From the NCBI GenBank assembly GCA_038529705.1, contig JBCBDM010000001.1, forward strand, positions 3,025 through 67,024: DNA of 64,000 bases, given 5' to 3'. A program made the translations under genes and the position numbers. Source of the DNA: Bacteroidota bacterium (GTDB taxonomy: Bacteria > Bacteroidota > Bacteroidia > Flavobacteriales > Flavobacteriaceae). Shown here piece after piece: positions 1 to 64,000 of the stretch. Positions within the stretch are counted from its first letter, which is position 1; the number at the start of each line of letters is the position of its first letter. The notes beneath the pieces were generated by a model, which worked only from the letters and a program-made list of their open reading frames with translations, made no database searches and had not been told where the DNA came from.

Positions 1-556
1 CATACGCTAGCCAATTCTCATCCAATTTTGGGAGTAGGACCGCACCTTTCCTCAAAGTTCCTGTAGTAGGTTTTTTGCCCTTGTACGCATGTTTGAACAA
101 GGTTGACCCTCTAATCCCTTTCTCTCCTGTCACCACCAGCCCTTCTAATTGCGTGTTTTCCAGAAGCTGAATAGGGGATTCCCTGTTGGTAACATATAGG
201 GCTGGTTTGGGAATAGGTCCTTTGCCTCCTAACAAAGCTATTTTGCCGAAGGCCTTTGTCTTTAGCTGTGCGGTGCTTTCCACCTTGGTATAACTCCCCC
301 AATAATCGGTTTGTATGATAGTCATGAGTCCCTCATTTCCTTTCAAAGAATCCAAAGGTTTGTTATTAGGCTGAAGACTTTGCTGAATCCCCATTTGTGA
401 TCCTGCAATGGTTTCCATTAAAAAATGGGACTGTATGTCGAATAATCGCTGAGTGTGAGACAGTAATAAAAAGGAGCCTAATAAAATGGCAATGACGACA
501 GCAACTAACAAAGAGAGCTGAAGTGCCGATGCCCTTATTTTCCTTAACCCCTTCAC
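1..556 (-). CDS. Pilin-like GspK/PilX-type protein of the T2SS-like cluster (runs off the left edge; not in the ORF track)
   Basis: Manual translation from a GTG overlapping the upstream TGA gives MKGLRKIRA-SALQLSLLVAVVIAILLGSFLLLSHTQRLF..., open to base 1. Basic leader plus hydrophobic helix resembles a class III signal peptide without Glu+5, as in GspK/PilX. Confidence 0.6.
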   Translation of the reverse strand, partial: MKGLRKIRASALQLSLLVAVVIAILLGSFLLLSHTQRLFDIQSHFLMETIAGSQMGIQQSLQPNNKPLDSLKGNEGLMTIIQTDYWGSYTKVESTAQLKTKAFGKIALLGGKGPIPKPALYVTNRESPIQLLENTQLEGLVVTGEKGIRGSTLFKHAYKGKKPTTGTLRKGAVLLPKLDENWLAY

Positions 557-1017
557 ATTATAGAAAATTCCTTGGTCTTCCCTTTGTAGCTAATAACAAC
601 TCGCTCTTCATCTCCGCTCACAAGTTTCATTTCACTCAGGACTTCCCCTCTTGTAAGCAAATTTTGTTGTCCATCTATACGCAACACAAATACCTTTTTT
701 TTCGACATCCCGTCCTCAACCATTCCTAAATACTGAATAGCAGGCCACAGAATATCTATTCCCTTATTCGCACTGGATCCGGATTTTCTTTGTGCCTTTT
801 TAGGCTGGACGTAAGCGGTTCCCAGAAAGGGGTCTTTTTCTATCGGCAACAGTTCGAAGCTTTCTCTTTCTTTTACCTGCGGTGCTGTATACGCCACTGT
901 CATATGCTCCACCATAGGATCGATCTCTGCATCGAAAAATCCAAATAATTGACTGAACACCCATCCCCAAATAACGACGACTACAGATAGTAAGAATTTT
1001 ATCTTCTTGTTCCCCAT
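553..1017 (-). CDS. PilP/GspC-like assembly protein
   Basis: N-terminal TM anchor, KDPFLG motif, then WPAIQYLGMV..VFVLRIDGQQ, a small HR-like beta domain; lies in the T2SS-like gene context. Confidence 0.5.
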   Translation of the reverse strand: MGNKKIKFLLSVVVVIWGWVFSQLFGFFDAEIDPMVEHMTVAYTAPQVKERESFELLPIEKDPFLGTAYVQPKKAQRKSGSSANKGIDILWPAIQYLGMVEDGMSKKKVFVLRIDGQQNLLTRGEVLSEMKLVSGDEERVVISYKGKTKEFSIM

Positions 1018-1023
1018 AATTCC

Positions 1024-1956
1024 TTATTGATTTACATCGAAAGTGAAGACCGTACTTCCTTCTCCCTCATTACCCGCTTCATCGAATGCCTTCACCTGCC
1101 AATAATAGGTGTCGTTGGTAAGGTCGGTTTCATAAGGTGGGTTCGCCTGTTCTTTTAAGACCAAATTGGTAAGGTCCATGTCATTATAAACATAGATACT
1201 ATCAAACTCCGTACTCCCGGAAAGCGGCTCCCTGTTCCAGTTAAAAGAGACCGTTTGAGCAGTTAATACCATCCCGTCCTCAGGACTTAACAGGGAAGCA
1301 ATATTAGGTGCCGTAGTATCTATCAAAATGTCCCTGGAGGAATACAGGGTATTGTCTGTTCCATTTTCTGCACGCACCTGCCAAATAAATACTCCTTCTC
1401 CAAAGGTATATTCCAAACTGGGGTCGTTCGTAGCTTGCTCATCTATCAATGCTCCATTTTCCAAAACCTGAATACGATATAGGGTAGCCCCTTCAACAGC
1501 CTCCCAAGTCAATAATTGTTGGGTGTTATTGGTTATGAAATTATCTGAAGGTGCCAAAAGCTGAACTATATTATCCGAGAAGTTTTCGACCGCTACTACC
1601 CTAAAACTGGCCGTGGTATAGGCGGTTTCATAATTACTGTTCTTTGCCCGCACCCTCCATTGATAATCTCCTAAAGTGAGATCTAGTTGATTTACGGTTA
1701 CAGAATCCGTAACATTCAGAAGCAATTGTTGGGTATTGTCGAAATCCGGAGTAGCCACCTGAATTTCATAGCGTGTAGCTTCTTCTACAGGTTCCCAATC
1801 GAAGAAAATAGTATTGGAAGCAACCTCCACACCATCTCTTGGCGATATCAGGTTTACCTGTCTTTCACTTATATCGGGTTCGATCAATAACCCTCCTTCC
1901 TCGCATCCCAGGGAAAAGAGTATCGCTAATAGGAGTATTCGTTTTGCTATATCCAT
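1024..1956 (-). CDS. Lipoprotein with three fibronectin III/Ig-like repeats
   Basis: Lipobox LSLGC; three repeats of the form L.aP.dg...(F/L).W...........Y.WqVrA. Confidence 0.65.
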   Translation of the reverse strand: MDIAKRILLLAILFSLGCEEGGLLIEPDISERQVNLISPRDGVEVASNTIFFDWEPVEEATRYEIQVATPDFDNTQQLLLNVTDSVTVNQLDLTLGDYQWRVRAKNSNYETAYTTASFRVVAVENFSDNIVQLLAPSDNFITNNTQQLLTWEAVEGATLYRIQVLENGALIDEQATNDPSLEYTFGEGVFIWQVRAENGTDNTLYSSRDILIDTTAPNIASLLSPEDGMVLTAQTVSFNWNREPLSGSTEFDSIYVYNDMDLTNLVLKEQANPPYETDLTNDTYYWQVKAFDEAGNEGEGSTVFTFDVNQ

Positions 1957-2639
1957 TAGAATCTGATATCTGCTTTACGTTCTGCTTTTTCGGCCGACTT
2001 ATACATCCTTCCGCTGCAATTAGATCCAACTGGAACCAAATCCATAAGTACCACCTTGTATCCCTTAGGGGTACCCCAGCAAAATTCGGAAGCACGGATA
2101 TCGACTATGGTTCCATTGGCAAAATCCAAGCTCCCTGACGCTTTATTGTTCTCTCGAAGTTGGATAGAAAGTGTTTTCTCCTTTTGCTGAATGAGATACA
2201 GCTCATCTGCCTTGTTTAATTTCTCCAGAATCTCGGCTGGATAGCTCATGGTGACTTCGGTAATGATCCGAAAGTCATTGCCACTCTTTAAAAATTGAAC
2301 CAATTTCTTGTCCTCATTGATTCGCTGCACCAGGGAATAGCTATCCATTATTTTCAGCCTAAGTAATGTACTGTCCTTCGCTTTCGGAGCCAGCGAATCC
2401 TTCTTCCGAAAGAAGTCTCTTTTCGAAACCAGGATGGGACTCCCCATAATACGAATGGGTTTGGAAAGATCGACTATGGTTCTGGTTTGCTGCACTTCTT
2501 GCAAAGTGAACTCTTTGAAGATTCCAATGGCCCCTAGTTCAGGAAGCCGACGGTCCTCAACCTTATGATATTGAATGGATTGACAACCCAGTAAAGTACT
2601 AAAGGTTACGATGGCAAAATAAATTTTAAGTGCGTTCAT
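1956..2639 (-). CDS. Hypothetical lipoprotein
   Basis: 227-aa ORF with lipobox LLGC; its stop shares a base with the next start (translational coupling). Confidence 0.6.
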   Translation of the reverse strand: MNALKIYFAIVTFSTLLGCQSIQYHKVEDRRLPELGAIGIFKEFTLQEVQQTRTIVDLSKPIRIMGSPILVSKRDFFRKKDSLAPKAKDSTLLRLKIMDSYSLVQRINEDKKLVQFLKSGNDFRIITEVTMSYPAEILEKLNKADELYLIQQKEKTLSIQLRENNKASGSLDFANGTIVDIRASEFCWGTPKGYKVVLMDLVPVGSNCSGRMYKSAEKAERKADIRF

Positions 2640-2767
2640 TCTTATTCAAACATTTCCGTGTTTACTTCATTTTCAATCATGTTTGTATTTCGGGCCAAGC
2701 AATACGAAGCCTCTCCGAAACCCATCACTAGGAGCCAAGGAGTGCGTGAGTTGTATTTCTGTTTTTG

Positions 2768-3379
2768 TTACTTCAAAAAGAAGGAAAAGCCGGCATTAAA
2801 ACCAAACCCGCTTCTAATGACCCGGGCATTAATCTCGTTGTTATCTTTGGGTTTATTCTGTGTGGAACTAAAGCCTACCCCCAGATCCAGTGAGATATTA
2901 TCGGCAATAAATATGGCGACCCCACCCTCAAAACCATAGGCAAAAACCGAGTCTTTGCTCTCAATGGTACCTTCGAAAGTAGATAAGGTGGTTTCGGAAT
3001 TACTGGAACCAATCCCTACATTTCCCTCCACAAAAGGCTTCACGTTCCCCGTGGTAAAATAATACCGGGCAAATGGAGAAAACAGAAAGGTAGTAGATTT
3101 GAATTCTCCATTACCTTCTTCTTCTTTTTCAGAAATAAGGATGACCGGGATCTCAACACCAATAGCCAGGTTGTCGATCACAAAATATCCTGCTCCAGGA
3201 GCCAAAGCGAAATTGGTATTTTTCTGAAGGGTAACATCTGTGTTATCCGATTTCAATTGGATCTTTTCCGCATTGAATCCTAGTCCAACGTCACCCCCTA
3301 TTACAAAACCTCCTTTTTCGGTTTGGGCTGTTAAGGCAAAGGGTAATAAGATTGCAGCAAGAACTAATAATTTTTTCAT
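2768..3379 (-). CDS. Outer-membrane beta-barrel protein (OmpA-like/porin family)
   Basis: Signal peptide, alternating amphipathic strands, aromatic C-terminal strand GFNAGFSFFLK. Confidence 0.75.
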   Translation of the reverse strand: MKKLLVLAAILLPFALTAQTEKGGFVIGGDVGLGFNAEKIQLKSDNTDVTLQKNTNFALAPGAGYFVIDNLAIGVEIPVILISEKEEEGNGEFKSTTFLFSPFARYYFTTGNVKPFVEGNVGIGSSNSETTLSTFEGTIESKDSVFAYGFEGGVAIFIADNISLDLGVGFSSTQNKPKDNNEINARVIRSGFGFNAGFSFFLK

Positions 3380-3396
3380 GTAAATTCAGGTTTTCG

Positions 3397-4689
3397 TTAT
3401 TCTTTAATAAATTGTTTGGACACCACTTCGGTAGTGGTGAAAATTCGAGCCAGATAGATACCGGAAGGTAAACTAGAAACATCAACTTCCCGACGGTTAG
3501 ATTCTTCGATTACCAACGCTCCTGCAGTGGTGTAAACCTCGATCTCATCGATGGCCTCAGAACTTTGTATACGAATCTGTTGTTTCGCAGGGTTTGGAGA
3601 CAAAGAGAATGCTACCAATGCATTATCATCCACCCCCAGAATGCAGTCCTCACTATACGTGGTGGTTGCGTCCTTACACCAACCTTCCCCTATGGGATCA
3701 ATACACATCTGGCTATTGGCATAGTCTTCATCGTCCACCAAAATACATTGCAGATCCGGATTGTTGAGGGTTGAAATAAAGGTGATGATTCCGCTATTTC
3801 CGTTTTTAATATTGAGTGAGGTAAGTTCGTTGTCTCTCAAAAAAGCTACTTCCAAATTTGGGTTCAACGAGAAGTCCAAATGGGTGAGTAGGTTTTCAAA
3901 CAAAACCACGGTTTCCAGATCAATATTCTGAGAAAAATCGATAGTCCCGGTTAAATCATTGAAGCCCATAAACAAAGTATTGAGTGCTGGATTTTGAGTG
4001 ACATCAATGGTGGTAAGATTACAATTGTTGGCTTCCAGGAAATCCAGTGCCGGATTCGCAGAAACATCCAAGCTTGTCAATGGATTGACACTTACTTCCA
4101 GTGATTCAAGATTGGGGTTTTGAGATACGTCCAAATTGGTTAGTTCATTGACCGCACAATCTAAATAGACCAAATTTGGATTTTGGGTTACATTGAGACT
4201 TGCAAATTCATTACCCCCTACATCCAATAACTCCAGATTCACATTTTGGGTGAGGTTGAGTTGCGTCATATCATTAGACCTTCCAATCAATTCCCTTAAG
4301 CCAGGATTTTGGGTGACATCCACAAAGGCAAAGAAATTGGAACTAAAGTCCAAAACCTCGAGGTTGGACATCTCTGTAACATCTACAATTTGCAAATTAT
4401 TATCGCTACAGTCCAGGATCACTACATTATCGAAGGCCTCGGAGCCCTGCATATCGTTGATGCCAAAATCATTGACATACAAAGCCGTCACTGCCAAGGC
4501 TTCCGAAAGCTGCACCTCTCCATCGTTATTGGTATCCACATCTGTATCGCCTACACCATCATCATTGGTATCCACTACGGGATTATTCACCAAGGCATCC
4601 TTAAAGATAGGGTCAGGGATATTGACGATTTGGGCTTGGACAGCCAAAGAAAGAAAGAAAAGTAGTGTGAGTAGGTAGTATGGTTTCAT
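3397..4689 (-). CDS. T9SS type A cargo, leucine-rich-repeat (internalin-like) protein
   Basis: Signal peptide; DTNNDGEVQ Ca-binding-like motif; about ten LRRs (L..LDV..N..L..L); CTD LSPNPA...SLPSGIYLARI...KQFIKE. Confidence 0.85.
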   Translation of the reverse strand: MKPYYLLTLLFFLSLAVQAQIVNIPDPIFKDALVNNPVVDTNDDGVGDTDVDTNNDGEVQLSEALAVTALYVNDFGINDMQGSEAFDNVVILDCSDNNLQIVDVTEMSNLEVLDFSSNFFAFVDVTQNPGLRELIGRSNDMTQLNLTQNVNLELLDVGGNEFASLNVTQNPNLVYLDCAVNELTNLDVSQNPNLESLEVSVNPLTSLDVSANPALDFLEANNCNLTTIDVTQNPALNTLFMGFNDLTGTIDFSQNIDLETVVLFENLLTHLDFSLNPNLEVAFLRDNELTSLNIKNGNSGIITFISTLNNPDLQCILVDDEDYANSQMCIDPIGEGWCKDATTTYSEDCILGVDDNALVAFSLSPNPAKQQIRIQSSEAIDEIEVYTTAGALVIEESNRREVDVSSLPSGIYLARIFTTTEVVSKQFIKE

Positions 4690-4743
4690 GTATTGTTTGT
4701 TAGGTTATGCCAGATTTGATTAATTATATTCTTTATATTCCAA

Positions 4744-4770
4744 GCACCAGTTACAAACTGGCGCTAGCGC
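4744..4770 (-). repeat. Short hairpin plus palindrome (REP-like element or terminator) downstream of the putative immunity gene
   Basis: Minus strand GCGCCAGT-TTGTA-ACTGGTGC forms an 8-bp stem with one G-U pair; overlaps the perfect palindrome GCGCTAGCGC (4761-4770). Confidence 0.4.
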
Positions 4771-4834
4771 GGGGATACTCATGTTGGTCAGAGATTCAAT
4801 GTACAAAATTTATGTTCTTAAATTACTCCATCAA

Positions 4835-5227
4835 CTAATTTGCAGTGTTAACCCCAAACATATCGTTAAAATTTAATTTGTCATGAATTATTTTGATTTT
4901 TGTTTCCAATATGAAATTATATTCTATCATAATCAATTGTACTGATTTGTCATTTTCACATACTATAACTCTGTGAAAAGTTCTATGAAAAATATTCTCA
5001 ACAGTTGATCGGATTTTTCTTTCAATTCCAAGTTTTTTCAAGTTTTCGCTTGGTGGTAATCTAATTTGACCGTTGCAGACTATACCTTTCCTTTGAGCTT
5101 TCTTAATAGCTTTCTTTAATGTTTTATCGGTTCTGTACGACCAAGAGAAAGATTTGAAATAGATAAAAAAACATAAATACAATATGCTTATTAAAATTAA
5201 TAGGTAAATTATAATTTCTAAGTTCAT
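4835..5227 (-). CDS. Putative cognate immunity protein of the Rhs toxin (membrane-anchored)
   Basis: 130 aa, directly downstream of and overlapping (ATGA) the Rhs stop; very AT-rich (10 G+C in 4861-4920); N-terminal hydrophobic helix. Confidence 0.6.
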   Translation of the reverse strand: MNLEIIIYLLILISILYLCFFIYFKSFSWSYRTDKTLKKAIKKAQRKGIVCNGQIRLPPSENLKKLGIERKIRSTVENIFHRTFHRVIVCENDKSVQLIMIEYNFILETKIKIIHDKLNFNDMFGVNTAN

Positions 5228-8200
5228 CTTCTATTTCTTAAATAAATTCCCCCATTTATGTCAGCTACAAAAAAAGCTCCAATGGAGATTCCACTTCCAA
5301 TTCCAAATAAATTTACATTATTATTCGTGTCTTGACTTGCTTGTATTAATAACATTTTTTCACTCATTGTAGTTGTGCTATTAATTAAAGAATTATCATA
5401 GCGTGTTAAATTATCGACGGTTTCTACCGAAAATCCTGCAAGCACATCATACCCGACTCGGTGAACAAGCCTTTGAGTGTCATCATTTAAATAATAAAGT
5501 TCAGAATTATTTTCAAAACCATCAATTATATTAAATGAAAGGTCCACATCTAAATCAAATAAAACAGCAGAATGATGACCAGCTTCAAACCCTCCAACAC
5601 CTTCAATATCACCTGCAATTTGATTACCAACTGAAAGTCTAATTTGTCCATTAGCGGAAACTTCTAGACTTTCTTTTACTCTTCTCAGCCCATTTTCTCG
5701 AAGTTCATCAGCTGTATCCGAAACAAATTGTTTTGTCTGTTGGTTTTCAATTAATTCTTGCTCAGAATCGGCAAATCCACCGAACGTAAACAGATTCTTA
5801 AAAAAGTTTTTTATAATTCTTCCGTAACATGGCGGATCAGGACAATCCATACCACCATCTGGATCAATTCGTGAAATAGGGTTATTCCCCATCCCAAGAT
5901 AAGGAGAAAAATGTTGTTTTGCCGGATCTGTCGTCAACCATCTTCCCAATCTTGCATCCCAGAGTCGTAACTCAAAGGCCTCCATCCCTGTCTCATCATC
6001 CTTTTCCTGTCCTTGGAAGGCATAACGATATTCCCCTTCCTGATTGCGCTCCGGCATGGGCATCCCAAAGGGATAATAATCCTTATACGCCAGCATGATG
6101 GGGGTATTGTTGGTGGAAATATCGGTAATAACCACATTGTCGATGGTATAGATATTGGTCCAGCTTATAGCGCCATCATTGTTCAAGCCAAAGTATAAGT
6201 TGACCGGGCCTCCCATCAAGGAAGTATATTGAAAGGTAATGCTGCCCCCTTGGGAAGTCACATTGGGGTTTTGAAAGACGGTATTGGTACTCACCCCATA
6301 ACTTAGTGAATTGGCACTTATTAATCCCAGGTCAAAACTAATACTATAGCTTCGGTGGGCCACCGTGTTAAAGGATAGGTAGATCCCATTCTTTGCCTGT
6401 ACACTGGGGACATCGGCTCTTAACTCCTCATTGGTCGCGGTCACATTGGTTCCGGTAAATCCGTGCCAGGGCGGCATGCTCACGATGTTAGAGGCAAAAT
6501 CTTCCTCGTACACGATCTGCGGACTAAAATCCCTCATGATCACCCCGCGTACATTCCCCAGATGGTCGGTAAGCTCATATTTATAGATGCCAGCATCGTC
6601 TCCAACGCCCAAGCGGGAAGCCCCGTAAATTGGAAATTCTAATTCAGAGGTCATACCCGAATCTCCACCGCCATCAGGGTCCAGGGTATGAATAGCCAAT
6701 ACCTGCCCGGATATGTCCCGTACGTAAAAGGTAGAAATGGGATCGTTGTTCGAATCGATGAAGCGCTTTTCCACACGGTGTCCCCGGTCATTATAGTAAA
6801 ATTCCACTCGTTGGGGATCATTGGTAATGGTAGAATACACCGATTTTACCAAACCATTGGTATAGTAGCTATACCCCAACTGATCCTGTACATTTTCTAT
6901 CAACTGACCAATGCTATTGTATACATAGTTCCCGGAATTTTGATCCTTAATATCTCCATTCTCGGCCGTATTCCCTGAGGTATCATCCACATGGCCCAAT
7001 TGATTGCTGTTGGGTAAATAGTTGTACTGTAAATTATCCATGACATTCCCGCCACTGGTATATTCTCTTGTTCTGGTTAAGGACTGAATATTCCCGTTGG
7101 GATCATAGGTCAACCCGGAAACACTAAAATCCGGCGTGGCACCACTGGTGTAGATATTACCATTCACACTCCCAAAGGTAGCAGCACTCAACCACTTGTT
7201 CCCATTGTATTGATATAAATATCCATTTTGAGTGCCAGGGGTATTCAAGCCTTGGGTGGCCCATCGGGTACCTTTGATATTGCCGTCAAACCGATTGTAA
7301 CCACTGGGAGAAGAACCGATGGCTACACTATTTCTAGAGTAGTCCTTTTCGTAATAATCCAGGATCAAGCCGAAGGCGTTGTTGGTATCATTTCCGGGAT
7401 CATTCGCAGAGAGGTCCGAATTGTTGATGGACTTCAATCGCCCGTCCAGGGTATAAACATAATCGATCCCCTGCAGGCCTTGGGCCAAGATGATGCGCTT
7501 CAACTCCCCACTTTTATAATAGGTGTACCGTGCATGTTCCATATAGTTGATATTGTCTCGAGACGTTTCCACAATTTTTAGTTGCCCTATATCATTGTAT
7601 TGGTATTTATGGGTAAAGCGCTCGGTGGCCTCTCCTTTTTGATACAATACTTTGGTCACTTCTCCTGTAGATTCGTCATATTCATAATCGAGGGTCTTTG
7701 CCCCCAGGCCATTCACATGTTGTACGATCCATTCTACACGCCCATATACATCGTAACTATACCAAGTAGTAGTAGTTTCAGGATTCTTTGTATAAGTTTT
7801 AGAGACGTTTCCAGTAAGATGTTGTTGCACGCGCAGTTCTCCCACTCCAAATCCCAGGTTCCCAGGATAGAGCACATCATGAAGCCCTTGGGTATCTTTT
7901 ACGTCATAGACCGTAAAAACCTGTTCTGCGCAGGTAGCCGGGTCCACTACCCAATCGTCAATGGATGGGGGTGCCGGAATAAAATTGGCATCTAGCTCTT
8001 CCAATTGAATGTTGGAAACGACGGAGCCTGTTTGAAATAGCTGTCCATCTATCAAGTAAGAAGGGGTAGTTGCCGCCAAACTCAATGTATAGAAGGTCTG
8101 GTCATTCTTTTTGAAATATACATTCTGCCCAATTCTTTCAATTTGAAATACATCATTCTCGTCATAGATAGTTGCCGACTTAGTAAGGCCTGCCCCGTAG

Positions 8201-10467
8201 TTCATTACATTTACCTGGTTCCATCGAAAGTACATCCCGTACTCAACAGAAGTGTGGTCATTGAAATCCTGTTCTAAGTTTGTTTCAGAAATACCAACGG
8301 TACCTCTACCGTCCTTTGAAAACTGAAAGGATATCCTAAAGTTTCCTGTCCCAGTACCTTCATTAGAAATAAAACCTGAATTATTAGAGGTATTGACGCC
8401 ACTTTTCACCACTTCGCCAGGGGTCGTGGACAATCTACTCTGTACCACAAAGGTGGGAATTGTGGTGCTCAGGGTTTCAAAAAAGGGTAAGCCACTGGTG
8501 CTCACACCGCTCTCTACTGGCCGTCCCAAATCGTCATAATTGGTATATGAAAATTCCTGATCGATCACCTGCTGAGAATTTCTTGAAAACCGGATCTGCC
8601 CATCACTTCTGTAGATGAACTCGGAGCTTCCTTCATCTGGTGATGAGGTATTTGTTAGCTCTCCGGCTCCGTTATAAGTAAAGGTAGTGGCCATAGTATG
8701 GTTGGGAGTTCCTGTTTCTAAATTAAAAGCAGCACTGTCAAAACCCAAGGGTTGGGTAGTAGCGGTTAAACTCCCGGCTTCGTTGTAATAATTGATGGAG
8801 AAATCATAGTAATTCACGTTGTAACGAATTCCTTTTATGGCTCCTCCTACAAGATCCCATTTAATTTGTCCGTCGGATTTAATGTGCGTTTTAGCCTGGT
8901 CGTTGAACGTTCCTCCAGCCCATTCGATCCGGTAGAAATTTCCAGGAGCCATATTACCTGGATTGGATAACTCCAAGCCCGTTCTCAAGTCGTAAACTCG
9001 ATAACCTGACCCGGCTCCTCCAAAAAGCTCATAGCCACCGGAAGCGTTTTGTGGATAATGAATATCCACATATTTTTGCTCCCCGATAAGATATACTACC
9101 TCATAGGAAGTGTTGCCGCCGGACCTTCCTATAGCCAACACTTTTCCTTCGGCATCACTAAAGGAAACCACCTCGTTACCGTGAGCATCCTGGGAAACAG
9201 TTTTATAACTTTTTAGGACCACTTCTTTCCCCAGTCCCGATATGGGACCCTCAAAATAATCCTGTCCAAATAGATAATACAATTCCTGAGCCGCGGGAAA
9301 GGTATAAGAAAATCCCTGAGGATATCTATCGAGGAAACCATCGTCCGCCCCATTTGCATTGGCATCCAGCTCCTTTCCACCCGAGGCTCCTCTAACTCCA
9401 CCTGGGTTTAATTCGTCGTAAATGGTGCGTGTGTAGGGTCTGTCCTCAGCCACATCCTGATAGGATTCCAGGGTATTGGACTCTCCGTAGTACCAGTTCA
9501 GGGTTCCGGGAAGCGGAGTCCCATCCAATAAGGGAGGATTCTCCGGATCTGCATTGAGCTGGGCCTTGGTAAGGCCATGATCATTCTCGTGTGTGATAAA
9601 ATTACTCTTATAAGAAAAATGCTCCGGTGTTCCCTCCAACGGTGCGCTAAAGGTTTGAAGCGCGGGTCTCCCTTGATAATCGTATCTAGTCTCGGAAACC
9701 CAGGTTTTATTGGTTTCATAGTCTTTGGTCTGTGATTGAGTCCCTTTCCCAAGGCGATCAAAATAATTGATCGAGGCTCCCTTTAAGGTGCCCGAATTGT
9801 CGTAGGTCTTTGCCCGAATCCAATTTCTGCTCACATCTACGGCAACCACATTCGAGTTGGCAGCCACCCCTTTAAAACCGGAATTATTGAGCGTAAATGA
9901 GAAGTTATCCGAACTGGTATACAGCGCCACTTTCCCGTTCTCCATAAAATTATCCGTGATAAGATGCTCGGTAGTATTATACGTTAATAACAGCTTATTA
10001 TTCTCTGTTTTCTCGATTCGAAAGATATCACTGGTATTGGGAGTGATATCGTTCAATCGATCGATCTCTCCCTCAGGGCCGTGGAATACAACGGCATATT
10101 TGGTTACACTGGATTCCAGATAGGGTTCCAAGGTTATGGAATAACTATTTTGATGCACGCTGGCCAGACTAAAATTGTTCTCGAACGTAAAATACATTGA
10201 AAATGTATTAAGTTCAGATTGAACGCTTAAGCTACTATTGTTGAGCATGAGACTCGTAATTTCAATAAAGCCTGTATCTATCGAATATAGCTCATCTTGC
10301 GACAACATATAGGCATTGGCATTTTGACTTAGATCACTCTCAATGGCCCCAGTTTCCGGAATCACCTGAAACGCTGTGTTCTCCTTCCAGGTCAATTGCT
10401 GACCCTGGAGAATTCCAAAATTGAACAAGATTAGATATGCTAGAGATTTTAATAGGAATGATTTCAT
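5224..10467 (-). CDS. Rhs/YD-repeat protein with Rhs-associated core and polymorphic C-terminal domain (putative toxin)
   Basis: Sec signal peptide; YD repeats; YELTDHLGNVR; core YRYAFQGQEKDDETGMEAFELRLWDARLGRWLTTDP...PYLGMGNNPISRIDPDG; ~209-aa AT-rich C-terminal domain. Confidence 0.9.
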   Translation of the reverse strand: MKSFLLKSLAYLILFNFGILQGQQLTWKENTAFQVIPETGAIESDLSQNANAYMLSQDELYSIDTGFIEITSLMLNNSSLSVQSELNTFSMYFTFENNFSLASVHQNSYSITLEPYLESSVTKYAVVFHGPEGEIDRLNDITPNTSDIFRIEKTENNKLLLTYNTTEHLITDNFMENGKVALYTSSDNFSFTLNNSGFKGVAANSNVVAVDVSRNWIRAKTYDNSGTLKGASINYFDRLGKGTQSQTKDYETNKTWVSETRYDYQGRPALQTFSAPLEGTPEHFSYKSNFITHENDHGLTKAQLNADPENPPLLDGTPLPGTLNWYYGESNTLESYQDVAEDRPYTRTIYDELNPGGVRGASGGKELDANANGADDGFLDRYPQGFSYTFPAAQELYYLFGQDYFEGPISGLGKEVVLKSYKTVSQDAHGNEVVSFSDAEGKVLAIGRSGGNTSYEVVYLIGEQKYVDIHYPQNASGGYELFGGAGSGYRVYDLRTGLELSNPGNMAPGNFYRIEWAGGTFNDQAKTHIKSDGQIKWDLVGGAIKGIRYNVNYYDFSINYYNEAGSLTATTQPLGFDSAAFNLETGTPNHTMATTFTYNGAGELTNTSSPDEGSSEFIYRSDGQIRFSRNSQQVIDQEFSYTNYDDLGRPVESGVSTSGLPFFETLSTTIPTFVVQSRLSTTPGEVVKSGVNTSNNSGFISNEGTGTGNFRISFQFSKDGRGTVGISETNLEQDFNDHTSVEYGMYFRWNQVNVMNYGAGLTKSATIYDENDVFQIERIGQNVYFKKNDQTFYTLSLAATTPSYLIDGQLFQTGSVVSNIQLEELDANFIPAPPSIDDWVVDPATCAEQVFTVYDVKDTQGLHDVLYPGNLGFGVGELRVQQHLTGNVSKTYTKNPETTTTWYSYDVYGRVEWIVQHVNGLGAKTLDYEYDESTGEVTKVLYQKGEATERFTHKYQYNDIGQLKIVETSRDNINYMEHARYTYYKSGELKRIILAQGLQGIDYVYTLDGRLKSINNSDLSANDPGNDTNNAFGLILDYYEKDYSRNSVAIGSSPSGYNRFDGNIKGTRWATQGLNTPGTQNGYLYQYNGNKWLSAATFGSVNGNIYTSGATPDFSVSGLTYDPNGNIQSLTRTREYTSGGNVMDNLQYNYLPNSNQLGHVDDTSGNTAENGDIKDQNSGNYVYNSIGQLIENVQDQLGYSYYTNGLVKSVYSTITNDPQRVEFYYNDRGHRVEKRFIDSNNDPISTFYVRDISGQVLAIHTLDPDGGGDSGMTSELEFPIYGASRLGVGDDAGIYKYELTDHLGNVRGVIMRDFSPQIVYEEDFASNIVSMPPWHGFTGTNVTATNEELRADVPSVQAKNGIYLSFNTVAHRSYSISFDLGLISANSLSYGVSTNTVFQNPNVTSQGGSITFQYTSLMGGPVNLYFGLNNDGAISWTNIYTIDNVVITDISTNNTPIMLAYKDYYPFGMPMPERNQEGEYRYAFQGQEKDDETGMEAFELRLWDARLGRWLTTDPAKQHFSPYLGMGNNPISRIDPDGGMDCPDPPCYGRIIKNFFKNLFTFGGFADSEQELIENQQTKQFVSDTADELRENGLRRVKESLEVSANGQIRLSVGNQIAGDIEGVGGFEAGHHSAVLFDLDVDLSFNIIDGFENNSELYYLNDDTQRLVHRVGYDVLAGFSVETVDNLTRYDNSLINSTTTMSEKMLLIQASQDTNNNVNLFGIGSGISIGAFFVADINGGIYLRNRR

Positions 10468-10491
10468 AATAGCTTATTTTCAAATTGGAAA

Positions 10492-13400
10492 CTACTGCTC
10501 TATACAGTTAGTACAGTTAAAACTTGTGTGAACTTTTTCAACTTCTATGTCCTGAATGGTTGGATAATTCACCATATCCCGTACCGTACAAATGAACTTT
10601 ACTCCGTAATTAGTACTAGGATCACAAATGGCCTGGGCCGGCCCAATGATAAACAACTCAGACATAGATGCACTGCCACCTTCATCTTCAATTTCACCAA
10701 TGAAGTTTCGGGGCGCCAACTCTATTCCTCCATCCATATAGGCCCATTCCCAGGTATATCTAAACTCATCTGAGGCGCTCTCAACATGCACTAAGTGAGT
10801 AAGGTTGGTGTCCGGACCATTCTCATAACACAGATCTATGTTCAATTGATTGAGTATCACCGAAATCTCTGTGATCGGGTCCGGATCTCCTGAACAAGTA
10901 CCGGTGAAAGTAGGGTCATAATTGTCGCTTATCGTCAATGATTGTCCTAAAGTAGCGTAGCACTCATTATCCACTGCTGTTATGGTAACTGTGGCAGCCC
11001 CCTGACCGTTGGAAGGCCCCGGGACATAGGCTACTTCAAAGACTGGGTCTTGATTGGCCGCGGTGATCGTAAAAGATCCTGATCCCGGAACCCCATTCAC
11101 CAATAAGGTTGCCGTACCATCGCCTCCGGTTTGGTTTTGTACCGCATAGGTCACTGTGGTTCCAATGGGTCCTCTCAAAACCCCGGAAGAGGGCCCAAGT
11201 CCAACACAGCTCGAGAAGTCGTCAAAGTAAACAGGCTCTGGCTGACAACCTCCACCTCCTCCAGAAGATCCATCCAGGCCTCTTTGATAATTGTACTTGT
11301 ATTCCACGGCCTTCTTGAACCCTCCGGTAATAGAAGCCGTGTTGGCGGTTTCCTGATACACCCGAATGAGTTTTCCTGAGGCGTCATATTGATACTTTGT
11401 CGCCAAATTATTAGGTCCTAAGATGAAGGTAAGCTCGTCTTTGTCATTATAAACATAAGAGGTCATGGAAGAAGCCACGGGAAGTATTCTAAAGTCATCG
11501 ATAAAGATATCCCCGGCTTCCGAAGTCACCAGAATGATCTGGTTACTGTTTGTTTGCGCCTGGCTGATATCAAAATAATGGTTCATCAACACCCAATTCC
11601 CGGCGGTAGTACGTTCCCCATTGAAATTTTCAAGTGCACCAGTCCATCCCATCTTGATACGGGCCTTCGTATAATTATCCTTGTGGATCCAGGCCGAGAT
11701 TTTGTATTCCCCAGCTCTAAATTGATTGGCTCTCAAGACCGTTCCAAAAGTGGTGGAAACACTGTTTCCGCCCGGACCAATTTTCACAGAATACTCACCG
11801 GTATGGGATTTCTCATCCGTCTGGAAATTTAACCCAAATACATCATGATCCAGGTAGTTATCTCCAGGAAGGTTATCATACTCCGCACTGGTATAGATCG
11901 CCTCGCCATATCGGGCATTAGAGGTTAACAATACCTTACTCTCTTTATCAGTAGTTCGAGTAGTTGCATAATTATTGTTGATATCCTTGACCTCCAATAC
12001 CTCAGAAAAGTGATTGTATTTGGTAATGGTAGATACTTTCTTCCAGGGGTTGGGTTGATTGGCGCCTACAGCCCAATTAAATCCGTCATCATTGGAAGTA
12101 TCAAATCCAACCAGTCGCCCGTTGGCATCGATATCTCCATCCCAGATGTAGGTTCTGTCTTTTCGCCACACCTTTTTGTTATTGCTAGACTCCTGAGGCT
12201 CATCTATTCCTCGGTAATCGGTATAGATCCAGTTATTGCTCCAGGTGGTAATACCTACTCCAATAGGCCTCCAGGTTCCGTTATCGTCTACAAAGGAATA
12301 ATTGGCCGCATTTTGGGTAAGCATATTCCTATTGTGTACGTTAGCAACTTTGCTCCCCATGTCTGGATATTTTTGATAAGCCGGAACGTTCACCGTTTTG
12401 TAAAGAACTCCTTTACTGTCCTTAGTTATGATCTCATCGGACATTCCATTGACGGGGTTAAACTGTGTGAATTCAGATTCCTGCGCTACTCCATTGGAAA
12501 TACTAGTAGTCGATTTCAAAAGATTGGGATATTTAATTCTAGTTGAAGAATTGACAATCCATTTATCGGTTTTGGTAGCATCTGAATAATCAACCGACTT
12601 ATAAGTTTGATAGGACTCTTTGGTCATACCCACAAGACTCGGCGTTTCCTCAGGGCTGAAGTATTCGTTCTTGGTGATTTGAACGGGTTGATTCTCGGAA
12701 TTATAGGTTTTTACTTCCAACAATTGACCAATAGAAGCCAAATTATCCTTTACGGTAAAATTGGAAATATTAACCTCTTTGTTCGCTGTAGAATTGGTAA
12801 AGGTTGTGGTAAAATCGGTATCGATTTCATAGAAATTTCCAAATTCAGCCGTCCCGGTTCGATCCTTTAAGACATTAAACTTATAAACCGTCTTTCCATG
12901 GACTACGTCATCGTCTCCAACAGATTTGGTGGTGACATATTCGTACATCACCTTTGGCGAAGGCAACTCTGCACTATACGGTACTTCTTCCTCGAGTTCA
13001 TGTGCAAATGGAATATAGCTCACGTACCCAATTCCATCTTCGTTTTCACCGTATTTGTATTCTGTTTTATAACTGGTGGATCCATCCTCGGTGGCAATTT
13101 GCGTTACACGCACACCACCTCCTTTTAGTACCTTATTTGCCGTATTGAACCTGACTTCGGTTCCCCGATAGAACTTTTCAAAGTAGTGAGAATTAGGACC
13201 ATTCAGATATGATTCTATCAAAGGTATGTTCGTTGCAGACCCTCCATACTCCAGCGTCATATCATTGTCAAAAGTTACTTCGTAACGATTGATTCCCAGC
13301 GCTGTTGTCACCGTGGCCCAACCATTATAACCGGACAAAACACCTTGTCCATTTAACGGAGGATACTTCCCCTCATAATTTACCCATACCTTATCTCCAA

Positions 13401-16302
13401 CATTCAATACCAAATTTGCATTGGACTGTATCTCCAACTTCTTGTTGGAAACATCATTGATATGGGAGTAGGTAGGATAGGTAGAAGTGTAAATTCCTTT
13501 GGTATAATTGGTGAAATAGAAGTTGTGGTCGACCGCCGAATAGTGTTCGTGCTGATCATAATCTATCTTGATCTTTCCCCCCTGAGGTGTTTGAATTTCA
13601 TTAAGCGACCATAATGAATTATCATGGGTAAAATAACCCCATTCGTCTTTCTTATTGATATCCCAGATATATGAGAGGTCATTGTATTTGAATTTATAGG
13701 AAGGAACCGTTTGCACCCCTCCTTTTCCTTTAAATACGACTTTGCTAAGTCCCGACTTATTATTCTGATAAACCAGAGGTTCATAAAGCATATCGATCAC
13801 CTTCAAGGCCTTATCGTACAGCTCAGAATCCATATCCACCTTATTGATGGTATTAGATCTGTAATTATATCTGGCACTTACATTCTCTTTAACCGAATTG
13901 TTATACTTAACGTTTACGGTTGAATATGTGCCACTCTCTCCCGGACCATGTGTAGTTACGGCCGTGGCGTCTTCATTCTTCAAAAGTAAAACCTCTGCCA
14001 GACGCAATTGTTTTTGAGCAGGAATGGTAAATCTCGCTACATAGTCTGCATTGGTTTGATTTACATTGGCATGAACCACAGATCTGTACGTCCATGCTTC
14101 TGATTCCTCATGAGGGCTTTCCTCTTTTACAAATACTGCTGTATGTGTCCTCGTAGAAACTGTGTTTAAGTAGAACAGCTCTTTTCTACCGCGAATCCAG
14201 GTTTTCGTTCCTGAATTTTCATCGCTCTCACTTTCTATATAATCTTTGTCGTATGGGTTTTTCCAAACAAATGCTTCACTCCACTTTCCATAGGAGAAAC
14301 TTGTCCAATATCCATAATCCCCTTGATTGGCAATACCATCGTTATTCTCATCAATATAATCCGGTCCTGTGACTGCGGTTAACAACCAATGGGTGGCGTA
14401 GGGTTCAAGCTGTCGTTTTTCAAAGTAAGATTCATCTTCCTCTTTGGGTATTTCATCATTACCTTCTTTGATAATTCCGAACGTTCTGGTAATTATTTCC
14501 TCGTTATACACAGGTAAGGAATAATGGAACGTTTTACCATCGGCAGCGGTTATCTTAAAAGCACCAATTCCGTTTCTTGGTTTAGTGCTTCTATCAAAAG
14601 TGCTCGTGGTAACGTCCGCGTTAAGATATCCTTCGCTTTTGATCGTAGTGTAATTATCGAGAATATCTCCATTGGTATAGTACTCAATATAATTTGATGT
14701 TGTTCTTCGATCTTCTCCAGCCAGCTGAACCCCATTCGAATAATAGTCTTCTATGTCATTGAAATTTCCTGAACTGAAGAAATTCGCTGAACTCACATCG
14801 GCATCCAAATAGGAACTAATCTCGTTGTCGAAATAGAAATTGGGACGGTCGTCGAACTTGGCGAAATCCGGAATAGCTCCTAAGCCATCAATTTCGTAGC
14901 CCAACGTATACCCTTGATCATTTTCTTTTCCATCCAATCCAAACAGGGCTCCATTTTCAAAAATGCGTGGAGAAATATTTCCAGAAATTCCTTGTGCTTG
15001 AACATTGAACTTATCGAAATTAGGGAAGGTCAAGTTATTCGTAGCTGCATCGGTCGTCTTGGCCATCAAGGGTGAAATTTCATGGATGTCCATAAATGAC
15101 TCCGGGCCCTGGATTTGGCGTAAGGTGCAGTAACAACCATAGGGGTCGCCAGGAGGATCCTCAGTTGCCGCTTTAAAATCCAATGCCTCGTTGTAATCAT
15201 TGGTAACGAGATAACCGCAAATTTCCGGACCATCAACGGGATCATCGCTAATACACTCTACTTCCCAGAGTTGACCATTGCTTACGCCATCATAAAAATA
15301 GAGTGGTCCTTCTATATGGTTCTTGTCGACTTGTCCTAAATAATATCGAATACGTTGTTTCCCAAAGGATAAACTAAATACGCCTATAGGTGTTGGTACA
15401 TATAGCGGAATATTAAATCCACTACTTTTCACCGTATAGTCTCCCATACTTACCGAGTTGTTAAATGAGGTACTCAAGCCAACTCCGCCCCCAGTAACCG
15501 TATTTCTAATCGATCCCGAAATACCAACTCCCGATGAGGAAAAACTTACTCCCAGGGATCCTGTTAGTTTATTACCTATTCTATCGGTAATTCCAAACGA
15601 ATAACTTCCCTGATTACTGAAACCAATGGAGAATCCTTCACCATTGCTGTTAAACCCAATGGATCCGCTAACGTTCCCATTGGTTGAAATACTGGCTCCA
15701 AGAGATAATTGACCACTCTGTCCTCCAATACCGGCAGAAATTCCAACGGAGGCCCCGTCTGTTCCAATTTCCCCTTCAATACCAATACCTCCTCCTAAAC
15801 CAATTCCAACACTTACAGATCCTCCCAAACTTCGGTGACTTCCCCAGGATAAACCCACACCTACCGAGACTCCGTTCGAATACCCAACAGATAGCGAATA
15901 CATACTTTGCGTTCCTCCTTCATCATAGAAGAATTCTGTTAAGAGAGCACTATTGTAATCGTCCGGATAACCGTTAATGTTTCTATTAATAGCTCCGGGA
16001 TTTAAGTTCCAGCCCAGTCCGGTCCAGGATGCCTCCTGATCCATGGCTATACCAGAATGATATGCCAATGCCAATGGGTAACCCCCTTCCGGACTGGGAA
16101 CATTTAACAAGGGTAAGACATATGTGAAGTCCCCAGTGGCCAAATTCACCATGTCCGTGGCATCCACCGGTTCGAAACTTGCCGCCTCAGGAGCGTTGGG
16201 TCCATTATTATTTGCCAACAAATAATTGTAGGGAACAAAGGTTTGAAGGAAATTCAAAATTAGAAAAACAGCTATGACTCGGTGTTTTGGCTTAATTTTC
16301 AT
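10492..16302 (-). CDS. Giant YD-repeat protein with TcB/SpvB/DUF6531-like N-terminus (putative Rhs shell partner)
   Basis: Signal peptide; DMVNLATGDFTYVLPLL..PSPEGGYPLALAYHSG...ASWTGLGWNL; YD-type strands (TSYVYNDKDEL, TKYQYDASGKLIRVY); no Rhs core; Cys-rich C-terminal extension. Confidence 0.7.
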   Translation of the reverse strand: MKIKPKHRVIAVFLILNFLQTFVPYNYLLANNNGPNAPEAASFEPVDATDMVNLATGDFTYVLPLLNVPSPEGGYPLALAYHSGIAMDQEASWTGLGWNLNPGAINRNINGYPDDYNSALLTEFFYDEGGTQSMYSLSVGYSNGVSVGVGLSWGSHRSLGGSVSVGIGLGGGIGIEGEIGTDGASVGISAGIGGQSGQLSLGASISTNGNVSGSIGFNSNGEGFSIGFSNQGSYSFGITDRIGNKLTGSLGVSFSSSGVGISGSIRNTVTGGGVGLSTSFNNSVSMGDYTVKSSGFNIPLYVPTPIGVFSLSFGKQRIRYYLGQVDKNHIEGPLYFYDGVSNGQLWEVECISDDPVDGPEICGYLVTNDYNEALDFKAATEDPPGDPYGCYCTLRQIQGPESFMDIHEISPLMAKTTDAATNNLTFPNFDKFNVQAQGISGNISPRIFENGALFGLDGKENDQGYTLGYEIDGLGAIPDFAKFDDRPNFYFDNEISSYLDADVSSANFFSSGNFNDIEDYYSNGVQLAGEDRRTTSNYIEYYTNGDILDNYTTIKSEGYLNADVTTSTFDRSTKPRNGIGAFKITAADGKTFHYSLPVYNEEIITRTFGIIKEGNDEIPKEEDESYFEKRQLEPYATHWLLTAVTGPDYIDENNDGIANQGDYGYWTSFSYGKWSEAFVWKNPYDKDYIESESDENSGTKTWIRGRKELFYLNTVSTRTHTAVFVKEESPHEESEAWTYRSVVHANVNQTNADYVARFTIPAQKQLRLAEVLLLKNEDATAVTTHGPGESGTYSTVNVKYNNSVKENVSARYNYRSNTINKVDMDSELYDKALKVIDMLYEPLVYQNNKSGLSKVVFKGKGGVQTVPSYKFKYNDLSYIWDINKKDEWGYFTHDNSLWSLNEIQTPQGGKIKIDYDQHEHYSAVDHNFYFTNYTKGIYTSTYPTYSHINDVSNKKLEIQSNANLVLNVGDKVWVNYEGKYPPLNGQGVLSGYNGWATVTTALGINRYEVTFDNDMTLEYGGSATNIPLIESYLNGPNSHYFEKFYRGTEVRFNTANKVLKGGGVRVTQIATEDGSTSYKTEYKYGENEDGIGYVSYIPFAHELEEEVPYSAELPSPKVMYEYVTTKSVGDDDVVHGKTVYKFNVLKDRTGTAEFGNFYEIDTDFTTTFTNSTANKEVNISNFTVKDNLASIGQLLEVKTYNSENQPVQITKNEYFSPEETPSLVGMTKESYQTYKSVDYSDATKTDKWIVNSSTRIKYPNLLKSTTSISNGVAQESEFTQFNPVNGMSDEIITKDSKGVLYKTVNVPAYQKYPDMGSKVANVHNRNMLTQNAANYSFVDDNGTWRPIGVGITTWSNNWIYTDYRGIDEPQESSNNKKVWRKDRTYIWDGDIDANGRLVGFDTSNDDGFNWAVGANQPNPWKKVSTITKYNHFSEVLEVKDINNNYATTRTTDKESKVLLTSNARYGEAIYTSAEYDNLPGDNYLDHDVFGLNFQTDEKSHTGEYSVKIGPGGNSVSTTFGTVLRANQFRAGEYKISAWIHKDNYTKARIKMGWTGALENFNGERTTAGNWVLMNHYFDISQAQTNSNQIILVTSEAGDIFIDDFRILPVASSMTSYVYNDKDELTFILGPNNLATKYQYDASGKLIRVYQETANTASITGGFKKAVEYKYNYQRGLDGSSGGGGGCQPEPVYFDDFSSCVGLGPSSGVLRGPIGTTVTYAVQNQTGGDGTATLLVNGVPGSGSFTITAANQDPVFEVAYVPGPSNGQGAATVTITAVDNECYATLGQSLTISDNYDPTFTGTCSGDPDPITEISVILNQLNIDLCYENGPDTNLTHLVHVESASDEFRYTWEWAYMDGGIELAPRNFIGEIEDEGGSASMSELFIIGPAQAICDPSTNYGVKFICTVRDMVNYPTIQDIEVEKVHTSFNCTNCIEQ

Positions 16303-16352
16303 ACTTCACTAGTATTTAGTAGTTTTTATTCTGTTTATTGAAAAAGAGGAAA

Positions 16353-16964
16353 TCATATATCAAATTGCAACATGGGCTCATCTTTTATTTTGCGCACGCT
16401 CATCTTGAATTTCACTTCTCCGGTTTTCACTCCGATATCCTCTATAGACAAGGTTAGTTCTCCATTGTCTTTGACTACTTCGTCCCTGGGAAACACAAGT
16501 AACATGGATGTAGCATGGGTCATTCCATACATCCTAGGATATACATAGTCTTTCATGTTTATAGTATCTTTATTTTTATTGTAGAGGTGTATTTTTTGGT
16601 CCATTCCGAAGGACAATTGATTCACCATAGCGCCAAACTCGTGTCTATTGCTGGGAACAGCACTTAAAAGCTCCCTACCATTTTTAGACAGACTTAAATT
16701 GAAGTAGACATTCTCTTGATAGAATGCACGTAATGAATCTATACTAGCCTTTGTAGAAACGCCCTCTAATTCTTGAATGACCGTAAGATCAACAGGCCGA
16801 TACATCAAAGAAATCTCCACCCCATTCACTTGCTTCTTTTGCAGATATCCGTTCTCAGGATCGCTGATATAGGATAGTAGTTCTTCTTTGGTATCAAAGC
16901 TCTTTTGCTGACAACCTGTAGCGAAAATGGCTAGTACAAATAAAATCAAATAGGCTCCCCTCAT
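16353..16964 (-). CDS. Hypothetical lipoprotein co-transcribed with the Rhs genes
   Basis: Probable start MRGAYLILFVLAIFATGC (lipobox) at 16964, 7 bp after the ompH stop; the ORF-track extension to 17072 overlaps ompH and is unlikely. Confidence 0.7.
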   Translation of the reverse strand: MRGAYLILFVLAIFATGCQQKSFDTKEELLSYISDPENGYLQKKQVNGVEISLMYRPVDLTVIQELEGVSTKASIDSLRAFYQENVYFNLSLSKNGRELLSAVPSNRHEFGAMVNQLSFGMDQKIHLYNKNKDTINMKDYVYPRMYGMTHATSMLLVFPRDEVVKDNGELTLSIEDIGVKTGEVKFKMSVRKIKDEPMLQFDI

Positions 16965-16971
16965 ATTCAAT

Positions 16972-17505
16972 CTATTTGGCGTTGAATTCTTTGTTGAGAC
17001 CCTCCAAGACCTCATCGGTGAGATCGGAGACATCGTCTGCATACATGATATTGCCCCCACCGCTAGCACCAAAAATCACTTTGTAATTGTGCTTTTTCCC
17101 ATACTCCTTTACAAAGTCGTTGATGTCATTCACTACCGTTTGGGTAGCCTTTTGGTCTTCCTCCTGGATTTGCTTTTGGATAGCCTGTTGGTATTGGCCA
17201 ATTTGCTGCTGTTTGTTGCTCAGCAATTCCTGCTTCAACTCCAGCTCTTTTTTAGTCATGGATGCCCGTTCTTTTTCGTAGGTCTTTAGTTCTTCCTGCC
17301 AATTCCCTATCAAACTATCCACATTGGCTTGCAGTTGTTGCGCCTTAGTTTCGAACTTGGATTTTTCCACTTTGGTACGCGCATATCCGTCCACCAATTT
17401 GTTGACGTCTACGTATACGAGTTCTGAAGAGGATTGGAAGTAAAAAAAAGAAAAAACGGTAGCTGCTAAGGCTAAAATTGAAACGGGTAATGCTAGTTTA
17501 TTCAT
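16972..17505 (-). CDS. ompH: OmpH/Skp family periplasmic chaperone
   Basis: YVDVNKL motif, long Gln/Lys/Glu coiled coil, C-terminal YKVIFG...IMYAD...DLTDEVLEGLN; probable start MNKLAL at 17505. Confidence 0.85.
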   Translation of the reverse strand: MNKLALPVSILALAATVFSFFYFQSSSELVYVDVNKLVDGYARTKVEKSKFETKAQQLQANVDSLIGNWQEELKTYEKERASMTKKELELKQELLSNKQQQIGQYQQAIQKQIQEEDQKATQTVVNDINDFVKEYGKKHNYKVIFGASGGGNIMYADDVSDLTDEVLEGLNKEFNAK

Positions 17506-17538
17506 GGATGTATTTATATAGTTCACCTGCGCCTTCAA

Positions 17539-17558
17539 TCTGAAAATCTGATTTCAGA
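17539..17558. promoter_or_regulatory. Inverted repeat in the divergent promoter region
   Basis: TCTGAAA-N6-TTTCAGA. Confidence 0.3.
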
Positions 17559-17638
17559 AATCCTCGCAAGTCGTTGAAAATCTTGAACTAAACTAGACCA
17601 TTTGTTTGGAAATAAAGGCAAAAAAAAAGCGGTTGAAA

Positions 17639-17658
17639 TCGCAATTCATGAATTGCGA
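17639..17658. promoter_or_regulatory. Perfect 20-bp palindrome, candidate operator of the divergent Rhs and T2SS-like operons
   Basis: TCGCAATTCATGAATTGCGA is its own reverse complement and lies between the ompH and pilin starts. Confidence 0.5.
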
Positions 17659-17763
17659 CTTGTAAATTTTGGAGTAAAAAATTGTCCTTCAATCGCTTAG
17701 AACAAAAAAATGCTGAAACCCCAAAATTTGGATTTTCGAAGGCTTAAAATCTTACTTTTAAGT

Positions 17764-18183
17764 ATGAACATTTATAGGAGAAAACCACTAAAAAAAGTTC
17801 CGGCCTACACCATGGCCGAAGTACTTTTTGCACTCGCCATTATCGGAATAGCTGTCTCCATTGCCATTCCCATTTTTTCACCGGCTACAACCAAAGCCAA
17901 GGCCACGGAAGCCCAATTACAACTGAAGCATATTCACAACCTTCAAACACAATTCCGCTATGTGCGGTCCAAATACTCTATGGATTTCTATGAAATTGAT
18001 TTTGAAGCCCCCAAAACCGTCAAAGAAGAGGGTTTTGCCAATTATCGATACGAAATCATCCAGGCCTCGACTACCTCCTTCAAGGCGAGAGCAGAAGCCG
18101 TAGTGGATTTCGACGGAGACGGGATCGTTAACATTTGGGAGATCGATGAAAATGGTGTTCCTAAAGAAATTACCAAAGATTGA
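17764..18183 (+). CDS. Type IV pilin/major pseudopilin (GspG/PulG-like)
   Basis: KKVPA|YTMAEVLFALAIIGIAVSIAIP: class III signal peptide with Glu+5; C-terminal DFDGDG motif; probable start at 17764 (ORF track begins 17710). Confidence 0.85.
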   Translation: MNIYRRKPLKKVPAYTMAEVLFALAIIGIAVSIAIPIFSPATTKAKATEAQLQLKHIHNLQTQFRYVRSKYSMDFYEIDFEAPKTVKEEGFANYRYEIIQASTTSFKARAEAVVDFDGDGIVNIWEIDENGVPKEITKD

Positions 18184-18674
18184 TCTGGACCCTTATTAAA
18201 ATAGTACTCATGGGGACACTGGGAATTATCGGTGTACAGGACCTTAAAGAGAGACAGGTCTGGGCTTTTCTGTTTCCATTATTTGGCGTACTGGGAGCGG
18301 TACTATTCTATCCGAAGGTGACTCCGGCTTTTTTTTGGCTCTCCATTGTCATCAATCTAGGGTTGGTAATCGTGATATTGTTGATCAATTTCATAGTAGC
18401 ACGATATATTCTGAAAAAGAATCTATTCAAAGAGGCCATGGGCCTGGGAGATGTGTTGTTCTTTATGGGATTTGCGATCTCCTTTCCCACACTAACCTTT
18501 ATCAACCTATTTGTTTTCTCCATCCTATTCACCCTTGTCTTTCATTATGTCCTTACATTTTTGAATCGGTCAGTCCTCGCCACCATTCCCCTGGCCGGAT
18601 GTATGTCCTTGTTTTTAACAACCATCTATCTCATCCACTGGACGGGATTTTATGACCCATTATATTTTCTGTAA
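18180..18674 (+). CDS. Prepilin peptidase A24-like (short, peptidase domain only)
   Basis: Multi-TM; catalytic Asp motifs QDLKER and MGLGD; overlaps the pilin stop. Confidence 0.75.
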   Translation: MIWTLIKIVLMGTLGIIGVQDLKERQVWAFLFPLFGVLGAVLFYPKVTPAFFWLSIVINLGLVIVILLINFIVARYILKKNLFKEAMGLGDVLFFMGFAISFPTLTFINLFVFSILFTLVFHYVLTFLNRSVLATIPLAGCMSLFLTTIYLIHWTGFYDPLYFL

Positions 18675-20075
18675 ATGCAATCATTTGAAATACCCACATC
18701 TCTAAAACAACTCATTAGCTCCAATCAGGCTTTTCACTACCGGATCGTCCCAATGGAAAAAAAGGGAGATGTGGTGGTTTTTAAAACCGATGCCGAACAT
18801 CCGGAACTCTTGCATTCTGAATTATCCATTGTTTTCAACTTCACTCCCGAACTCCAACATGACTCTTCAGAAAACATTCAGGCTTACCTTATATATAACT
18901 ATCGTCAAACCACCACCGCTCTGGGTGGAATTTCGGAAGCTACCTTCCTGGAAGAATTACTACAGACCGCCAAAGACTTCAATAGCAGTGACATTCATCT
19001 GGAACCTTATGAAACTCTCTGCCGTGTTCGGTTTCGCCTGGATGGCAAACTCAAAGAACACTATCAAATCTCCCTGAACCAGTATCCAAAGATCATTAAT
19101 ATCATTAAACACAGGGCAGAACTGGACGTATCCCAGAAAAGGCTTCCACAAGATGGAAGGATAACGGTAAAAGGAGTGGACGATGATTTCGATATCCGGG
19201 TCTCAACCATGCCTTCATTGCATGGCGAAAAGATCGTTCTTAGGATTCTCAAGCAAGACGCGACGGGAGTGGAATTAAAAAACCTCGGATTCAAAGAGCG
19301 TGAATTGAAATTGTACCTGGAGGGCATCAAGATGACTACCGGTATTATTCTCATATCGGGACCCACTGGTTCGGGTAAAACCACCACATTGTATGGAACG
19401 CTCAAGCTATTGAACAGCGAGGAGAAAAATATCCTTACCGTTGAAGACCCCATAGAGTATACTTTAGATGGGGTAAATCAAGTACAACTCAAGGAGGATA
19501 TCGGCTTGGACTTTCCAAGAACCCTCCGAACGTTCCTTCGGCAGGATCCCAATGTGATCATGGTAGGAGAAATCCGGGATAGAGACACAGCAGACATGGC
19601 TATTCGGGCGGCTTTAACCGGGCATCTGGTATTGTCTACCATTCACACCAATTCCGCTTGGGCTACAGTCTCCAGACTTATCGACATGGGAGTACCTCCT
19701 TTTCTGGTAGCCAGCACCCTAAAATTAAGTGTAGCCCAACGGTTGGTTCGAAAGCTATGTGATCATTGTAAACGAATGGAGCCTGTTACCGAAAACCTAT
19801 TTCCGGAGAGCTTTTCAGAAAAAAAAATGATCCCACAACACTATGTATCCGTGGGCTGTAACCAATGTCATTTTACCGGATATAGCGGACGAAAAGCCTT
19901 GTATGAGATCATCCCTGTTCGGGCCGAATTGGAGCAGGCCATCAAGCGCAATGCCTTGCAGATAGATGATTATTTGATCGAAAATGACCTGGGGACGCTT
20001 CAAAGCAACGCCATAGATATGATTATCAAGGGCGAAACCACAGTAGACGAAGTTTATTCGCTATTGACAAACTAA
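18675..20075 (+). CDS. gspE: GspE/PilB family secretion ATPase
   Basis: Walker A GPTGSGKTT, Asp box TVEDPIEY, LRQDPNVIMVGEIRD, His box STIHTNSA, tetracysteine CDHC..CNQC. Confidence 0.95.
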   Translation: MQSFEIPTSLKQLISSNQAFHYRIVPMEKKGDVVVFKTDAEHPELLHSELSIVFNFTPELQHDSSENIQAYLIYNYRQTTTALGGISEATFLEELLQTAKDFNSSDIHLEPYETLCRVRFRLDGKLKEHYQISLNQYPKIINIIKHRAELDVSQKRLPQDGRITVKGVDDDFDIRVSTMPSLHGEKIVLRILKQDATGVELKNLGFKERELKLYLEGIKMTTGIILISGPTGSGKTTTLYGTLKLLNSEEKNILTVEDPIEYTLDGVNQVQLKEDIGLDFPRTLRTFLRQDPNVIMVGEIRDRDTADMAIRAALTGHLVLSTIHTNSAWATVSRLIDMGVPPFLVASTLKLSVAQRLVRKLCDHCKRMEPVTENLFPESFSEKKMIPQHYVSVGCNQCHFTGYSGRKALYEIIPVRAELEQAIKRNALQIDDYLIENDLGTLQSNAIDMIIKGETTVDEVYSLLTN

Positions 20076-20082
20076 CTAACAC

Positions 20083-22206
20083 ATGAAAAAAACAATATAC
20101 GTTCTTCTACTCCTATTTCTATGCCATGGGAAGGTTTTCTCCCAGGACCTCAATTCCAGGGTACATACACTTCAAAATCAACTGGACATTCTAAAAATTG
20201 AAACGCCCGGACTGGACGAAACTATTAATATCAATATTACACAAACCACACTTTCTAACTTTCTTCTGGCCATAGCCAAAGTTCATAATTTGAACATCAA
20301 TGTTTCTCCTGAACTTAACAGCACAAATATTGTCAATAATTTCTCGGATGTCTCTGTTAGCGACATCCTTATTTTTTTAGTCAAAGAATACGACCTTGAT
20401 ATCGATTTTACAGGAAATATTCTTTCTATCAAAAAGTACATTCCTCCCAGACAGGAGCCTAAGGAAAAACCGATCACTATGGCCTATTCATTGTCCAACC
20501 AAAGTTTGAGCCTCGACTTGAAAGGGGACCCTCTGGACAAAGTAGTTAGAAAGATCATGGATGAGACCGGGAAAAACCTGTTATATACCCCAGATCTGGA
20601 AGGGACTCCTCTTACTATTTATATCAATAACGTTCCCTTGGATGTTGCTCTGAACAAAATGGCAGAATCCAACAACCTCCTAATGGACAAGACCCAGGAC
20701 GGTTTCTATACGTTCGAGTCGGCGTTGGTACAAAACACTACCTCCTCTTCGGGAACTCCCACTGCCAGTCGTACCATTCGAAGGAGAAAGAACAACTTTA
20801 ATTATACGATATTGGACACCCTTGCAAAAAAGGTTACGGTCCATCTGCAAAATACGCCCATAGCCGATGTGGTCTATACACTGGGCGAAGACCTTAAATT
20901 AGATATTTTCACGGCCTCTCCACTGGACAAGGCCGGAGTGGCCAATGTAGATGCCAAAGACATTCATTTCGATATCCTTCTGAATAAATTATTTCAGAGT
21001 AGTTCCAGTGCCACCTCAAACGGAAATTCCAATAACCCCGCATCCTCTGGTTCCAATTTCACCTATAAAAAAGAGGGCAATGTGTATTACTTTGGAACGG
21101 AAGACCAATTATCCCTCAAGCAGGTAGAGCTAGTCACTATGATGCACAGGTCTATTCAGCTTTTGGACGATCCCTCCGGAGGTGGGCAACGTAGGGCCGG
21201 AAGAAATAACTTCACTTCCGGAACTACCAATTTCTACAATAGTGGCGGCAATTTCAATCAAAATCAAAATTCGGGAAGAACCAATAATTCCGGAAATTCT
21301 AATACCTCTGGCAATGTATCATCCATTGAAGATATCATTCCGGAGGATATTAAAGCGGGCTTAGATATTAAAATAGACCCAGAGCTTAACAGTTTCGTTA
21401 TCAGCGGCCCGGGGGTTAAAGTAGAACGCTTTAAAGAGTTTATCACTTTTATAGATAAACCCGTGCCTGTCATTTTAATCGAAGTGATGATCCTGGAGGT
21501 AAACCGAAGTGCCATTACCGAAACGGGGGTTTCTTTCGGAATTGGAGACAGGCCAGTTCAGACCCGCGGTGAATTCTTCCCCAATGGAAATGTGACCATA
21601 GGGGCAACGGATGTCAATAAAATAATCGGAAATTTCGACGGTTTCGGAGCCCTCAACATTGGCCGGGTAGTCCCTAATTTTTACCTAGACATTAAGGCCA
21701 TGGAAGCTGCCGGAACTCTAAAAGTAAAGTCTACTCCCAAGTTGGCTACCATCAACGGACACAAGGCTTTTTTGTCCAGCGGGGAAACAACATATTACGC
21801 AGTGACCAGTCAGAATTTTTTCGGATCGCAAATCCCCCAAACCTCGGAAATTAGAAACTATGTTCCCATCGATGCAGAGCTCTCCCTTGAAATTTTACCC
21901 TTTGTTTCGGGTAACGGACAGATCACCTTAGATGTGCAGGTGCTTCAATCGGCTTTCAACGGAGAACGTGTGGCAGAAGACGCCCCACCCGGTATTACCA
22001 GTAGGGAGTTCTCCTCTATAGTTCGAATGGAAGATGAAGATATCGTGGTTCTGGGAGGAATAGAATCCATACGAAAGGACAATTCTGGCTCAGGAGTTCC
22101 TTTTTTGGCAAGAATTCCGGTGATCAAATGGCTATTCAGTAAGCGCAGGCGAGAGGCTTCCAAGCGAAACTTAACCATTCTTATTAAACCTACCATCATA
22201 GAGTAA
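20083..22206 (+). CDS. gspD: Secretin (GspD/PilQ family)
   Basis: Signal peptide; N3-like region followed by IDKPVPVILIEVMILEV; C-terminal secretin motif IVVLGG...SGVPFLARIPVIKWLF. Confidence 0.92.
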   Translation: MKKTIYVLLLLFLCHGKVFSQDLNSRVHTLQNQLDILKIETPGLDETININITQTTLSNFLLAIAKVHNLNINVSPELNSTNIVNNFSDVSVSDILIFLVKEYDLDIDFTGNILSIKKYIPPRQEPKEKPITMAYSLSNQSLSLDLKGDPLDKVVRKIMDETGKNLLYTPDLEGTPLTIYINNVPLDVALNKMAESNNLLMDKTQDGFYTFESALVQNTTSSSGTPTASRTIRRRKNNFNYTILDTLAKKVTVHLQNTPIADVVYTLGEDLKLDIFTASPLDKAGVANVDAKDIHFDILLNKLFQSSSSATSNGNSNNPASSGSNFTYKKEGNVYYFGTEDQLSLKQVELVTMMHRSIQLLDDPSGGGQRRAGRNNFTSGTTNFYNSGGNFNQNQNSGRTNNSGNSNTSGNVSSIEDIIPEDIKAGLDIKIDPELNSFVISGPGVKVERFKEFITFIDKPVPVILIEVMILEVNRSAITETGVSFGIGDRPVQTRGEFFPNGNVTIGATDVNKIIGNFDGFGALNIGRVVPNFYLDIKAMEAAGTLKVKSTPKLATINGHKAFLSSGETTYYAVTSQNFFGSQIPQTSEIRNYVPIDAELSLEILPFVSGNGQITLDVQVLQSAFNGERVAEDAPPGITSREFSSIVRMEDEDIVVLGGIESIRKDNSGSGVPFLARIPVIKWLFSKRRREASKRNLTILIKPTIIE

Positions 22207-23417
22207 TGTTAAATAGATTGCTGTCTTACATATCCTATGGCTCCTCCTTTTGCGGGATAGAAGTGAACACTTTCGATGCAAGTGATCAATTCTTTGCAAT
22301 TACCGCTGAAAAAAGGAAACAGGAATTTGAAAAATTCGACTTTTATAAGGAAGATTCGTTGGCTGCCCTGTCTCAAAAGGTCGGCAAAAACCGTCACGCT
22401 TTTTTGATCATCAACACCGATAAGGTATTAGTAAAGGAAGTCGCTTCAAGCTTTGACCAGAAAAATGCACTCGCCCATGCCTTTCCTGGTCTATCTTCAT
22501 CAGAATTCTTCTTCGAAGTGGTGAAATTCTCCGAAAAGACATTTGTCGCTGTATGCCGTAAAGAGGAGGTGGAGTCCATTATCCGCAAAGCCGAAGTCAA
22601 CCATTTCCATGTACTGGGGTTTCATCTAGGCTTTACCTCTTTGAAGGCCCTCTTACCAAGCTTGAGTTACGACGAATTGCCTACACAACGATTCTCCATT
22701 ACCCTGGAGAATCAAGAAATTGGATCGTTTTCCCTCAACCAGGAAAATGAGCATTTATTCTGCCATATTCAGGGCGTTGAGATTCATTCCCACCATATTC
22801 TGGCTCTATCCGGGCTTACAGGGCCCTTAACCAACAGTAAGGAACTATTGGGCAATACCACAGCGACTTCTGTCGATTTAAAAAAGCTCTTTCTGGAAAA
22901 AGCTTTCTTCCGGAATGGACTAAAACTGGCCGTTACCCTGCTACTGGTCATCGTCATGGGCAACTTATTTTTTTTCAATCAATTCAGAAAAAAATATCAA
23001 CAATTGGACGCTGAAGCCTCTTTGATTTCTACTCAGCAGCGTACCATAAAAACAAAGACCGAGACCCTAGAATTAAAAGAGAGTATTGTAAAGAATATTC
23101 TGAATAGCGATCACTCCAAAAGTTCATTTTTTATCAATAGGCTAGTATCCGGAAAACCCCCTTCCGTTGTATTCTCCGAAATTCATTATCAGCCCCTGGA
23201 AAGAAACCCCCGGCCGGATAAGGCCATTCAATATCGAAAAGGGACCATCGTTTTATCCGGGGAAAGCGGAAGCAAGGAAGCCTTTTCTCAATGGATAGAG
23301 ACGTTGGAAGCAGAGGATTGGATTTTGGAGGTGACCATCTTAGACTATGGAATGGCTCAAACAACTCGAGATCTCTTTCACATTAATCTAAAGCTCAATG
23401 AAGACTCCAAGAAATAA
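22206..23417 (+). CDS. PilM/PilN- or GspL-like assembly platform protein
   Basis: N-terminal cytoplasmic domain, one TM (LAVTLLLVIVMGNLFFF), coiled coil, PilN-like C-terminus (IVLSGES..FSQWIETLE..WI); coupled to gspD. Confidence 0.6.
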   Translation: MLNRLLSYISYGSSFCGIEVNTFDASDQFFAITAEKRKQEFEKFDFYKEDSLAALSQKVGKNRHAFLIINTDKVLVKEVASSFDQKNALAHAFPGLSSSEFFFEVVKFSEKTFVAVCRKEEVESIIRKAEVNHFHVLGFHLGFTSLKALLPSLSYDELPTQRFSITLENQEIGSFSLNQENEHLFCHIQGVEIHSHHILALSGLTGPLTNSKELLGNTTATSVDLKKLFLEKAFFRNGLKLAVTLLLVIVMGNLFFFNQFRKKYQQLDAEASLISTQQRTIKTKTETLELKESIVKNILNSDHSKSSFFINRLVSGKPPSVVFSEIHYQPLERNPRPDKAIQYRKGTIVLSGESGSKEAFSQWIETLEAEDWILEVTILDYGMAQTTRDLFHINLKLNEDSKK

Positions 23418-23940
23418 GAATATAGTACTGATTGTAGGGTTTATCATTGTACTGTTATTGTCCTACAGATTCGTCCTCTCCAAAACGATCTTCCTGAAAA
23501 ATGAGATCTCCAAACTCGAGCAGCATCTTGTTAGTTCGGAAGATTTGGCCCACATCGCCCTACAGCTTGACCAGCGCGAGAAATTTATAGATTCTGTACT
23601 TCAGAAGAACAATCTAAAGCACCTATCCATCCAAAATAATTTACTGGAATTTTTAAACCGTGAAGCACGGGAGGGCACCTTCCAAATCACGCAGTTTACG
23701 GAGCCACATCGATCTGTTGAAAATGAAGTAACCACTACTTCGTATCGGTTTACCCTCAGAGGGTCTTTTCTCGCTTGCGAACAGATTATCTATCAACTTG
23801 AACAAGCATATAATTTCGGAAAAATTACTCATTTGAAGTTCGAGAAAAAACGAGACTTCCGGAAAGGGAAGGACTACCTGGAATGTAATGTGATCATAGA
23901 AAGTTTTGTTTCTCTACAAAGAGTGAGGGCACTAGATTAA
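23398..23940 (+). CDS. PilO/GspM-like protein
   Basis: N-terminal TM, coiled coil, ferredoxin-like C-terminus (FTLRGSF...IYQLEQ); overlaps the previous gene. Confidence 0.6.
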   Translation: MKTPRNKNIVLIVGFIIVLLLSYRFVLSKTIFLKNEISKLEQHLVSSEDLAHIALQLDQREKFIDSVLQKNNLKHLSIQNNLLEFLNREAREGTFQITQFTEPHRSVENEVTTTSYRFTLRGSFLACEQIIYQLEQAYNFGKITHLKFEKKRDFRKGKDYLECNVIIESFVSLQRVRALD

Positions 23941-25620
23941 ATCCGTAGTGGATTTTTCCAATTGTTTGATATAATAAGACGGATAGATCCCAAACTTCTT
24001 ATAAAAGGCCTTTGAGAAATACTCGCTCGATCCAAAACCACTTTCTTCGGCGATGGCCTTTACCGAATACTTTCTGAAGGTCTCATCCTCTTTGAGACGT
24101 TTGGCGCTTGCACTTACTCTTAGATCGTTGACGTAGGCGTTGAAATTCATCTGTTTTTCGGTATTGATCACTTTAGAAAGATAATTGGCGTTGGTCTTAA
24201 GCCTCTTGGCTAGAGTTTGCAAGGTGATCTTTCTGGACAAATATCCCCGATCTTCTTCAAATTGCCTTAAATTCTCTGATATCTTGGCCCAAACATCTTC
24301 GGAGATCGACCGATCTCTTTTGTCAACTCCAGTGATGGGTTCCTGTTTGGTTTCTTCCAAATCCAGTAACAAGCGCTCAAAACGCTTTTTGTAGATCCTT
24401 CTTTGCGTAACGAAATACCCCAGGCCGAAGAAACTAAAAATAAGTACACTCAGAATCCATTTGATGCGCTTGGTTCCATCCATATTTTTCGACTCCAATA
24501 CCGCAATTAGTTGTTCTTTCTCTTCCAATAGGAGAGGGATCACATATTCTTTGTTCGTTTTCTCCTTAACATACTTTTCCTTTTCTCTGATAAGACTATC
24601 CACTACCAGAAGGTCTGTTAAATACTGTAATTGAAGCTCCAGCTTCCCTTCTTTCTGGTAATGGTCTTTCAAAGTTTTATAGACCATGGCCAACTCCGGA
24701 TATACAACGTTATCCTTTTTATAAGTAGAATCGATCTCACTGAACATCTTAATTCCTTGCTCCTGTCTCCCTTGTTTTAAGTAGATACTTCCTATATAAT
24801 AAGGGTAGGTGGAATAATCCCCGTGGTCCCTTTTACCATGGTACCCTTTATTCAAACTATCCAAAGCCGCTTCATAATCGCCTTTAAAATACATGGCACA
24901 ACCCGATCGCTCCACCAAATTGAAGTAAAATTCATATTCATTTCGATCCAACGCAACTTCAATAGCCTTTTTAAAGAAAAACAAGGCCGAGTCTGGTTTC
25001 TTTAATCTTACATATGATGTCCCAATACCACTTAAAGTATGCATGTATGATCTTTCTCGAGACTTGCGAATATCCGGATGGTTCTCCCATAATTCTATTT
25101 TAACGAACTCGGCATCTAAAGCTTCACGATGATTTCCCCACAAGTTATTTATGGCAGAAATTAAGTCAAGCCCAATTACCTGATACAAAACATTCTCTTT
25201 TGCCCGGGCACTTTCAAATGCCTTGATGGCGCTATTTAAACCTTCTTCGTATTGATCGTAGTAATAGTAGTAATAGGCCTTAAAAGCGTAGGGTGCTGCC
25301 GGATAATTCTTGTGGATACTATTTCTAGATAAATAGATAGCCGAATCTAAATATACAAGAGCCTGTTCATATTCAGAGACATTAGACATACGTTCATAGG
25401 CTCGTGCCATTTTCGTGCTATCGAGATCTCTTTCAGCCTTTTTTAAGTATGTACGAGCTATTCGCGTTGCAGCCACTGTGTCTTTTTTATTCTTATCGAA
25501 CAAGCTAATAAGTGAATCATAGCTTTGAACCCTGAGATAGGATTCTGAATAATGCTGTCCATAAGTCAGAGCAATTGACAACCTAAATATCCCCACAAAT
25601 AAAAAAGCTCTAAGAAACAT
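23932..25620 (-). CDS. Membrane-spanning TPR-AraC transcriptional regulator (paralog 1)
   Basis: Signal-like N-terminus, TPR-like helices, TM, AraC HTH (LAKRLKTNANYLSKVIN...IAEESGFGSSEYFSKAFYKKFGIYPS). Confidence 0.9.
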   Translation of the reverse strand: MFLRAFLFVGIFRLSIALTYGQHYSESYLRVQSYDSLISLFDKNKKDTVAATRIARTYLKKAERDLDSTKMARAYERMSNVSEYEQALVYLDSAIYLSRNSIHKNYPAAPYAFKAYYYYYYDQYEEGLNSAIKAFESARAKENVLYQVIGLDLISAINNLWGNHREALDAEFVKIELWENHPDIRKSRERSYMHTLSGIGTSYVRLKKPDSALFFFKKAIEVALDRNEYEFYFNLVERSGCAMYFKGDYEAALDSLNKGYHGKRDHGDYSTYPYYIGSIYLKQGRQEQGIKMFSEIDSTYKKDNVVYPELAMVYKTLKDHYQKEGKLELQLQYLTDLLVVDSLIREKEKYVKEKTNKEYVIPLLLEEKEQLIAVLESKNMDGTKRIKWILSVLIFSFFGLGYFVTQRRIYKKRFERLLLDLEETKQEPITGVDKRDRSISEDVWAKISENLRQFEEDRGYLSRKITLQTLAKRLKTNANYLSKVINTEKQMNFNAYVNDLRVSASAKRLKEDETFRKYSVKAIAEESGFGSSEYFSKAFYKKFGIYPSYYIKQLEKSTTDLI

Positions 25621-25632
25621 ATGTTAAATATA

Positions 25633-27309
25633 TTAGACATTGTCAAGACGTTTGATAAAGTAAGAAGGATAAATACCATATTTCTTATAAAACGCTTTGG
25701 AGAAATACTCCGCACTGCCAAAACCACTTTCTTCAGCAATGGCCCTTATGGAGTACTTTCTGAACGTCTCATCCTCTTTGAGACGTTTAGCACTTGCACT
25801 CACTCTTAGATCGTTGATGTATGAATTGAAATTCATCTGCTTTTCGGTATTGATCACCTTTGAGAGGTAATTGGCGTTGGTCTTAAGTCTTTTGGCCAGA
25901 CTTTGCAAGGTGATCTTTCCGGACAAATACCCTTTCTCTTGTTCAAAACGTTTTAAACTTTCGGATATTCGAATCCATAACTCCTCCGAAATAGTACCAT
26001 TTTTCCTTTCTCTATGTACATGACCCAACTCCTGTTTCTGCTCTTGCAAACGAATCAACAGCGCTTCGAAGCGCTTCTTATAAATCCATCGCTGCCTTAT
26101 ATAATATCCTAAGATCATTAGACTCATCGCCAAGGCACCCAATACCCACTTGGACCGAAGTTTGACCTTCTTATTCTTAGACTCGAGCTGTTCTATGAGA
26201 TCTTCCCGTTCTTCCAACAAAAGAGGTATCCTATAGTCCCTGATGGTCTTCTCCTTTACGTACTTTTCTTTCTTCCGGATGAGGCTATCCACGGTCAAAA
26301 GATCTTCCAAATACCGCAATTGTAAAACGGGATTCCCTTCTTCTTTGTAATGGTCTTTCAAGGTCCTGTAAACTATTGCTAGTTCTGGATAAACAACCTC
26401 ATTTGCTTTGTAGGTAGAATCGATCTCTCTAAAGACCCTGATTCCCTTCTCTTGTTTCCCTTGTTTTAAGTAGATACTACCAATATAATAAGGATAGGTG
26501 GAATAATCTCCATGATGCTTTCTTCCATGATATCCCTTATTCAAACTATCCAGGGCAGCTTGATAATCACCTTTAAAATACAAGGCATCTCCCGATCGTT
26601 CCACTAGTGAGTAATAGAAAAAATCGTTATGGGTCTCCTTGGCTCTTTCGATGGCCTTTTCAAAATAGTATAAGGCAGAATCTGGTATTCGTAACCTAAC
26701 ATAAGAGGACCCAATGCCACTTACGGTAGGGATATAATGAAATTTTATCGGGTTAGTACTATGGGCATATTCCTCAATAAGAGCTAGACACTGAAGCCTC
26801 AAATTAAGTGACTCTCTATAATTTCCCCATAAACTGTTAACATTAGCCATATACAAATTGGCCGAGATTTGTTGGTCCACATTCCCCTTTTTCTTGGCGA
26901 ATTGATATCCTATAATCGCATTTTCCAAACTCCCTTCATAGTCATTGTATTGATATTGGTAATACGATTTCCATATGTAGGGAGAACTTGGATAATATGA
27001 ATGTCTACTATTCCGGGTCACTGTTATGGCTGAATCCAGATACACAAGAGATTCGGGATAAGAAGAAACTTGTGCCCTAAACTCATAGGCTTCTGCCATT
27101 CTAAGGCTGTCATTCTTAAGGTCTGCTTTTTTCATGTATACTTGGGAGATCTGTAAAGCAGGTATGGTATCTCTCCAGTGTTTATAAAAAAGGTTTGTTA
27201 GTGAGTCATATGACTGTTTGGACAAGCTGAACTCATCATATTCTTGTGCATAAAACAGAGTTTGACTCAGGCAGAAAACCCAAAGAAATAGCAGGGGATA
27301 TTTAATCAT
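25633..27309 (-). CDS. Membrane-spanning TPR-AraC transcriptional regulator (paralog 2)
   Basis: Same architecture; AraC domain nearly identical to paralog 1. Confidence 0.9.
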   Translation of the reverse strand: MIKYPLLFLWVFCLSQTLFYAQEYDEFSLSKQSYDSLTNLFYKHWRDTIPALQISQVYMKKADLKNDSLRMAEAYEFRAQVSSYPESLVYLDSAITVTRNSRHSYYPSSPYIWKSYYQYQYNDYEGSLENAIIGYQFAKKKGNVDQQISANLYMANVNSLWGNYRESLNLRLQCLALIEEYAHSTNPIKFHYIPTVSGIGSSYVRLRIPDSALYYFEKAIERAKETHNDFFYYSLVERSGDALYFKGDYQAALDSLNKGYHGRKHHGDYSTYPYYIGSIYLKQGKQEKGIRVFREIDSTYKANEVVYPELAIVYRTLKDHYKEEGNPVLQLRYLEDLLTVDSLIRKKEKYVKEKTIRDYRIPLLLEEREDLIEQLESKNKKVKLRSKWVLGALAMSLMILGYYIRQRWIYKKRFEALLIRLQEQKQELGHVHRERKNGTISEELWIRISESLKRFEQEKGYLSGKITLQSLAKRLKTNANYLSKVINTEKQMNFNSYINDLRVSASAKRLKEDETFRKYSIRAIAEESGFGSAEYFSKAFYKKYGIYPSYFIKRLDNV

Positions 27310-27342
27310 AGATCGAAACGGTCAAATTCTAGGGGAGCCCTG

Positions 27343-27350
27343 CAAATATA
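27343..27350 (-). promoter_or_regulatory. Bacteroidota -7 promoter element for the AraC pair
   Basis: TATATTTG (TAnnTTTG) on the minus strand, ~33 nt upstream of the ATG at 27309. Confidence 0.5.
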
Positions 27351-27432
27351 GACAAAGAACCAAATGAGCAAGGTAATTTGAAGTATAATTAAGCGAGATG
27401 GGTAGGAAATAGTATAACGATAAAAATTCAGT

Positions 27433-27604
27433 CCTTTTTTAGTGAGGGGCCAGGCGGTGAGGTGGCGACACTACTGCAAATAGAAAATCCAGATGGGATT
27501 AGCTCCGCTGGTCCCAGGACCGAACGGCCAAAAAAGGTTTGGGGAACCTTTTTTAGTGAGGGGCCAGGCGGTGAGGTGGCGACACTACTGCAAATAGAAA
27601 ATCC
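27433..27604. repeat. Two identical 58-bp direct repeats (27433-27490 and 27547-27604) with a 56-bp spacer; REP-like
   Basis: CCTTTTTTAGTGAGGGGCCAGGCGGTGAGGTGGCGACACTACTGCAAATAGAAAATCC occurs twice; 10-bp stem AAAAAAGGTT/AACCTTTTTT at 27530-27554. Confidence 0.85.
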
Positions 27605-27670
27605 TCACGCCTAAGGCCGTGACCTTTTTTATTCCTGCGAACCTAAAAGCAAGCTTTCAGTTCTTGGAAT

Positions 27671-27700
27671 AAAAAAATCCGCACTTTCAGTGCGGATTTT
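27671..27700 (-). terminator. Rho-independent terminator of tRNA-Ala
   Basis: AAAATCCGCAC-N5-GTGCGGATTTT with a T-run on the minus strand. Confidence 0.8.
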
Positions 27701-27710
27701 CTGCTTGATG

Positions 27711-27784
27711 TGGAGAAGATGGGACTCGAACCCACGACCTCTTGACTGCCAGTCAAGCGCTCTAGCCAGCTGAGCTACATCCCC
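27711..27784 (-). tRNA. tRNA-Ala(GGC)
   Basis: GGGGATGTAGCTCAGCTGGCTAGAGCGCTTGACTGGCAGTCAAGAGGTCGTGGGTTCGAGTCCCATCTTCTCCA; anticodon GGC; G3:U70 pair; CCA not encoded. Confidence 0.97.
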
Positions 27785-27812
27785 GTTTCGAAGAGCGAAA
27801 ATAATAAAAAAA

Positions 27813-28607
27813 TTACTCCTGCCCTCTTAAAATAAGCAAAGGTTTACTGGTGTGGAATTCTTTTTTCAATACGGAGTTCTTTTCCCATAATTTTTTGAAG
27901 AATCCTCTCTTACGTCTTAACACACATAACATATCCGGATTATGAGACTGGAAATGCTCCAAAACTCCCTGAAAGATAGTCGCATTTTCGGTTTCCTTCA
28001 AAGAAGACTTGAGCGCAACTAACTCCTTGTCCAACGGGGTATCGTCATTCGCCACATCCGGAGTTTTAACATGCAACAGGTTTACTTTCGCACTAAATAA
28101 CTCCGCTATATCCTTGAGAGGATCCAGCACATTTTCTTTTTCAAAATAACCTCTCTTAAAGGCCAATAGTATGGTTTCTGCCTTTCGGAATAAATAATTC
28201 CTGGGGACGATCAACAAGGGGATATCCGTTTGCTTTACAATCTTCCCGGTAACACTTCCCAAATAAACCTCATCTTTGATCTCAACGCTCTGAGGAGATA
28301 AGATCACCAGATCGATCTCCAACAACTTGGAAACCCGACTAATAGCCTCAAAGGGATCTCCTTTGATAGGCCTGGAAATTACCTCCACTCCCGCCGTGTC
28401 CACTTCGCTCAAAAGATCCTCTAAAATGGCCTCACTATCATCCATCATTAACTGATTTACCTTGGTCAGACCAGCCACCTTGGAAAACTCCTTGTAAATA
28501 TTGATCACATATACTTTTGCCCCGGTCATTGCGGCAAAATTCACAGCATATCGCAAATTGTTCAATCCGTTCTCCTTCGAACCCACCGGAACCAAAATAT
28601 TCTTCAT
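27813..28607 (-). CDS. Universal stress protein (Usp family)
   Basis: MKNILVPVG..., LGSVTGKIVKQTDIPLLIVP; two Usp-like domains. Confidence 0.9.
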   Translation of the reverse strand: MKNILVPVGSKENGLNNLRYAVNFAAMTGAKVYVINIYKEFSKVAGLTKVNQLMMDDSEAILEDLLSEVDTAGVEVISRPIKGDPFEAISRVSKLLEIDLVILSPQSVEIKDEVYLGSVTGKIVKQTDIPLLIVPRNYLFRKAETILLAFKRGYFEKENVLDPLKDIAELFSAKVNLLHVKTPDVANDDTPLDKELVALKSSLKETENATIFQGVLEHFQSHNPDMLCVLRRKRGFFKKLWEKNSVLKKEFHTSKPLLILRGQE

Positions 28608-28669
28608 AATAGTAGTATCTTTAATTTTATCCCTTCATCCAAGGATCGCTGCAAAATTAATCCTAAAAA

Positions 28670-29173
28670 ATGATTCGATTAGCAAAACTTTCAGAAATTG
28701 AACAAATTATGGCAATTACCCGTGCCTGTGCCCATAAGATGATCTCCGAAAATATCTTTCAGTGGAACGAACACTATCCCAATGTGGATGCCTTTATGGA
28801 GGATTTGGAAAGAGAGGAGCTTTTTGTACTGTTGAATAAGGAAAGGGTAATTGGTAGTATCACTATTTCTTCCAGGAAGGATGTGGAATATGAAGCTATC
28901 GATTGGCTCACAGAAGACGGACACCAATACTATATCCACCGTCTGGCAGTAGACCCTTCCTTTCAACACCAGGGCAACGCCAAAAAATTGATGGACTTTG
29001 CAGAAGACTATGCCATCAAAAACGGGGCAACTTCCGTTAGGCTGGACACCTTCAGTGGAAACCCGAGAAATGAACGCTTTTATGAAGCTCGAGGCTATTC
29101 CAAATTAGCTCCGGTATTTTTTCCAAAGCAAAGTGATCTACCATTTTACTGTTATGAGCGGGTGTTCGATTAG
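28670..29173 (+). CDS. GNAT family N-acetyltransferase
   Basis: IHRLAVDPSFQHQGNAKKLM acetyl-CoA motif; VRLDTFSGN...FYEARGY. Confidence 0.9.
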   Translation: MIRLAKLSEIEQIMAITRACAHKMISENIFQWNEHYPNVDAFMEDLEREELFVLLNKERVIGSITISSRKDVEYEAIDWLTEDGHQYYIHRLAVDPSFQHQGNAKKLMDFAEDYAIKNGATSVRLDTFSGNPRNERFYEARGYSKLAPVFFPKQSDLPFYCYERVFD

Positions 29174-30915
29174 TTCCTTCCTGCAGATCGGGCTAAAGTG
29201 AAAAACCCTCTAAATACCCTATTGTCTGAAGTAAAGGCCTCATACCAGTAACTCGAGGAAGGCATTAATTCTCCATTATAGGTACCGTCCCATCCAAGGT
29301 CTGATGACCGAAACGTAGAAAGCAATTTTCCGTATCGATCGTAGATAAAAATAGTGGTGATGGGCAGGGCATTGGTTCTGGGTGGAACGTATTGCCAATA
29401 GTCCTTGATTCCATCATTATTGGGTGAAAAAAAGGTAGGAAAGCCGGTGGGAGGTAATCGAAGTATCACCCTCGTCTCAATAACGCCACACCCATTCTTA
29501 TCCCTTATATAGACTGTATAGGTCCCCTCTGTCAAACCGAAGAACACATTCTGATCACTATAAGGACCCTCCACATCGTTCAATGAAAACTCATAGTCTC
29601 CAATACCTGAAACGATCACCGTTATGGTGAACACTCCGGAATCCTCTTCCTTTAAGACATTCTCAACAACCGCCGTGGCGGAAGACACTACTGTAAACTC
29701 TTTAGTACTGGAACATTCTATGATCACTCCTTCCTGATCGATCAAGAGATAGATCTCATAACGATAGGGGCCTGTTTCAGAAATATCCACAAAAGGTTCT
29801 TCAGAAAGAAGCACCTCATCGCCTGAAGGCAGAATTTTATACCATCGGTATCCATCCACCTGGTCCGGAGCATTGATACGGGTAGGCAGATTATTTTCGC
29901 AAATTCCTATCACATCGGGCAGGGTAATTTCCGGATTTAAAGTAACTATCTCTCCCGTCACCGGGTCGATAAAAGGCCCACAACCGGGAACCGTAGAAAA
30001 GGACCACTGTTCGCAATCTTGAGCCTGCCCGGCCTCATTGAACGGAATAATCCGAATGAAGTAGGTCCTGTTGGATTCGAATTCGATCACAAAGGTAGAG
30101 GTCGCTGTGAAGATGAGTCCGTCTACAATGTCATTTATAAAGGGCGTGGTTCCTATGAATAAAATATATCCCGTGGCTCCATCCACCGGTAACCACTCTA
30201 TCAAAGGTGAAAGTTGTACTCCCATCTCTCCGGGCATGGGGGAAACTAATGTTGTACATCCTGGAGGATCTCCAAGGTCTCCCGTAGTAAAACTCTCCTC
30301 AGGACAATCCACGGCATTTCCGTTCTCATTGTAGGGAGTAATTCTCACAAAGATTTCGGCACCGGTAGGCAAGTCGGTAGGCGGGTTATAAAAAAGCGTA
30401 TTCCCAAGATCAAAATTGTTTAAAATATCCCCCGTTCCGGGGGCCGTACCTATAGTAAGACGATACCCTGTGGCACGTGCTGCATAGTTCCAGGAAAGAT
30501 TGGTGCCCGCATTTATGTCTATATCACCATTCAGTGGCGTATTTAATTGAGTACAATCCGGCACAGTGGTTACGTTTTCTGTGGTAAACGAACCCAACTC
30601 ACAAACAATGTCCGGCTGATCGAAAAAGAACATGGTTACCGTTACGTGGATCGTAGTACTTTCCGGGAGTCCCAAAGGAGGGTTGTAAGTAGTAGCACTT
30701 CCTACCGATTGTTCATTGAGGATGTCTGTACCTCCGGGTGTAGTCCCCAAGGAGATAATGTACCCTGGTACTCCCGTGACCTCACTCCAACTAATCGAAG
30801 TAGTTACAGGAATATTGGTTGAGCCAGGAGTGGGGTCCAACAAGTTAGGACAGTCCTGCGAATAACCCACCGCAATTACAAAAAAACAGGCAATATGTAG
30901 TATCCACTTACGCAT
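29170..30915 (-). CDS. T9SS type B sorting domain protein with FnIII-like repeats
   Basis: Probable start MRKWILH; three repeats (W....A.GY...GT.PG..DI); CTD FPTFFSPNNDGIKDYW...IYDRYGKLL...WDGTYNGELMPSSSYWY. Confidence 0.85.
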   Translation of the reverse strand: MRKWILHIACFFVIAVGYSQDCPNLLDPTPGSTNIPVTTSISWSEVTGVPGYIISLGTTPGGTDILNEQSVGSATTYNPPLGLPESTTIHVTVTMFFFDQPDIVCELGSFTTENVTTVPDCTQLNTPLNGDIDINAGTNLSWNYAARATGYRLTIGTAPGTGDILNNFDLGNTLFYNPPTDLPTGAEIFVRITPYNENGNAVDCPEESFTTGDLGDPPGCTTLVSPMPGEMGVQLSPLIEWLPVDGATGYILFIGTTPFINDIVDGLIFTATSTFVIEFESNRTYFIRIIPFNEAGQAQDCEQWSFSTVPGCGPFIDPVTGEIVTLNPEITLPDVIGICENNLPTRINAPDQVDGYRWYKILPSGDEVLLSEEPFVDISETGPYRYEIYLLIDQEGVIIECSSTKEFTVVSSATAVVENVLKEEDSGVFTITVIVSGIGDYEFSLNDVEGPYSDQNVFFGLTEGTYTVYIRDKNGCGVIETRVILRLPPTGFPTFFSPNNDGIKDYWQYVPPRTNALPITTIFIYDRYGKLLSTFRSSDLGWDGTYNGELMPSSSYWYEAFTSDNRVFRGFFTLARSAGRN

Positions 30916-31064
30916 GAGTGCTTCATTAAAAACCGACATCACCCACTCGGGATGATGGTATCGAAGTAAAGGGTCTTATGGCAATTTTTACTAAAGATAA
31001 ACAATTTTATAAGCATCTGCCCACTTGTCATGGTTAAGAAGTAGTTTTAGGCTAATTTTGCCAC

Positions 31065-32408
31065 TTGAAAACTCCAATGACCAACGTTTCATTCAAGCGA
31101 ATTCAACAATTGGCGCTTCCGGCTATCGTTGCGGGTATTGCAGAACCCGTGCTTTCGAGTACCGATGCGGCCATTGTAGGTAATATTCCCGAATTCGGTA
31201 CCGAGTCGCTGGCAGCTGTGGGAATTGTAGGCACATTCCTATCGGCACTCATCTGGATATTAGGGCAAACCCGAAGCGCAATCTCCGCCATCGTTTCACA
31301 AAACCTGGGAGCAGGCAATATTGAGGACCTCAAAAGATTTCCTGCCCAGGCGATCTTTTTTAATATAACGCTTAGCATCATTCTCTTGTTGTCTACCTAC
31401 TTCTTCGTTGAGCCCATATTCCGACTCCTCAATGCCAGAGATATGATCCTGGAACTCAGTATAGATTACTACTATATAAGAGTTTGGGGCTTCCCCTTAA
31501 CGCTATTCACCTTTGCCATTTTTGGTCTTTTCAGAGGGCTGCAAAATACCTTCTGGCCCATGGTTATAGCAGGTATAGGTGCAGCTTTGAACATAGGGTT
31601 AGACTTTGCCCTCGTATATGGTATTGAAGGTCTTATCCCCCCTATGGCCGTTAAAGGGGCCGCCTGGGCCAGTTTAATATCTCAGGCCATTATGGCTATT
31701 TTGGCGCTCATTCTTCTATTGAAAAAGACGAATGTTTCGCTTCGATTAAGTTTCAATCTGCACCCGGAAATTAATCGTTTGGTGACCATGAGTTTTAATC
31801 TCTTTATACGTTCGGTAGCACTGAACGCCGCCCTTATCCTGGCAACTCGCGAAGCTACCGCCTTGGGAAAAGAGTATATTGCGGCTCATACCATCGCCTT
31901 TAATATCTGGATCTTTTCGGCTTTCTTTATCGACGGATATGGTGCAGCAGGCAACATATTGGGAGGAAAGTTGCTCGGCGAAAAAAACTACCCTACCCTA
32001 TGGACTCTTACCAAGAGAGTAAATACCTATAATCTCATAGTGGCCGGCGTGCTTATGGCCTTTGGTTTTGTATTTTACCAACCTCTTGGAATGATCTTTA
32101 ATAAAGACCCCATGGTACTCAATGTCTTTAATGCCATGTTCTTTGTAGTGATCATCACCCTACCATTCAATTCCCTGGCATTTACCCTCGATTCGCTCTT
32201 CAAAGGGTTGGGAGAAATGAGTTTCCTTCGGAATGTACTATTGGGGGCCACCTTCTTCGGATTCATCCCCGTGTTATACTTCTCCAAATACATGGGTTGG
32301 GGCCTCAAAGGCATCTGGGTCGCTATGACCGTTTGGGTAGCCTACAGGGCCATCGCACTCATGATTAAATTCAGAAGAAAATACATCCCTTTGATCGAAA
32401 ATAAATAA
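31065..32408 (+). CDS. MATE family efflux transporter
   Basis: About 12 TM in two repeats; LALPAI..., YYYIRVWGFP, GVKGAAWA-like motif. Confidence 0.9.
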   Translation: MKTPMTNVSFKRIQQLALPAIVAGIAEPVLSSTDAAIVGNIPEFGTESLAAVGIVGTFLSALIWILGQTRSAISAIVSQNLGAGNIEDLKRFPAQAIFFNITLSIILLLSTYFFVEPIFRLLNARDMILELSIDYYYIRVWGFPLTLFTFAIFGLFRGLQNTFWPMVIAGIGAALNIGLDFALVYGIEGLIPPMAVKGAAWASLISQAIMAILALILLLKKTNVSLRLSFNLHPEINRLVTMSFNLFIRSVALNAALILATREATALGKEYIAAHTIAFNIWIFSAFFIDGYGAAGNILGGKLLGEKNYPTLWTLTKRVNTYNLIVAGVLMAFGFVFYQPLGMIFNKDPMVLNVFNAMFFVVIITLPFNSLAFTLDSLFKGLGEMSFLRNVLLGATFFGFIPVLYFSKYMGWGLKGIWVAMTVWVAYRAIALMIKFRRKYIPLIENK

Positions 32409-32413
32409 CTTTG
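32406..32413 (+). promoter_or_regulatory. Bacteroidota -7 promoter element upstream of the small ORF/queD/lpxH genes
   Basis: TAACTTTG matches TAnnTTTG, 15 nt before the ATG at 32429. Confidence 0.5.
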
Positions 32414-32428
32414 CCAAAATTTCTCGGC

Positions 32429-32560
32429 ATGGAAATTCTTGAGTTTCTGAACAGCAGTAAATTCTTTATGATTCTGGGACTCTTTGTGGTTCTTGCCCTG
32501 CTGTACAGAAAATTGAAAGACCGCAGAGATTTCAATCGCAATTCGAAAAAGAGAAAATAA
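32429..32560 (+). CDS. Small single-TM protein (43 aa; not in the ORF track)
   Basis: MEILEFLNSSKFFMILGLFVVLALLYRKLKDRRDFNRNSKKRK*; fills the MATE-queD gap and ends 3 bp before queD. Confidence 0.55.
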   Translation: MEILEFLNSSKFFMILGLFVVLALLYRKLKDRRDFNRNSKKRK

Positions 32561-32563
32561 GAT

Positions 32564-33016
32564 ATGGCCCAAATTCGCATCACAAAACAATTTTCGTTCG
32601 AAACCGGTCATGCCCTTTACGGTTATGATGGTAAATGCCGCAACGTACACGGGCACAGCTATAAACTATCTGTGACGGTTTTTGGCACGCCCATAGACGA
32701 CACCACACATGTTAAATTTGGAATGGTGATCGATTTTGGAGATCTGAAAAAGATCGTGAAAGAGGAAATCGTGGACGTGTTCGACCACGCCACCGTATTC
32801 AACAAAAATACCCCTCATGTGGAGCTGGCACAAGAGTTGGCTAATCGAGGTCATAATGTGCTCCTGGTAGATTACCAACCTACCAGCGAAATGATGGTAA
32901 TCGATTTTGCAGAAAAGATAAAAACCCGCCTACCTGAAAATATTCAGCTTCATTCCTTAAAACTACAAGAAACGGCTACCAGCTATGCGGAGTGGTTTGC
33001 CAGTGATAATGACTAG
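32564..33016 (+). CDS. queD: 6-carboxy-5,6,7,8-tetrahydropterin synthase
   Basis: FETGHAL..YDGKCRNVHGHSY, DFGDLK, FDH, PTSE motifs. Confidence 0.92.
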   Translation: MAQIRITKQFSFETGHALYGYDGKCRNVHGHSYKLSVTVFGTPIDDTTHVKFGMVIDFGDLKKIVKEEIVDVFDHATVFNKNTPHVELAQELANRGHNVLLVDYQPTSEMMVIDFAEKIKTRLPENIQLHSLKLQETATSYAEWFASDND

Positions 33017-33122
33017 GGCGCTCCTCTGGCTTCGCGCCGCGGAGCCCTGCGCTTAGCAGAGTCGGGTTTTCCGCTATATCCCCCAATCAAGTTGGGGGGA
33101 TGTCGCTGCAACCCCTAGCGCA
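33014..33122 (+). ncRNA. Flavo-1-like structured RNA/repeat element
   Basis: GC-rich intergenic GTCGGGTTTTCCGCTATATC-CCCCAA-N5-TTGGGG-GGATGTCGCTGCAACCCCTAGCGC resembles, from memory, the Flavo-1 motif; needs a covariance-model check. Confidence 0.55.
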
Positions 33123-33173
33123 GCTTTCCATGTTACATTATTTCTACTGTATCCGATTTATTATCTTTACCCC

Positions 33174-33929
33174 ATGCAAATACCTCCCGGTAAAAAAATA
33201 TACTTCTCGAGCGATAATCATTTGGGTGCCCCAAGCAAGGAGGAAAGCAGGCCCCGTGAGATTAAATTTGTACGCTGGCTGGACGAGATAAAAGAAGATG
33301 CTGCTGCCATTTTCCTATTGGGGGATCTATTTGACTTTTGGTTCGAATACAAAACCGTCGTCCCTAAAGGCTTTGTTCGGATCTTAGGTAAATTAGCGGA
33401 AATAAGTGATAGCGGAATTCCCATCCATTTCTTTGTGGGAAATCACGATCTTTGGATGCGAAATTATTTTGAAGACGAACTCAATATTCCCACGTACAGA
33501 GATGTAAAAGAATTCACCTTTAGCAACAAGACCTTTCTCATAGGGCATGGAGATGGTAAAGGACCCGGGGATAAGGGATATAAACGCATGAAAAAGGTAT
33601 TCACCAACAGTTTTTTTAATTGGTGCTTTCGATGGTTCCATCCCGAACTTGGTATGCGCCTGGCCCATTATTTATCTGTTAAGAACAAGGTCATTTCCGG
33701 AGATGAGGATAAAAAATTCCTGGGCGAAGACAAGGAATGGTTGGCCCTATACGCCAGACGAAAGCTAGAAACCAGGCATTACGATTACTTCATTTTTGGC
33801 CATCGTCATCTCCCCATGGAAATTCAGGTGGGGGACAACTCGACCTACTTCAATTTGGGAGACTGGATTACTCATTTTACCTATGGCGTATTCGATGGCA
33901 CGCAATTTGAACTGAAGGAGTTTGTTTAA
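33174..33929 (+). CDS. lpxH: UDP-2,3-diacylglucosamine diphosphatase
   Basis: Metallophosphoesterase motifs SDNHLG, LGDLFDFW, GNHD, HGDG, FGHRH. Confidence 0.88.
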   Translation: MQIPPGKKIYFSSDNHLGAPSKEESRPREIKFVRWLDEIKEDAAAIFLLGDLFDFWFEYKTVVPKGFVRILGKLAEISDSGIPIHFFVGNHDLWMRNYFEDELNIPTYRDVKEFTFSNKTFLIGHGDGKGPGDKGYKRMKKVFTNSFFNWCFRWFHPELGMRLAHYLSVKNKVISGDEDKKFLGEDKEWLALYARRKLETRHYDYFIFGHRHLPMEIQVGDNSTYFNLGDWITHFTYGVFDGTQFELKEFV

Positions 33930-33940
33930 ACCCATGGAAT

Positions 33941-34885
33941 ATGAGCTTGTTTCGTCCGCTTATTGTCACTATGCTCCTCATAATGCTGTCTTCCTTTACG
34001 AAGGTATCGGCTCAAGATGAAAAACACAGTTTATGGCATGAGGGGCGGCTGAGGACTTATTGGGTCCATCTTCCAAAAGACTATACGCCACAAAATAACT
34101 ACCCCTTAGTGCTTGCCTTACATGGTGGTGGTGGAACTGCCAAGCGATTCAACAGAAGTACCCGTAGCCGATTCAATGAGCTGGCAGATGAAGAAAATTT
34201 TGTTTTGGTATATCCACAAGGAGTAAAGAAATCCTGGAACGATAATCGCAAACGTGATACCCTGGGTGCCGCCCGAAAGTTAGATATAGATGACGTGGGC
34301 TTCATTGAAAAAATGATCGCTGCACTGGAAACCGACTATTCCATTAATAGCAATGCCATTTTCTCCTGCGGAATATCCAACGGTGGCCTTATGTCTTTGA
34401 CCCTCGCCACAGCCTTACCAGGCAAAATAAAAGCCATTGGGATGGTCGCCTCCAATTTTAGCGAAGCACAGGCACAGGAAATGGAGAATGCTTCACCCTT
34501 CTCATGTCTCATCATTCACGGTACGGAAGACCCCATTTTTCCCTATGAAGAAGGAGATATAACAATTTTCAAGCAGAGAAGAGGGAAGGTGTTGGGATTT
34601 GAAAAAAGCCTGGAACTTATGCGGAACCTAAACGGAAACTTTACCCCCGCCATCGTTCGCGTCATACCCAATAGCTCAAAAAAAGACGGCTGCACAGCAG
34701 TGTACAGTACGTTCCCAAATCCAAATAATCCACACTGGAAACTGGATGCCATCACGGTTATCGGAGGAGGCCATACCTGGCCGGGAGGGACACAATATTT
34801 ACCAAAGAAGTTCATTGGAAAAACCTCAAGGGATTTCAACGCCTGTGATAGCCTATGGGAGTTTTTTAAAAGTACGATCGATTAA
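33941..34885 (+). CDS. Secreted alpha/beta-hydrolase esterase (LpqC/PHB depolymerase-like)
   Basis: PLVLALHGGGG, DDVGFI, GISNGG nucleophile, HGTEDP, GGGHTWPG. Confidence 0.85.
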   Translation: MSLFRPLIVTMLLIMLSSFTKVSAQDEKHSLWHEGRLRTYWVHLPKDYTPQNNYPLVLALHGGGGTAKRFNRSTRSRFNELADEENFVLVYPQGVKKSWNDNRKRDTLGAARKLDIDDVGFIEKMIAALETDYSINSNAIFSCGISNGGLMSLTLATALPGKIKAIGMVASNFSEAQAQEMENASPFSCLIIHGTEDPIFPYEEGDITIFKQRRGKVLGFEKSLELMRNLNGNFTPAIVRVIPNSSKKDGCTAVYSTFPNPNNPHWKLDAITVIGGGHTWPGGTQYLPKKFIGKTSRDFNACDSLWEFFKSTID

Positions 34886-34929
34886 TTACGTCTTGCGAAA
34901 AGCTCGAGTTATCGCGTTAGAATGATTCC

Positions 34930-35544
34930 TTATTTCAACAAATACTCTAGTGTAATGGCATCTAATCTTCCATCGGGCAGCAGTCCGTTCTTCTCTTCAA
35001 AGGCCCGCAGGGAATTATAGGTTTCGGTTCTAAAAAGCCCATCATGACGAATAGAATCCCCATGACGAATTAACAAACGTTGTATCTCAAATACCAATGC
35101 ACTTTGTTCACCTAGTCGCAACCTATTTCCGGAGGGATTAGAATAAAACATCTTTTGAATGAGTTGTTCTTTGACCTCTTGTTCGGAAGGTTCCTCTTTG
35201 GGTTTCACCTTTGGGCTGGGATTCAATAACTGGTTCTCGTAAAATCTAACTTTTGCCCGCTTCTTCGCATATTCCGCTACTGCCGCCAACTCTTCAACAC
35301 CATCATCTCCTGGGTTTCGAACATCGATCCCTTCATCTCCCCATTGCGTAATTACATAGGAATCCAATGCTTCAACGGCGTGAAAATAATCATAGAGTAA
35401 TTTACTTTCCGAACTAGAATTCTTAATAGTATCCGGAATTTCATATTGGTAATTTGGTGGATGGAATCGCTGCCAATTCCTATAAAAATTATATCCCATG
35501 ATACCTATGATCACAAGTAATAAGAAGATGATAATTTGCTTCAT
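34930..35544 (-). CDS. Peptidoglycan-binding domain protein
   Basis: N-terminal TM; C-terminal LRLGE...VFEIQRLL...DGLF...T..LRAFE...L.PDG.LDAITL. Confidence 0.8.
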   Translation of the reverse strand: MKQIIIFLLLVIIGIMGYNFYRNWQRFHPPNYQYEIPDTIKNSSSESKLLYDYFHAVEALDSYVITQWGDEGIDVRNPGDDGVEELAAVAEYAKKRAKVRFYENQLLNPSPKVKPKEEPSEQEVKEQLIQKMFYSNPSGNRLRLGEQSALVFEIQRLLIRHGDSIRHDGLFRTETYNSLRAFEEKNGLLPDGRLDAITLEYLLK

Positions 35545-35602
35545 TGTGGTTGGTTTTCCATATAAAAATAAGAAACCTGATTCACAAATCTGAACGATCG
35601 GC

Positions 35603-35977
35603 TCAATTTAAACCCAAACCATTTAAATATTGTCTTAAATTCAAATGAAACAAGATTCCGGAAAGTAAGTCTTCCATGCCTTCCAATTCCACTGTACTAA
35701 CCGCCAGGTCTACCTGGCTAAAAGGAGTTCTCAGTAAGATTGACCTGCAGCATTCTTGTGTTTTACAGGATGTACATCTTGGACGAGACAGGGCCTCAAT
35801 GGTCTGTTGATAGAATTCTGAGATCTCAAGATGTGATAAATAGAAGCCTGTGTCACGGAAAATAATCTGAATTTTATCCTTCAGGGATGTACCGGACCTT
35901 CTCCAATAAAACCCTAATCCTATCTCATTCTTATATATGGGATCGATCTCTTTCATGGATGCATAATTAGGATTCAA
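35603..35977 (-). CDS. Hypothetical protein
   Basis: 124-aa ORF with plausible coding pattern and a Cys cluster (CTSCKTQECC). Confidence 0.6.
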   Translation of the reverse strand: MNPNYASMKEIDPIYKNEIGLGFYWRRSGTSLKDKIQIIFRDTGFYLSHLEISEFYQQTIEALSRPRCTSCKTQECCRSILLRTPFSQVDLAVSTVELEGMEDLLSGILFHLNLRQYLNGLGLN

Positions 35978-36020
35978 ATATACACTATTTAGATTAATTC
36001 TAAATAGTGTGTTTAAAAAA

Positions 36021-37712
36021 TTACGCCATTACATCTTTCAACTTCAGCTGCAAACTTGTGGTTCCATTCCATTCATTCTCATCTATTGCATACGCCAACT
36101 TAAAAGGCTTTCCCGTACAGGCAATATCAATCTTATGCCCCAATCCAAATCCAATTCCCGTAAGTGGTGGTGATGCTCCCTGGGTAACCACTACCCTTAA
36201 GTGACTCTTATCCTCTCCAACACCTCTTCCCTGTCCGGTATCCATTGCGTTATCGGTCATAAAAACAGGAGTCATATTTCCAGGGCCAAAGGGAGCAAAT
36301 TGTTTGAGAATACGATACAACTTCGGTGTAATGTCTTCAAAATCGATCTTGGCATCCACTTTCAATTCTGGCTGCAGTAGTCTTGGGTCTATGGTCTCAC
36401 TCACCACTTCCTCAAAGGCCGCCTTGAATTTCTCGTAGTCTTTTTCTAATAAGGTGAGGCCAGCTGCATATTTGTGCCCTCCAAATTGTTCCAAATGTTG
36501 AGAACAACCTTCCAACGCATGGTACACATCGTATCCTTTCACTGAACGCGCTGAAGCGGCCAGTTTCTCCCCACTCTTCGTAAACACCAGCGTAGGTCGA
36601 TAATAGGTTTCGGTTAAACGTGATGCCACAATTCCGATAACACCCTTATGCCAATTTTCATCATATACCACGGTAGTCATGCGTTCTTCCTCTTTGTTTT
36701 CTGAGATCTGAAGCAAAGCCTCCTTGGTGATGCGCTTGTCTGTTTCCCTTCGGTCTGTATTGTATTGTTCTATTTCCGCAGCCCAGAACTCGGCCTTCTC
36801 TATTTCGGTTTCAGTTAATAATCGAACGGCATGGTTACCATGTTTCATTCGCCCCGCCGCATTGATCCTGGGAGCAATAATAAAAACCACATCCGTAATA
36901 GTAAGGTGTTGCTTTTTGATCTGTTTAATGATGGCCTTAAAGCCAATACGTGGGTTCGTATTGATTACTTTCAGGCCAAAATAAGCCAATACACGGTTCT
37001 CCCCTGTGATAGGAACAATGTCCGCGCCAATTGCCGTAGCTACCAGGTCTAAATACAATAGAAGGTCTTCCGTTGTTTGACCTCTCCTGGACCCCAAAGC
37101 CTGGACTAATTTGAAGCCCACTCCACAACCACACAGTTCCTTATACGGATAGTGGCAATCCCCCTGTTTGGGATCCAGAACGGCAATGGCATCAGGCACC
37201 TTCGGTCCGGGTCTATGATGATCGCAAATAATAAAGTCGATGTTCTTTTCTGAAGCATAGGACACCTTATCGATAGCTTTTACTCCGCAATCAAGGGCAA
37301 TAATGAGACTAAAACCATTGTCTTCCGCAAAATCGATTCCCTGATAGGAAACACCATACCCTTCTGCATAGCGATCTGGAATGTAGGTTGCCACATTAGG
37401 ATAATAGGATTTTAGATAAGAAGAAAGTAGCGCAACACTGGTCGTGCCATCCACATCGTAATCCCCATAGACAAGAATATTCTCTTCATTCTGAATGGCC
37501 CGTTCAATACGAGTTACTGCTTTCTCCATGTCCTTCATCAAAAAAGGATCATGCAATTCTTCCAGATTAGGTCGAAAAAACTTCTTGGCCTCCTCGAAGG
37601 TTTCAATTCCTCTTTGCAATAACAGAGTTGCAATAATAGGGTCCACTCCTAATTCTCCGGACAAGCGACTTACCTGCTGAGCATCCGGTTTGGGTTGTAT
37701 CGTCCAACGCAT
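36021..37712 (-). CDS. recJ: Single-stranded DNA exonuclease RecJ
   Basis: YGDYDVDG, DCG, DHH, PRINAAGR, GSARS-like, FGGHKYAAG. Confidence 0.97.
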   Translation of the reverse strand: MRWTIQPKPDAQQVSRLSGELGVDPIIATLLLQRGIETFEEAKKFFRPNLEELHDPFLMKDMEKAVTRIERAIQNEENILVYGDYDVDGTTSVALLSSYLKSYYPNVATYIPDRYAEGYGVSYQGIDFAEDNGFSLIIALDCGVKAIDKVSYASEKNIDFIICDHHRPGPKVPDAIAVLDPKQGDCHYPYKELCGCGVGFKLVQALGSRRGQTTEDLLLYLDLVATAIGADIVPITGENRVLAYFGLKVINTNPRIGFKAIIKQIKKQHLTITDVVFIIAPRINAAGRMKHGNHAVRLLTETEIEKAEFWAAEIEQYNTDRRETDKRITKEALLQISENKEEERMTTVVYDENWHKGVIGIVASRLTETYYRPTLVFTKSGEKLAASARSVKGYDVYHALEGCSQHLEQFGGHKYAAGLTLLEKDYEKFKAAFEEVVSETIDPRLLQPELKVDAKIDFEDITPKLYRILKQFAPFGPGNMTPVFMTDNAMDTGQGRGVGEDKSHLRVVVTQGASPPLTGIGFGLGHKIDIACTGKPFKLAYAIDENEWNGTTSLQLKLKDVMA

Positions 37713-37960
37713 AAATAAGCTGAGAGATTTAAGTGGGAAGGTAGCGAAGATAAATTTACAAAAAATAGGGCTTTCCGGAATCTTTAACAGGCAATTATTA
37801 TAAAGGGCTCGGTATTTTACCTTACTGTCTTTTCCGTTTTTCCATGAAACAACTCAAGGGTTTAAACAGTTAAAAATGAATCTTTTAGCTAGATAAAATT
37901 CTATGTTCTACCCCTATTTTAGCCGTTCAAAATCAAACATTTAATTAGAACATTAGTATT

Positions 37961-39844
37961 ATGAAGTACACAGTAAAAGGCAGATTGCAAACGGCAATTT
38001 GCGATGAACATCGAATTTCAGTTAAGAACACAAAAGTGAGGCTTTATGCACTGAAGGAAGAGATTGAAGCAACCACCGCTTTTACTTCTGCTCAAAGTAA
38101 GGAAGTAACGCGTGTATACGAGGAGAAAGAAATTAAATCCAGAAAGAAATATCTACTAGGTGAGACCACTACAGATGTTAACGGAAATTATTCTCTTTCC
38201 TTCGATGGGGATCAACAAGAATACAATGGAGGCGCCGTAGCGGCTGTCCTGTACTACAATGATCTGCCCGATTACGGACAAGAAAATACAGATCTACCCA
38301 GAAACTTTTTCGCTTTCGAGGTATTGCTGGATATTTTTCAGCCAAAATGGAGAGAAACCGACGAAGGTCTAATAGCTAGCTGGAATTACACGGTATTGAG
38401 GAGAGTTTGGTGCTATATCCTACAACGGCTGGATGTATGGGTTATCTGTGGAACCCTTCTCAATTGTGAATCTCAGGAACCGCTGGCAGGCATTGAGGTA
38501 ATCGCCATGGATGACGATATCATTACAGATGATACACTAGGAAGCGCTGTAACCGATAGCAACGGGAAATTCTGCATCTATTATCGTTCCATTGATTTCA
38601 AAAAGACCTTCTTGTCGCCTTTCATCAATGTGGAAACCACCCCCATTTTCAGCTTTGATAACGGGCCGGATATCTACTTTAAGTTTGCCTTTGGAGGAAA
38701 TGAATTTGCCGCTGAAAGCCCTTCCGAAGCACAAAAACCCAGCAGAAAGAACGTTGGTAACTGTCTTTGCGTGCATCTTTGCCTGAACGACGCTCCGGAT
38801 GACAAGGATCCGCCGGCTGCGTTCTACCAAATTGGATATAACAGAAAATACCATCCGGTTCTAAATATTGATCCGGCCACTGGAAGAACCACAGGTAAAA
38901 GCACAGTTTCATGGAACGAACAAGCGTTCTTTAGTACCATCGACCTAAGAGGTTCATTATCTCCACAATTGAATGGGCAACCGGTGGAATATAAATTCCA
39001 ATATGCCATCGTTGCGGATCCTACCATAGACGTTGGGACCATTGGTAGCTGGACAGATATTGAAGCTTCAGATATAGCCAATACTGTGATTGGTTCCAAG
39101 ATCACTCAATTTCTACCGGTCATCCTATATAATTCTTATGTGATTGGCGGTACTACCGGACCAAAACCCTATGGACAGGAGGTTGAAGTGGACATGATCA
39201 ACAACTGGGTACGGGTTCCACAAGCAGGAGGTATCTTTTTCAATGGTTCTTTGTTGAAGCTCATCACCAACAAACTAACAGACATTGCGAACGGTACTCC
39301 GGATGAGGTGGATATGAGTGGCCTGGTTCCAGGGGCTACTTCGGCTCCCCTTCAAAAGAATACCTATGTAGCCTTACGCATGCGAAAACGCGAAGTAGGT
39401 AATCCGGGTAGTGAAGTAGCTGCGGGATTCTCTCGTCCATTGGCCGTCTTCAATACCAAATACAAAGATGTTCCTCAGGGGGGAACCTGGGACCCAACTG
39501 GTGTATCCACTGAACTGGGGATCGCTACGGTAGACCTTCAGGAACTGGTAGACGGAGGACAATGTGCTTCGATCGCAAATTCGATCACGGCCAATTATAC
39601 AGCCGCCAATCCTAATCTGGGAGCCGTATCTCTGGCCATGTTTGGTCCAGGCGGACCGCACAGTTTCGATCCTATCGCATTTACAAGTCCGGGAGAAGAG
39701 GCGCATGGAGCGGCGAGCTACCAGGGAAATGTTGCCTTATTACCCAATTGTGCCTACGAGGTGCGGTTAAGCGCGGAGCTCAACCTTACCAATGGGGAGC
39801 AACAACACCCTAATATATGGGATAGAGTATTGTTCTGTAAATAG
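37961..39844 (+). CDS. Hypothetical 627-aa protein with tandem transthyretin/prealbumin-like domains
   Basis: Two related segments (LLGETTTDVNGNYSLSF and LGSAVTDSNGKFCIYY); no signal peptide; Cys-rich. Confidence 0.65.
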   Translation: MKYTVKGRLQTAICDEHRISVKNTKVRLYALKEEIEATTAFTSAQSKEVTRVYEEKEIKSRKKYLLGETTTDVNGNYSLSFDGDQQEYNGGAVAAVLYYNDLPDYGQENTDLPRNFFAFEVLLDIFQPKWRETDEGLIASWNYTVLRRVWCYILQRLDVWVICGTLLNCESQEPLAGIEVIAMDDDIITDDTLGSAVTDSNGKFCIYYRSIDFKKTFLSPFINVETTPIFSFDNGPDIYFKFAFGGNEFAAESPSEAQKPSRKNVGNCLCVHLCLNDAPDDKDPPAAFYQIGYNRKYHPVLNIDPATGRTTGKSTVSWNEQAFFSTIDLRGSLSPQLNGQPVEYKFQYAIVADPTIDVGTIGSWTDIEASDIANTVIGSKITQFLPVILYNSYVIGGTTGPKPYGQEVEVDMINNWVRVPQAGGIFFNGSLLKLITNKLTDIANGTPDEVDMSGLVPGATSAPLQKNTYVALRMRKREVGNPGSEVAAGFSRPLAVFNTKYKDVPQGGTWDPTGVSTELGIATVDLQELVDGGQCASIANSITANYTAANPNLGAVSLAMFGPGGPHSFDPIAFTSPGEEAHGAASYQGNVALLPNCAYEVRLSAELNLTNGEQQHPNIWDRVLFCK

Positions 39845-39982
39845 AACATCCCTATTCCTGTCAAGACAGCCGTGGACTATTTGAGAAGGTAGGACGTGGC
39901 TGTTTTTTTATGAAAGTTTGTTGGCGAGCAGATAGAATCATTTCAAACAGTTATCTTATTGGTAACCAAGTTTCTAGCAGTT

Positions 39983-41455
39983 ATGAAAACGAAACATTTT
40001 TTCATCATCGCAATTTTAGCGTCCATTAATAATATGTTTCCTCAGGACGGAACATTAGACCCTTCTTTTGGAGGGGATGGATTTGTTACCACAAACTTTC
40101 CGGGAAGTCCTGATCAAAGTTATGCGATCGTCCAGCAGGATGATGGTAAGATTGTTGCATCCGGCTTTTCAGGTTATGGAGATATTCATATTCTGAGTCG
40201 TTATATGCCAGACGGGAGTCTGGATACCTCTTTCGGGACCGATGGCAAGGTGATGAATGATTTTAATGTTGTGCCTCCCCCCTTCACCTATTTTTCTTCC
40301 ATAGATCAACAAGCCGACGGGAAGCTTGTCACCGGATCTTCGCATCGACTGTCCGGTGGGAATCTAGACTTTTTCCTTGTAAGGTATTTAACAAATGGTC
40401 AACTGGATACATCTTTTGGTGATAATGGTGTAGTATCAACAGATTTTGGCGTGGATTATTTATCCGCTATTGCGGTGCTTCCGGATGGTAAAATTTTGGC
40501 CGGAGGCTGGTCTGAGCAGGGTGGCTCAACCTTTGTCATGCTCACAAAATACCTTCCAAATGGAGACTTGGATAACTCATTCGGTACAGACGGGATAGTA
40601 ACTACCTATTTGCATTCCATTTCCTCCATTGTATTCCCTTTTATGGAATTGCCTGATGGAAAGGTTCTTGTAGCAGGTAGGGGTACCAATGGTTTTTTGA
40701 CCTTCCACCGTTATCTCTCAAATGGCACTTTAGATCCGGATTTCGGGACTGACGGAATTCTCCAGGCGTCTGTTGCATCTGCTAATCTATATGGTTCTGT
40801 AACCATTAAAGATAATGGAAAGATGGTTGCCGCGCTCGTTTTGGGTCAATCCAATGTAAAAGTAATGCAGTTCCTGGAGGATGGAAGCTTGGATCCTTCA
40901 TTTGGAACCAATGGAATGACCGATATTGAAATTCCCTTATTTTTCCCTTATAAGATACTGTTGGATGACAACGAAAACATTTTGGTAAGTGGAAAAATAT
41001 TTGGGTTCGAAGTAAGTACTTATTACCTCTTAAGATATAATTCCAATGGAATTCTGGATACCAGCTTTGGAGACAACGGATCCTCCGCTTTAGGCTTTGA
41101 AAGTACCACCATGTCTTTTCAAGATGATGGGAAAATTTTGGTGACTGGCCATACCTACTGGTACAATGGCACTGTAAATTTTGTAGTGGTCCGTTTTCAA
41201 AATGGTATCCTGAGAACTACAGATATTGGATTACCTGAATTTGTAGTGTCTCCCAATCCATCTCAAGATGAATTTATAATTAGAAGTGATCGTTATTTGG
41301 AAAACATACCCTACGGGATCACCGACATTTCGGGTAAAGTTATTCAAACCGGATTCTTAGAGGGAATCAAGGCTATAATAGACCTTTCAGATGCAATGAA
41401 TGGCGTCTATTTCTTAAAACTTCCGGGCACAACTTTAAAACTTTTAAAACAATAA
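39983..41455 (+). CDS. T9SS type A cargo with delta-60 (DUF5122-like) beta-propeller repeats
   Basis: Repeated G.LD.SFG.DG and Q.DGKI motifs; CTD SPNP...NGVYFLK; probable ATG 39983. Confidence 0.85.
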   Translation: MKTKHFFIIAILASINNMFPQDGTLDPSFGGDGFVTTNFPGSPDQSYAIVQQDDGKIVASGFSGYGDIHILSRYMPDGSLDTSFGTDGKVMNDFNVVPPPFTYFSSIDQQADGKLVTGSSHRLSGGNLDFFLVRYLTNGQLDTSFGDNGVVSTDFGVDYLSAIAVLPDGKILAGGWSEQGGSTFVMLTKYLPNGDLDNSFGTDGIVTTYLHSISSIVFPFMELPDGKVLVAGRGTNGFLTFHRYLSNGTLDPDFGTDGILQASVASANLYGSVTIKDNGKMVAALVLGQSNVKVMQFLEDGSLDPSFGTNGMTDIEIPLFFPYKILLDDNENILVSGKIFGFEVSTYYLLRYNSNGILDTSFGDNGSSALGFESTTMSFQDDGKILVTGHTYWYNGTVNFVVVRFQNGILRTTDIGLPEFVVSPNPSQDEFIIRSDRYLENIPYGITDISGKVIQTGFLEGIKAIIDLSDAMNGVYFLKLPGTTLKLLKQ

Positions 41456-41543
41456 TGTTTTATAGGCTATTCTTAAAAGTTGATAAGGGTGGGTAATTAG
41501 AATCTAAACTGTTATGTTAGTAAGTGCTAAATTACCATCCATT

Positions 41544-43025
41544 ATGAAAATAAAAAGCTACCTTTTTTCTGCATTATTTGTTCTATCTTCTCTTGTAACC
41601 TTATCTCAGGATGGCCAGTGGGACACTACCTTTGGAAATTCTGGAATAGTTCAGACGGACCTTTTTGGAAGTTCGGATATAGTCTTCGCCCTGGCCTTGC
41701 AAAATGATGGAGATATATTAATATCGGGTTCCTCCGAAGTAGCTCAAAGCGATTGGGATCCCGTTCTGGTGAGATATCGTTCAGACGGAAGCCTTGACGA
41801 TACGTTTGGGATCAACGGTATTGTGGTTACCGATTTTAGCACAGGATACTTAGATAAATATCACAAGGTGTTGGTTCAGAATGACCAAAAGATATTGGCA
41901 GCAGGGGACTTTGGAGGTTCGGCCAAAGATTATATGATCGCTCGTTACTTGCCCAATGGAGACCTTGATCCAACTTTTGGCACTTCTGGGATTGTGATAA
42001 CCGACCTTGGCGATGAAGATAGGATTGGGACCATAGTCATTCTCAATGATGACAAGATCCTACTTGCTGGTGCGTCTTTCGTCAACGGATCCAATAAACT
42101 GACGCTAATAAGGTTTCTCCCCGATGGAAGTTTAGACCCAAGTTTCGGAACAAATGGTGTGCTTATTTCCGAACCGACCGTTCCTAATAATAAGGATATC
42201 ACCATACGCCTTTTAGATAATGACAAAATACTAATAGGCCTAACCTTTGGAGGCATATATCAACTGCGCAGGTATCTTCCGGATGGAAGTTTGGATCTGG
42301 AGTTTGGTTCTGACGGAATTGTTTATACTGGTAATGTTTCTAGTGGTGGAGGTGTCTTTGACTTATCTCCAGATGGGAAAATAGTTGTTGGAACTTCCTT
42401 TTATAGTTCAGATGTAGCCATGGCTTATTTACAACGATTCCTACCCAATGGAAGTTTGGACACTTCCTTTGGAAATAACGGTGAGGTGTTCATGAGCCAG
42501 ATGATAAATTTGAATAGAATTATTGTACAGCCCAATTTAAAAATTTTGGTCCTGGGTACTGAGCCTCTCCTTCCGGACAGCTTTATTCTTACCATAGCAA
42601 GGTATCATGCAAGTGGCTCTTTAGACCCCTCCTTCGGGCCGGGAGGAGATGCAACATATACTAGCTTGACTGGAAAAGACTTTATGCTACAGGAGGACGG
42701 AAAAATTATTTGGGCTGGATACGAACCCTTTTTTGGAGAGGACTTTTTTGTGGGAAGATACCTCAATGATCCATTTACCTTTGGATTGGAAGACAACCCT
42801 ATTACCAAAGCTGATTTAGCTCCCAACCCAACTCAGAATCTAATTACTTTGAATTTTGACCACTTCCAGGATTCTGTTCCCTACCAAATAACTGACCTTT
42901 CCGGTAAATTGCTAAAGGCAGGTGAACTAACAGGGAATCAAATGATACTGGATCTTTCCAGTTTTCAATCTGGGCTTTATTTATTAAATGTTTCGGGCTC
43001 TTCTTACCGAATTGTGAAAGAGTAA
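41544..43025 (+). CDS. T9SS type A cargo with delta-60 beta-propeller repeats (tandem paralog)
   Basis: Same repeats; CTD APNPT...SGLYLLNV...YRIVKE; probable ATG 41544. Confidence 0.85.
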   Translation: MKIKSYLFSALFVLSSLVTLSQDGQWDTTFGNSGIVQTDLFGSSDIVFALALQNDGDILISGSSEVAQSDWDPVLVRYRSDGSLDDTFGINGIVVTDFSTGYLDKYHKVLVQNDQKILAAGDFGGSAKDYMIARYLPNGDLDPTFGTSGIVITDLGDEDRIGTIVILNDDKILLAGASFVNGSNKLTLIRFLPDGSLDPSFGTNGVLISEPTVPNNKDITIRLLDNDKILIGLTFGGIYQLRRYLPDGSLDLEFGSDGIVYTGNVSSGGGVFDLSPDGKIVVGTSFYSSDVAMAYLQRFLPNGSLDTSFGNNGEVFMSQMINLNRIIVQPNLKILVLGTEPLLPDSFILTIARYHASGSLDPSFGPGGDATYTSLTGKDFMLQEDGKIIWAGYEPFFGEDFFVGRYLNDPFTFGLEDNPITKADLAPNPTQNLITLNFDHFQDSVPYQITDLSGKLLKAGELTGNQMILDLSSFQSGLYLLNVSGSSYRIVKE

Positions 43026-43085
43026 ATATCAACTTAGATGTTAGGATTAATTCGTATTTTCGAAACCTGAAAAAAATCTAACACT

Positions 43086-43676
43086 ATGCCTTTAGTTACC
43101 CCACTTAATCCGGACCACGATCCGGAAACCAGAGAATTGGCCGAGTTTTTTAACGAAACCCTCGGATTTTGTCCCAACAGTGTATTGACCATGCAGCGTA
43201 GACCTGCCATTAGCAAGGCTTTTATCAACCTGAACAAAGCTGTGATGGCAAACGAAGGTAGAGTGACCTCGGCCCTCAAGCGAATGATCGCCTGGGTAAG
43301 TAGTAACTCCACCGGATGCAGATATTGCCAGGCTCATGCTATCCGCGCCGCAGAGCGCTATGGAGCCGAACAGGAACAACTGGATAATATTTGGGAATAC
43401 AGAACCCACCCGGCGTTTAGCGAAGCGGAAAGAGCTGCTCTCGACTTTTCCCTTCAAGCCTCTCAGGTTCCTAATCAGGTAGATGAAGAAATTAAAAGGC
43501 GCCTATACGAACACTGGAACGAAGGTGAGATCGTAGAAATGCTGGGAGTGATCTCCTTGTTTGGATACCTCAACCGCTGGAACGACTCAATGGGTACGTC
43601 TATTGAAGATGGGGCTGTTGAAAGTGGGGAGCAGTATCTGGGAAAACACGGATGGAATAAAGGAAAACACCTTTAA
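43086..43676 (+). CDS. Carboxymuconolactone decarboxylase/AhpD family protein
   Basis: GCRYCQAH (CxxC plus His), FSEAERAALDF. Confidence 0.88.
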   Translation: MPLVTPLNPDHDPETRELAEFFNETLGFCPNSVLTMQRRPAISKAFINLNKAVMANEGRVTSALKRMIAWVSSNSTGCRYCQAHAIRAAERYGAEQEQLDNIWEYRTHPAFSEAERAALDFSLQASQVPNQVDEEIKRRLYEHWNEGEIVEMLGVISLFGYLNRWNDSMGTSIEDGAVESGEQYLGKHGWNKGKHL

Positions 43677-43791
43677 GATTTCGAGGTACGATAGACGGTA
43701 GACAAATATCGAGATCGTACCCATTGATCAAAGTGGTTGTTTCAGAAAATTACGACCTTCTTTGATTCGTAATTTTCTGAGACGTCAACTA

Positions 43792-44559
43792 TCATCGCCC
43801 CAAGGTGATTCGAAGGTATTTTACAGGATATGTTTCTCCGTTCCATGGGCAACGCAATTTTAAAGAGATAGAATTTACAAACGTATACGATTCGATTACA
43901 TCCAGATAATCGAATACTACAAAGGCAGATTTCTTGTTTTTTGGATGTAGTATGGAGATATCGGCAGTGCCATATCCTCCAATCCCAAAGATCCAATCGT
44001 CATTCATAAATCTGGGAGTCCCAGCAAGACTGTAAGATTCTCCTGTTTGAGTGTTGATTAAAACATATTGACTTCCCTCATAAAATTCCTGAAGGATAAA
44101 TATGTACTGCTCATAAGAACCTTTAAACTCGTAACGCGTATAGCTCTTTTCCTGAACTAAATTATTCCAAACTTTTATAGGTCCTTCCCCATTTTCGGCT
44201 TTGAAAAAATAAGCCCCGTCTTTCTTCGAAAAAATTTCCGGATATCGTCCTTGTAATATCCCTTCAATAGAATCGCTATTAGGGTAGTAAATAGGTTTAT
44301 AATAATCCTCTCTGTTCATTCTTTCAAATTCAGATTCAGATATTTCGTTAAAGTAAATAGTGACTTTTCCTTGAGTAAAAATTGAAGGAAGAAGATTACA
44401 AGACAAGCGATAGCCCGGTTCAGTAATTGTATCGGGAACTAAAGGGGATAGTGTATCTGTAAGAGGATGACGATCCGAACTCGCTTTCGTTGATGTTGTC
44501 TTTTCCTTACAAGAGGAAAGACATGTTAATAGAGCCAGAAGTGCAAGTATTCTTATCAT
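43792..44559 (-). CDS. Hypothetical lipoprotein
   Basis: Probable start MIRILALLALLTCLSSC at 44559, ATGA-overlapping the UDG stop. Confidence 0.65.
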   Translation of the reverse strand: MIRILALLALLTCLSSCKEKTTSTKASSDRHPLTDTLSPLVPDTITEPGYRLSCNLLPSIFTQGKVTIYFNEISESEFERMNREDYYKPIYYPNSDSIEGILQGRYPEIFSKKDGAYFFKAENGEGPIKVWNNLVQEKSYTRYEFKGSYEQYIFILQEFYEGSQYVLINTQTGESYSLAGTPRFMNDDWIFGIGGYGTADISILHPKNKKSAFVVFDYLDVIESYTFVNSISLKLRCPWNGETYPVKYLRITLGR

Positions 44560-45131
44560 AGATCGAGAATGGCACTGATTCGATTTTGTAGTATGGGAAC
44601 AACATCCAGACCAAACCATTCATTTCGTTTCATCCAAATTCGATTTCTGGGTGAAGGATGGGGTAAAGGTAAGAACTTCGGAAGGTACTCCTCATAGTGA
44701 CGAACGGTTTCTGTAAGCGTCCGCTTTGCGGTATCGCCTAAATAGTACTTCTGGGCGTACATACCAATAAGTAAAACCAACTCAATATTCGGCATTTTTA
44801 AAAGCAGGGGGTGATGCCATTGCGGAGCGCACTCAATACGGGGAGGAAGGTCGCCACTTTTGCCTTTCCCCGGATAACAAAAGCCCATAGGGACGATCGC
44901 TATATTCATTTCATCGTAAAATTGGGATATACCGATGTTCAACCATCTTCTCAATTCTTTTCCGCTGGCATCGTCCCAGGGAACTCCAGAGGCGTGCACC
45001 TTGGTTCCCGGTGCCTGACCTATGATCACAATCTTTGCATCTGGATGCCCACTCACCACCGGCCTAGGCCCTAAGGGTAAATGTTCCTTGCAGATCTCAC
45101 AGTTTCGTATATTGCTGAGGAGGGTTTTCAT
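44556..45131 (-). CDS. Uracil-DNA glycosylase family protein
   Basis: IIGQAPG, MGFCYPG, LPHPSPRN. Confidence 0.88.
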   Translation of the reverse strand: MKTLLSNIRNCEICKEHLPLGPRPVVSGHPDAKIVIIGQAPGTKVHASGVPWDDASGKELRRWLNIGISQFYDEMNIAIVPMGFCYPGKGKSGDLPPRIECAPQWHHPLLLKMPNIELVLLIGMYAQKYYLGDTAKRTLTETVRHYEEYLPKFLPLPHPSPRNRIWMKRNEWFGLDVVPILQNRISAILDL

Positions 45132-45799
45132 TTCTTCCCTTCCAAAATTATCACCAGCTCCCCTTTAGGTGCCTTATTCTCAAAATGCCGTAGTACCTCA
45201 GCCACCGTTCCCCGGATGGTTTCCTCATGTAATTTGGTGAGTTCTCGAGAGACAGAAATCCTTCGGTCCTCTCCAAAAAAGTCTTTGAACTGAGTTAGCG
45301 TTTTCACCAATTTATGTGGGGATTCATAAAAGATCATGGTTCGGGTTTCTTCTGCCAATAATTGCAATCGGGTTTGTCGCCCTTTTTTTACGGGTAGAAA
45401 TCCTTCAAAAACAAATCGGTCATTAGGTAATCCGCTGTTCACCAGAGCCGGCACAAAGGCGGTAGCCCCAGGGAGGCAATCCACTTCAATTCCCGCCTCC
45501 ACACAAGCACGTGTTAACAAGAACCCCGGGTCGCTAATGGCAGGCGTCCCAGCATCGCTAATCAGGGCAATAGTCTCTCCTGCCAAAATTCGTCCCACGA
45601 TTCCCTCGGTGGTTTTGTGTTCATTATGCATATGGTGGGAGTGCATCTGCGTCCCTATATCGAAGTGCTTCAGAAGTTTGCCACTGGTACGGGTATCTTC
45701 GGCCAGGATAAGGTCTGCTTCCTTCAAGACTTCAATGGCTCTAAAGGTCATGTCTTTCAAATTGCCAATGGGCGTAGGTACTAAATAAAGTTTTCCCAT
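45128..45799 (-). CDS. rsmI: 16S rRNA (cytidine1402-2'-O)-methyltransferase
   Basis: LYLVPTPIGNL.D, AEDTR, SDAGTPAISDPG, YESPH, RELTKLHEE. Confidence 0.97.
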   Translation of the reverse strand: MGKLYLVPTPIGNLKDMTFRAIEVLKEADLILAEDTRTSGKLLKHFDIGTQMHSHHMHNEHKTTEGIVGRILAGETIALISDAGTPAISDPGFLLTRACVEAGIEVDCLPGATAFVPALVNSGLPNDRFVFEGFLPVKKGRQTRLQLLAEETRTMIFYESPHKLVKTLTQFKDFFGEDRRISVSRELTKLHEETIRGTVAEVLRHFENKAPKGELVIILEGKK

Positions 45800-45802
45800 A
45801 AT

Positions 45803-46159
45803 TTAAGTGCGAACTACTTTTCCAAAGAAATAGGACAGCAACAAAACAATAATCCCTAATAAGGGAAGGTAATTATTTTCATGTCCAGCAAAATGATGAG
45901 CAAAATACGCCAATACCATATCGAAGAATAAGCCAGCATAGGCCCATTCGGTTAACCAGCTACTTTTTCGCCAAAGGATCATAATCACCGCCAGGATCTT
46001 AGCGGTAGCGAGAGGTATCACGATATAGGAAGGATAGTTGAAGCTTTCAAAAAAACCTTTGACCATCTCGGTATTCGTAACATATAGGGTAGCCGAATAC
46101 AACATCAAGGCACACAACAACGGGGTCGCTATCCAATAGACGATTCTTTGAATGTTCAT
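45803..46159 (-). CDS. DoxX-like family membrane protein
   Basis: Four TM; GYP-like YPSY motif, EWAYAG. Confidence 0.8.
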   Translation of the reverse strand: MNIQRIVYWIATPLLCALMLYSATLYVTNTEMVKGFFESFNYPSYIVIPLATAKILAVIMILWRKSSWLTEWAYAGLFFDMVLAYFAHHFAGHENNYLPLLGIIVLLLSYFFGKVVRT

Positions 46160-46181
46160 TTTTTGGTTGGGTTGTAGAATA

Positions 46182-46985
46182 CTAGCCGAAGCTCTTTTCT
46201 ATGATCTTCATAAATCGCTTGGTATATTCGTCTTTGTTTAACCAATAGTTATAATCGGGCTTTACCTTCCCTTTGATAAAGGTTTCGGCATCTTCATAGG
46301 ATGTAAAGGTGCTAATTTGAGACAACACGCGCGTATAGTCTTCCGTTTTACCCTCGAATAGATGCTTGATAAAGGCCAAGCGATCATTGAGCCCAATATT
46401 TAGTCCATTCCCCAGGGATTCGTTTAATGATTTGGGACGGTCTACATCATTATTCTTATGGGCCTCCTCTTCCTGCGGCTCAACTCTGGAAACTTCCTGA
46501 GTTTCAACCTCAGTCTCTATAACAGATCCCGTTTTAACCGTAGTTGCGGTGTCTTCTTTCCGCTCGAATACCGGCATTTCCTGAAAATTGTTGGCAAATT
46601 CTTCCAGGTCGTTTTTATTGAATTCTTTCTTGGGTAATACTTCTTCCAAAAGGGCATCCACTTTTTGCGATTCCTCCGGCATTTGCGCCACCAGGTCCTT
46701 GATCTTTTCCATGACTGGTTCCACCAATTCTTCCTGGTCCTCTGGTTGAGGTACTGGCTCGGGCTCTTTAAACCAATTATTCTCCCGATACGTTTTGGAG
46801 TCCAACGAGTCTTTTTCTTCTAGAGCTTCCTCTCCCAGAAGCTGAATTTCCAAATATTCGAGCACAGCAAGACGCTCGTATAATTCTCGGGCTATTTCCT
46901 TCATTCTTCGCGTGTCCTTGCCTTCACTTTCTGCGAGAATCTCCTGCGCCAGGCTTTTTATTTGGGACTGCAATTGCTTCTTCAT
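46182..46985 (-). CDS. Conserved hypothetical protein
   Basis: Acidic 267-aa ORF ending IGLNDRLAFIKHLF. Confidence 0.7.
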   Translation of the reverse strand: MKKQLQSQIKSLAQEILAESEGKDTRRMKEIARELYERLAVLEYLEIQLLGEEALEEKDSLDSKTYRENNWFKEPEPVPQPEDQEELVEPVMEKIKDLVAQMPEESQKVDALLEEVLPKKEFNKNDLEEFANNFQEMPVFERKEDTATTVKTGSVIETEVETQEVSRVEPQEEEAHKNNDVDRPKSLNESLGNGLNIGLNDRLAFIKHLFEGKTEDYTRVLSQISTFTSYEDAETFIKGKVKPDYNYWLNKDEYTKRFMKIIEKSFG

Positions 46986-47085
46986 AACTTTTATAATTAA
47001 AGTGCCTTCCTATTTTTTGTTTTGTTAAATTTACGCATCCTTTATGTAAACGTCAAAGAATTCCTTTTTATTCTGAAAGTAAGTT

Positions 47086-47727
47086 ATGTTTCTCGAAAAT
47101 ACAGTTAATCAAAAAGAGCAATTTGGGTGGATCGAGGTGATTTGTGGCTCTATGTTTTCGGGAAAAACCGAAGAACTGATCCGCCGACTCAAACGGGCGC
47201 AGTTTGCACGTCAGAAAGTGGAAATATTCAAACCTGCCGTAGACATTCGCTATGACGAAGACAAGGTAGTCTCTCACGACAGTAATGAAATTCGCTCCAC
47301 TCCCGTCCCGGCTGCAGCCAACATCCCCATTCTGGCCGATGGCTGTGATGTGATTGGTATTGACGAAGCCCAATTTTTCGACGATGAGATCGTAAAAGTT
47401 TGCAACGACCTGGCCAATCAGGGGATGCGCGTCATCGTGGCCGGTCTGGATATGGATTATAAGGGCAACCCCTTTGGCCCGATGCCTGCTTTAATGGCCA
47501 CCGCCGAATACGTTACCAAAGTGCATGCGGTTTGCACCCGAACAGGAAATTTAGCCAATTACAGCTATCGAAAAGCTCAAAGCGACGATCTGGTCTTGTT
47601 GGGAGAAACAGAAGAATATGAACCTCTAAGTCGTGCTGCTTTTTACAAAGCCTTGCTTCGGGAGAAGGTAAGGAAAATGGAGGTAAAGGACCCTGAGCAA
47701 CTCCCCCCTAAAAAAAGAGCCCAGTAA
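47086..47727 (+). CDS. tdk: Thymidine kinase
   Basis: [31 protein letters not shown]. Confidence 0.97.
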
Positions 47728-48857
47728 TGACTTCGGAAATGAGCCAATTTCACGAAACGGTGTTGGAAATAGATCTCAACGCGCTTGCCCATAACTATCA
47801 ATACCTCGCTTCTAAACTAAAGCCCGGAACCAGAGTGATGGGAGTAGTAAAAGCCTTTGGATATGGCAGTCACACCATAGAAGTTGCAAAAGAACTTATT
47901 AGGCTGGGAGTAGATTATTTTGCTGTGGCTTATGTAAAAGAAGGTGTGGCCCTTAGGGATGCGGGAATAGAAACGCCCATTTTGGTCCTACATCCACAGC
48001 CAAAGAACTTCCCGACTTTAATAGACCGATGCCTGGAACCTGCGCTCTACAGTCCCCGTATATGGAGAGAATTTGTCAAAGCTGCGGAAGCTAAGAAGCA
48101 AGAACAATATCCCGTTCACCTGAAGTTCAATACCGGCCTCAATCGATTGGGTTTTTGGGAAAATGACACACAATGGATCTTGGATCGTCTCCAAGAGACC
48201 TCTGCTGTTAAAATAAAATCGATATTCTCCCACCTGGCAGCAAGTGAAGACATGTCGGAAAGAGATTTCACCCTGGGACAAATTGATAGTTTTAAGAAAA
48301 CTTCTGCCGAGATGATAAAAAAGCTTGAATATACACCGTTCCTTCACCAAAGCAATACCTCAGGCATCCTTAATTATCCGGAAGCACATTTCGATCTTGT
48401 AAGAACGGGGATAGGTTTGTATGGGTATGGTAATTCTGAAGCGCAGGACCGCCAACTTATTCCTGTGGTCACTTTAAAAAGTGTCATCTCTCAGATTCAC
48501 CAAATAGAACCAGGGGAATCTGTAGGCTATAACCGAGCCTATTTTGCCAAAGGATATGAAGTAACCGCTACCCTTCCTATTGGCCATGCCGATGGAATTT
48601 CACGGCAATTAGGTAATGAAAACGGTGCGGTGCTCATTAAAGGTCAAAAAGCACCCATTATAGGTAATGTATGTATGGATATGCTCATGGTAAACATTAC
48701 CGGCATCGAGTGTAAGGAAGGTGACGAGGTCATTGTTATTGGCGAGGAACAGTCTGCGGTGGAACTCGCAGAAGCCATGGGAAGCATTTCCTATGAACTC
48801 CTTACGGCACTCTCTCAACGAGTAAAACGTACCATTGTACGAAAACCCCTTCCTTAG
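47727..48857 (+). CDS. alr: Alanine racemase
   Basis: VVKAFGYG (PLP lysine), NTGLNRLG, SHLA, GYNR-type motif, GNVCMDM. Confidence 0.95.
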   Translation: MTSEMSQFHETVLEIDLNALAHNYQYLASKLKPGTRVMGVVKAFGYGSHTIEVAKELIRLGVDYFAVAYVKEGVALRDAGIETPILVLHPQPKNFPTLIDRCLEPALYSPRIWREFVKAAEAKKQEQYPVHLKFNTGLNRLGFWENDTQWILDRLQETSAVKIKSIFSHLAASEDMSERDFTLGQIDSFKKTSAEMIKKLEYTPFLHQSNTSGILNYPEAHFDLVRTGIGLYGYGNSEAQDRQLIPVVTLKSVISQIHQIEPGESVGYNRAYFAKGYEVTATLPIGHADGISRQLGNENGAVLIKGQKAPIIGNVCMDMLMVNITGIECKEGDEVIVIGEEQSAVELAEAMGSISYELLTALSQRVKRTIVRKPLP

Positions 48858-48928
48858 AATTAAATTTTTTGTTAAAATCGGCATATTTGGCTACATTGGA
48901 TACTTATTAACTCTTAAACCAATCAATT

Positions 48929-49333
48929 ATGCTTAAAGAATTCAGGGATTTTATCATGACCGGTAATGTCATAGACCTATCCATTGCGGTCATTTTAGGT
49001 GCTGCCTTGGGGGCTGTGGTGACCGGATTTACCAACGATATCATGATGCCTATTGTAGGTCATTTCACAGGAGGAATGGATTTTTCGGAACTAAAGTATG
49101 TACTCTCTCCTGCCTCTGTGGACGAAGCAGGTAAAGAGGTCGCGGAAAACGCAATTATGTATGGTAAGTGGATCAATGCGTTGATAAACCTAGTTATTGT
49201 AGGTTTTGTATTGTTTATGATCGTGAAAGCTTATAACAAAACCAAAAAGAAGAAAGAAGAAGCACCCGCTCCGGATCCAGGACCATCAGAGATCGACTTG
49301 CTTACGGAGATTCGCGATGCATTGAAGAAATAA
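48929..49333 (+). CDS. mscL: Large-conductance mechanosensitive channel
   Basis: LKEFRDFIMTGNVIDL, LLTEIRDALK. Confidence 0.97.
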   Translation: MLKEFRDFIMTGNVIDLSIAVILGAALGAVVTGFTNDIMMPIVGHFTGGMDFSELKYVLSPASVDEAGKEVAENAIMYGKWINALINLVIVGFVLFMIVKAYNKTKKKKEEAPAPDPGPSEIDLLTEIRDALKK

Positions 49334-49374
49334 AAAACGCGTTAGCGACCGCTACACTGCATATTTTTAACAAA

Positions 49375-49408
49375 ACCATCCTGTTTTCGACAGGATGGTC
49401 TTTTTTTT
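49375..49408 (+). terminator. Rho-independent terminator after mscL
   Basis: ACCATCCTGT-N5-ACAGGATGGT followed by C and T8. Confidence 0.8.
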
Positions 49409-49468
49409 CGTTGTAATTTTACAACCCAGGATATTAAACATATACATTTGATGGATAAATCCCCAAAA

Positions 49469-50458
49469 ATGAAGATAGCTGTTGTAGGTGCCACCGGAAT
49501 GGTAGGTACCGTTATGTTAAAGTTGCTCGAAGAAAGAAACTTTCCCATTAAAGAATTGTTGCCTGTTGCATCGCAACGTTCAGTAGGTCGTGAGCTGTTG
49601 TTCAAGGGCCAACTCCATAAGATCGTGAGCATGCAAGATGCTATCGATGCAAAACCGGACATCGCTATTTTTTCGGCCGGTGGAAATACCTCTATGGAAT
49701 GGGCCCCAAAATTTACCGAAGTGGGTACTACCGTGATCGATAATTCTTCTGCCTGGAGAATGGATCAGACGAAAAAATTAGTAGTTCCTGAGATCAATGC
49801 CCATGTATTAACCAAAGAAGACAAGATCATTGCCAACCCCAACTGCTCTACTATACAAATGGTGATGGCTCTGGCTCCCTTACACAAGAAATATCAAATG
49901 AGACGTGTAGTGGTTTCTACCTATCAGTCCGTTTCCGGAACCGGAGTAAAAGCGGTCCAACAATTGGAAAATGAAATTGCGGGACAACGCGGTGAAATGG
50001 CCTATCCTTATCCCATTCATCGAAACGCCCTACCTCATTGCGATGTGTTTGAAGCAAATGGTTATACCAAGGAAGAAATGAAATTAGCCAGGGAACCCCA
50101 AAAGATCCTGGACGACCGAACTTTCTCAGTTTCAGCAACAGCAGTGAGAATTCCAACAGCAGGTGGCCATAGTGAAGCCGTAAATGTTGAATTCATAAAT
50201 GATTTCGACTTGGGCGACGTTCGAAAGATCCTCCATGGAACCCCGGGAGTAACCATTCAGGACAATCCCGAAACCAATACCTATCCTATGCCGATCTACG
50301 CGCATAATAAAGACGAAGTTTTTGTGGGCAGAATCAGACGGGATGAAACGCAACCCAACACCTTAAACATGTGGATTGTAAGTGATAATCTAAGAAAGGG
50401 TGCGGCGACCAATGCCATTCAAATTGCGGAGTATTTAATGAACCACGGACTCGTGTAA
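49469..50458 (+). CDS. asd: Aspartate-semialdehyde dehydrogenase
   Basis: VGATGMVG, DNSSAWRM, ANPNCSTIQ, STYQSVSGTG, DNLRKGAATNA; probable ATG 49469. Confidence 0.97.
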   Translation: MKIAVVGATGMVGTVMLKLLEERNFPIKELLPVASQRSVGRELLFKGQLHKIVSMQDAIDAKPDIAIFSAGGNTSMEWAPKFTEVGTTVIDNSSAWRMDQTKKLVVPEINAHVLTKEDKIIANPNCSTIQMVMALAPLHKKYQMRRVVVSTYQSVSGTGVKAVQQLENEIAGQRGEMAYPYPIHRNALPHCDVFEANGYTKEEMKLAREPQKILDDRTFSVSATAVRIPTAGGHSEAVNVEFINDFDLGDVRKILHGTPGVTIQDNPETNTYPMPIYAHNKDEVFVGRIRRDETQPNTLNMWIVSDNLRKGAATNAIQIAEYLMNHGLV

Positions 50459-50527
50459 GCTGTTGTTTTTGTAAGTGTCGGGGAAAAGTGGCGTCTAAAG
50501 GCCCATAACCTTTCAGAAATAACACTT

Positions 50528-50929
50528 ATGAAAATCTTCAATCTTGTTTTACGTATCGGTATTGGAATCATGCTTTTGGCTTTTGGCCTCAACAAATTCT
50601 TTTGGTTCATGCCAGATTTCGATTTTACCGGATATCCGGAAGCGGAATATCTGTTTAATGCACTTCGTTTCTCCGGAGACGATCCGGAAGCCGGAAAAGG
50701 CTATATCATGGGACTAGTTGGACTTACCGAGGCCGTGGTTGGATTATTATTGATCTTTAAGAAATGGGTACCGTTTGCCCTAGTCATGTTAGTCCCTATT
50801 TCAGTAAACATTGTCTTATTCCATGCTTTTGTCAACCTCCCGAACATTGGCCCTGCTATTCTTGTGGCTGCCGTAAATGTATATTTAATGTATAAACACT
50901 GGGATTACTACCGCCCGCTTTTCTCATAA
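50528..50929 (+). CDS. DoxX family membrane protein
   Basis: LRI..G..LL.FGLNKF, VPFALVML.PI..NI..FH. Confidence 0.8.
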   Translation: MKIFNLVLRIGIGIMLLAFGLNKFFWFMPDFDFTGYPEAEYLFNALRFSGDDPEAGKGYIMGLVGLTEAVVGLLLIFKKWVPFALVMLVPISVNIVLFHAFVNLPNIGPAILVAAVNVYLMYKHWDYYRPLFS

Positions 50930-51041
50930 AAATCCCATAAATAGGGGGTTAAAGCCAGGCTAAATCAAAGTTTTTAGTACATTTAGGGGATTTTCTACGG
51001 AAAAGAAATCCCCTTTTTAAATTGCTAATGAATTCTTTGAA

Positions 51042-52427
51042 ATGAATAAAGCCTACTTCAAATATGTGTCCCTCCTTCTACCGCTCTTTTTGTTGAGCTC
51101 CTGTAACAAAGATGACGCAGGGGACGACTATGTGCCACTGGTGATTAATACCCAGGCAGACAGCGGACAGGTATTTCAAAACCAAACCCTGGATATCTCG
51201 ATTTTTGCAAACGACTCCAATGTACCTTCAGATGGAACACTTACCCTCAGTAATCCGCAATCGGGTAGTGTTCAAATTTTAGACAACGGTACCTCCACCC
51301 GACTGGACGACCTGGTACGATATACTCCCAGCGCTACGTTCATGGGAGATGACTCCTTTCAATATACCATTTGTGATGTCACTGGCGATAGTTGCTCTAC
51401 AGCAACGGTTACAGTAACCGTCCTTCCATTTTCTCCCGTGAATTTCGATATTACCCAAGTGCCCTATCCAAAACTATCCGATTATAATTTCTTCATGGGT
51501 GAAATGAAGAATCAAGAACCGGTGTATGGAGTTTTACCTTACGAACCTATTACTCCGTTGTTCACGGATTATGCCAAAAAGAAGAGATTTGTATGGATGC
51601 CTAACGGACTCCAAGCAGAATATGTAGGAGATGCAGAATTACTTAACTTCCCCGTAGGTAGCGTTCTGATAAAATCGTTTTATTATAACAATGTGCTTCC
51701 CGCCAATAATACACAGATCATAGAAACCCGATTAATGATCAAAAAGACCGATGGTTGGATCTTTGCCGACTATATTTGGAATGAAGCCCAAGACGAAGGC
51801 CTTCTTGATACTGTGGGAGACGGCGGATTTGTCCCCGTTGAATGGACAGAAAATGGGGTCACGAGAAACATCAACTATCGTATCCCGGCTACTTCCCAAT
51901 GCATTACCTGTCACAAAGCCAATTTCGAAAATGCACCCATAGGGGTAAAACCTCAGAATTTGAATTCGGATTACACTTATGCAGATGGAGTTTCCAATCA
52001 GCTAGACAAATGGATCGAACAAGGATATCTGCTTGGAAACGTACCTTCGGATATTACTACGGTAGTAAAGTGGGATGACCCTTCAGAACCACTAGACCTG
52101 AGGGTGCGGTCGTATTTCGATATCAACTGCGCTAGTTGCCATAGCGATGCTGGACATTGTAATTACAGAACACTGCGATTTGCGTATGACCTAAGTTCCC
52201 TTGATGAGAATATCGGTATTTGTAATGACCCCGACACTCCCATTCCCGGTTATGAAGACGCAAAAGTCGTAGACCCGGGTAATCCTGAGAACTCTATCCT
52301 ATTCTTTAGACTAAGCACCAACGAAGAGCAATATCGAATGCCTCTTCTTGGAAGAACTATACAACACGAAGAAGGTGTTGCTCTGATCGAGGAATGGATC
52401 AATTCGTTGACCCAGACCTGTGAATAA
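51042..52427 (+). CDS. Lipoprotein with Ig-like domain and diheme c-type cytochrome (SO2930/HNE_0200-like)
   Basis: Lipobox LSSC; Ig-like segment (YTP...F.G.DSFQYTICD); PLFTDYAKKKRF; two CxxCH motifs (CITCH 51900-51914, CASCH 52128-52142); RMPLLGR. Confidence 0.75.
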   Translation: MNKAYFKYVSLLLPLFLLSSCNKDDAGDDYVPLVINTQADSGQVFQNQTLDISIFANDSNVPSDGTLTLSNPQSGSVQILDNGTSTRLDDLVRYTPSATFMGDDSFQYTICDVTGDSCSTATVTVTVLPFSPVNFDITQVPYPKLSDYNFFMGEMKNQEPVYGVLPYEPITPLFTDYAKKKRFVWMPNGLQAEYVGDAELLNFPVGSVLIKSFYYNNVLPANNTQIIETRLMIKKTDGWIFADYIWNEAQDEGLLDTVGDGGFVPVEWTENGVTRNINYRIPATSQCITCHKANFENAPIGVKPQNLNSDYTYADGVSNQLDKWIEQGYLLGNVPSDITTVVKWDDPSEPLDLRVRSYFDINCASCHSDAGHCNYRTLRFAYDLSSLDENIGICNDPDTPIPGYEDAKVVDPGNPENSILFFRLSTNEEQYRMPLLGRTIQHEEGVALIEEWINSLTQTCE

Positions 52428-52453
52428 CATCAACTATTTTAATTGAATCTATT

Positions 52454-54055
52454 ATGAAAAAATTTATCTTACTTGGAGCCCTTGTACTCACCGCGCAACT
52501 GCTACAAGCCCAATTGTCTTTTTCCACACAGAGTATTCCCGTAAATGGATCCAGCCGTGCTGTTGTGGATATGAATAATGACCACCTGGATGATATCGTA
52601 ACCATACAGTCGACGAACGTTCAGATTTTTTATCAGCAATCCGATGGAACCCTCGATGAGGTAAATATAACGACCACTCCGGCAGACTATTCCCCTTCCT
52701 GGAGTTTGGCTGCAGCAGACTATGATGCTAATGGTTATACGGATCTTCTGTACGGAGGAGGTAATGGAGTGACCTTTATGAGAGCCAATAGTGATGGAAC
52801 CGGATTTACGGAAGTGTCAGGATCTGAATACGTGTTCTCCCAACGATCCAACTTCGTAGATATAAATAACGATGGGCATTTAGATGCATTTGTTTGTCAT
52901 GATGTTGAACCCAATGTATATTATATCAATGACGGAAGCGGAAACCTCTCCTTTGTGCAAGGAGGTATTGGAGATTATCCTACCGGAGGACATTACGGAA
53001 GTGTTTGGATCGATTTCGACAACGATCGAGATGTAGATATGTTTATGGCCAAATGCGGTGGTGGTTTGGAACGACGAGAAAATGAACTTTTCCAAAATAA
53101 TGGTGACGGTACCTTCACGGACATAGCACCTTCTGCTGGCCTGGAAGATGGAGTACAGACTTGGTCTTCCGCCTGGGGCGACTTCGATAACGACGGCGAT
53201 ATGGATGGATTCATCGGTGCCAGTAGCTTTGCAGATGGCTTCCACAGATTGATGCGCAACAATGGGGACGGAACTTTCACAGACGTGATTGCTTCTTCCG
53301 GCCTTAGTACGTTCAACACTACCGGAATTGAAAATGCAACCCATGACTTTAATAATGACGGTTTTATTGATATCGCTTCCAATGGAGATATCCTGCTCGG
53401 AAATGGAGACATGACCTTTTCGGTTGCCAGCAATCTTTTACCGGGTAACAACGGAAGCTTTGGCGACTTGAATGATGATGGTTTTATCGATGCCTTTTCT
53501 GGTAGCACCATTTACTATAATGACACCAACACCAACAATTGGCTGAAGATTAATACCGTGGGTACCGAAAGTAATATCGATGGAATTGGAGCAAGAGTCG
53601 AGATTGTCACTCCTTCCGGAACGCAAATAAGAGATGTGCGAAGCGGAGAAGGTTTTTCGCTTATGAGTAGCTTGAATACTCATTTCGGAGTTGACGACGA
53701 TACCGAGATCAATTCGGTTACGGTTTACTGGCCTTCAGGAATTATCGATGTTCTGGAAAATGTGGATGTAAATCAGACGATCACCATTATAGAAGGAGTC
53801 ACTCTGGGTCTTGAGGACACCCTGGTTAACAATTTAATTCTATATCCTAATCCTACGGATGGAATATTGAACCTAGGTAATCTTACCGATTTTGACAACC
53901 CTATATTTACGGTATTTGACGCAACAGGCAGAAGAGTTCTGAACGCAAGAATTTCGGGAGAGTCCATAGACGTATCCAATTTGACCCAAGGAAATTATAT
54001 CCTTCGTGTATTCGACAATAGTACCATAAAAACACAGCGTTTTATCAAGAAATAA
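52454..54055 (+). CDS. FG-GAP/VCBS-repeat (CRTAC1/ASPIC-UnbV-like) T9SS type A cargo
   Basis: Repeated D.NNDG..D motifs; ASPIC-like HFG segment; CTD LYPNPT...QGNYILRV...TQRFIKK. Confidence 0.85.
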   Translation: MKKFILLGALVLTAQLLQAQLSFSTQSIPVNGSSRAVVDMNNDHLDDIVTIQSTNVQIFYQQSDGTLDEVNITTTPADYSPSWSLAAADYDANGYTDLLYGGGNGVTFMRANSDGTGFTEVSGSEYVFSQRSNFVDINNDGHLDAFVCHDVEPNVYYINDGSGNLSFVQGGIGDYPTGGHYGSVWIDFDNDRDVDMFMAKCGGGLERRENELFQNNGDGTFTDIAPSAGLEDGVQTWSSAWGDFDNDGDMDGFIGASSFADGFHRLMRNNGDGTFTDVIASSGLSTFNTTGIENATHDFNNDGFIDIASNGDILLGNGDMTFSVASNLLPGNNGSFGDLNDDGFIDAFSGSTIYYNDTNTNNWLKINTVGTESNIDGIGARVEIVTPSGTQIRDVRSGEGFSLMSSLNTHFGVDDDTEINSVTVYWPSGIIDVLENVDVNQTITIIEGVTLGLEDTLVNNLILYPNPTDGILNLGNLTDFDNPIFTVFDATGRRVLNARISGESIDVSNLTQGNYILRVFDNSTIKTQRFIKK

Positions 54056-54093
54056 TCGTTCGATCTCCGAATGATATCGGAAACATATTAAAG

Positions 54094-54129
54094 ACACCGC
54101 CTCCTTACCAGGGCGGTGTTTTGTTTTTT
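54094..54129 (+). terminator. Rho-independent terminator
   Basis: ACACCGCC...GGCGGTGT followed by a T-rich run. Confidence 0.75.
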
Positions 54130-54164
54130 ATTATCTTTAAGAAACCAACCAACATTCCCGATTT

Positions 54165-54542
54165 ATGAAATCCACCTTTACCAAACTCCTCAGGATTGTA
54201 TTAGGCTTAGGACTCATTTTCTTTGGAGCCAATCAACTTTTTCACTTCGTCCCTTTATTCGATATGCCCATAGCGGCCTCGAATTTTATAGAATCATTGG
54301 AAAACTCAGGCTACGTCTTTTTTGTAGTGACCCTACTGGAAATTTTAATTGGAATTATGTTGCTAATGAATAAATGGGTCCCGTTCGCTTTGATCCTTCT
54401 GGCTCCTATCACCTTCAACATTCTGTTGTTCCATATTTTTCTTGATATTTCAGACATTTTGGTCGCCATAATTTTGACTGCGTTCAATGTTATTCTCATT
54501 TACAAATATTGGAAATCCTACCGTCCCCTATTTCAGTATTAA
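54165..54542 (+). CDS. DoxX family membrane protein
   Basis: Paralog of 50528-50929 (KWVPFAL..L.PI..NI..FH; YKYWKSYRPLF). Confidence 0.8.
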   Translation: MKSTFTKLLRIVLGLGLIFFGANQLFHFVPLFDMPIAASNFIESLENSGYVFFVVTLLEILIGIMLLMNKWVPFALILLAPITFNILLFHIFLDISDILVAIILTAFNVILIYKYWKSYRPLFQY

Positions 54543-54621
54543 GTGTTAAAAACACTAACATATCTATAACGTTTTGGCTGTTGGGATTTTACTATTTTTA
54601 CAGCACTTAATCACTTCTACC

Positions 54622-56784
54622 ATGAAAAAATTGATCATTCCAACTTTGTGTGCTGTATTACTGCTAGCATGCCAAGAAGAAACCAAAAAAGAGCCTATTG
54701 CTGTGACCTATCACAAAACCAAAAAAGTAGATACTGTTGACACCTATTTCGGAACCCAAGTACCAGACCCTTATCGATGGTTGGAGGATGACATGAGTGA
54801 AGAAACCGGAGAATGGGTGGCCGCCCAGAATAAAGTAACTTATGGCTATCTGGACACCATCCCATTTCGATCTGAACTCAAGGAACGCCTCACCAGTCTC
54901 TGGAACTACGAAAAGGTAGGTTCCCCCTTCAAAGAAGGTGATTATACTTACTTTTATAAAAACGACGGACTTCAAAATCAATATGTGATCTACCGATATA
55001 AAACAGGAGATGACCCCAGTACGGCAGAAGTGTTCCTGGATCCCAATACCTTTAAAGAAGACGGGACCATCTCTCTCGGTGGCTTGAGTTTTTCAGACAA
55101 TGGGAAACTCGCGGCCTATGCTATTTCGGAAGGAGGAAGTGATTGGAGAAAGGTACTCGTAATGAATGCCGAAACCAGAGAAATTATTGAAGACACGATC
55201 GTCGATATTAAATTTAGTGGAACCGCCTGGCTTGGAAATGAAGGCTTCTTTTATTCTAGCTACGATAAACCCAACGGCAGTGAACTTTCGGCAAAAACAG
55301 ACCAACACAAGGTCTATTATCATAAATTAGGCACAAAACAGGAAGAGGATGAGTTGATCTACGGAGGTACCGAAGCTCAAAAACATCGATATATGTATGC
55401 GGGACCGACCGAAGATGATAAATACCTAGTGCTTACGGGAAGTGTATCGACATCAGGGAATAAATTATGGATCAAGGATCTGGAAAAACCAGACGCTCCA
55501 TTTGTGGCGATTCTGGATCATACCGATACCGATTCTTATATTATTGAGAACGTTGGTTCCAAACTCTATATTGTTACCAATATGGATGCTCCCAATCGAA
55601 AGATCGTAACGGTGGATGCCTCCAATCCTGCGCCGGAAAACTGGGTGGACTTCATCCCCGAAACGGAAAACGTTTTGAGCCCGAGTACGGGCGGTGGGTA
55701 TTTCTTTGCCGAATATATGGTGGATGCTGTTTCCAAGGTCTTGCAATACGATTACGACGGAAATTTAGTTCGGGAGGTAGAATTGCCTGGAGTAGGAAGT
55801 GCTGGCGGTTTTGGATCGAAAAAGGAGGAGAAGGAACTTTATTATTCGTTTACCAATTACGTAACTCCGGGAAGTATTTATAAATACAATGTAGAAACAG
55901 GAAAGAGCGAGTTATATCGCAAACCCGAAATAGATTTCAATCCAGAGGACTATGAAAGCAACCAGGTGTTCTATACCTCCAAGGATGGAACCAAAGTTCC
56001 CATGATCATCACCCATAAAAAAGGCTTACAAATGGATGGAAAGAATCCAACCATCTTATATGGATATGGAGGATTCAATATTAGTCTTACCCCCAGTTTC
56101 AGTATTGCCAATGCCGTTTGGATGGAACAAGGAGGTATCTATGCCGTTCCTAATCTACGTGGAGGAGGGGAATACGGGAAAGACTGGCATAATGCCGGGA
56201 CACAAATGAAAAAGCAAAACGTATTTGACGATTTCATCGCTGCGGCAGAATACCTTATTGAAAACAAATACACCTCCCAAGATTATCTCGCCATTCGCGG
56301 AGGTTCCAACGGTGGGTTACTGGTAGGAGCTACCATGACTCAACGTCCGGACCTTATGAAGGTAGCACTTCCAGCGGTAGGCGTATTGGATATGTTGAGA
56401 TATCACACCTTCACTGCCGGTGCAGGTTGGGCTTATGACTATGGAACAGCAGAACAAAGTGAAGAGATGTTTGAATACTTAAAAGGATATTCTCCCGTCC
56501 ATAATGTGACCGCGGGGACCAGTTATCCCGCAACCCTTGTTACTACAGGAGATCATGACGACAGGGTTGTACCGGCACACAGTTTTAAGTTTGCCGCCGA
56601 ATTACAAGAGAAGCAGGCAGGACCTAATCCAGTACTTATACGGATTGAGACCGATGCAGGCCATGGTGCAGGAACTCCGGTAAGTAAGACCATTGAACAA
56701 TATGCAGATATCTACGGATTCACACTTTATAATATGGGATATGAAGTGCTTCCCGAAAAAGTGAATACCAAGATCAAAGAATAA
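54622..56784 (+). CDS. Prolyl oligopeptidase (S9A), lipoprotein
   Basis: Probable start MKKLIIP with lipobox LLAC; DPYRWLED; GGSNGGLL; [12 protein letters not shown]; AGHGAG. Confidence 0.95.
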
Positions 56785-56805
56785 GTAAACATCACTCAAA
56801 AAACT

Positions 56806-56860
56806 AGAAGGTTGTCTGAGACGTTTTAACTGGGCTCAATGTGACAACCTTCTTTTTTTA
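56806..56860 (+). terminator. Hairpin/terminator between the peptidase and ABC ATPase genes
   Basis: AGAAGGTTGTC...GACAACCTTCT (11-bp stem) followed by a T-run. Confidence 0.55.
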
Positions 56861-56864
56861 TCAA

Positions 56865-57797
56865 ATGCTCAAGGTAGCTATTGCATCCTTTTCCTATTCA
56901 GAAAGTGAAATTCTGAAAGACATCTCCTTCCAACTGAAAAGAGGGCATCATCTTGCTGTATTGGGAGAAAGTGGTTGTGGAAAGTCTACACTCCTCCATA
57001 TCATCTATGGTTTGCTTCATCTGGAAAATGGAACCCTTTATTGGGACGATAAAAAACTCCTGGGACCTAAATACAATCTTATTCCCGGAGAGCCTTTCAT
57101 GAAATTGGTCGCGCAAGAGTTTAATGTAATGCCTTTTATTTCGGTGGCTGATAATATCGCCACTCATCTATCTCGTCAAGATATGGAAAGCGATAGGGCC
57201 AGAGTGAATGAACTTCTGGATGTCGTAGACCTCAAAACTTTTAAGGATACCCAGGTGAAGTTATTAAGCGGGGGCCAAAAACAACGTGTTGCCCTGGCAA
57301 AGGCCCTGGCCAAGCAACCCGAAATACTGCTGTTGGATGAACCCTTCAGCAACATTGACACCTTTAGGAAGAACAAATTAAGACGAAATCTCTTTGCTTA
57401 TCTAAAGCAGAAAAATATTTCCAGTATAACGGCCACCCACGACAGCGAAGAGGCCCTGGCTTTTTCAGATCGTATCCTTATGCTAAAAAAGGGTAAGTTA
57501 GAATCATTTGGTACACCCGAGGAAGTCTACCGAAAGGCAAGCACTCCTTATCAGGCAGGTTTTTTTGGAGAAGTAACCCATTTGCCCGCTGGCCTCTTTT
57601 CTTCGGAAGCTGAGATCCTGTTACCACATCAATTAAAGGTTTCAGAAAAGAAAACCAAATTCCAGGTCACCGTTGAGCGAAGTTATTTTAAAGGAAGCTG
57701 CTATCTAATTCTGGCGAATTGGAACGGTCAAAATGTTTTCTTTCAACATGGAAATAGCCTCGATAAGGAAAGTAATGTCTATCTTCAAAAAGCCTAA
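56865..57797 (+). CDS. ABC transporter ATP-binding protein (no permease adjacent)
   Basis: GESGCGKST, LSGGQKQRVA, LLLDEPF; probable ATG 56865. Confidence 0.9.
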   Translation: MLKVAIASFSYSESEILKDISFQLKRGHHLAVLGESGCGKSTLLHIIYGLLHLENGTLYWDDKKLLGPKYNLIPGEPFMKLVAQEFNVMPFISVADNIATHLSRQDMESDRARVNELLDVVDLKTFKDTQVKLLSGGQKQRVALAKALAKQPEILLLDEPFSNIDTFRKNKLRRNLFAYLKQKNISSITATHDSEEALAFSDRILMLKKGKLESFGTPEEVYRKASTPYQAGFFGEVTHLPAGLFSSEAEILLPHQLKVSEKKTKFQVTVERSYFKGSCYLILANWNGQNVFFQHGNSLDKESNVYLQKA

Positions 57798-57845
57798 GCC
57801 TTAGGTCAATATATTGTATCTTTAAATACACCAAAAAAAGTAATC

Positions 57846-58727
57846 ATGGGTAATAATAAAATGCTCGTAGAAGAAAGACAGGCGGATATCGGAAAGTTTC
57901 TGGTAGGTCGATTACTTCCCTTTCGAAAGAAGCGGCAGGTGGGACCCTTTACTTTTATAGATCATATGGGCCCTGGCCAGGTAGGTCCAACCAGCTATTT
58001 GGATGTAGATCAACATCCTCATATCGGGCTTTCAACACTTACCTATCTCCTGGATGGGGCTGTTGAGCATAAGGACAGTACCGGAGCCATTCAGTTAATT
58101 AATGCCGGAGACGTTGGGTTTATGTCTTCCGGAAAAGGAGTGACCCATACCGAAAGGACTCCGGAACATTTACGTGATGGAACTTCTCATGGTATTCATG
58201 GGTATCAAGTATGGGTGGCTTTACCCATAGAGCAGGAAGAAATGGATCCGCGGTTCGACTTTGTTGCAAAAGATCAGCTCCCCAATTGGCAGGAAAACGG
58301 CTTAGATCTCACCCTGGTGGCCGGTTCGGCCTTTGGTAGAAAATCACCCTTACCGGTTTACTCTCCACTTTTCATGGTAGATATAAAAGCAAACAGGGAA
58401 ACCTGTCTTGAAATCCACGGTCAGTTGGAAGGAGAGATTGCCATTGTAGTCACTCAAGGACGGGTTCAAGATGAAAATGATACCATCTCTGAAGGACAGA
58501 TGCTCATTTCAAAAACGGAGAACGAATGTGTAATAACATTAGAGGAAAACAGCCGGGTATTATTTTTTGGAGGACAACCCTTGCCTGAACCAAGGTATTT
58601 GTTTTGGAACTTCGTTTCATCTTCCAAAGAACGACTGGAACGGGCTAAAAATGAATGGCAAGAGAAACAATTTCCCCAAGTCCCGGGAGACAGCACCTAT
58701 ATTCCTTTGCCAAAACCAAGATTCTAA
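57846..58727 (+). CDS. Pirin family protein
   Basis: GPFTFIDHMG, HPHIGLSTLTY, H.E metal ligands. Confidence 0.92.
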   Translation: MGNNKMLVEERQADIGKFLVGRLLPFRKKRQVGPFTFIDHMGPGQVGPTSYLDVDQHPHIGLSTLTYLLDGAVEHKDSTGAIQLINAGDVGFMSSGKGVTHTERTPEHLRDGTSHGIHGYQVWVALPIEQEEMDPRFDFVAKDQLPNWQENGLDLTLVAGSAFGRKSPLPVYSPLFMVDIKANRETCLEIHGQLEGEIAIVVTQGRVQDENDTISEGQMLISKTENECVITLEENSRVLFFGGQPLPEPRYLFWNFVSSSKERLERAKNEWQEKQFPQVPGDSTYIPLPKPRF

Positions 58728-58835
58728 GAGGTTTTGTCTTTTACGAATCTATGACTTCCTGTGACATCTTATAGAAAATCGATCCTCTCTCCTTGAAAAA
58801 GGGTTATCTTTATAATTACAACTAATTTGTATTTT

Positions 58836-61139
58836 ATGAAGGCCACACTATTCGTATTCATTGGCATTCTGTTTATTTCTGTATCGGCGCAACCTTCAGA
58901 AATAACCTCTCGCCGGATCAGCCAAAGTTATCCCCTTAAAGATTCTCTTGAGATCGAGAAAAAGATAGATTCTCTACTAGCCATAATGACCCTTGAGGAA
59001 AAAATTGGACAAATGAACCAATACAATGGTTTTTGGAATGTTACAGGACCAGCACCAAAGGGAGGTGATTCCAAAAAAAAATATGAGCATCTTCGTAAAG
59101 GATATGTAGGCTCCATGTTGAATGTTCGCGGTGTAGAACAGGTGCGAGCAGTGCAAAAAATTGCTGTCGAGGAAACCCGTTTAGGTATTCCCCTCATTAT
59201 TGGTTTTGACCTCATACACGGCTACAAAACAATAAGTCCAATCCCCTTGGCGGAATCGGCCAGTTGGGATCTTGACGCAATAAAAAGATCAGCGGAAGTG
59301 GCAGCTTCGGAAGCAGCGGCCTCCGGAATTAATTGGACCTTTGCTCCCATGGTGGACATTTCCAGAGATGCCCGATGGGGTAGAGTGATGGAAGGTGCTG
59401 GCGAAGACCCCTATTTGGGAAGTGCAATTGCCAAAGCAAGGGTTCATGGTTTTCAAGGCACAGATCTTTCTTCCGAATTAACAATCGCTGCCTGCGCCAA
59501 ACATTTTGCCGGATATGGTTTTTCTGAAGCTGGACGAGATTATAACACTGTTGACATTGGGACGTCCACCTTGTACAATACAGTTTTTCCCCCATTCATT
59601 GCTGCAGTTGAGGCGGATGTAAAAACCTTTATGAACTCTTTTAATGAGCTGAATGGTATTCCCGCAACCGGAAGCGAATTTCTCCAAAGAGATGTCTTAA
59701 AAGGGGCCTGGAACTATGATGGTTTTATCGTTTCTGATTGGGGTTCGATACGTGAAATGATAACCCATGGATACGTAGAAGACGGAAAAAAAGCAGCAAA
59801 ATTGGCCGTAAGTGCCGGTTCCGATATGGACATGGAATCTTATCTATATGTATCAGAGCTAGCAGCCCTTGTTCGAAATAATGAAGTACAAGAATCTCTG
59901 ATAGATGATGCGGCACGACGCATTCTACGTGTAAAATTTGAATTAGGTCTATTCGAAGATCCTTATAAATATTGCGATCTCCAAAGAGAAAAAACGGTGA
60001 TAAATTCAAAGGAAAATCACGAAGCTGTATTAGATATGGCAAAAAAATCCATAGTGCTGCTGAAAAATGAAGATCGGTTGCTACCTCTTCCTAAAAGTGG
60101 AAAAAAGATTGGACTCATTGGCGCTTTGGCAGCAGACAAGAACAGTCCATTGGGAAGTTGGCGTATTGCCGCTGACGATAATACAGCTGTTTCAGTACTA
60201 GAGGGAATGAAACAATACCCAGGAAATGAGCTTCGCTATGCCGAAGGCACCAAAGTAACCTTAGGACCTACAACCTTTATATCAGAGCTCAAGATAAATA
60301 CTTCAGACCGAAGTGGATTTGCGCAAGCCGTTGAACTCGCGAAAGGTGTAGATGTGGTCGTATTGGCATTAGGGGAACACGGATTTCAGAGTGGGGAAGG
60401 CCGAAGCCGAACCCAACTGGACCTCCCCGGATTACAGCAAGAATTGTTGGAAGAGGTCTTTAAAGTAAATTCAAATGTCGTTCTCGTATTGATGAATGGT
60501 AGGCCCCTCACCATTTCCTGGGCGGACGAAAATATTCCTGCAATTGTTGAAGCCTGGCATCTGGGAAGTCAAAGCGGAAATGCTATAGCCCAAGTGTTAT
60601 ATGGAGATTACAACCCCAGCGGAAAATTGCCTATGTCATTCCCAAGAAATATTGGCCAAGTGCCTATCTATTACAATGCAAAAAACACGGGACGCCCTTT
60701 TATGCCTGCACCGAATCTAGTGTTCTGGTCTCATTACAATGATGCCCCTAATTCCCCTTTGTACCCCTTTGGCCATGGTCTTAGTTATACTACTTTTCGT
60801 TATGAAGACCTTCAGGTTGAAAGAGTTTCCAACGCAAAAGCAGCATTTCGTGTGACTGTAAAATTAACAAATACAGGAAATGTGTCTGGAAAAGAAGTAG
60901 TTCAACTTTATTTGAGAGATGTTCATGCTACGGTTACCAGGCCTATAAAAGAACTAAAGGGTTTTAAGTTGGTTTCTCTCGAACCTGGAACATCCAAGAA
61001 TATTGAGTTTCTATTAACCGATAAAGAACTTGGGTTCTTTACAAATGATGGTGAATGGACCACAGAAAGTGGCATCTTCGAAGTTTATGTCGGGGGAAGT
61101 TCCGCTACCAATTATAAACAAAGCTTTCGCCTAGATTAA
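58836..61139 (+). CDS. bglX: Periplasmic beta-glucosidase, GH3
   Basis: TLEEKIGQM, RDARWGR, KHFAGYG, SDWG nucleophile, GEGRSR, YPFGHGLSYT, FnIII-like C-terminus. Confidence 0.93.
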   Translation: MKATLFVFIGILFISVSAQPSEITSRRISQSYPLKDSLEIEKKIDSLLAIMTLEEKIGQMNQYNGFWNVTGPAPKGGDSKKKYEHLRKGYVGSMLNVRGVEQVRAVQKIAVEETRLGIPLIIGFDLIHGYKTISPIPLAESASWDLDAIKRSAEVAASEAAASGINWTFAPMVDISRDARWGRVMEGAGEDPYLGSAIAKARVHGFQGTDLSSELTIAACAKHFAGYGFSEAGRDYNTVDIGTSTLYNTVFPPFIAAVEADVKTFMNSFNELNGIPATGSEFLQRDVLKGAWNYDGFIVSDWGSIREMITHGYVEDGKKAAKLAVSAGSDMDMESYLYVSELAALVRNNEVQESLIDDAARRILRVKFELGLFEDPYKYCDLQREKTVINSKENHEAVLDMAKKSIVLLKNEDRLLPLPKSGKKIGLIGALAADKNSPLGSWRIAADDNTAVSVLEGMKQYPGNELRYAEGTKVTLGPTTFISELKINTSDRSGFAQAVELAKGVDVVVLALGEHGFQSGEGRSRTQLDLPGLQQELLEEVFKVNSNVVLVLMNGRPLTISWADENIPAIVEAWHLGSQSGNAIAQVLYGDYNPSGKLPMSFPRNIGQVPIYYNAKNTGRPFMPAPNLVFWSHYNDAPNSPLYPFGHGLSYTTFRYEDLQVERVSNAKAAFRVTVKLTNTGNVSGKEVVQLYLRDVHATVTRPIKELKGFKLVSLEPGTSKNIEFLLTDKELGFFTNDGEWTTESGIFEVYVGGSSATNYKQSFRLD

Positions 61140-61158
61140 CTCCAAACAAAAAGATGTT

Positions 61159-61692
61159 ATGAAAAGAATAGTCACTATTTCCATTTTAGTCCTTTCCACC
61201 TTTTCCATAAGTTATTCTCAACCAAAAACGGATCCTTACCTCGAGAAGGTTCAGACGCTTGATAATACCTTGAAAACACTGTACGATGTAATCTCCGGGG
61301 AGAAAGGAGTAGAAAGAAATTGGGAGCTTTTTAAATATCTTTTCCAGCCAGGAGCCAAGCTTATTCCTTCCGGCAAGAACCGAGAAGGAGTTGTGAACCT
61401 TCGTTATATGACCCCAGACGACTATATTGAATCCTCCGGCACCTGGTTGATAGAAAACGGGTTTTTTGAAAGTGAAATACATAGAACAGTGCAGACCTTT
61501 GGAAACATCACTCAGGTTTTCAGCACCTATGAATCCTTCCACAGTATAACCGAAACAGAACCTTTTATGAGAGGGATTAACAGTATTCAACTTCTGAATG
61601 ATGGCAAACGATGGTGGATCGTAAATATATATTGGACCCAGGAGACAGAGGAAAACCCTATTCCAAAGGACTTTCTTGAAAAGAAAGGATAG
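61159..61692 (+). CDS. Hypothetical secreted NTF2/SnoaL-like protein
   Basis: Signal peptide; F.E.EI.R.VQTFGNI.QVFSTYE, GINSIQL...RWWI. Confidence 0.65.
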   Translation: MKRIVTISILVLSTFSISYSQPKTDPYLEKVQTLDNTLKTLYDVISGEKGVERNWELFKYLFQPGAKLIPSGKNREGVVNLRYMTPDDYIESSGTWLIENGFFESEIHRTVQTFGNITQVFSTYESFHSITETEPFMRGINSIQLLNDGKRWWIVNIYWTQETEENPIPKDFLEKKG

Positions 61693-61762
61693 TACTACCA
61701 AGCCATGCGTTTGTAACAAAATTTCCTTTCCTGGCACTCATTAGGAGAACCAACCTTTTTCT

Positions 61763-62227
61763 ATGAATCATATCCTGCGTCACCTTCAACCCATTCGACA
61801 AACCAAAATTATCCTCGCCGTTGTTATCTCCTTATTTTCTTTGTACCTCTTATATGAAGGGATGCTCTTCGGATTGATCCTGCTGGCCGTAGGAATAAAA
61901 TTGAGTTTGCGAACGGGAATTGAAGTAGACCTTCATGGGAAGTGCTATCGTACGATCTACTCCATCTTTGGAACTGTTTTTGGCAGTTGGAAGAATCTTC
62001 CGGAGATCGAATATATTTCGGTTTTCAAGACTAAAAAGAAAAGTAGAGCCCGAGTTATTACCGCCGAAGCCAGTTTGGATTTTGTTGTGTACAAGCTCAA
62101 CCTTTTCTATGATCGAAACCAACATATTGAGGCCTATGTCACAGAGCATAGAGACAACGCCTTTGAAGTTGCCAACCAAATGGCCAACGTGTTAAAAACC
62201 GAAATTTACGACGCCACCAACGACTAA
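61763..62227 (+). CDS. Hypothetical membrane protein
   Basis: Two N-terminal TM helices followed by a soluble domain. Confidence 0.6.
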   Translation: MNHILRHLQPIRQTKIILAVVISLFSLYLLYEGMLFGLILLAVGIKLSLRTGIEVDLHGKCYRTIYSIFGTVFGSWKNLPEIEYISVFKTKKKSRARVITAEASLDFVVYKLNLFYDRNQHIEAYVTEHRDNAFEVANQMANVLKTEIYDATND

Positions 62228-62682
62228 CACACGTCCAAAATGGTATGATGCTTTCCACTAAAAGTAAAGGCATCCCCTTCTTTCTTTCCTAAAAGCAACT
62301 GCCCTATGGGTGATCCCAAAGAGACGCAGATATAATGGGTCCCATTTACGAAGACCATTCCTGCCGAAATACTTAGAAAATATTTTGCATTCTTGGTCGT
62401 CACTAAGCTTCCCATGTGCACCGTATCTGAATTTTGATATACCGAGATTCTGCGTAAAATGGCTTCTACTTTTTCCACTTCCATAAGCTGATATCCTACA
62501 TTCTCACGTTCTATTTGGAGCATAGCTCTACCTGTATTGTGCTTATCGCCTGCCGAACTTTTGCTTTCTTCAAACATAGAATCCTCTATACGAGACATGG
62601 AGGCAAGCACTTTTTGCTTTCGATCCTTCACATGTTTCACACACATCAATAACAAGGCTTCTTTTAATTCGATGCAGGTCAT
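62224..62682 (-). CDS. GreA/GreB-like protein
   Basis: SSAGDKHNTGRAM coiled-coil tip; SLGSPIGQLLLGKKEGD. Confidence 0.7.
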   Translation of the reverse strand: MTCIELKEALLLMCVKHVKDRKQKVLASMSRIEDSMFEESKSSAGDKHNTGRAMLQIERENVGYQLMEVEKVEAILRRISVYQNSDTVHMGSLVTTKNAKYFLSISAGMVFVNGTHYICVSLGSPIGQLLLGKKEGDAFTFSGKHHTILDVC

Positions 62683-63359
62683 TTTTTTGCGAGATTTAAA
62701 TGTCCAAAATTATTCATTTGCAGTAAGATCCATTGCTTTCGGTTCTCTATATAAGTGGTCCTTGGAGTAGCTTTATACCTTCTCGGATTCGGTAATATAG
62801 CGGCTATGGCGGCAGACTCATGAGTGGAAAGGTCTTCGGCACTGGTATGGAACCAATAGCTGGCGGCAGCTTCAGCACCATAGATCCCGTCTCCCATTTC
62901 GATACTGTTTAGATATACTTCCAAAATACGTTCCTTGCTCCATAGGGTCTCAATAAGAAAGGTGAAGTAGGTTTCCAGTCCCTTCCTCAACCAACTTCTT
63001 CCGGGCCAGAGAAATACATTTTTAGCCGTTTGTTGAGAAATTGTACTTCCTCCTCTCAGCCGTTTTCCATTTCGATTACTTTGGTACGCCTTTTCGATGG
63101 CTTCATAATCAAAACCTTTATGGTTTAAAAACTGCTGGTCCTCGGCACAAATCACGGCTAACTGAAATTCTCTGGAGATTTCATCCATGGAAACCCAGTT
63201 ATGTTGTGTTTCATAGCTAGAACCTCCCTGGGAAGCCCGAATGGCCATAAGGGGTGTATATGGTACGGGTACGTACTTGTATAGAACTACCCAGGCCACT
63301 GAGAGTAGAACAAACCAAAGTAAGGTTTTAAAGAGAAATTTGGTGAGTCTCTTAAGCAT
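62679..63359 (-). CDS. mtgA: Monofunctional biosynthetic peptidoglycan transglycosylase
   Basis: EDQQF..H.GFD, RGGSTISQQTAKN, RKGLE, ILEVYLN; probable start MLKRL (ORF track begins 63389). Confidence 0.93.
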   Translation of the reverse strand: MLKRLTKFLFKTLLWFVLLSVAWVVLYKYVPVPYTPLMAIRASQGGSSYETQHNWVSMDEISREFQLAVICAEDQQFLNHKGFDYEAIEKAYQSNRNGKRLRGGSTISQQTAKNVFLWPGRSWLRKGLETYFTFLIETLWSKERILEVYLNSIEMGDGIYGAEAAASYWFHTSAEDLSTHESAAIAAILPNPRRYKATPRTTYIENRKQWILLQMNNFGHLNLAKK

Positions 63360-63437
63360 AGTTAGATTCAGCATGGTCTCCCTTGCCAACTTTCCCCTTT
63401 ACCTCAGGACAAAGTAAGCCAGAGAAGTGATGTTAGT

Positions 63438-64000
63438 TTATATTAATTCCGCAAGCTGCGCTCCTATGGAGCTTCCTATGGCTACGCCCATTCCCCCTAA
63501 ACGGACACCGCAAAAGACATTGGGTGTCAATTCTTTGACGATTGGTTGTTTTTGAGCGCCTACTCCCATAATTCCGCTCCAACGAGTATCTATTTCAAAC
63601 GTCATTTCAGGTAGAATTGTTGTACGTAAAATAGTCTCAAGGGAATTCTGAACCAGCGTTGTGAGCCCAACACTGGAAGTTTCTTCTCCTTTGAAGTCTA
63701 AGTTTCGGCCGCCACCAAAAAGAATTCTGTTATCGATGTTCCTAAAATAGTAGTATCCTCGGTCCAAATGAAAGGTGCCCTTGATCTTTAAATTTGCAAT
63801 AGGATGGGTAATGAGCACTTGGGCCCGGGCCGGTTGAACATCTTCATTTAGTAGTTGCCTGGCGAAACCATTGGTGGCAATGAGGAGCTTACTTGCTGAA
63901 ATTTCATATAAATCATTCAAAACGAACGAAACCTGGTCATTTTTGGAAGAAAATGCAGTGATTTGAGCCGAATTTATGATAGAAATGTCATTTTTTGAGC
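63438..64000 (-). CDS. FAD-dependent oxidoreductase (DAO family), C-terminal part; begins beyond the right edge
   Basis: Frame open to base 64000; IATNGF, GYYYFR, WSGIMG, GGMGVAIG. Confidence 0.85.
   Translation of the reverse strand, partial: SKNDISIINSAQITAFSSKNDQVSFVLNDLYEISASKLLIATNGFARQLLNEDVQPARAQVLITHPIANLKIKGTFHLDRGYYYFRNIDNRILFGGGRNLDFKGEETSSVGLTTLVQNSLETILRTTILPEMTFEIDTRWSGIMGVGAQKQPIVKELTPNVFCGVRLGGMGVAIGSSIGAQLAELI

Follow-up and report, generated by a model that had tools for sequence, protein, structure and literature searches.

A marine flavobacterium carries an Rhs/YD shell-type toxin pair, together with a chaperone gene and an immunity-like gene, within the gene cluster of a pilus-like machine. 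We give a probability of about 0.5 to the reading that the split type IV filament (TFF) machine and the toxin module form one functional unit, in which the machine would be required to move the YD-shell proteins outward.

Organization of the locus

The window, i.e. the whole stretch of 64,000 nucleotides that was analysed, comes from a marine metagenome. Its positions 1-23,940 hold two halves of a T4aP-derived "T2SS-like" TFF cluster of the Cytophaga CHU_3191-3202 type. The right half, on the plus strand, encodes a pilin, a prepilin peptidase, GspE/PilB, a secretin and PilMN-like and PilO-like proteins. The left half, on the minus strand, encodes two lipoproteins, the PilP-position protein and a GspK-like protein. 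Together with minor pilins, the machine has a single assembly ATPase, a small pilin that lacks cysteines, a secretin and proteins of the PilMNOP type. Inserted between the halves are genes for an OmpH-like chaperone, a lipoprotein, BIG (1936 aa), the Rhs toxin (1747 aa) and the immunity-like ORF (Table 1).

Every gene named in the first-pass annotation was found in its place in the ORF list of the window. GspF has to be corrected, as it is not in the window; it probably lies just beyond the edge, and GspF (T2SSF, 1.7e-43) forms the end of orthologous clusters. Two genes between the immunity-like ORF and the left TFF genes had been omitted, one for an outer-membrane β-barrel protein and one for a leucine-rich-repeat (LRR) protein with a T9SS C-terminal sorting domain (CTD). 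In Flagellimonas (L084), the Rhs gene and then a small ORF are also followed by a similar OMP_b-brl gene of 200 aa. The LRR protein is probably a neighbour outside the system.

Table 1. Features of the filament cluster and the inserted toxin module (positions in the window; TFF, type IV filament; G/S, Gly/Ser-rich)
Feature	Position	Strand	Evidence or remark
Putative GspK/PilX-like minor-pilin-type protein, 413 aa, family F9, N-terminal part	1..556	-	gene continues past left end
PilP-position protein, 154 aa, CHU_3191 equivalent	553..1017	-	family in 46 loci, always inside TFF cluster
Lipoprotein, 310 aa, fn3/Ig-like repeats, conserved TFF-cluster member	1024..1956	-	weak fn3/Ig Pfam matches
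Lipoprotein, 227 aa, family F49	1956..2639	-	lipobox LLGC
Small outer-membrane β-barrel protein, 203 aa	2768..3379	-	OMP_b-brl E=3.8e-13; system membership uncertain
Leucine-rich-repeat protein, 430 aa, T9SS type-A C-terminal sorting domain	3397..4689	-	Por_Secre_tail E=1e-10; LRR_4
Immunity-like ORF, 130 aa, N-terminal transmembrane segment	4835..5227	-	4-nt overlap with Rhs stop codon
Sec-signal Rhs polymorphic toxin, 1747 aa	5224..10467	-	Rhs_assc_core, YD repeats
Rhs, unique C-terminal domain, 208 aa	nt 5227-5850	-	
Rhs core	aa 1463-1538, nt 5854-6081	-	
Rhs, two lineage-specific inserted β-domains	about aa 655-830 and 1320-1456	-	
Rhs, weak DUF6443-like region	aa 226-294	-	
BIG, Sec-signal YD-shell protein, 1936 aa	10492..16302	-	homolog names, structure model
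BIG, variable Cys-rich C-terminus	nt 10495-11235	-	
BIG, shell region, YD repeats at its end	to about aa 1690	-	
BIG, G/S 14-strand β-barrel-like segment	aa 118-331, nt 15310-15951	-	
BIG, conserved N-domain	aa 35-115, nt 15958-16200	-	weak SpvB, DUF6531 matches
Lipoprotein, 203 aa, always between OmpH and BIG	16353..16964	-	MRGAYLILFVLAIFATGC lipobox (FATGC); start 16964
OmpH/Skp-like periplasmic chaperone, first gene of the module	16972..17505	-	PF03938 E=4.4e-25; ORF reaches 17538
Divergent intergenic region, toxin module versus pilin operon	17506..17763	.	unique perfect 20-bp palindrome at 17639-17658
Major (pseudo)pilin	17764..18183	+	N_methyl motif; PilA/GspG/ComG model matches
Short prepilin peptidase-like membrane protein	18180..18674	+	Peptidase_A24 E=4.4e-5, 24.3 bits versus cut-off 26.5
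GspE/PilB-type assembly ATPase	18675..20075	+	T2SSE E=1e-122
Secretin, 707 aa	20083..22206	+	Secretin E=1.9e-38; PilQ 2e-45; GspD 2.5e-41
PilM/PilN-like fusion protein, 403 aa	22206..23417	+	weak PilN match; family in 71 loci; equivalent CHU_3194
PilO-position protein, 180 aa	23398..23940	+	family in 69 loci; equivalent CHU_3193

The ORF of the pilin spans 17710-18183. Its start is probably at 17764, with a predicted cleavage at A/YTMAE that gives a mature protein of about 125 aa with zero cysteines. The prepilin peptidase family (equivalent CHU_3197) occupies the same position in 72 loci. The ATPase matched the PilB (7.8e-138) and GspE (6.9e-135) models, both under the equivalog cut-offs, and no paralog of it was found within the window. 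The PilO-position protein had no profile match. No motif in the divergent intergenic region was shared across the compared loci.

The left genes represent the second half of the machine, since they are syntenic in 40+ loci and continue on an overlapping contig (L167). Their membership in the same machine, claimed in the first-pass annotation, therefore stands, while the PilP-like and GspK-like names come from position and the look of the N-terminus, not from profiles. The overlapping contig has the full F9 gene and then, just outside the window on the left side, a minor pilin with KKIRAG/TIVE. F9 had no profile match; its hydrophobic N-terminus (RASALQLSLLVAVVIAILLG) suggests a GspK/PilX-like protein, as does its place in about 37 loci, where the PilP-position gene is on one side of it and the minor pilins are on the other. 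The PilP-position protein had no Pfam match, and PMC5553014 ties its Cytophaga counterpart to PilP via HHpred. The family of the 310-aa lipoprotein occurs in 43 loci, typically right after the PilO-like gene or right before the secretin. In clusters of Aquimarina and Tenacibaculum, F49 is found upstream of the PilP-position gene, and it has matches beside TFF genes in L033, L030 and L085.

The toxin module

BIG of this window has no Pfam or NCBIfam match of its own. At least 1244 homologs were found, named hypothetical, YD-repeat or RHS proteins, and an HMM of the N-domain matched in 36 of 80 loci. In the AF2 model (pLDDT 75) the top Foldseek matches were teneurin YD shells, plus outer-membrane barrels. 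When the G/S segment was modelled in isolation, it formed 14 short strands and its PDB matches were outer-membrane β-barrels only. The strands are amphipathic, with V/I/L/F on one face and G/S on the other. The segment is thus predicted to be an outer-membrane β-barrel, from models of moderate confidence (pLDDT of about 70-89) and with low TM-scores of about 0.3. The topology of this segment and the formation of a BIG-Rhs complex are putative.

The G/S segment co-occurs strictly with the two small genes upstream of BIG. Among 14 proteins carrying it, 13 had an adjacent ompH or lipoprotein gene (12 had both), and among 21 proteins lacking it none had either. The ompH gene was upstream of BIG in 45 of 55 metagenome loci, and the 203-aa lipoprotein, which has no family match, in 47 of 55. 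In the comparison of proteins with and without the segment, ompH accompanied only BIG-N proteins carrying it. Because the barrel-like segment co-occurs with the OmpH-like chaperone and the lipoprotein, these data point to a membrane-insertion step, which the first-pass annotation had not foreseen.

The Rhs protein scored 58.7 bits for Rhs_assc_core (TIGR03696, cut-off 32.5) and 25.5 bits for YD_repeat (TIGR01643, cut-off 15.8), and contains the motif DPAKQ...(x)...DPDGG. Almost all relatives can be aligned only up to about aa 1538-1559, and the 208-aa C-terminal domain beyond the core has no family or PDB match. The immunity-like ORF also has no family match. The GC content falls to 0.361 at 4-6 kb, across the toxin and immunity cassette. 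An Rhs-like gene was downstream of BIG in 32 of 39 loci, and behind the Rhs genes of L082-L085 and L166 there are small ORFs as well. Since a small immunity gene is present, the targets of the toxin would be bacteria.

N-terminal signal peptides are visible by eye on both large proteins, and a profile search found a T9SS CTD, type A or type B, on neither of them. VgrG, Hcp, PAAR, TcA and CdiB were all missing from the 40 other ORFs scanned, a set that leaves out five ORFs close to the right end with lengths of 120 aa or more. This agrees with the first-pass annotation on all points. No other known export signal or machine for BIG or Rhs was found in the scanned ORFs of the window.

Recurrence of the pairing

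The pairing is found repeatedly in Bacteroidota. We compared 48 GspE-anchored loci from different species, each 20 kb or longer. In 39 of them, a gene for a BIG-type N-domain, DUF6443 or Rhs core was located no more than 10 kb from gspE; the other nine had none. It is therefore not so that most orthologous clusters lack Rhs genes. BIG-N genes directly touched a TFF gene in 32 of 38 cases. The converse was observed from the toxin side, where TFF genes were present within 10 kb in nine of 26 BIG-anchored metagenome loci and in four of six sampled genomes (35-65%), compared with a chance expectation that we estimate at about 1%. The loci are mutually related, so these counts are partly non-independent. 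About 60% of BIG modules lie away from a TFF cluster.

The adjacency takes at least four arrangements. The BIG-N gene can be divergent from the pilin gene, co-directional after the PilO-like gene (eight Tenacibaculum loci), after GspF, or after the secretin (T. amylolyticum). The varied gene orders speak for selection on adjacency and not simple inheritance. Because of the linkage in most loci, the direct adjacency, the several arrangements and the converse association, comparative sequence analysis supports a conserved genetic and functional coupling of the TFF machine and the Rhs module. Of the proposed dedicated exit route for a Sec-exported Rhs toxin, the conserved coupling holds, whereas exit of a folded protein via the secretin is conjectural and is complicated by the barrel segment of BIG.

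Comparison with known systems

Like TcB-TcC cocoons of Tc (ABC) toxins, the module has two adjacent large genes, both for YD-shell folds. The first protein is weakly SpvB-like at its N-terminus and the second has an Rhs core, a self-cleavage motif and a variable toxin. The label "TcB-like" is weakly supported by consistent sub-threshold Pfam SpvB matches, but not by a TcB match in the PDB, a propeller Pfam match or a TcA gene. In contrast to Tc toxins, there is no TcA syringe, both proteins have Sec signals and each is long enough for a whole shell. The OmpH chaperone, the lipoprotein, the β-barrel segment and the small immunity gene set the module further apart.

In RhsA-EagR T6SS systems, an Rhs shell surrounds a polymorphic C-terminal toxin with an adjoining immunity gene, and a dedicated chaperone gene sits beside a hydrophobic N-terminal membrane-inserting region. 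Our module follows the same shell, toxin, immunity and chaperone plan, but without PAAR, VgrG or Hcp and with the periplasm reached via Sec. Instead of transmembrane helices, the chaperone would handle a segment of the β-barrel type, which belongs to a separate partner protein. The E. coli T2SS-beta operon houses the very large Sec-exported cargo SslE/YghJ, a lipoprotein, and a prepilin peptidase gene. It resembles our locus in having a gene for a large Sec-exported protein within the machine operon, and in E. coli this machine exports the protein. However, SslE/YghJ is a mucinase lipoprotein and not a toxin shell, and the E. coli machine belongs to the canonical T2SSs of Proteobacteria.

Inverse autotransporters (type Ve; intimin, invasin) are laid out like BIG: a Sec signal is followed by a short N-domain in the periplasm, then by a β-barrel near the N-terminus, which in BIG is predicted, and by a large C-terminal passenger. 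They rely on Skp-type chaperones, and the module has an OmpH/Skp-like gene. The predicted BIG barrel has about 14 strands compared to 12, and a YD shell about 1600 aa long forms its passenger. We found no sequence relationship, and the BIG module has genetic ties to a secretin-pilin machine.

The best structural matches of the BIG model were the bacterial teneurin-like protein (TLP) 9ifo and teneurin-2. TLPs are shell toxins that leave the cytoplasm via Sec and are accompanied by immunity genes, and no delivery machinery is known for them; they are single proteins with a TIP domain, mainly from Myxococcota and Bacillota (PMC13018210). Our example differs in coming from Bacteroidota, in having a partner protein and in its link to a filament machine, none of which is described for TLPs (PMC13018210).

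The C. hutchinsonii "T2SS" (CHU_3191-3202; F. johnsoniae Fjoh_0611-0622) is likewise from Bacteroidota and matches the window in gene set and order. The shared order is GspF, pilin, peptidase, GspE, secretin, PilMN-like, PilO-like, an unnamed gene and PilP-like, plus minor pilins. In our window, this cluster is cut in two by the toxin module. The relevant parts of PMC5553014 and PMC6668835 give the substrates of the Cytophaga machine as unknown and report the suggestion of Denise et al. of a novel secretion system with a T4aP origin. The same part of PMC5553014 does not mention a link to YD/Rhs proteins. Wider literature searches also turned up no description of the coupling, in line with its presentation as new in the first-pass annotation.

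Discussion

In the favoured model, Sec would carry BIG and Rhs into the periplasm, where the amphipathic G/S segment of BIG would be handled by OmpH and the lipoprotein. From there, the YD-shell proteins would depend on the filament machine, with its secretin and a piston-like pseudopilus, to arrive at the cell surface or outside. The β-barrel segment may anchor the complex in the outer membrane of the producer or insert into that of the target. Self-cleavage at the Rhs core would allow the encapsulated 208-aa toxin, which may act on membranes, to reach competitors, while kin would be protected by the membrane-anchored immunity protein.

Some observations speak against an export model. At roughly 200 kDa, a folded shell is a large load for a secretin channel, a barrel-bearing protein could surface without a secretin, and adjacency could mean co-regulation or cooperation. 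BIG could be a self-exporting outer-membrane protein similar to inverse autotransporters, with the barrel inserted via OmpH, the lipoprotein and BAM, and the YD shell outside. The machine would not be the exit route, and adjacency would reflect shared regulation or cooperation, e.g. a contact-making pilus or adhesin for contact-dependent delivery. The exclusive matches of the segment to outer-membrane barrels, its amphipathic strands and its co-occurrence with the Skp-like chaperone and lipoprotein fit this possibility, as do standalone OmpH-lipoprotein-BIG-Rhs modules in Kordia, F. anhuiense and about 65% of metagenome loci. We nevertheless consider it doubtful. The 21 BIG-N proteins without barrel, OmpH and lipoprotein are equally TFF-linked, some of them operon-like after the PilO-like gene or GspF. 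Moreover, the Rhs partner has neither a barrel nor a known export signal, and the inverse-autotransporter Pfam domain was not found. Rhs loci are rearrangement hot spots, and Rhs-type genes may simply pile up by recombination beside the TFF cluster, which would make the adjacency meaningless. Orphan Rhs core/toxin cassette arrays near some clusters (L065, L071) and the GC dip across the cassette would agree with this, but the association is two-way, covers several families and at least four gene orders, and involves the conserved non-toxin BIG and its N-domain, beyond mobile toxin tips. This makes a hot spot very unlikely.

An improbable alternative is that the machine serves as a pilus for DNA uptake or adhesion, and that the Rhs module is a physically unlinked, co-regulated killer which lyses neighbours before DNA or nutrient uptake. 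The divergent promoter layout with its unique palindrome and the weak similarity of the pilin to ComP and ComG models point in this direction, and the machine clusters with T4aP, not with T2SS (PMC6668835). However, naturally competent flavobacteria described to date have no pilus homologs (PMC8459023), which weakens the competence-type pilus offered as an alternative in the first-pass annotation. According to PMC8459023 and PMC7965970, competent Riemerella uses other genes, and F. johnsoniae, which carries the TFF cluster, was not transformable. In addition, no PilT-like ATPase was present in the window, and in many lineages BIG-N is operon-like inside the machine genes and not at a shared promoter. 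BIG and Rhs could also be cargo of another system with genes in a different part of the genome, such as a T9SS, a T6SSiii or a TcA syringe of the Tc type. Bacteroidetes polymorphic toxins were proposed as T9SS cargo (PMC7073777), and this organism has T9SS cargo genes, one directly downstream. Still, we find this highly improbable, as both proteins lack type A and type B CTDs, Sec signal peptides are a poor match for T6SS export, and VgrG, PAAR, Hcp and TcA genes were absent among the scanned window ORFs. T9SS cargo genes also show no general association with, or enrichment in, BIG-anchored loci.

If the dependence of the YD-shell proteins on the filament machine is true, Rhs/YD toxins may have a new export route in this machine, which has been little studied.

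The filament machine

The gene list of the first-pass annotation was borne out by ORF listing and family scans of the window. On the plus strand from about 17.7 kb we found a small prepilin bearing the N_methyl motif (mature length about 125 aa, no cysteines), a short protein with a weak Peptidase_A24 match, a GspE/PilB ATPase (T2SSE, 1e-122) and a secretin (1.9e-38); this right half ends with a 403-aa PilM/N-like protein followed by a 180-aa protein in the PilO position. At the far left, the minus strand encodes a pair of lipoproteins and a protein of 154 aa, followed by the first part of a gene whose product has a hydrophobic, GspK-like N-terminus. The proteins in the PilO and PilP positions obtained no assignment in Pfam, NCBIfam or the PDB.

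Using the GspE protein as a query against one genome per species, we collected 80 loci, the closest match being from Aureisphaera (74% identity), and clustered all their ORFs into families. The canonical order in these loci is pilin, peptidase, GspE, secretin, PilMN-like protein, PilO-like protein, fn3 lipoprotein, 154-aa protein, families F11 and F9 (about 418 aa), a pair of small pilins of the N_methyl type and family F8, which in the orthologous clusters is GspF (T2SSF, 1.7e-43). Judged by these families, the leftmost genes of the window (fn3 lipoprotein, 154-aa protein and F9) make up the machine's other half. A short overlapping contig carries F9, here of 413 aa, and after it a minor pilin whose site reads KKIRAG|TIVE, so GspF probably lies just off the window. 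Repeated GN(V/I)-type motifs make up a long C-terminal region of the GspK-like F9 protein (complete at L167, 1362-2603), and the homolog of this protein in locus L044 gave a weak bactofilin-like β-helix match, which is atypical of minor pilins.

Of the canonical T2SS set, secretin, ATPase, pilin and the weak peptidase match are in the window and GspF was seen off-window, in the orthologous clusters. GspC, GspL and GspM were not found, their places being occupied by PilM/N/O/P-like genes, and all T2SS component scores were under the NCBIfam equivalog cut-offs. Of the features of a type IVa pilus, the second (PilT) ATPase is absent within the window and the major pilin has no cysteine with which to form a disulfide bond. 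Denise et al. placed the Bacteroidetes system with T4aP, apart from T2SS, and raised the possibility of a novel secretion system (PMC6668835). The cluster is of the same type as the "T2SS" of Cytophaga hutchinsonii (CHU_3191-3202; PMC5553014), for which direct substrates were not found. On gene families and their order, the machine is a member of this Cytophaga-type Bacteroidota type IV filament (TFF) system.

The toxin module

Divergent from the pilin gene, the minus strand encodes an OmpH/Skp-like chaperone (4e-25), a lipoprotein, a large YD-shell protein that we call BIG, an Rhs protein and an immunity-like ORF. Farther along this strand come genes for an LRR protein that bears a T9SS sorting domain and for an outer membrane β-barrel protein (OMP_b-brl). 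The lipoprotein received no assignment in Pfam, NCBIfam or the PDB.

Features of the window and their coordinates
Feature	Position	Strand	Description
F9, GspK-like protein	1-556	-	start of gene
OMP_b-brl gene	2768-3379	-	203 aa
GC drop	4001-6000		GC 0.361
Immunity-like ORF	4835-5227	-	130 aa
Rhs protein	5224-10467	-	1747 aa
BIG	10492-16302	-	1936 aa, YD shell
Lipoprotein	16964 (true start)	-	203 aa
Palindrome	17639-17658		20 bp, perfect; divergent ompH-pilin intergenic region
Two tandem paralogous regulators	23932-25620, 25633-27309	-	TPR repeats and AraC-type HTH each; 61% identical
T9SS cargo genes	39959-43025, 29170-30942, 52454-54055		two paralogous DUF5122 β-propellers, CHU_C protein, FG-GAP/ASPIC protein

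The Rhs protein is predicted to be a bona fide Rhs polymorphic toxin. It matched TIGR03696 (Rhs_assc_core) at aa 1463-1538 with 58.7 bits (cut-off 32.5) and the YD-repeat model TIGR01643 with 25.5 bits (cut-off 15.8), and several YDxxGR-type motifs were recognized. The self-cleavage motif of the Rhs core, DPxG...DPxG, is present, with the residues TTDPAKQHFSPYLGMGNNPISRIDPDGG as read from the sequence. By sequence, its PDB matches were SGS1 and SGS4, both Rhs-derived. The protein begins with a Sec-type signal, a variable region some 210 aa long and a weak DUF6443-like stretch; the YD repeats come next, then the core with both aspartate motifs and finally a unique C-terminal domain of 208 aa. 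Nearly all relatives lose similarity from about aa 1538-1559 on. A variable C-terminus after the core and then a small putative immunity gene is the arrangement of Rhs polymorphic toxins. The immunity-like ORF overlaps the Rhs stop codon and begins with a transmembrane segment; neither it nor the 208-aa domain had a family or solved-structure match in Pfam, NCBIfam or the PDB. The glycine-rich hydrophobic end of the predicted toxin and the membrane anchor of the putative immunity protein hint at a possible membrane target. Over the toxin end and the immunity ORF the GC content drops from the about 0.42-0.45 found on either side, which fits a swapped toxin-immunity cassette.

The YD repeats of the Rhs protein are broken by two β-rich insertions (about aa 655-830 and 1320-1456) that are missing from more distant relatives and from the homologs in L016, L019 and L024. 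Lectin- or CBM-like β-rich insertions occur in the shells of both large proteins, that of BIG at about aa 1520-1640, and may be receptor-binding modules. In the window, and likewise in Flagellimonas nanhaiensis (L084, 20242-20844), the Rhs-immunity pair is succeeded by a gene for an OMP_b-brl protein of about 200 aa, which in each case adjoins a gene for a protein with a T9SS C-terminal domain (CTD), LRR in the window and PKD/CHU_C in L084. The OMP_b-brl gene may be an additional accessory one, or its presence may be coincidental.

BIG itself had no matches in Pfam, NCBIfam or PDB sequences. Its homologs number at least 1244 and are annotated as hypothetical, YD-repeat or RHS-repeat proteins; the source names listed were all flavobacterial. 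For aa 1-1200, AlphaFold modelling with 53 homologs (pLDDT 75, pTM 0.70) gave the YD shells of a bacterial teneurin-like protein and of teneurin-2 as best PDB matches (E about 1e-4, with low TM-scores). The conserved region closes with YD-type repeats at about aa 1640-1690 and is followed by a variable, Cys-rich tail of 250 aa. Some homologs have C-terminal HINT domains, like polymorphic toxins, and BIG-type proteins may thus bear releasable C-terminal payloads themselves. HINT/intein-type ends were seen in the homologs P0019, P0036, P0049 and P0071; the tail of the window's BIG is Ig-like instead.

The label "TcB-like" used at first pass found weak support. Pfam SpvB matched 13 of 24 tested BIG N-domains, below threshold and at profile positions 3-55 only, and DUF6531 matched seven, likewise below threshold. 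BIG gave no match to Pfam SpvB or FG-GAP at E<=0.01. A TcB/SpvB identity of the N-domain was rejected, since a PDB profile search returned no TcB and had adaptin as its best match (E=0.024). We regard the N-domain as a possible distant relative of TcB/SpvB-type shell starts, a weak resemblance and not membership.

Within BIG, the Gly/Ser-rich segment at aa 118-331 (G/S segment) was modelled as 14 short antiparallel strands. Folded alone it gave a moderate-confidence model (pLDDT about 70-89), whose top Foldseek matches were all outer membrane β-barrels (porins, OmpG, VDAC, FadL, NanC, FapF), with probability 1.0 yet TM-scores of only about 0.3. Throughout the family, 11 consecutive strands have V/I/L/F on one face and G/S on the other. 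The segment is present in 14 BIG-N proteins, and an ompH or lipoprotein gene is adjacent to 13 of these (both to 12), as opposed to 0 of the 21 BIG-N proteins without it. This co-occurrence indicates that chaperone and lipoprotein go with the barrel-like segment and not with the machine as such.

Linkage of the toxin module and the machine

An HMM built from the N-terminal domain of BIG (about 80 aa, aa 35-115) detected this domain in large proteins of 36 of the 80 GspE-anchored loci; the DUF6443 region was found in 22 and the Rhs core in 24. Counting only loci 20 kb or longer, one or more of the three occur in 39 of 48 (81%). The first-pass proposal, in which the machine is the dedicated exit or display route of a Sec-exported Rhs toxin, was to be refuted if most orthologous clusters lacked Rhs genes, and this count does not refute it. 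BIG-N genes lie directly beside a TFF gene in 32 of 38 cases, separated from it by no more than the ompH and lipoprotein genes. ORF calling and family clustering were heuristic, and the loci are phylogenetically related, so these counts overstate independence.

The modules are of two types. Type A, OmpH-lipoprotein-BIG-Rhs, is found in the window, Aureisphaera, Aequorivita, Salegentibacter, Christiangramia, Aquimarina, a Bacteroidia MAG and others, with more distant versions in Vicingus and Paludibacteraceae. In type B, a shorter BIG-N protein (families F16 and F38; 1000-1400 aa) precedes an Rhs protein with DUF6443, core and toxin (about 1400 aa), and both OmpH and the lipoprotein are lacking. 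The position of the module varies by lineage: divergent from the pilin, after GspF or after the 154-aa gene. In eight Tenacibaculum loci it is co-directional just after the PilO-like gene with gaps of 58-200 nt, and in T. amylolyticum it follows the secretin. Linkage that outlasts such rearrangements points to selection on adjacency.

The link was also seen from the toxin side. Among six BIG homologs chosen for long contigs and taxonomic spread, a TFF cluster or secretin adjoins those of Psychroserpens, Flavobacterium pedocola, Flagellimonas and T. amylolyticum; no TFF genes were adjacent in the other two, Kordia and F. anhuiense. From this side, a metagenome scan with type A N-domains only yielded 80 further loci. 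Upstream of BIG, OmpH was present in 45 and the lipoprotein in 47 of 55 loci, and downstream an Rhs-like gene in 32 of 39. TFF genes lay within 10 kb of BIG in nine of the 26 loci having both flanks; for a random gene in a 3-5 Mb genome, the chance of having a TFF cluster (about 12 kb) at such a distance would be about 1%, a figure which is an estimate and not a computed control. The pattern would fit genomes that have a single machine and several modules, one of which is often encoded beside the machine.

Some neighbours were set aside. Several large proteins near the clusters, among them SprB-repeat, SBBP/T9SS and AAA proteins, are unrelated and were left out of the association counts, and T9SS cargo was rejected as a further conserved module member since CTD HMMs found almost none in BIG-anchored loci. 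In L065 and L071 (also L044 and L072) there are arrays of 270-355-aa ORFs that start with the Rhs core and then diverge, orphan toxin cassettes beside TFF clusters for which no full-length Rhs gene was seen. The gene after BIG in Psychroserpens and F. pedocola (L081, 15329-16834; L083, 15071-16573) encodes a TPR protein of about 500 aa; in F. pedocola it precedes an LTD/RHS protein. The arrangement looks like a variant module.

Regulation and neighbouring genes

The perfect palindrome between ompH and the pilin gene, TCGCAATTCATGAATTGCGA, is unique in the window, was matched in 0 of 100 shuffles and is not conserved in the other loci. It may be an operator. No regulatory motif was conserved across the ompH-pilin intergenic regions of 12 loci, Bacteroidota -7 boxes were inconsistent, and sigma-70 and terminator scans gave counts no higher than in shuffled sequence. 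A search of expression data returned sequence matches only in DNA runs from a marine metagenome. The tandem regulators converge on the end of the right half of the TFF cluster and are not conserved in the orthologous loci, except for a weak partial match in L012. The rest of the window holds housekeeping genes and several T9SS cargo genes, which indicates an organism with an active T9SS repertoire.

Discussion

Rhs/YD-shell toxins are cargo of T6SS, T7SS and Tc syringes. Others are Sec-exported surface proteins for which, to our knowledge, no delivery device is known, and we know of no substrate identified for the Bacteroidota filament machine since 2017. Our literature search found nothing linking this machine with Rhs/YD proteins, in line with the first-pass annotation, which knew of no description of the coupling; DUF6443 was named in none of the papers searched. 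In Zhang et al. 2012, "T2SS" essentially stands for a signal peptide, and the TcdB/TcaC class in Bacteroidetes is given without a machine. According to a 2026 paper on teneurin-like proteins (PMC13018210), the delivery machinery for such shells is not known.

Gene content, two-way linkage, module order and the barrel-like segment with its OmpH and lipoprotein are directly supported. The evidence throughout is sequence and structure prediction. That toxin module and machine are functionally coupled in some way is likely. In the reading we prefer, with a probability of about 0.5, Sec would export both YD-shell proteins and the filament machine would be required to bring the pair to the surface or outside the cell. 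The OmpH-chaperoned β-segment of BIG would then insert into an outer membrane, either the producer's (display) or the target's (translocon), the Rhs core would release the encapsulated toxin, and the immunity protein would protect kin. More tentatively, this could be an undescribed, phylum-wide Bacteroidota toxin delivery system, in which the TFF machine would be a dedicated exporter or arming device for YD-shell toxins of two components, a BIG-N and a DUF6443/Rhs protein, and the OmpH-chaperoned β-segment would be the translocon, inserted in the outer membrane of producer or target.

The main rival reading, itself rather unlikely, is that BIG exports itself like an inverse autotransporter (T5e), the pilus-like machine cooperating or being merely co-regulated. 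BIG resembles such proteins in domain order only, with no Pfam match to the IAT β-domain, and the linkage of the barrel-less type B proteins to the machine is no less tight, some of them lying in operon-like positions. The alternative raised at first pass, a competence pilus coupled to a killing module, was weakened and is now improbable, because the naturally competent flavobacteria known so far have no pilus homologs (PMC8459023) and a PilT-type ATPase is absent from the window. The adjacency being a mere hot-spot coincidence has a very slim chance, given its persistence through rearrangements.

Just as remote is export of the pair by T9SS, T6SS or Tc. As the first pass had it, both large proteins start with signal-peptide-like sequences and lack a T9SS CTD: PF18962, PF13585 and TIGR04183 gave no match, nor did an HMM built from the window's own T9SS CTDs. 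VgrG, Hcp, PAAR, TcA and CdiB families were likewise absent from the scanned ORFs of the window, and T6SS cargo was rejected on the lack of PAAR, VgrG and Hcp together with the signal-like starts. The layout of BIG and Rhs is like a TcB/TcC pair, but Tc membership was rejected: no TcA syringe gene was among the scanned ORFs and none was noticed in related loci, SpvB stayed under threshold and no Pfam propeller matched. The TANFOR toxins (PMC7073777) are a different family with no match here.

The system appears to be a polymorphic Rhs toxin system with a new, candidate trafficking partner. The conserved genetic link gives the machine and the shell toxins each a testable partner, and suggests both the export substrate of the machine and the way in which shell toxins that depend on Sec get out of a diderm cell. 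The phylum-wide delivery system, if true, would mean a new secretion route for Rhs toxins and a function for the Bacteroidota "T2SS". The association of OmpH and lipoprotein with the modelled barrel would add to toxin delivery a new example of a membrane-inserting element with its own chaperone. Flavobacteriia are major polymer degraders in marine and soil habitats, with fish pathogens among them, and a widespread antagonism system would bear on the structure of flavobacterial communities.

Follow-up and report, generated by a model that had tools for sequence, protein, structure and literature searches.

The stretch of DNA analysed here (the window, 64,000 nucleotides) comes from a marine flavobacterial contig of metagenome origin and contains two adjoining giant genes, P1 (10492..16302, 1936 aa) and P2 (5224..10467, 1747 aa). 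Both lie on the minus strand, as do all other features of the cassette described below, and they are spaced by 24 nt; an earlier note on this DNA had placed them at 5224-16302 with a 24-bp spacing, and exactly these coordinates were recovered. The ORF and its AlphaFold models point to P1 being a TcB-like YD-shell protein that lacks the Rhs core, and NCBIfam and Pfam matches identify P2 as an Rhs/TcC-type YD protein with a core and a C-terminal toxin. The two genes belong to a cassette that is conserved in Bacteroidota in the order skp/ompH-like chaperone gene, lipoprotein X, P1, P2 and a small immunity-like gene. The first gene (16972..17505) encodes a Skp/OmpH-like periplasmic chaperone of 177 aa with its own signal sequence (Pfam OmpH, E 4e-25; the NCBIfam Skp match was weak). 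Lipoprotein X (16353..16964, 203 aa) has the lipobox MRGAYLILFVLAIFATG/C and gave no match in Pfam, NCBIfam or PDB. The start codons of both genes and the lipobox were read off the sequence. At the other end of the cassette, a 130-aa ORF with an N-terminal TM helix (4835..5227) overlaps the P2 stop codon by 4 nt.

Inspection of the upstream region revealed a divergent T2SS/T4P-like cluster (17710..23940, plus strand), which was assigned from Pfam and NCBIfam matches and from topology. It contains genes for a pilin, an A24 prepilin peptidase, a GspE/PilB ATPase and a secretin, together with GspL/PilMN-like (403 aa) and GspM/PilO-like (180 aa) proteins; no GspF/PilC platform gene was found in this cluster within the 64-kb window. 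No T6SS genes were present among the window ORFs that were scanned. T9SS C-terminal sorting domains (Por_Secre_tail / CHU_C) occur on at least 5 other proteins of the window, neighbours included. As this domain is absent from both P1 and P2, we rejected the possibility that they are T9SS cargo.

The P1 protein and its predicted fold

P1 had no significant match to a curated family in Pfam or NCBIfam. Its first 30 residues (16213..16302) form a putative Sec-type signal sequence, MKIKPKHRVIAVFLILNFLQTFVPYNYLLA/NNN, that is kept in the family consensus; a charged n-region precedes a hydrophobic core of 10 aa (mean Kyte-Doolittle value 2.9), and small residues lead up to a plausible cleavage site at LLA/NNN. 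P2 also begins with a putative Sec-type signal sequence (aa 1-22, 10402..10467, ending in FGILQG/QQ), in which a charged n-region is followed by a 10-aa hydrophobic core (mean value 2.1), small residues and a plausible cleavage site at LQG/QQ. The same leader pattern was found in 72/80 P1 and 62/63 P2 homologues, the exceptions being mis-called start codons. Signal peptides in P1, P2 and the homologues were called by a hydrophobicity heuristic alone, and by this measure the claim that each chain has a Sec leader held up.

An SpvB/DUF6531-like shell-start motif is located at aa 50-116 of P1 (15955..16155). The residues VNLATGDF...YPLALAYHSG...WTGLGWNL are present at aa 52-100, as the earlier note had read them, and the motif is the most conserved stretch of the P1 family (majority-residue fraction 0.88 for aa 51-100); conservation peaks at this N-terminal motif and at the last YD repeats. 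Profile matches to the motif were sub-threshold. The DUF6531 start was matched in 11/20 P1-family members (best E 3.5e-4) and SpvB (PF03534) in 8/20, with a best E of 0.011 that is below the gathering score; the SpvB match was confined to the initial ~55 of the profile's 287 positions. Searching the PDB with a profile built from the motif itself gave no match. The Pfam and NCBIfam scans likewise bore out the absence of an Rhs core from P1. The YD strands that had been attributed to this protein can be recognized by sequence in its last repeats only (~aa 1610-1650), the remainder coming from the predicted structure. A variable, Cys-containing C-terminal tail (aa 1681-1936, 10495..11262) is not conserved; it is missing in ~37/77 homologues and elsewhere bears SprB, PKD or TSP3 adhesin-type domains. 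In about half of the homologues, P1 terminates exactly on the conserved YD hairpin.

AlphaFold models covered aa 31-1180 (model 1, pLDDT 76.5) and aa 560-1700 (model 2, pLDDT 83.8). In Foldseek, the best PDB matches of these models were TcB chains and TcB-TcC fusions (TcdB2-TccC3 and YenB, E 2e-15 to 5e-12), and the structures matched were 4o9x, 6sup, 4igl_A, 5kis_A and 9c4k_P. A TcC chain was matched only at E 1e-5, teneurins ranked below TcB, and TM-scores to TcB were low (0.25-0.28). Because TcdB2-TccC3 and YenB were the best matches, we conclude that P1 is, by its predicted fold, a TcB-like YD shell lacking the Rhs core, in agreement with the identity proposed for it earlier. The YD-type beta shell extends from aa 580 to 1675 in model 2 (11278..14565), with one or more inserted CBM-like domains and canonical YD repeats at its end; CBM-like and YD matches were also found in this region by sequence. 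P1 does not have the TcB beta-propeller gate or the TcdB mid domains that dock TcA. No match to TcdB_toxin_midN, midC, VCBS or FG-GAP was found in P1 even at E 10, and DSSP of model 1 assigned a mixed alpha/beta structure with few strands to aa 330-580.

A Gly/Ser-rich amphipathic beta region at aa 119-331 of P1 (15310..15948) is predicted by DSSP of model 1 to form a closed barrel of ~13 short antiparallel strands of 8-10 aa, at a pLDDT of about 43-62. Ten of the strands show strict alternation of hydrophobic with Gly/Ser residues, and this alternation is kept in 36/36 P1 homologues (z 4-8). Foldseek matched the region to VDAC, OmpT, Omp33, NalP, FapF, LptD and FadL at E 1e-3 to 1e-2, with a model pLDDT of only 43-62; the Foldseek probability to VDAC reached 0.99-1.0 for this low-confidence part of the model. 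We predict, at low confidence, that aa 119-331 form a membrane-type barrel; the region may instead be soluble or belong to the interior of the shell.

The P2 protein, its toxin domain and candidate immunity

The leader of P2 is followed by an optional, variable N-terminal head domain (aa 23-205, 9853..10401), identified by homologue comparison, that is missing in 16/63 P2 homologues, where the signal peptide stands alone. The type of head found in the window is common to 8 loci, and BACON, LRR or Ig domains take its place elsewhere. Pfam matches and the conservation profile place a DUF6443-like start and a YD-repeat shell at aa 206-1460 (6088..9852), with lineage-specific inserts at about aa 650-850 and 1310-1450. 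The DUF6443 match in P2 (aa 226-287) was weak, and the domain was matched in 13/27 family members; RHS_repeat (PF05593) was matched in 19/27 (best E 8e-10), and P2 itself has a YD repeat match (TIGR01643, E 1e-5). The Rhs-associated core (aa 1464-1539, 5851..6078; TIGR03696, E 6e-16 for aa 1464-1538) ends in DPDGG at aa 1535-1539, a predicted autoproteolysis site; D1504, D1514, D1535, G1538 and G1539 are invariant across 27 sequences. PDB sequence matches of P2 were SGS1, Rhs and YenC2. Judged from its sequence, P2 is a true Rhs/TcC-type protein, and the YD repeats, Rhs core and DPDG that had been read in it were all recovered. Neither PAAR nor DUF6531 was matched in P2. As the window ORFs scanned also included no T6SS genes and the neighbouring genes are T2SS/T4P-like, we rejected its identity as a T6SS-delivered Rhs effector.

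The conserved P2 shell, taken from the shortest homologues, is ~1030 aa, as compared with ~960-1050 aa for single-chain Rhs shells and ~670-690 aa for TcC. Because this length equals that of complete single-chain Rhs shells, P2 may close alone and do no more than dock to P1; the DUF6443-like start of P2 could act as its own plug. We weighed, as possible albeit doubtful, a reading in which P2 is a complete self-closed cocoon and P1 lies outside the capsule as a carrier or translocator that would dock P2 and hand on its toxin. P1 would then be an outer-membrane-anchored or secreted substitute for TcA, with a barrel at the N-terminus, a funnel resembling TcB and tails of adhesin type. Such an outer-membrane protein would fit the barrel-like region and the presence of a dedicated Skp-like chaperone and a lipoprotein, and the tails of P1 are adhesin-type domains. 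However, the barrel prediction is of low confidence, the minimal P2 homologues bear a signal peptide alone before the shell, and P1 has a predicted open TcB-like architecture without a core that, in half of the homologues, ends on a YD hairpin like TcB at its junction with TcC.

The C-terminal toxin domain of P2 (aa 1540-1747, 5227..5850) is an orphan that contains a Gly-zipper-like segment, GIGSGISIGAFF; a homologue search with this domain found none. The 62 toxin domains compared in the P2 family, each of 187-239 aa, form 46 sequence clusters, and peptidoglycan-hydrolase or NADase-type toxins occur among family members. In 41/60 loci, P2 is followed on the same strand by a small ORF, which has a TM or signal segment in 20 of them. 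The 130-aa membrane-protein gene after P2 may encode an immunity protein. From the sequences, we conclude that the P2 family has polymorphic C-terminal toxins with candidate immunity genes next to them.

Co-conservation of P1 and P2

An Rhs-core ORF lies directly after P1 in 60/61 informative genome loci, and the gap between them is -44 to +114 nt in 57 of the 60 paired loci. Conversely, when metagenomes were examined starting from P2, P1 was found directly upstream in ~55/60 loci. The pair is thus co-conserved in both directions, so that the absence of co-conservation, which the earlier note had named as grounds for abandoning its reading, was not what we found. In loci with full flank, an OmpH-like gene is present upstream of P1 in 58/61, and lipoprotein X lies between the two in 58/61. 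Of 61 loci, 33 have an ATPase or secretin gene no more than 10 kb from P1; in 20 it is divergent and directly upstream. The P1 family comprises 4252 representatives at 50% identity, and genomes may carry several cassettes each. The proposed absence of TcA was also confirmed for the window and the surroundings of P1: the window contains no TcA-sized ORF, and across 80 related genome loci, covering 10 kb to either side of P1, there was no recurrent ORF of at least 2000 aa apart from P1 and P2 themselves.

The one earlier record of the cassette is an annotation in Flavobacterium psychrophilum, where the CC-ST10 island FPSM_02418-02439 contains T2SS genes, OmpH and two ABC-toxin-like proteins, FPSM_02426 and FPSM_02429 (Duchaud et al. 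2018, PMC5808330). This island is probably the same cassette, the correspondence of FPSM_02426 and FPSM_02429 with P1 and P2 being drawn from its description; the study annotates the cluster only and includes no pairing analysis, structure or function. That both proteins are listed there simply as exported proteins in a T2SS island would fit an arrangement in which P1 and P2 are functionally independent, one an adhesin and the other an Rhs toxin, and are neighbours merely as T2SS substrates of a common export island. A comparison of the P1 and P2 profiles, in which a single YD motif was common to both and no mutual sequence similarity was detectable, points the same way. Nevertheless, we consider independence very improbable, because adjacency holds in >90% of loci, in both directions and across Bacteroidota families, with overlapping or near-abutting frames, and persists in those loci, about half of all, that have no T2SS genes nearby.

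Known YD systems and the proposed mechanism

The closest parallel is the BC subcomplex of Tc toxins (TcdB2-TccC3 of Photorhabdus and YenB-YenC of Yersinia entomophaga), which is likewise encoded by two adjacent genes. The product of the first gene is a large YD shell that has no core and whose start is of the SpvB type (matched sub-threshold in P1); that of the second combines YD repeats with an Rhs core, a motif for aspartyl self-cleavage and a C-terminal toxin that varies. In contrast, P1 and P2 have Sec leaders and lack TcA, the TcB propeller and the TcdB mid domains, whereas Tc subunits have no Sec leaders and are freed by lysis (PMC10847048). Moreover, P1 has an additional Gly/Ser barrel-like region, and the P2 shell is ~350 aa longer than that of TcC. 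Genes for a chaperone, a lipoprotein and an immunity-like protein accompany the pair in the cassette, as does a linked T2SS-like cluster; the carriers belong to the Bacteroidota, and their likely targets are bacteria. We give next to no credence to a canonical ABC-type Tc toxin acting against animals with TcA encoded elsewhere in the genome. The TcB-like fold of P1 and the presence of the cluster in F. psychrophilum, a fish pathogen, would agree with it; the missing docking domains of P1, the Sec leaders on both chains, the lack of a TcA-sized ORF near any of the 80 loci, and the immunity-like ORFs and peptidoglycan-hydrolase or NADase-type toxins of the family all argue against it.

P2 shares its repeat type, core, cleavage motif and shell length with the single-chain Rhs effectors of T6SS (RhsA, Rhs1, RhsP, Tse5 and Tse15), as well as a polymorphic toxin and a downstream immunity-like ORF. 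It differs from them in having a Sec leader and a DUF6443-like start rather than a PAAR/VgrG-binding and DUF6531 N-terminus, in being nearly always paired with P1 and in having T2SS/T4P-like neighbours. WapA of Bacillus subtilis is a Sec-exported single-chain YD toxin. Bacterial teneurin-like proteins combine a signal-peptide-dependent YD shell with a polymorphic C-terminal toxin, an immunity gene and adhesion domains (PMC13018210); a term search of that paper found no mention of Bacteroidota. In WapA and the teneurin-like proteins one chain seals its own shell, whereas here the shell start (P1) and the shell end (P2) are split. Because the shell-start motif and the core are on separate proteins, and teneurins ranked below TcB in Foldseek, a single-chain teneurin-like identity was rejected. 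When the P2 family profile was searched against PDB sequences, the mosquito salivary proteins SGS1/SGS4 scored best (E 2e-31), and they were also among the top structural matches of P1 (E 4e-15). YD shells with lectin-like domains occur in both; however, SGS1 is a eukaryotic single chain of ~3300 aa with another biological role.

The interpretation given in the earlier note was borne out in part. On balance, we lean towards a toxin cassette, conserved in Bacteroidota, whose two large subunits are P1 and P2 and which would work as follows. Both giants would be exported by Sec, as their leaders suggest, and would be handled in the periplasm by the dedicated Skp-like chaperone. Their two-way co-conservation indicates that they work as an obligate pair. 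The ends of the two proteins are complementary as in TcB and TcC, P1 having an SpvB/DUF6531-type start without a core and P2 a core without such a start. We infer a shared shell, most likely a BC-like complex in which P1 would give the shell start and P2 the core-sealed end around the cleaved toxin. Linkage suggests that the adjacent T2SS/T4P-like machine could help the complex to cross the outer membrane or reach the surface. Against this route, the machine lies within 10 kb in only about half of the loci, and the folded cocoon may exceed the size that a secretin can pass. The Gly/Ser-lined amphipathic beta region of P1, standing in place of TcA and the propeller, would speculatively be the best candidate for a membrane conduit or anchor. 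Target binding would fall to the variable adhesin-type domains at the C-terminus of P1 and the N-terminus of P2. Antagonism between bacteria is indicated by the polymorphism of the toxins, by the small ORFs next to them and by the presence of several cassettes in one genome.

A more specific and, in our judgement, unlikely version is a Bacteroidota system whose TcB-like subunit has a built-in Gly/Ser-lined beta-barrel replacing TcA, with the Skp-like chaperone and lipoprotein inserting the barrel and the T2SS/T4P-like machine mounting or releasing the Sec-exported BC-like cocoon. If so, the enclosed toxin would be threaded through a beta-barrel rather than an alpha-helical channel. The P1-P2 cassette looks like a widespread and little-studied mode of toxin packaging and delivery that dispenses with the TcA syringe. 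For Xanthomonas and Ralstonia, Rhs families linked to T2SS have been proposed (bioRxiv 10.1101/2025.05.08.652813). The wider cassette, the T2SS/T4P-like cluster, the missing TcB propeller, the barrel-like Gly/Ser region of P1 and the mention in PMC5808330 are observations that go beyond the earlier note.

Pairing of P1 and P2 across related loci

The motifs quoted in the earlier note for the 1936-aa TcB-like protein (P1) and the 1747-aa Rhs/TcC-type protein with a C-terminal toxin (P2) are present in open reading frames at 10492–16302 and 5224–10467, respectively, both on the minus strand and, as described there, 24 nt apart. The proposal that both genes are conserved together was examined in two surveys. 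Our P1-anchored survey contained 80 genome loci, and we counted the 61 in which the DNA continued for 4.5 kb or more beyond P1. An Rhs-core ORF was the next gene after P1 in 60 of these 61 loci. In 57 of the 60 the gap between the two measured −44 to +114 nt, and in 3 of the 60 an ORF of ~500 aa, alone or with a second ORF, separated them. The P2-anchored survey contained 79 metagenome loci, 60 with enough upstream DNA; P1 was immediately upstream of P2 in about 55 of these, and two of the exceptions were truncated Rhs copies. These surveys show that P1 and P2 are an obligate pair.

The P1 family comprises 4252 representative clusters at 50% identity (E≤1e-3), and the related genome loci that we recovered were all from Bacteroidota, mostly Flavobacteriaceae. 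P1–P2 fusions were found neither in the best 150 of the 4252 representatives (longest 2627 aa) nor in the ORF calls for the 80 genome loci. Profile–profile comparison revealed just one YD motif in common between P1 and P2, which ruled out P1 as a recent duplicate of P2. The variable C-terminal tail of P1 and the N-terminal head that can precede the P2 shell are both optional; where present, they are adhesin-type (SprB, PKD, TSP3, BACON, LRR or Ig). We also considered co-variation of tails and heads. Four genome loci (L028, L035, L048, L051) share the tail type of the window, and each has a headless P2; tails and heads therefore do not pair up.

Several related loci depart from the simplest arrangement. 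In about ten of them (L003, L008, L017 at 15025–16521, L023, L050, L085, L103, L122, L154), a helical TPR-like ORF of ~500 aa with a Tat-like N-terminus (..DRKDFLK..), absent from the window, lies between P1 and P2 and might serve as a third, optional component in the periplasm. Gene order differs in the most divergent locus (L081, 342–8528, from a Bacteroidetes MAG), since a 2729-aa Rhs-core ORF is upstream of P1, while a tblastn comparison (E 1e-5) of the 1504-aa ORF downstream of P1 with the Rhs core of the window gave no match. A second pair of OmpH and lipoprotein X genes directly follows P2 in L020 and L055, and some genomes, especially of Aquimarina, carry multiple copies (locus pairs L025/L027, L031/L080, L009/L048 and L070/L077). 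Tandem and multi-copy cassettes are as expected for polymorphic toxin systems.

The P2 core and its toxin

YD repeats, an Rhs core and a DPDG motif had been ascribed to P2, and each was recovered. NCBIfam Rhs_assc_core matched aa 1464–1538 (E 6e-16) in addition to a YD repeat match, the sequence matched the core region of mosquito SGS1 in the PDB, and residues D1504, D1514, D1535, G1538 and G1539 around DPDGG were invariant in a 27-member family alignment. The family profile also reached Rhs (7q97, 8h8a/b) and YenC2. Its sequence places P2 firmly among the Rhs proteins.

When the P2 family profile was searched against PDB sequences, the mosquito salivary proteins SGS1 (2e-31) and SGS4 (5e-29) came out on top, covering the core and preceding repeats (window 5851–7600), with scores far above those of every bacterial Rhs structure. 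This hints that the SGS genes have a bacterial source that lies close to the Bacteroidota P2-type Rhs proteins.

The toxin domains of P2 homologues (L005–L082) fell into 46 sequence clusters among 62 and were always 187–239 aa long, as if the size of the cavity set a limit. Recognizable types included M91 peptidase, peptidoglycan amidase, an ADP-ribosyl cyclase-like domain and glycine zipper. The toxin domain in the window (5227–5850) carries a Gly-zipper-like segment, and a homologue search with this domain detected none. Next comes a 130-aa ORF with a TM helix, which has a 4-nt overlap with the P2 stop codon; in 41 of 60 loci a small same-strand ORF follows P2, and half of these ORFs have a TM or signal segment.

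The P1 fold and the case for a proposed shared cocoon

Sequence searches of Pfam, NCBIfam and the PDB with P1 gave no significant match. Sub-threshold matches were to DUF6531 (aa 50–101) and one RHS repeat (aa 1618–1648). Among 20 family members, the N-terminus matched DUF6531 in 11 and SpvB in 8, aligned to the profile starts and in all cases sub-threshold. A profile of this N-terminal motif found no match in the PDB, and a 36-sequence P1 profile matched only the final YD repeats there, plus a weak CBM-like match. The best-conserved stretch of the family is aa 51–100 (window 16003–16152), with a majority-residue fraction of 0.88 compared with roughly 0.5–0.6 in most other conserved windows; a second peak covers the last YD repeats (aa 1601–1650). 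Both stretches look like interaction surfaces.

With a 67-sequence alignment as input, we folded P1 in AlphaFold as two parts that overlap. The model of aa 31–1180 (pLDDT 76.5, pTM 0.73) had TcdB2-TccC3 as its top PDB matches (6sup 8.5e-9, 4o9x 8.8e-8), with several membrane beta-barrels ranked next. The model of aa 560–1700 (pLDDT 83.8, pTM 0.75) matched TcdB2-TccC3 best (2e-15), followed by SGS1 (4e-15) and YenB (4igl_A, 5kis_A and 9c4k_P, about 5e-13 to 5e-12); lower ranks (1e-11 to 1e-9) went to teneurins and T6SS Rhs shells, and the TcC chain 4igl_B reached only 1.3e-5. TM-scores to TcB-type matches were low (0.25–0.28), as expected if the models represent partial shells with inserts. Despite these scores the ranking was consistent, with TcB-TcC fusions and TcB chains best. 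It agrees with the previous description of P1 as TcB-like, and P1 has no Rhs core, as described there; as modeled, P1 is a TcB-like YD shell. The aa 560–1700 model also matched iota-toxin Ib and CDTb pore and prepore chains at an E of about 1e-4 and a probability near 0.9; its inserted beta-sandwich domains may account for this.

P1 differs from TcB in that neither a propeller nor the TcdB mid domains were found (sequence search; DSSP of aa 330–580) and in having an additional strand-rich region at aa 119–331. AlphaFold placed about 13 short antiparallel strands in this region, ten of which strictly alternate V/I/L/F with Gly/Ser, a periodicity kept in 36 of 36 aligned homologues (z 4–8 versus shuffles). 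The region was modeled at low pLDDT (43–62) as a closed barrel, for which Foldseek returned VDAC, OmpT, Omp33, NalP, FapF, LptD and FadL. Thus modeled, it is a possible built-in beta-barrel.

The earlier note had interpreted the two proteins as one split two-chain YD shell. Its observations were confirmed and the interpretation is partly supported: that P1 and P2 form one shared cocoon is our leading reading, which we hold with modest confidence. It is favored because P1 has a TcB-like fold without a core, and because an SpvB/DUF6531-type start occurs on P1 only and the core on P2 only. Also in its favor, P1 stops exactly at the conserved YD hairpin in about half of the homologues, and the P1 and P2 reading frames abut or overlap. 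The extent of the P2 shell speaks for the main rival, that P2 is a self-closed cocoon docked to P1. In the shortest homologues the conserved shell is about 1030 aa, close to complete single-chain Rhs shells (964–1048 residues) and not to TcC (about 670–690); a DUF6443-like start could serve as its plug, and the single motif in common between the profiles also speaks against a split shell. In 16 of 63 P2 homologues, on the other hand, only a signal peptide precedes the shell, which favors a split shell. We consider the self-closed P2 cocoon the less likely of the two readings.

Export, the wider cassette and known systems

The claim that each chain has its own Sec leader was supported by a hydrophobicity heuristic: at both N-termini, positively charged residues precede a markedly hydrophobic core, and small residues surround the putative cleavage site. 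The same pattern was found in 72 of 80 P1 and 62 of 63 P2 homologues, the failures being mis-called start codons. T9SS delivery was rejected because neither protein has a C-terminal sorting domain. At least five other proteins of the window have such domains (LRR, CHU_C, DUF5122 propellers and FG-GAP/ASPIC; 3397–4689, 29170–30942, 39959–43025, 52454–54055), and the organism therefore has a T9SS, which P1 and P2 appear not to use. T6SS delivery was rejected because no PAAR was found and no T6SS genes were seen among the window ORFs scanned. In line with the lack of TcA described in the note, the window has no TcA-sized ORF, and none recurs within 10 kb of P1 in the 80 genome loci.

Upstream of P1 on the minus strand are genes for an OmpH/Skp-like chaperone (16972–17505) and the 203-aa lipoprotein X (16353–16964; start codon and lipobox read from the sequence). 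Both are present in 58 of 61 loci, and lipoprotein X had no match in any library searched. A T2SS/T4P-like cluster (17710–23940) runs divergently from these genes and encodes a pilin, A24 peptidase, GspE/PilB-type ATPase, secretin, and GspL-like and GspM-like proteins; in 33 of 61 loci such genes are found no more than 10 kb from P1. The ATPase and secretin scored equally for pilus and T2SS models, under both cut-offs, and neither a GspF/PilC platform gene nor a retraction ATPase was found in the 64-kb window. Next to the cluster is a tandem pair of paralogous TPR plus AraC-type regulators (23932–27309, minus strand), which may control the island. A promoter and terminator scan, of a kind ill-suited to Bacteroidota, performed no better than on shuffled sequence.

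In F. psychrophilum CC-ST10, an island of ~35 kb with T2SS genes, OmpH and two proteins with ABC-toxin-like domains, probably the same cassette, was suggested to have a dedicated translocation role without further analysis (Duchaud et al. 2018, PMC5808330); our literature search found no other paper citing its genes and, in the literature searched, no mention of DUF6443. Bacterial teneurin-like proteins are known Sec-dependent single-chain YD toxins (PMC13018210), and Bacteroidota did not turn up in a term search of that paper. For Xanthomonas and Ralstonia, T2SS-linked Rhs families have been put forward as predictions (bioRxiv 10.1101/2025.05.08.652813), and canonical Tc toxins leave the cell via lysis (PMC10847048).

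The P1–P2 system is a widespread, uncharacterized variant of the Tc/Rhs encapsulation theme. It differs from known systems in its two Sec-leader chains, private chaperone and lipoprotein, frequent linkage to a T2SS-like machine and possible built-in beta-barrel, and in lacking TcA, a propeller and T6SS parts. To our knowledge, the TcA syringe and T6SS spikes are the only cases in which YD/Rhs cocoon exit from the producer cell and cargo release are understood. If the pair is a BC-like capsule, the split-shell design would predate TcA or exist independently of it, the proposed T2SS-dependent export of Rhs proteins would gain a tractable case, and the TcA channel might prove to have a beta-barrel alternative. 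The system, which seems to occur in a fish-pathogen lineage too, is probably a major weapon in bacterial competition among marine and freshwater Flavobacteriia. The sole sequencing run containing the present sequence is a marine metagenome.

Follow-up and report, generated by a model that had tools for sequence, protein, structure and literature searches.

The window, by which we mean the whole 64,000-nucleotide stretch of DNA that was analysed, comes from a Flavobacteriaceae bacterium and carries on its minus strand an open reading frame (5224..10467) for a protein of 1747 aa, followed directly by a small gene. The features of this region are as follows.

4690..4834, unstranded: intergenic spacer between the cassette and the gene for an LRR protein with a T9SS C-terminal domain (CTD); G+C returns to about 0.39-0.47
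4800..5850, unstranded: AT-rich tract whose G+C per 100 bp is 0.23-0.40; it has the same extent as the genes for the C-terminal domain (CT) and its candidate immunity protein
4835..5227, minus strand: candidate immunity gene P0002 (130 aa, pI 9.7, net charge +10), with an ATGA overlap with the Rhs stop
5156..5215, minus strand: transmembrane (TM) helix of P0002, about residues 5-24, with N-flank MNLE and a C-flank holding 9 Lys/Arg in 26 residues
5227..5691, minus strand: CT residues 55-209, conserved all-beta domain of about 155 aa, from alignments and the AlphaFold2 (AF2) model
5692..5853, minus strand: CT residues 1-54, variable linker with a CxDxPxC stretch, the Phe-rich amphipathic helix IIKNFFKNLFTFGGF and a second helix
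5854..5865, minus strand: DPDG motif, end of the Rhs core
5854..6078, minus strand: Rhs-associated core TIGR03696 (aa 1464-1538), ending in NNPISRIDPDG; conserved junction
5854..10467, minus strand: Rhs/YD shell, aa 1-1538 of the 1747-aa protein, with YD repeats

The 1747-aa product is confirmed as an Rhs/YD protein by matches to TIGR03696 at aa 1464-1538 (58.7 bits, cut-off 32.5) and to the YD repeat model TIGR01643 (25.5 bits, cut-off 15.8). Its N-terminus bears a Sec-type signal peptide and its shell a weak match to DUF6443, a domain for which our literature search found no paper; the genome contains one Rhs core in all. The gene lies in an operon with a second YD protein of 1936 aa, both products being apparently Sec-exported, and a secretin/T2SS-like operon adjoins the locus. 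The neighbouring LRR protein ends in a Por_Secre_tail domain, which indicates that the organism uses T9SS, and the T6SS sheath gene TssC (PF05943) was not found in the genome. Neither a second cassette nor an orphan core end is present in the spacer at 4690..4834, where a terminator scan likewise scored no terminator-like site.

A first-pass annotation of this DNA had described a DPDG motif at 5854-5865, a C-terminal domain of about 209 aa beyond it and a 130-aa gene overlapping by ATGA, and had proposed that the last two form a swapped toxin and immunity cassette. The motif lies at exactly those coordinates, the domain that follows comprises exactly 209 aa (window 5227-5853), and the open reading frames 4835..5227 and 5224..10467 share 4 nt. 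The end of the core at DPDG is presumed to be the site of both autoproteolysis and recombination. Exchange of the tip could be read directly from the orthologous loci of relatives, a comparison that the same annotation had recommended. The gene order OmpH, lipoprotein, YD partner of about 1900 aa and Rhs protein is kept in two congeneric genomes (G213 and G212), and the Rhs bodies at these syntenic loci are 46-55% identical to the one in the window. The last 85 or so core residues up to DPDGG are 80-85% identical to those of five relatives (64-72 of 83-85 residues), whereas beyond DPDGG identity to the same five falls to 15% or less (2-4 of 24-31 residues), and the tip has therefore been exchanged. 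The tips at the orthologous loci all differ from one another and are likewise unannotated; tblastn with the CT and with the partner gene gave no match at the orthologous loci of G213 and G212. The predicted swap is thus borne out, the core being conserved among relatives whose syntenic loci carry unrelated tails.

Base composition tells the same stretch of DNA apart from its surroundings. The three spot counts of G+C given in the first-pass annotation (19/60 at 5221-5280, 10/60 at 4861-4920 and 27/60 at 6481-6540) are all exact, and over its whole length the cassette (4835-5853) has a G+C content of 0.310, whereas the full set of 1019-bp segments of the genome gives 0.421 +/- 0.026 (z = -4.2), and only 0.02% of these segments are as low. 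Third-position G+C is 0.18 in the CT and 0.27 in the immunity gene as against 0.47 in the Rhs body. This drop in composition is far beyond chance, and the cassette is foreign in composition. We conclude that 4835-5853 is very probably a horizontally acquired toxin/immunity cassette, swapped by recombination onto the core end of this Flavobacteriaceae Rhs/YD protein, which is Sec-exported, with the join at ...NNPISRIDPDG|G.

The 209-aa tip founds a tiny, undescribed family, whose members also occur on another Rhs scaffold and in orphan arrays. An exhaustive search of 1.84e9 representative proteins (standing for about 15 billion proteins) returned as relatives only P0003, an orphan with a core end, P0004, a 1598-aa Rhs protein with MAM and DUF6443 domains, and P0005, an orphan, together with the fragment P0006. 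Of the three relatives, two are thus attached to Rhs core ends and the third is an orphan, and two lie in orphan CT/immunity arrays of the type found at interbacterial Rhs loci. No further member appeared among 200 sampled genera of the family or 400 sampled genomes of the order, nor in scans of genome-contig and metagenome-contig collections. An additional match, L024, was discarded as DNA of the same organism (100% identical); the end of that contig has 30 nt inverted, which looks like an assembly artefact. Scans of Pfam, NCBIfam and PADLOC with the CT, the four family members and the partner assigned no family, and searches of the PDB with the CT, by sequence and by profile, gave nothing below E = 0.78. 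The sub-threshold noise of the family scans consisted of GH32 C-terminal, MINDY, VPS13 and Pom entries. The earlier statement that the tip shows no nuclease, deaminase or ADP-ribosyltransferase therefore extends to every family in these libraries, and its description as an uncharacterised toxin family agrees with the three to four homologues found among about 15 billion proteins.

Identity among the family members is 26-30%, and 14 positions are invariant (CT numbering): R72, S74, G76, Q78, A80, S95, L98, D111, R132, G140, E144, N178, G184 and G192. The Gly-rich hydrophobic string LFGIGSGISIGAFFVADINGGIYL singled out in the first-pass annotation is present in the CT. Residues 7-23 have a high helical hydrophobic moment, and Phe-rich stretches like that of the CT also occur in P0003 and P0004. 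By hhalign, the CT showed no kinship with the Gly-rich tip of the G212 orthologue (probability 0.1%), with the Gly/Ser strand array of the 1936-aa partner (1.5%) or with the OMP encoded next to it in the window (0.9%). No relation was found between this last OMP gene, which lies downstream of the cassette, and the OMP gene downstream of L019.

The fold of the tip was approached by AF2 prediction. The full-length CT model (pLDDT 44.5) is too poor to use; it places helices at CT 10-23 and 39-62. For the trimmed CT the best of five models, scored 69.6, 55, 33, 31 and 25 on an input alignment of 4 sequences, reached pLDDT 69.6 and pTM 0.54 and is an all-beta meander of long, two-faced hairpins. 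Such a meander is common to both runs, with moderate confidence, the five models of the trimmed run being mutually inconsistent. Foldseek searches of the PDB with both models found no neighbour at E < 1e-3 or TM > 0.3. This comparison, which had been suggested together with a profile search, accordingly leaves the tip outside any known family and with no solved counterpart, and supplies no significant structural match. The lists are full of long-hairpin and membrane barrels (the secretin InvG, OmpA, Ail, OmpT and NalP), none of them significant.

The four longest predicted strands are two-faced, with a mean hydrophobicity of about +1.7 to +1.9 for one side and of -1 to -2 for the opposite side. 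Invariant positions account for 11/60 polar-face and 3/59 hydrophobic-face residues (Fisher p = 0.04), so that conservation is "inside-out": the hydrophobic face of the hairpins varies and the polar Gly/Ser/Arg/Gln/Glu face is invariant. The domain is also strongly acidic (net -14, 30 Asp + Glu; pI 4.5 for the window CT), and the hydrophobic faces of the central strands (CT 112-175) are only weakly so, for which reasons a soluble beta protein fits the data as well as a membrane one.

The partner gene was examined along the same lines. A single strongly hydrophobic segment is present in P0002 (aa 5-23, mean Kyte-Doolittle 2.8), and the N-terminal TM helix attributed to this protein earlier is indeed there. 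The MNLE N-flank and basic C-flank of this helix predict, by the positive-inside rule, an N-out/C-in topology with the globular domain facing the cytoplasm, and the same pattern of flanking charges recurs in P0007, P0010 and P0013. What had been called membrane immunity is therefore retained as regards a co-occurring, TM-anchored partner, which is a tethered soluble domain and not an integral multi-pass membrane protein. Small basic proteins with a TM helix at the N-terminus (P0002, P0007 and P0010) lie downstream of the CT in 3 of the 4 loci, and an orphan copy of the partner (P0013) occurs once, in a housekeeping context. At L017 the CT homologue is followed by a PsbP-like lipoprotein, without a P0002-type partner, and at L018 a PsbP-like lipoprotein intervenes as well. 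Homology between the soluble domain of P0002 and the other partners is weak, at 11 bits, a score exceeded by 5 of 2000 shuffles (empirical p about 0.003). Charges are complementary throughout, with pI 4.5-5.6 for the CTs and 9.2-9.7 for the partners. Covariation with the CT, complementary charge, a start within or next to the CT stop and the existence of an orphan copy are hallmarks of immunity to an antibacterial toxin, and on the basis of co-occurrence P0002 is likely to be the cognate immunity protein. The polymorphic tip travels with its downstream gene, another scaffold and an orphan array having kept the partner, as is expected of Rhs polymorphic toxins.

How the tip acts is a matter on which our proposals are more tentative. 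Two-faced all-beta strands, inside-out conservation, an amphipathic helix and a membrane-tethered partner fit, if indirectly, an action on membranes, and we consider a membrane-inserting or ionophoric mechanism possible, at somewhat less than even confidence. The target would then be the inner membrane of rival bacteria. The tip would be enclosed in the Rhs shell and released, probably through autoproteolysis of the core at DPDG; the Phe-rich amphipathic helix could dock it on the inner membrane of the target; and the hairpins, alone or as an oligomer, might insert as a beta pore, lined with acidic residues and probably conducting cations, through which the membrane potential would collapse. 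In function such a tip would resemble Ntox25 and Tse4, which are predicted to be beta-barrel ionophores. In the producer, the TM helix of P0002 would keep its basic domain of about 100 aa on the cytoplasmic side of the inner membrane, and there that domain could bind and block the acidic CT (pI 4.5). The literature consulted on pore-forming bacterial toxins yielded no description of a tethered basic immunity domain on the cytoplasmic side. Taken as a whole, the reading of a horizontally acquired cassette with an inner-membrane pore tip blocked by P0002 is one that we favour tentatively, as falling just short of an even chance. A more specific version appears unlikely, namely a new class of self-inserting beta-hairpin pores unrelated to Ntox25/Tse4. 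Here a helix would dock the tip, each protomer would contribute four long, two-faced strands to an acid-lined, oligomeric cation pore, and a tethered basic immunity domain would act from the cytoplasmic side; the vehicle would be a two-chain YD cocoon, dependent on Sec but not on T6SS, that exits through the neighbouring secretin system. Counting against attack on a membrane is the route to the inner membrane of the target, given a Sec-exported Rhs protein and no T6SS sheath gene found.

The tip might instead be a soluble enzyme of a new beta-rich fold, acting in the cytoplasm or at the inner leaflet on, for example, a nucleotide, a lipid carrier or a protein, and blocked at its active site by a membrane-tethered P0002. 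The invariant positions are mostly polar or charged, and R72, S74, Q78, S95, D111, R132, E144 and N178 could as well make up an active site; the domain is acidic, rich in Asn, Asp and Ser and not lipophilic overall, its central strands are weakly amphipathic, the immunity domain is predicted to face the cytoplasm, and the majority of Rhs and CDI tips characterised so far are enzymes (PMC11630599, PMC3482391). However, all four members failed to match any enzyme family, even at E <= 10, the PDB gave no profile match, predicted hairpins of 22 residues with Gly-lined faces are unusual for soluble enzymes, and conservation falls on polar strand faces, not on loops or the core. We place a soluble enzyme below a membrane-active tip, as rather unlikely. 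One particular candidate, an R-S-E ADP-ribosyltransferase, was rejected: the alignment offers R72, S95-A-V and S-V-E144 but neither STS nor [QE]xE, the predicted fold is all-beta as against the alpha/beta fold of these enzymes, and no family match was obtained.

Delivery to eukaryotes (protists, algae or invertebrates), as by Tc-type TcB/TcC cocoons, would account for an operon of two apparently Sec-exported YD proteins (1936 and 1747 aa) in a genome where no T6SS sheath gene was found, and would make the small gene an accessory or unrelated membrane protein. A partner that co-varies with the CT in 3/4 loci, complements its charge and exists as an orphan copy speaks against this, as do the two CT relatives in arrays of interbacterial type, and we hold a eukaryotic target to be improbable. 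Least probable is a sorting or anchoring module, be it a T9SS CTD or an outer-membrane beta-barrel anchor, in place of a toxin. The organism does use T9SS, the domain is beta-rich and C-terminal, and the weak Foldseek rows include OmpA, Ail and OmpT; but TM-scores to OMPs are at most 0.2, and no T9SS CTD model (Pfam PF18962, NCBIfam type A/B) or OMP model matches any member. In addition, the domain sits past the Rhs cleavage motif, ends without a terminal aromatic beta-signal (4-8 polar residues follow G-I-[FY]-L) and has its own partner gene and a foreign composition; orthologues, in which conservation would be expected of a sorting signal, have unrelated sequences in its place.

Rhs tips are a reservoir of new antibacterial activities, and beta-structured, non-enzymatic membrane toxins have only just been recognised, the barrels of Ntox25 and Tse4 being known from predicted structures alone. 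With its compact all-beta domain of 155 aa and its very small partner, the present cassette is an easy pair to test in E. coli. Should the CT depolarise membranes, an independent family would be added to the beta-structured membrane toxins, and Sec-exported Rhs proteins of Flavobacteriaceae would be shown to carry such payloads; should it be an enzyme, a new pair of fold and activity would result. A tethered immunity domain facing the cytoplasm, if true, would reveal the side of the membrane where the toxin is vulnerable. The ecological weight of the family is small, given its rarity (about 5 sequences in about 15 billion).

Among the known systems closest to this locus are the Rhs/YD polymorphic toxins, whose C-terminal toxins can be exchanged together with their immunity genes (Zhang et al. 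2012, PMC3482391; Tse5 of P. aeruginosa, PMC10684867). The locus shares with them a YD shell, a core ending in DPxG, a variable tip with an immunity gene directly downstream, orphan tip/immunity arrays in relatives and a compositionally foreign cassette. Points of difference are a Sec signal peptide and a weak match to DUF6443 where those toxins have PAAR, VgrG or prePAAR, a genome in which no T6SS sheath gene was found, a 1936-aa YD partner, a secretin/T2SS-like operon alongside and a tip of an undescribed family. Ntox23 is an all-beta RHS tip of Bacteroidetes linked to TcdB/TcaC, with the motifs ND, DxxR and H (PMC3482391); our tip resembles it as an all-beta tip on a Bacteroidetes RHS protein with a signal peptide, but ND, DxxR and H are not among its invariant residues, which include no His, and it has no Pfam match.

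Ntox25 (PF15530; CdiA-CT2 of E. coli EC93) and Tse4 of P. aeruginosa are membrane-depolarising toxins with AF2-predicted, tapered beta barrels (PMC11630599; PMC12169545). According to PMC11630599, the alpha-helical EC93 ionophore has a membrane-localised immunity protein, and Tsi4 is reported to lie in the inner membrane (PMC12169545). Membership of the CT in Ntox25 was rejected, none of the four members matching PF15530 at E <= 10; the same model gave no match in the genome or in 400 Bacteroidota, but as it gave none in the control genomes either, this genome search carries little weight. The motif listed for Ntox25, FGPY (PMC3482391), is absent from the window CT, which has VGNQ, and FGPQ stands at the aligned spot in P0004 and P0006 only. 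The CT domain is, unlike Ntox25, strongly acidic and carried by an Rhs protein rather than by CdiA or Hcp, and its candidate immunity protein is predicted to consist of a single TM helix and a cytoplasmic domain. Divergence can be compared, at 26-30% identity within the CT family and a reported 29-39% for Ntox25. Common to the CT, Ntox25 and Tse4 are a mostly or wholly beta structure by AF2 prediction, the lack of an enzymatic signature, a membrane-associated immunity protein and a proposed non-enzymatic action on the inner membrane. The CT of Tse5 from P. aeruginosa, which is pore-forming and depolarising (PMC9637101, PMC10684867), has no detected sequence relation to the present tip, which is predicted to be all-beta after a helical linker, and it is delivered by T6SS through a PAAR-like N-terminus, unlike the present Sec-type Rhs protein. 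It is itself encapsulated in an Rhs shell, and thus illustrates that Rhs cocoons can deliver membrane-inserting payloads.

The Rhs gene and the small gene behind it are arranged as follows:

5224..10467, minus strand: open reading frame for the Rhs protein, 1747 aa
5854-5865, minus strand: DPDG motif
5227-5853, minus strand: C-terminal tip (CT), exactly 209 residues after DPDG
4835..5227, minus strand: open reading frame for P0002, the 130-aa candidate immunity protein, its ATG overlapping the Rhs TGA (ATGA)

The first-pass annotation had described this layout (DPDG at 5854-5865, a domain of ~209 aa, a 130-aa next gene with ATGA overlap) and given three spot G+C counts, all of which proved exact. 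The Rhs protein has a Sec-type signal peptide at its N-terminus (MKSFLLKSLAYLILFNFGILQGQ...), is recognised by the YD-repeat model TIGR01643 and contains, at aa 1464-1538, the Rhs-associated core TIGR03696 (58.7 bits, cut-off 32.5), the end of which reads ...GMGNNPISRIDPDG; its sole Pfam match, to DUF6443, is weak. This is the only Rhs core in the genome.

The cassette formed by the CT and the P0002 gene (4835-5853), previously described as AT-rich, has over its 1019 bp a G+C content of 0.310 (CT 0.338, immunity gene 0.265), compared with 0.447 in the Rhs body and 0.421 in the genome. Compared with every window of 1019 bp in the 3.72-Mb assembly (sd 0.026), this value corresponds to z = -4.2, and only 0.02% of them are as low. 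GC3 is 0.47 for the Rhs body but only 0.18 for the CT and 0.27 for the immunity gene. The drop in G+C starts less than about 100 bp from the DPDG codons and stops at the stop codon of the 130-aa gene.

Close homologues of the Rhs body are present in same-genus genomes, and 20 kb were fetched around three of them (G213:C30, G212:C17 and G213:C63, from the congeneric genomes G212 and G213). The gene order OmpH, lipoprotein, ~1900-aa YD partner and Rhs is intact in G213:C30 and G212:C17, and in G213:C63 the YD partner and Rhs are visible as far as the contig end; the two genes that lie downstream of the locus in the window are also retained in G212, as is the beginning of the divergent operon with the pilin peptidase. 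By this shared order, the Rhs loci of the window, G212 and G213 are orthologous. Rhs-body identity between the window and its congeners is 46-55% overall. In comparisons with five relatives, 64-72 of 83-85 residues are identical over the last 85 core residues, versus 2-4 in 24-31 aligned residues after DPDGG. The relatives' tips are unrelated to the window CT and to one another, no Pfam family was found in them, and tblastn of the CT and the 130-aa protein gave no match in the congeneric loci. The earlier description of the CT as swapped is thus upheld: orthologous loci keep the core and carry unrelated tips, and the CT is not invariant among relatives.

The other alleles have features of their own. 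The G212:C17 tip comprises 235 unannotated, Gly-rich, beta-looking residues after DPDGG (end ...GATLGINYKLDYEWKF); hhalign detected no relation to the window CT (probability 0.1%), and it may be another beta-type tip, independent of the window's, at this locus. The G213:C63 tip, which follows DLDGG and has no Pfam match, is a probable metallopeptidase toxin in view of its HExxH motif (HEVLHGWQH). Downstream of the cassette, 3397-4689 encodes an LRR protein that carries a T9SS sorting domain. Its homologue in G213 (L025 17852-19015) is 45% identical and, with respect to the Rhs gene, encoded on the other strand; the G212 locus has none. The stretch immediately after the tip has therefore been rearranged among congeners.

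An exhaustive phmmer search of 1.84 billion representative proteins returned three CT homologues (E 2e-10 to 7e-6, 28-33% identity). P0003, an orphan of 302 aa, has retained a core end (...NNPISIIDPTGG) that shares 80% identity with that of the window; in an array, its gene comes after a larger Rhs gene with a scaffold gap and an IS110 transposase. P0004, a full Rhs protein of 1598 aa, has a core end of another type and contains MAM and DUF6443 domains. P0005 (183 aa) is an orphan from 'Flavobacteriaceae bacterium M23B6Z8', where its gene belongs to a long run of small, unannotated genes on one strand. The sole addition from a profile search of 5.8 billion clusters was P0006, a fragment close to P0004; samples of the family (200 genera) and the order (400 genomes) contained no further relatives, and neither did genome and metagenome contigs when scanned by pattern. 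The CT domain, present on two scaffolds and in two orphan arrays, is thus a mobile Rhs tip, and an exceptionally rare one. One Logan contig (L024, SRR22824321) is 100% identical to window 4870-6026; its end (1151-1180) is a 30-nt inverted copy of window 4818-4847 that creates a false 123-aa variant of the immunity protein (P0011), most likely an assembly fold-back artefact.

The tip family had been called uncharacterised, and neither the CT nor its three homologues matched any family in Pfam, NCBIfam or PADLOC, even at E <=10; the CT had no match in the PDB by sequence or by profile. Among the candidates rejected in this way for all four members, at E <=10, were an R-S-E ART, an OMP barrel and a T9SS sorting domain, and no Ntox model was matched. 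An AlphaFold2 model of the whole CT from the four-sequence alignment (mean pLDDT 44.5, pTM 0.37) has two N-terminal helices (10-23 and 39-62) and only strands afterwards; that of the conserved residues 55-209 (mean pLDDT 69.6, pTM 0.54) is a meander of strands only (62-83, 87-108, 112-121, 126-137, 139-150, 156-167, 171-175 and 180-208), the first two forming a 22-residue hairpin. The models were used at the level of secondary structure only, because the five of the trimmed run disagree (69.6, 55, 33, 31, 25).

In the four longest strands one face is hydrophobic (mean Kyte-Doolittle +1.7 to +1.95 over four sequences) and the residues of the opposite face are polar or small (-0.7 to -2.0). Hydrophobicity is much lower in the central strands (112-175). 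The polar faces carry the invariant R72, S74, G76, Q78, A80, L98, R132, G140, E144, G184 and G192, whereas on the hydrophobic faces hydrophobicity is kept and residue identity varies (invariant positions 11/60 versus 3/59; Fisher p = 0.04, four sequences). In soluble proteins the core is usually conserved, whereas a lipid-exposed barrel with a water-filled lumen conserves its polar face and varies its hydrophobic one. The CT shows the latter pattern, which with four sequences is only suggestive of such a barrel. A Phe-rich amphipathic helix in the linker (IIKNFFKNLFTFGGF), with counterparts in P0003 and P0004, could be a membrane-docking element.

The partner had been noted for an N-terminal TM helix, and P0002 indeed has a single strongly hydrophobic segment (aa 5-23). 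Membrane-protein topology follows the positive-inside rule; the preceding MNLE is uncharged to acidic and the 26 residues after the helix contain 9 K/R, so P0002 is predicted to be N-out/C-in, with a basic domain of ~100 aa tethered to the inner membrane on its cytoplasmic side. Proteins alike in size and design are encoded directly after the CT homologue in locus L019 (P0007) and as the second gene after it in L018 (P0010); BLASTP gave E = 2e-6 for P0002 against P0007 and 4e-4 for P0007 against P0010. As TM helices inflate such scores, the soluble part of P0002 was scored by itself with an HMM built from those of the other three partners, with 2000 shuffles as null. It aligned end to end with 11.1 bits, exceeded by 5 of the 2000 shuffles (empirical p ~0.003), so that homology to the other partners is weak but supported. 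The fourth member, P0013 (50% identical to P0007), is encoded alone between MFS transporter and metallophosphatase genes on a metagenomic contig (L020 4991-5359) with no Rhs nearby, consistent with an orphan immunity gene. The CTs are all acidic (pI 4.5-5.6; net charge -14 in the window) and all partners basic (pI 9.2-9.7).

In locus L017 the small TM-anchored partner is absent, and the CT homologue is directly followed by a lipoprotein of ~250 aa with a faint PsbP/Mog1-like match (8562-9317). A homologue (9853-10569) lies between the CT homologue and P0010 in L018; the two proteins of ~240-250 aa share 29% identity (E = 2e-19), the lipoprotein signal being on the L017 copy. The PsbP-like protein may act as a second or alternative immunity protein, in the periplasm, and the CT family may have two kinds of protective protein, of which the window cassette has the small partner only.

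With its foreign G+C, exchanged tips and rare, unmatched family, the cassette is very probably a swapped Rhs tip with its immunity gene, of an uncharacterised family, as first proposed. As to its action, we tentatively infer that the tip would insert into the membrane as a beta ionophore, with no enzymatic step, and that the tethered basic domain of P0002 would neutralise it from the cytoplasmic face, a reading we hold at somewhat under even chances. Its main rival, that the tip is an unknown enzyme, is held only somewhat less likely; no nuclease, deaminase or ADP-ribosyltransferase motif had been seen in the CT, and no family was matched at E <=10 in the four members. Foldseek searches of the models against the PDB gave nothing significant (best E = 8e-3, TM <=0.3), and their lists of non-significant entries hold both long-hairpin or membrane beta proteins (secretin InvG, OmpA, Ail, OmpX, OmpT, NalP) and soluble meander barrels (dirigent proteins, lipocalins, GFP).

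The products of the Rhs gene and of the 1936-aa YD gene upstream both appear to be Sec-exported, and OmpH/Skp and lipoprotein genes precede the pair. Facing them is a divergent operon (16353-23940) that encodes a secretin, a T2SS-E ATPase and a prepilin-peptidase-like protein; G212 (L026 17507-19966) keeps the OmpH-to-Rhs order and has the first two divergent genes next to it as well. The assembly, which is 92% complete, yielded no T6SS sheath gene. Zhang et al. (PMC3482391) place RHS toxins of Bacteroidetes that carry signal peptides among the 'T2SS' exported ones, and the secretin operon may be a dedicated export route for a two-chain YD cocoon. Just past it (23932-27309) lie two tandem paralogous TPR plus AraC-type regulator genes (562 and 558 aa).

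Membrane toxins with which the tip can be compared are known. Ntox25 tips of CdiA (PF15530), initially taken for RNases, depolarise target membranes, and both they and the T6SS effector Tse4 are tapered beta barrels in AlphaFold2 models (Halvorsen et al., PMC11630599). Tse4 forms ion-selective channels and resides with Tsi4 in the inner membrane (PMC12169545), the EC93 ionophore, an alpha-helical toxin, has an immunity protein described as membrane-localised too (PMC11630599), and Tse5 illustrates that a pore-forming payload can ride in an Rhs shell (PMC9637101, PMC10684867). Unlike Ntox25, the window CT and its relatives have no PF15530 match and the CT lacks the 'FGPY' motif (PMC3482391); unlike Ntox23, its invariant residues do not include the motifs ND, DxxR and H (PMC3482391). 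By these HMM and motif tests the tip is not a member of Ntox25 or Ntox23. Like Ntox25 and Tse4, it is predicted to be all-beta, bears no enzyme signature, belongs to a family of very divergent members and has a predicted membrane-bound partner; the cassette belongs to the known Rhs polymorphic-toxin class, as a new member.
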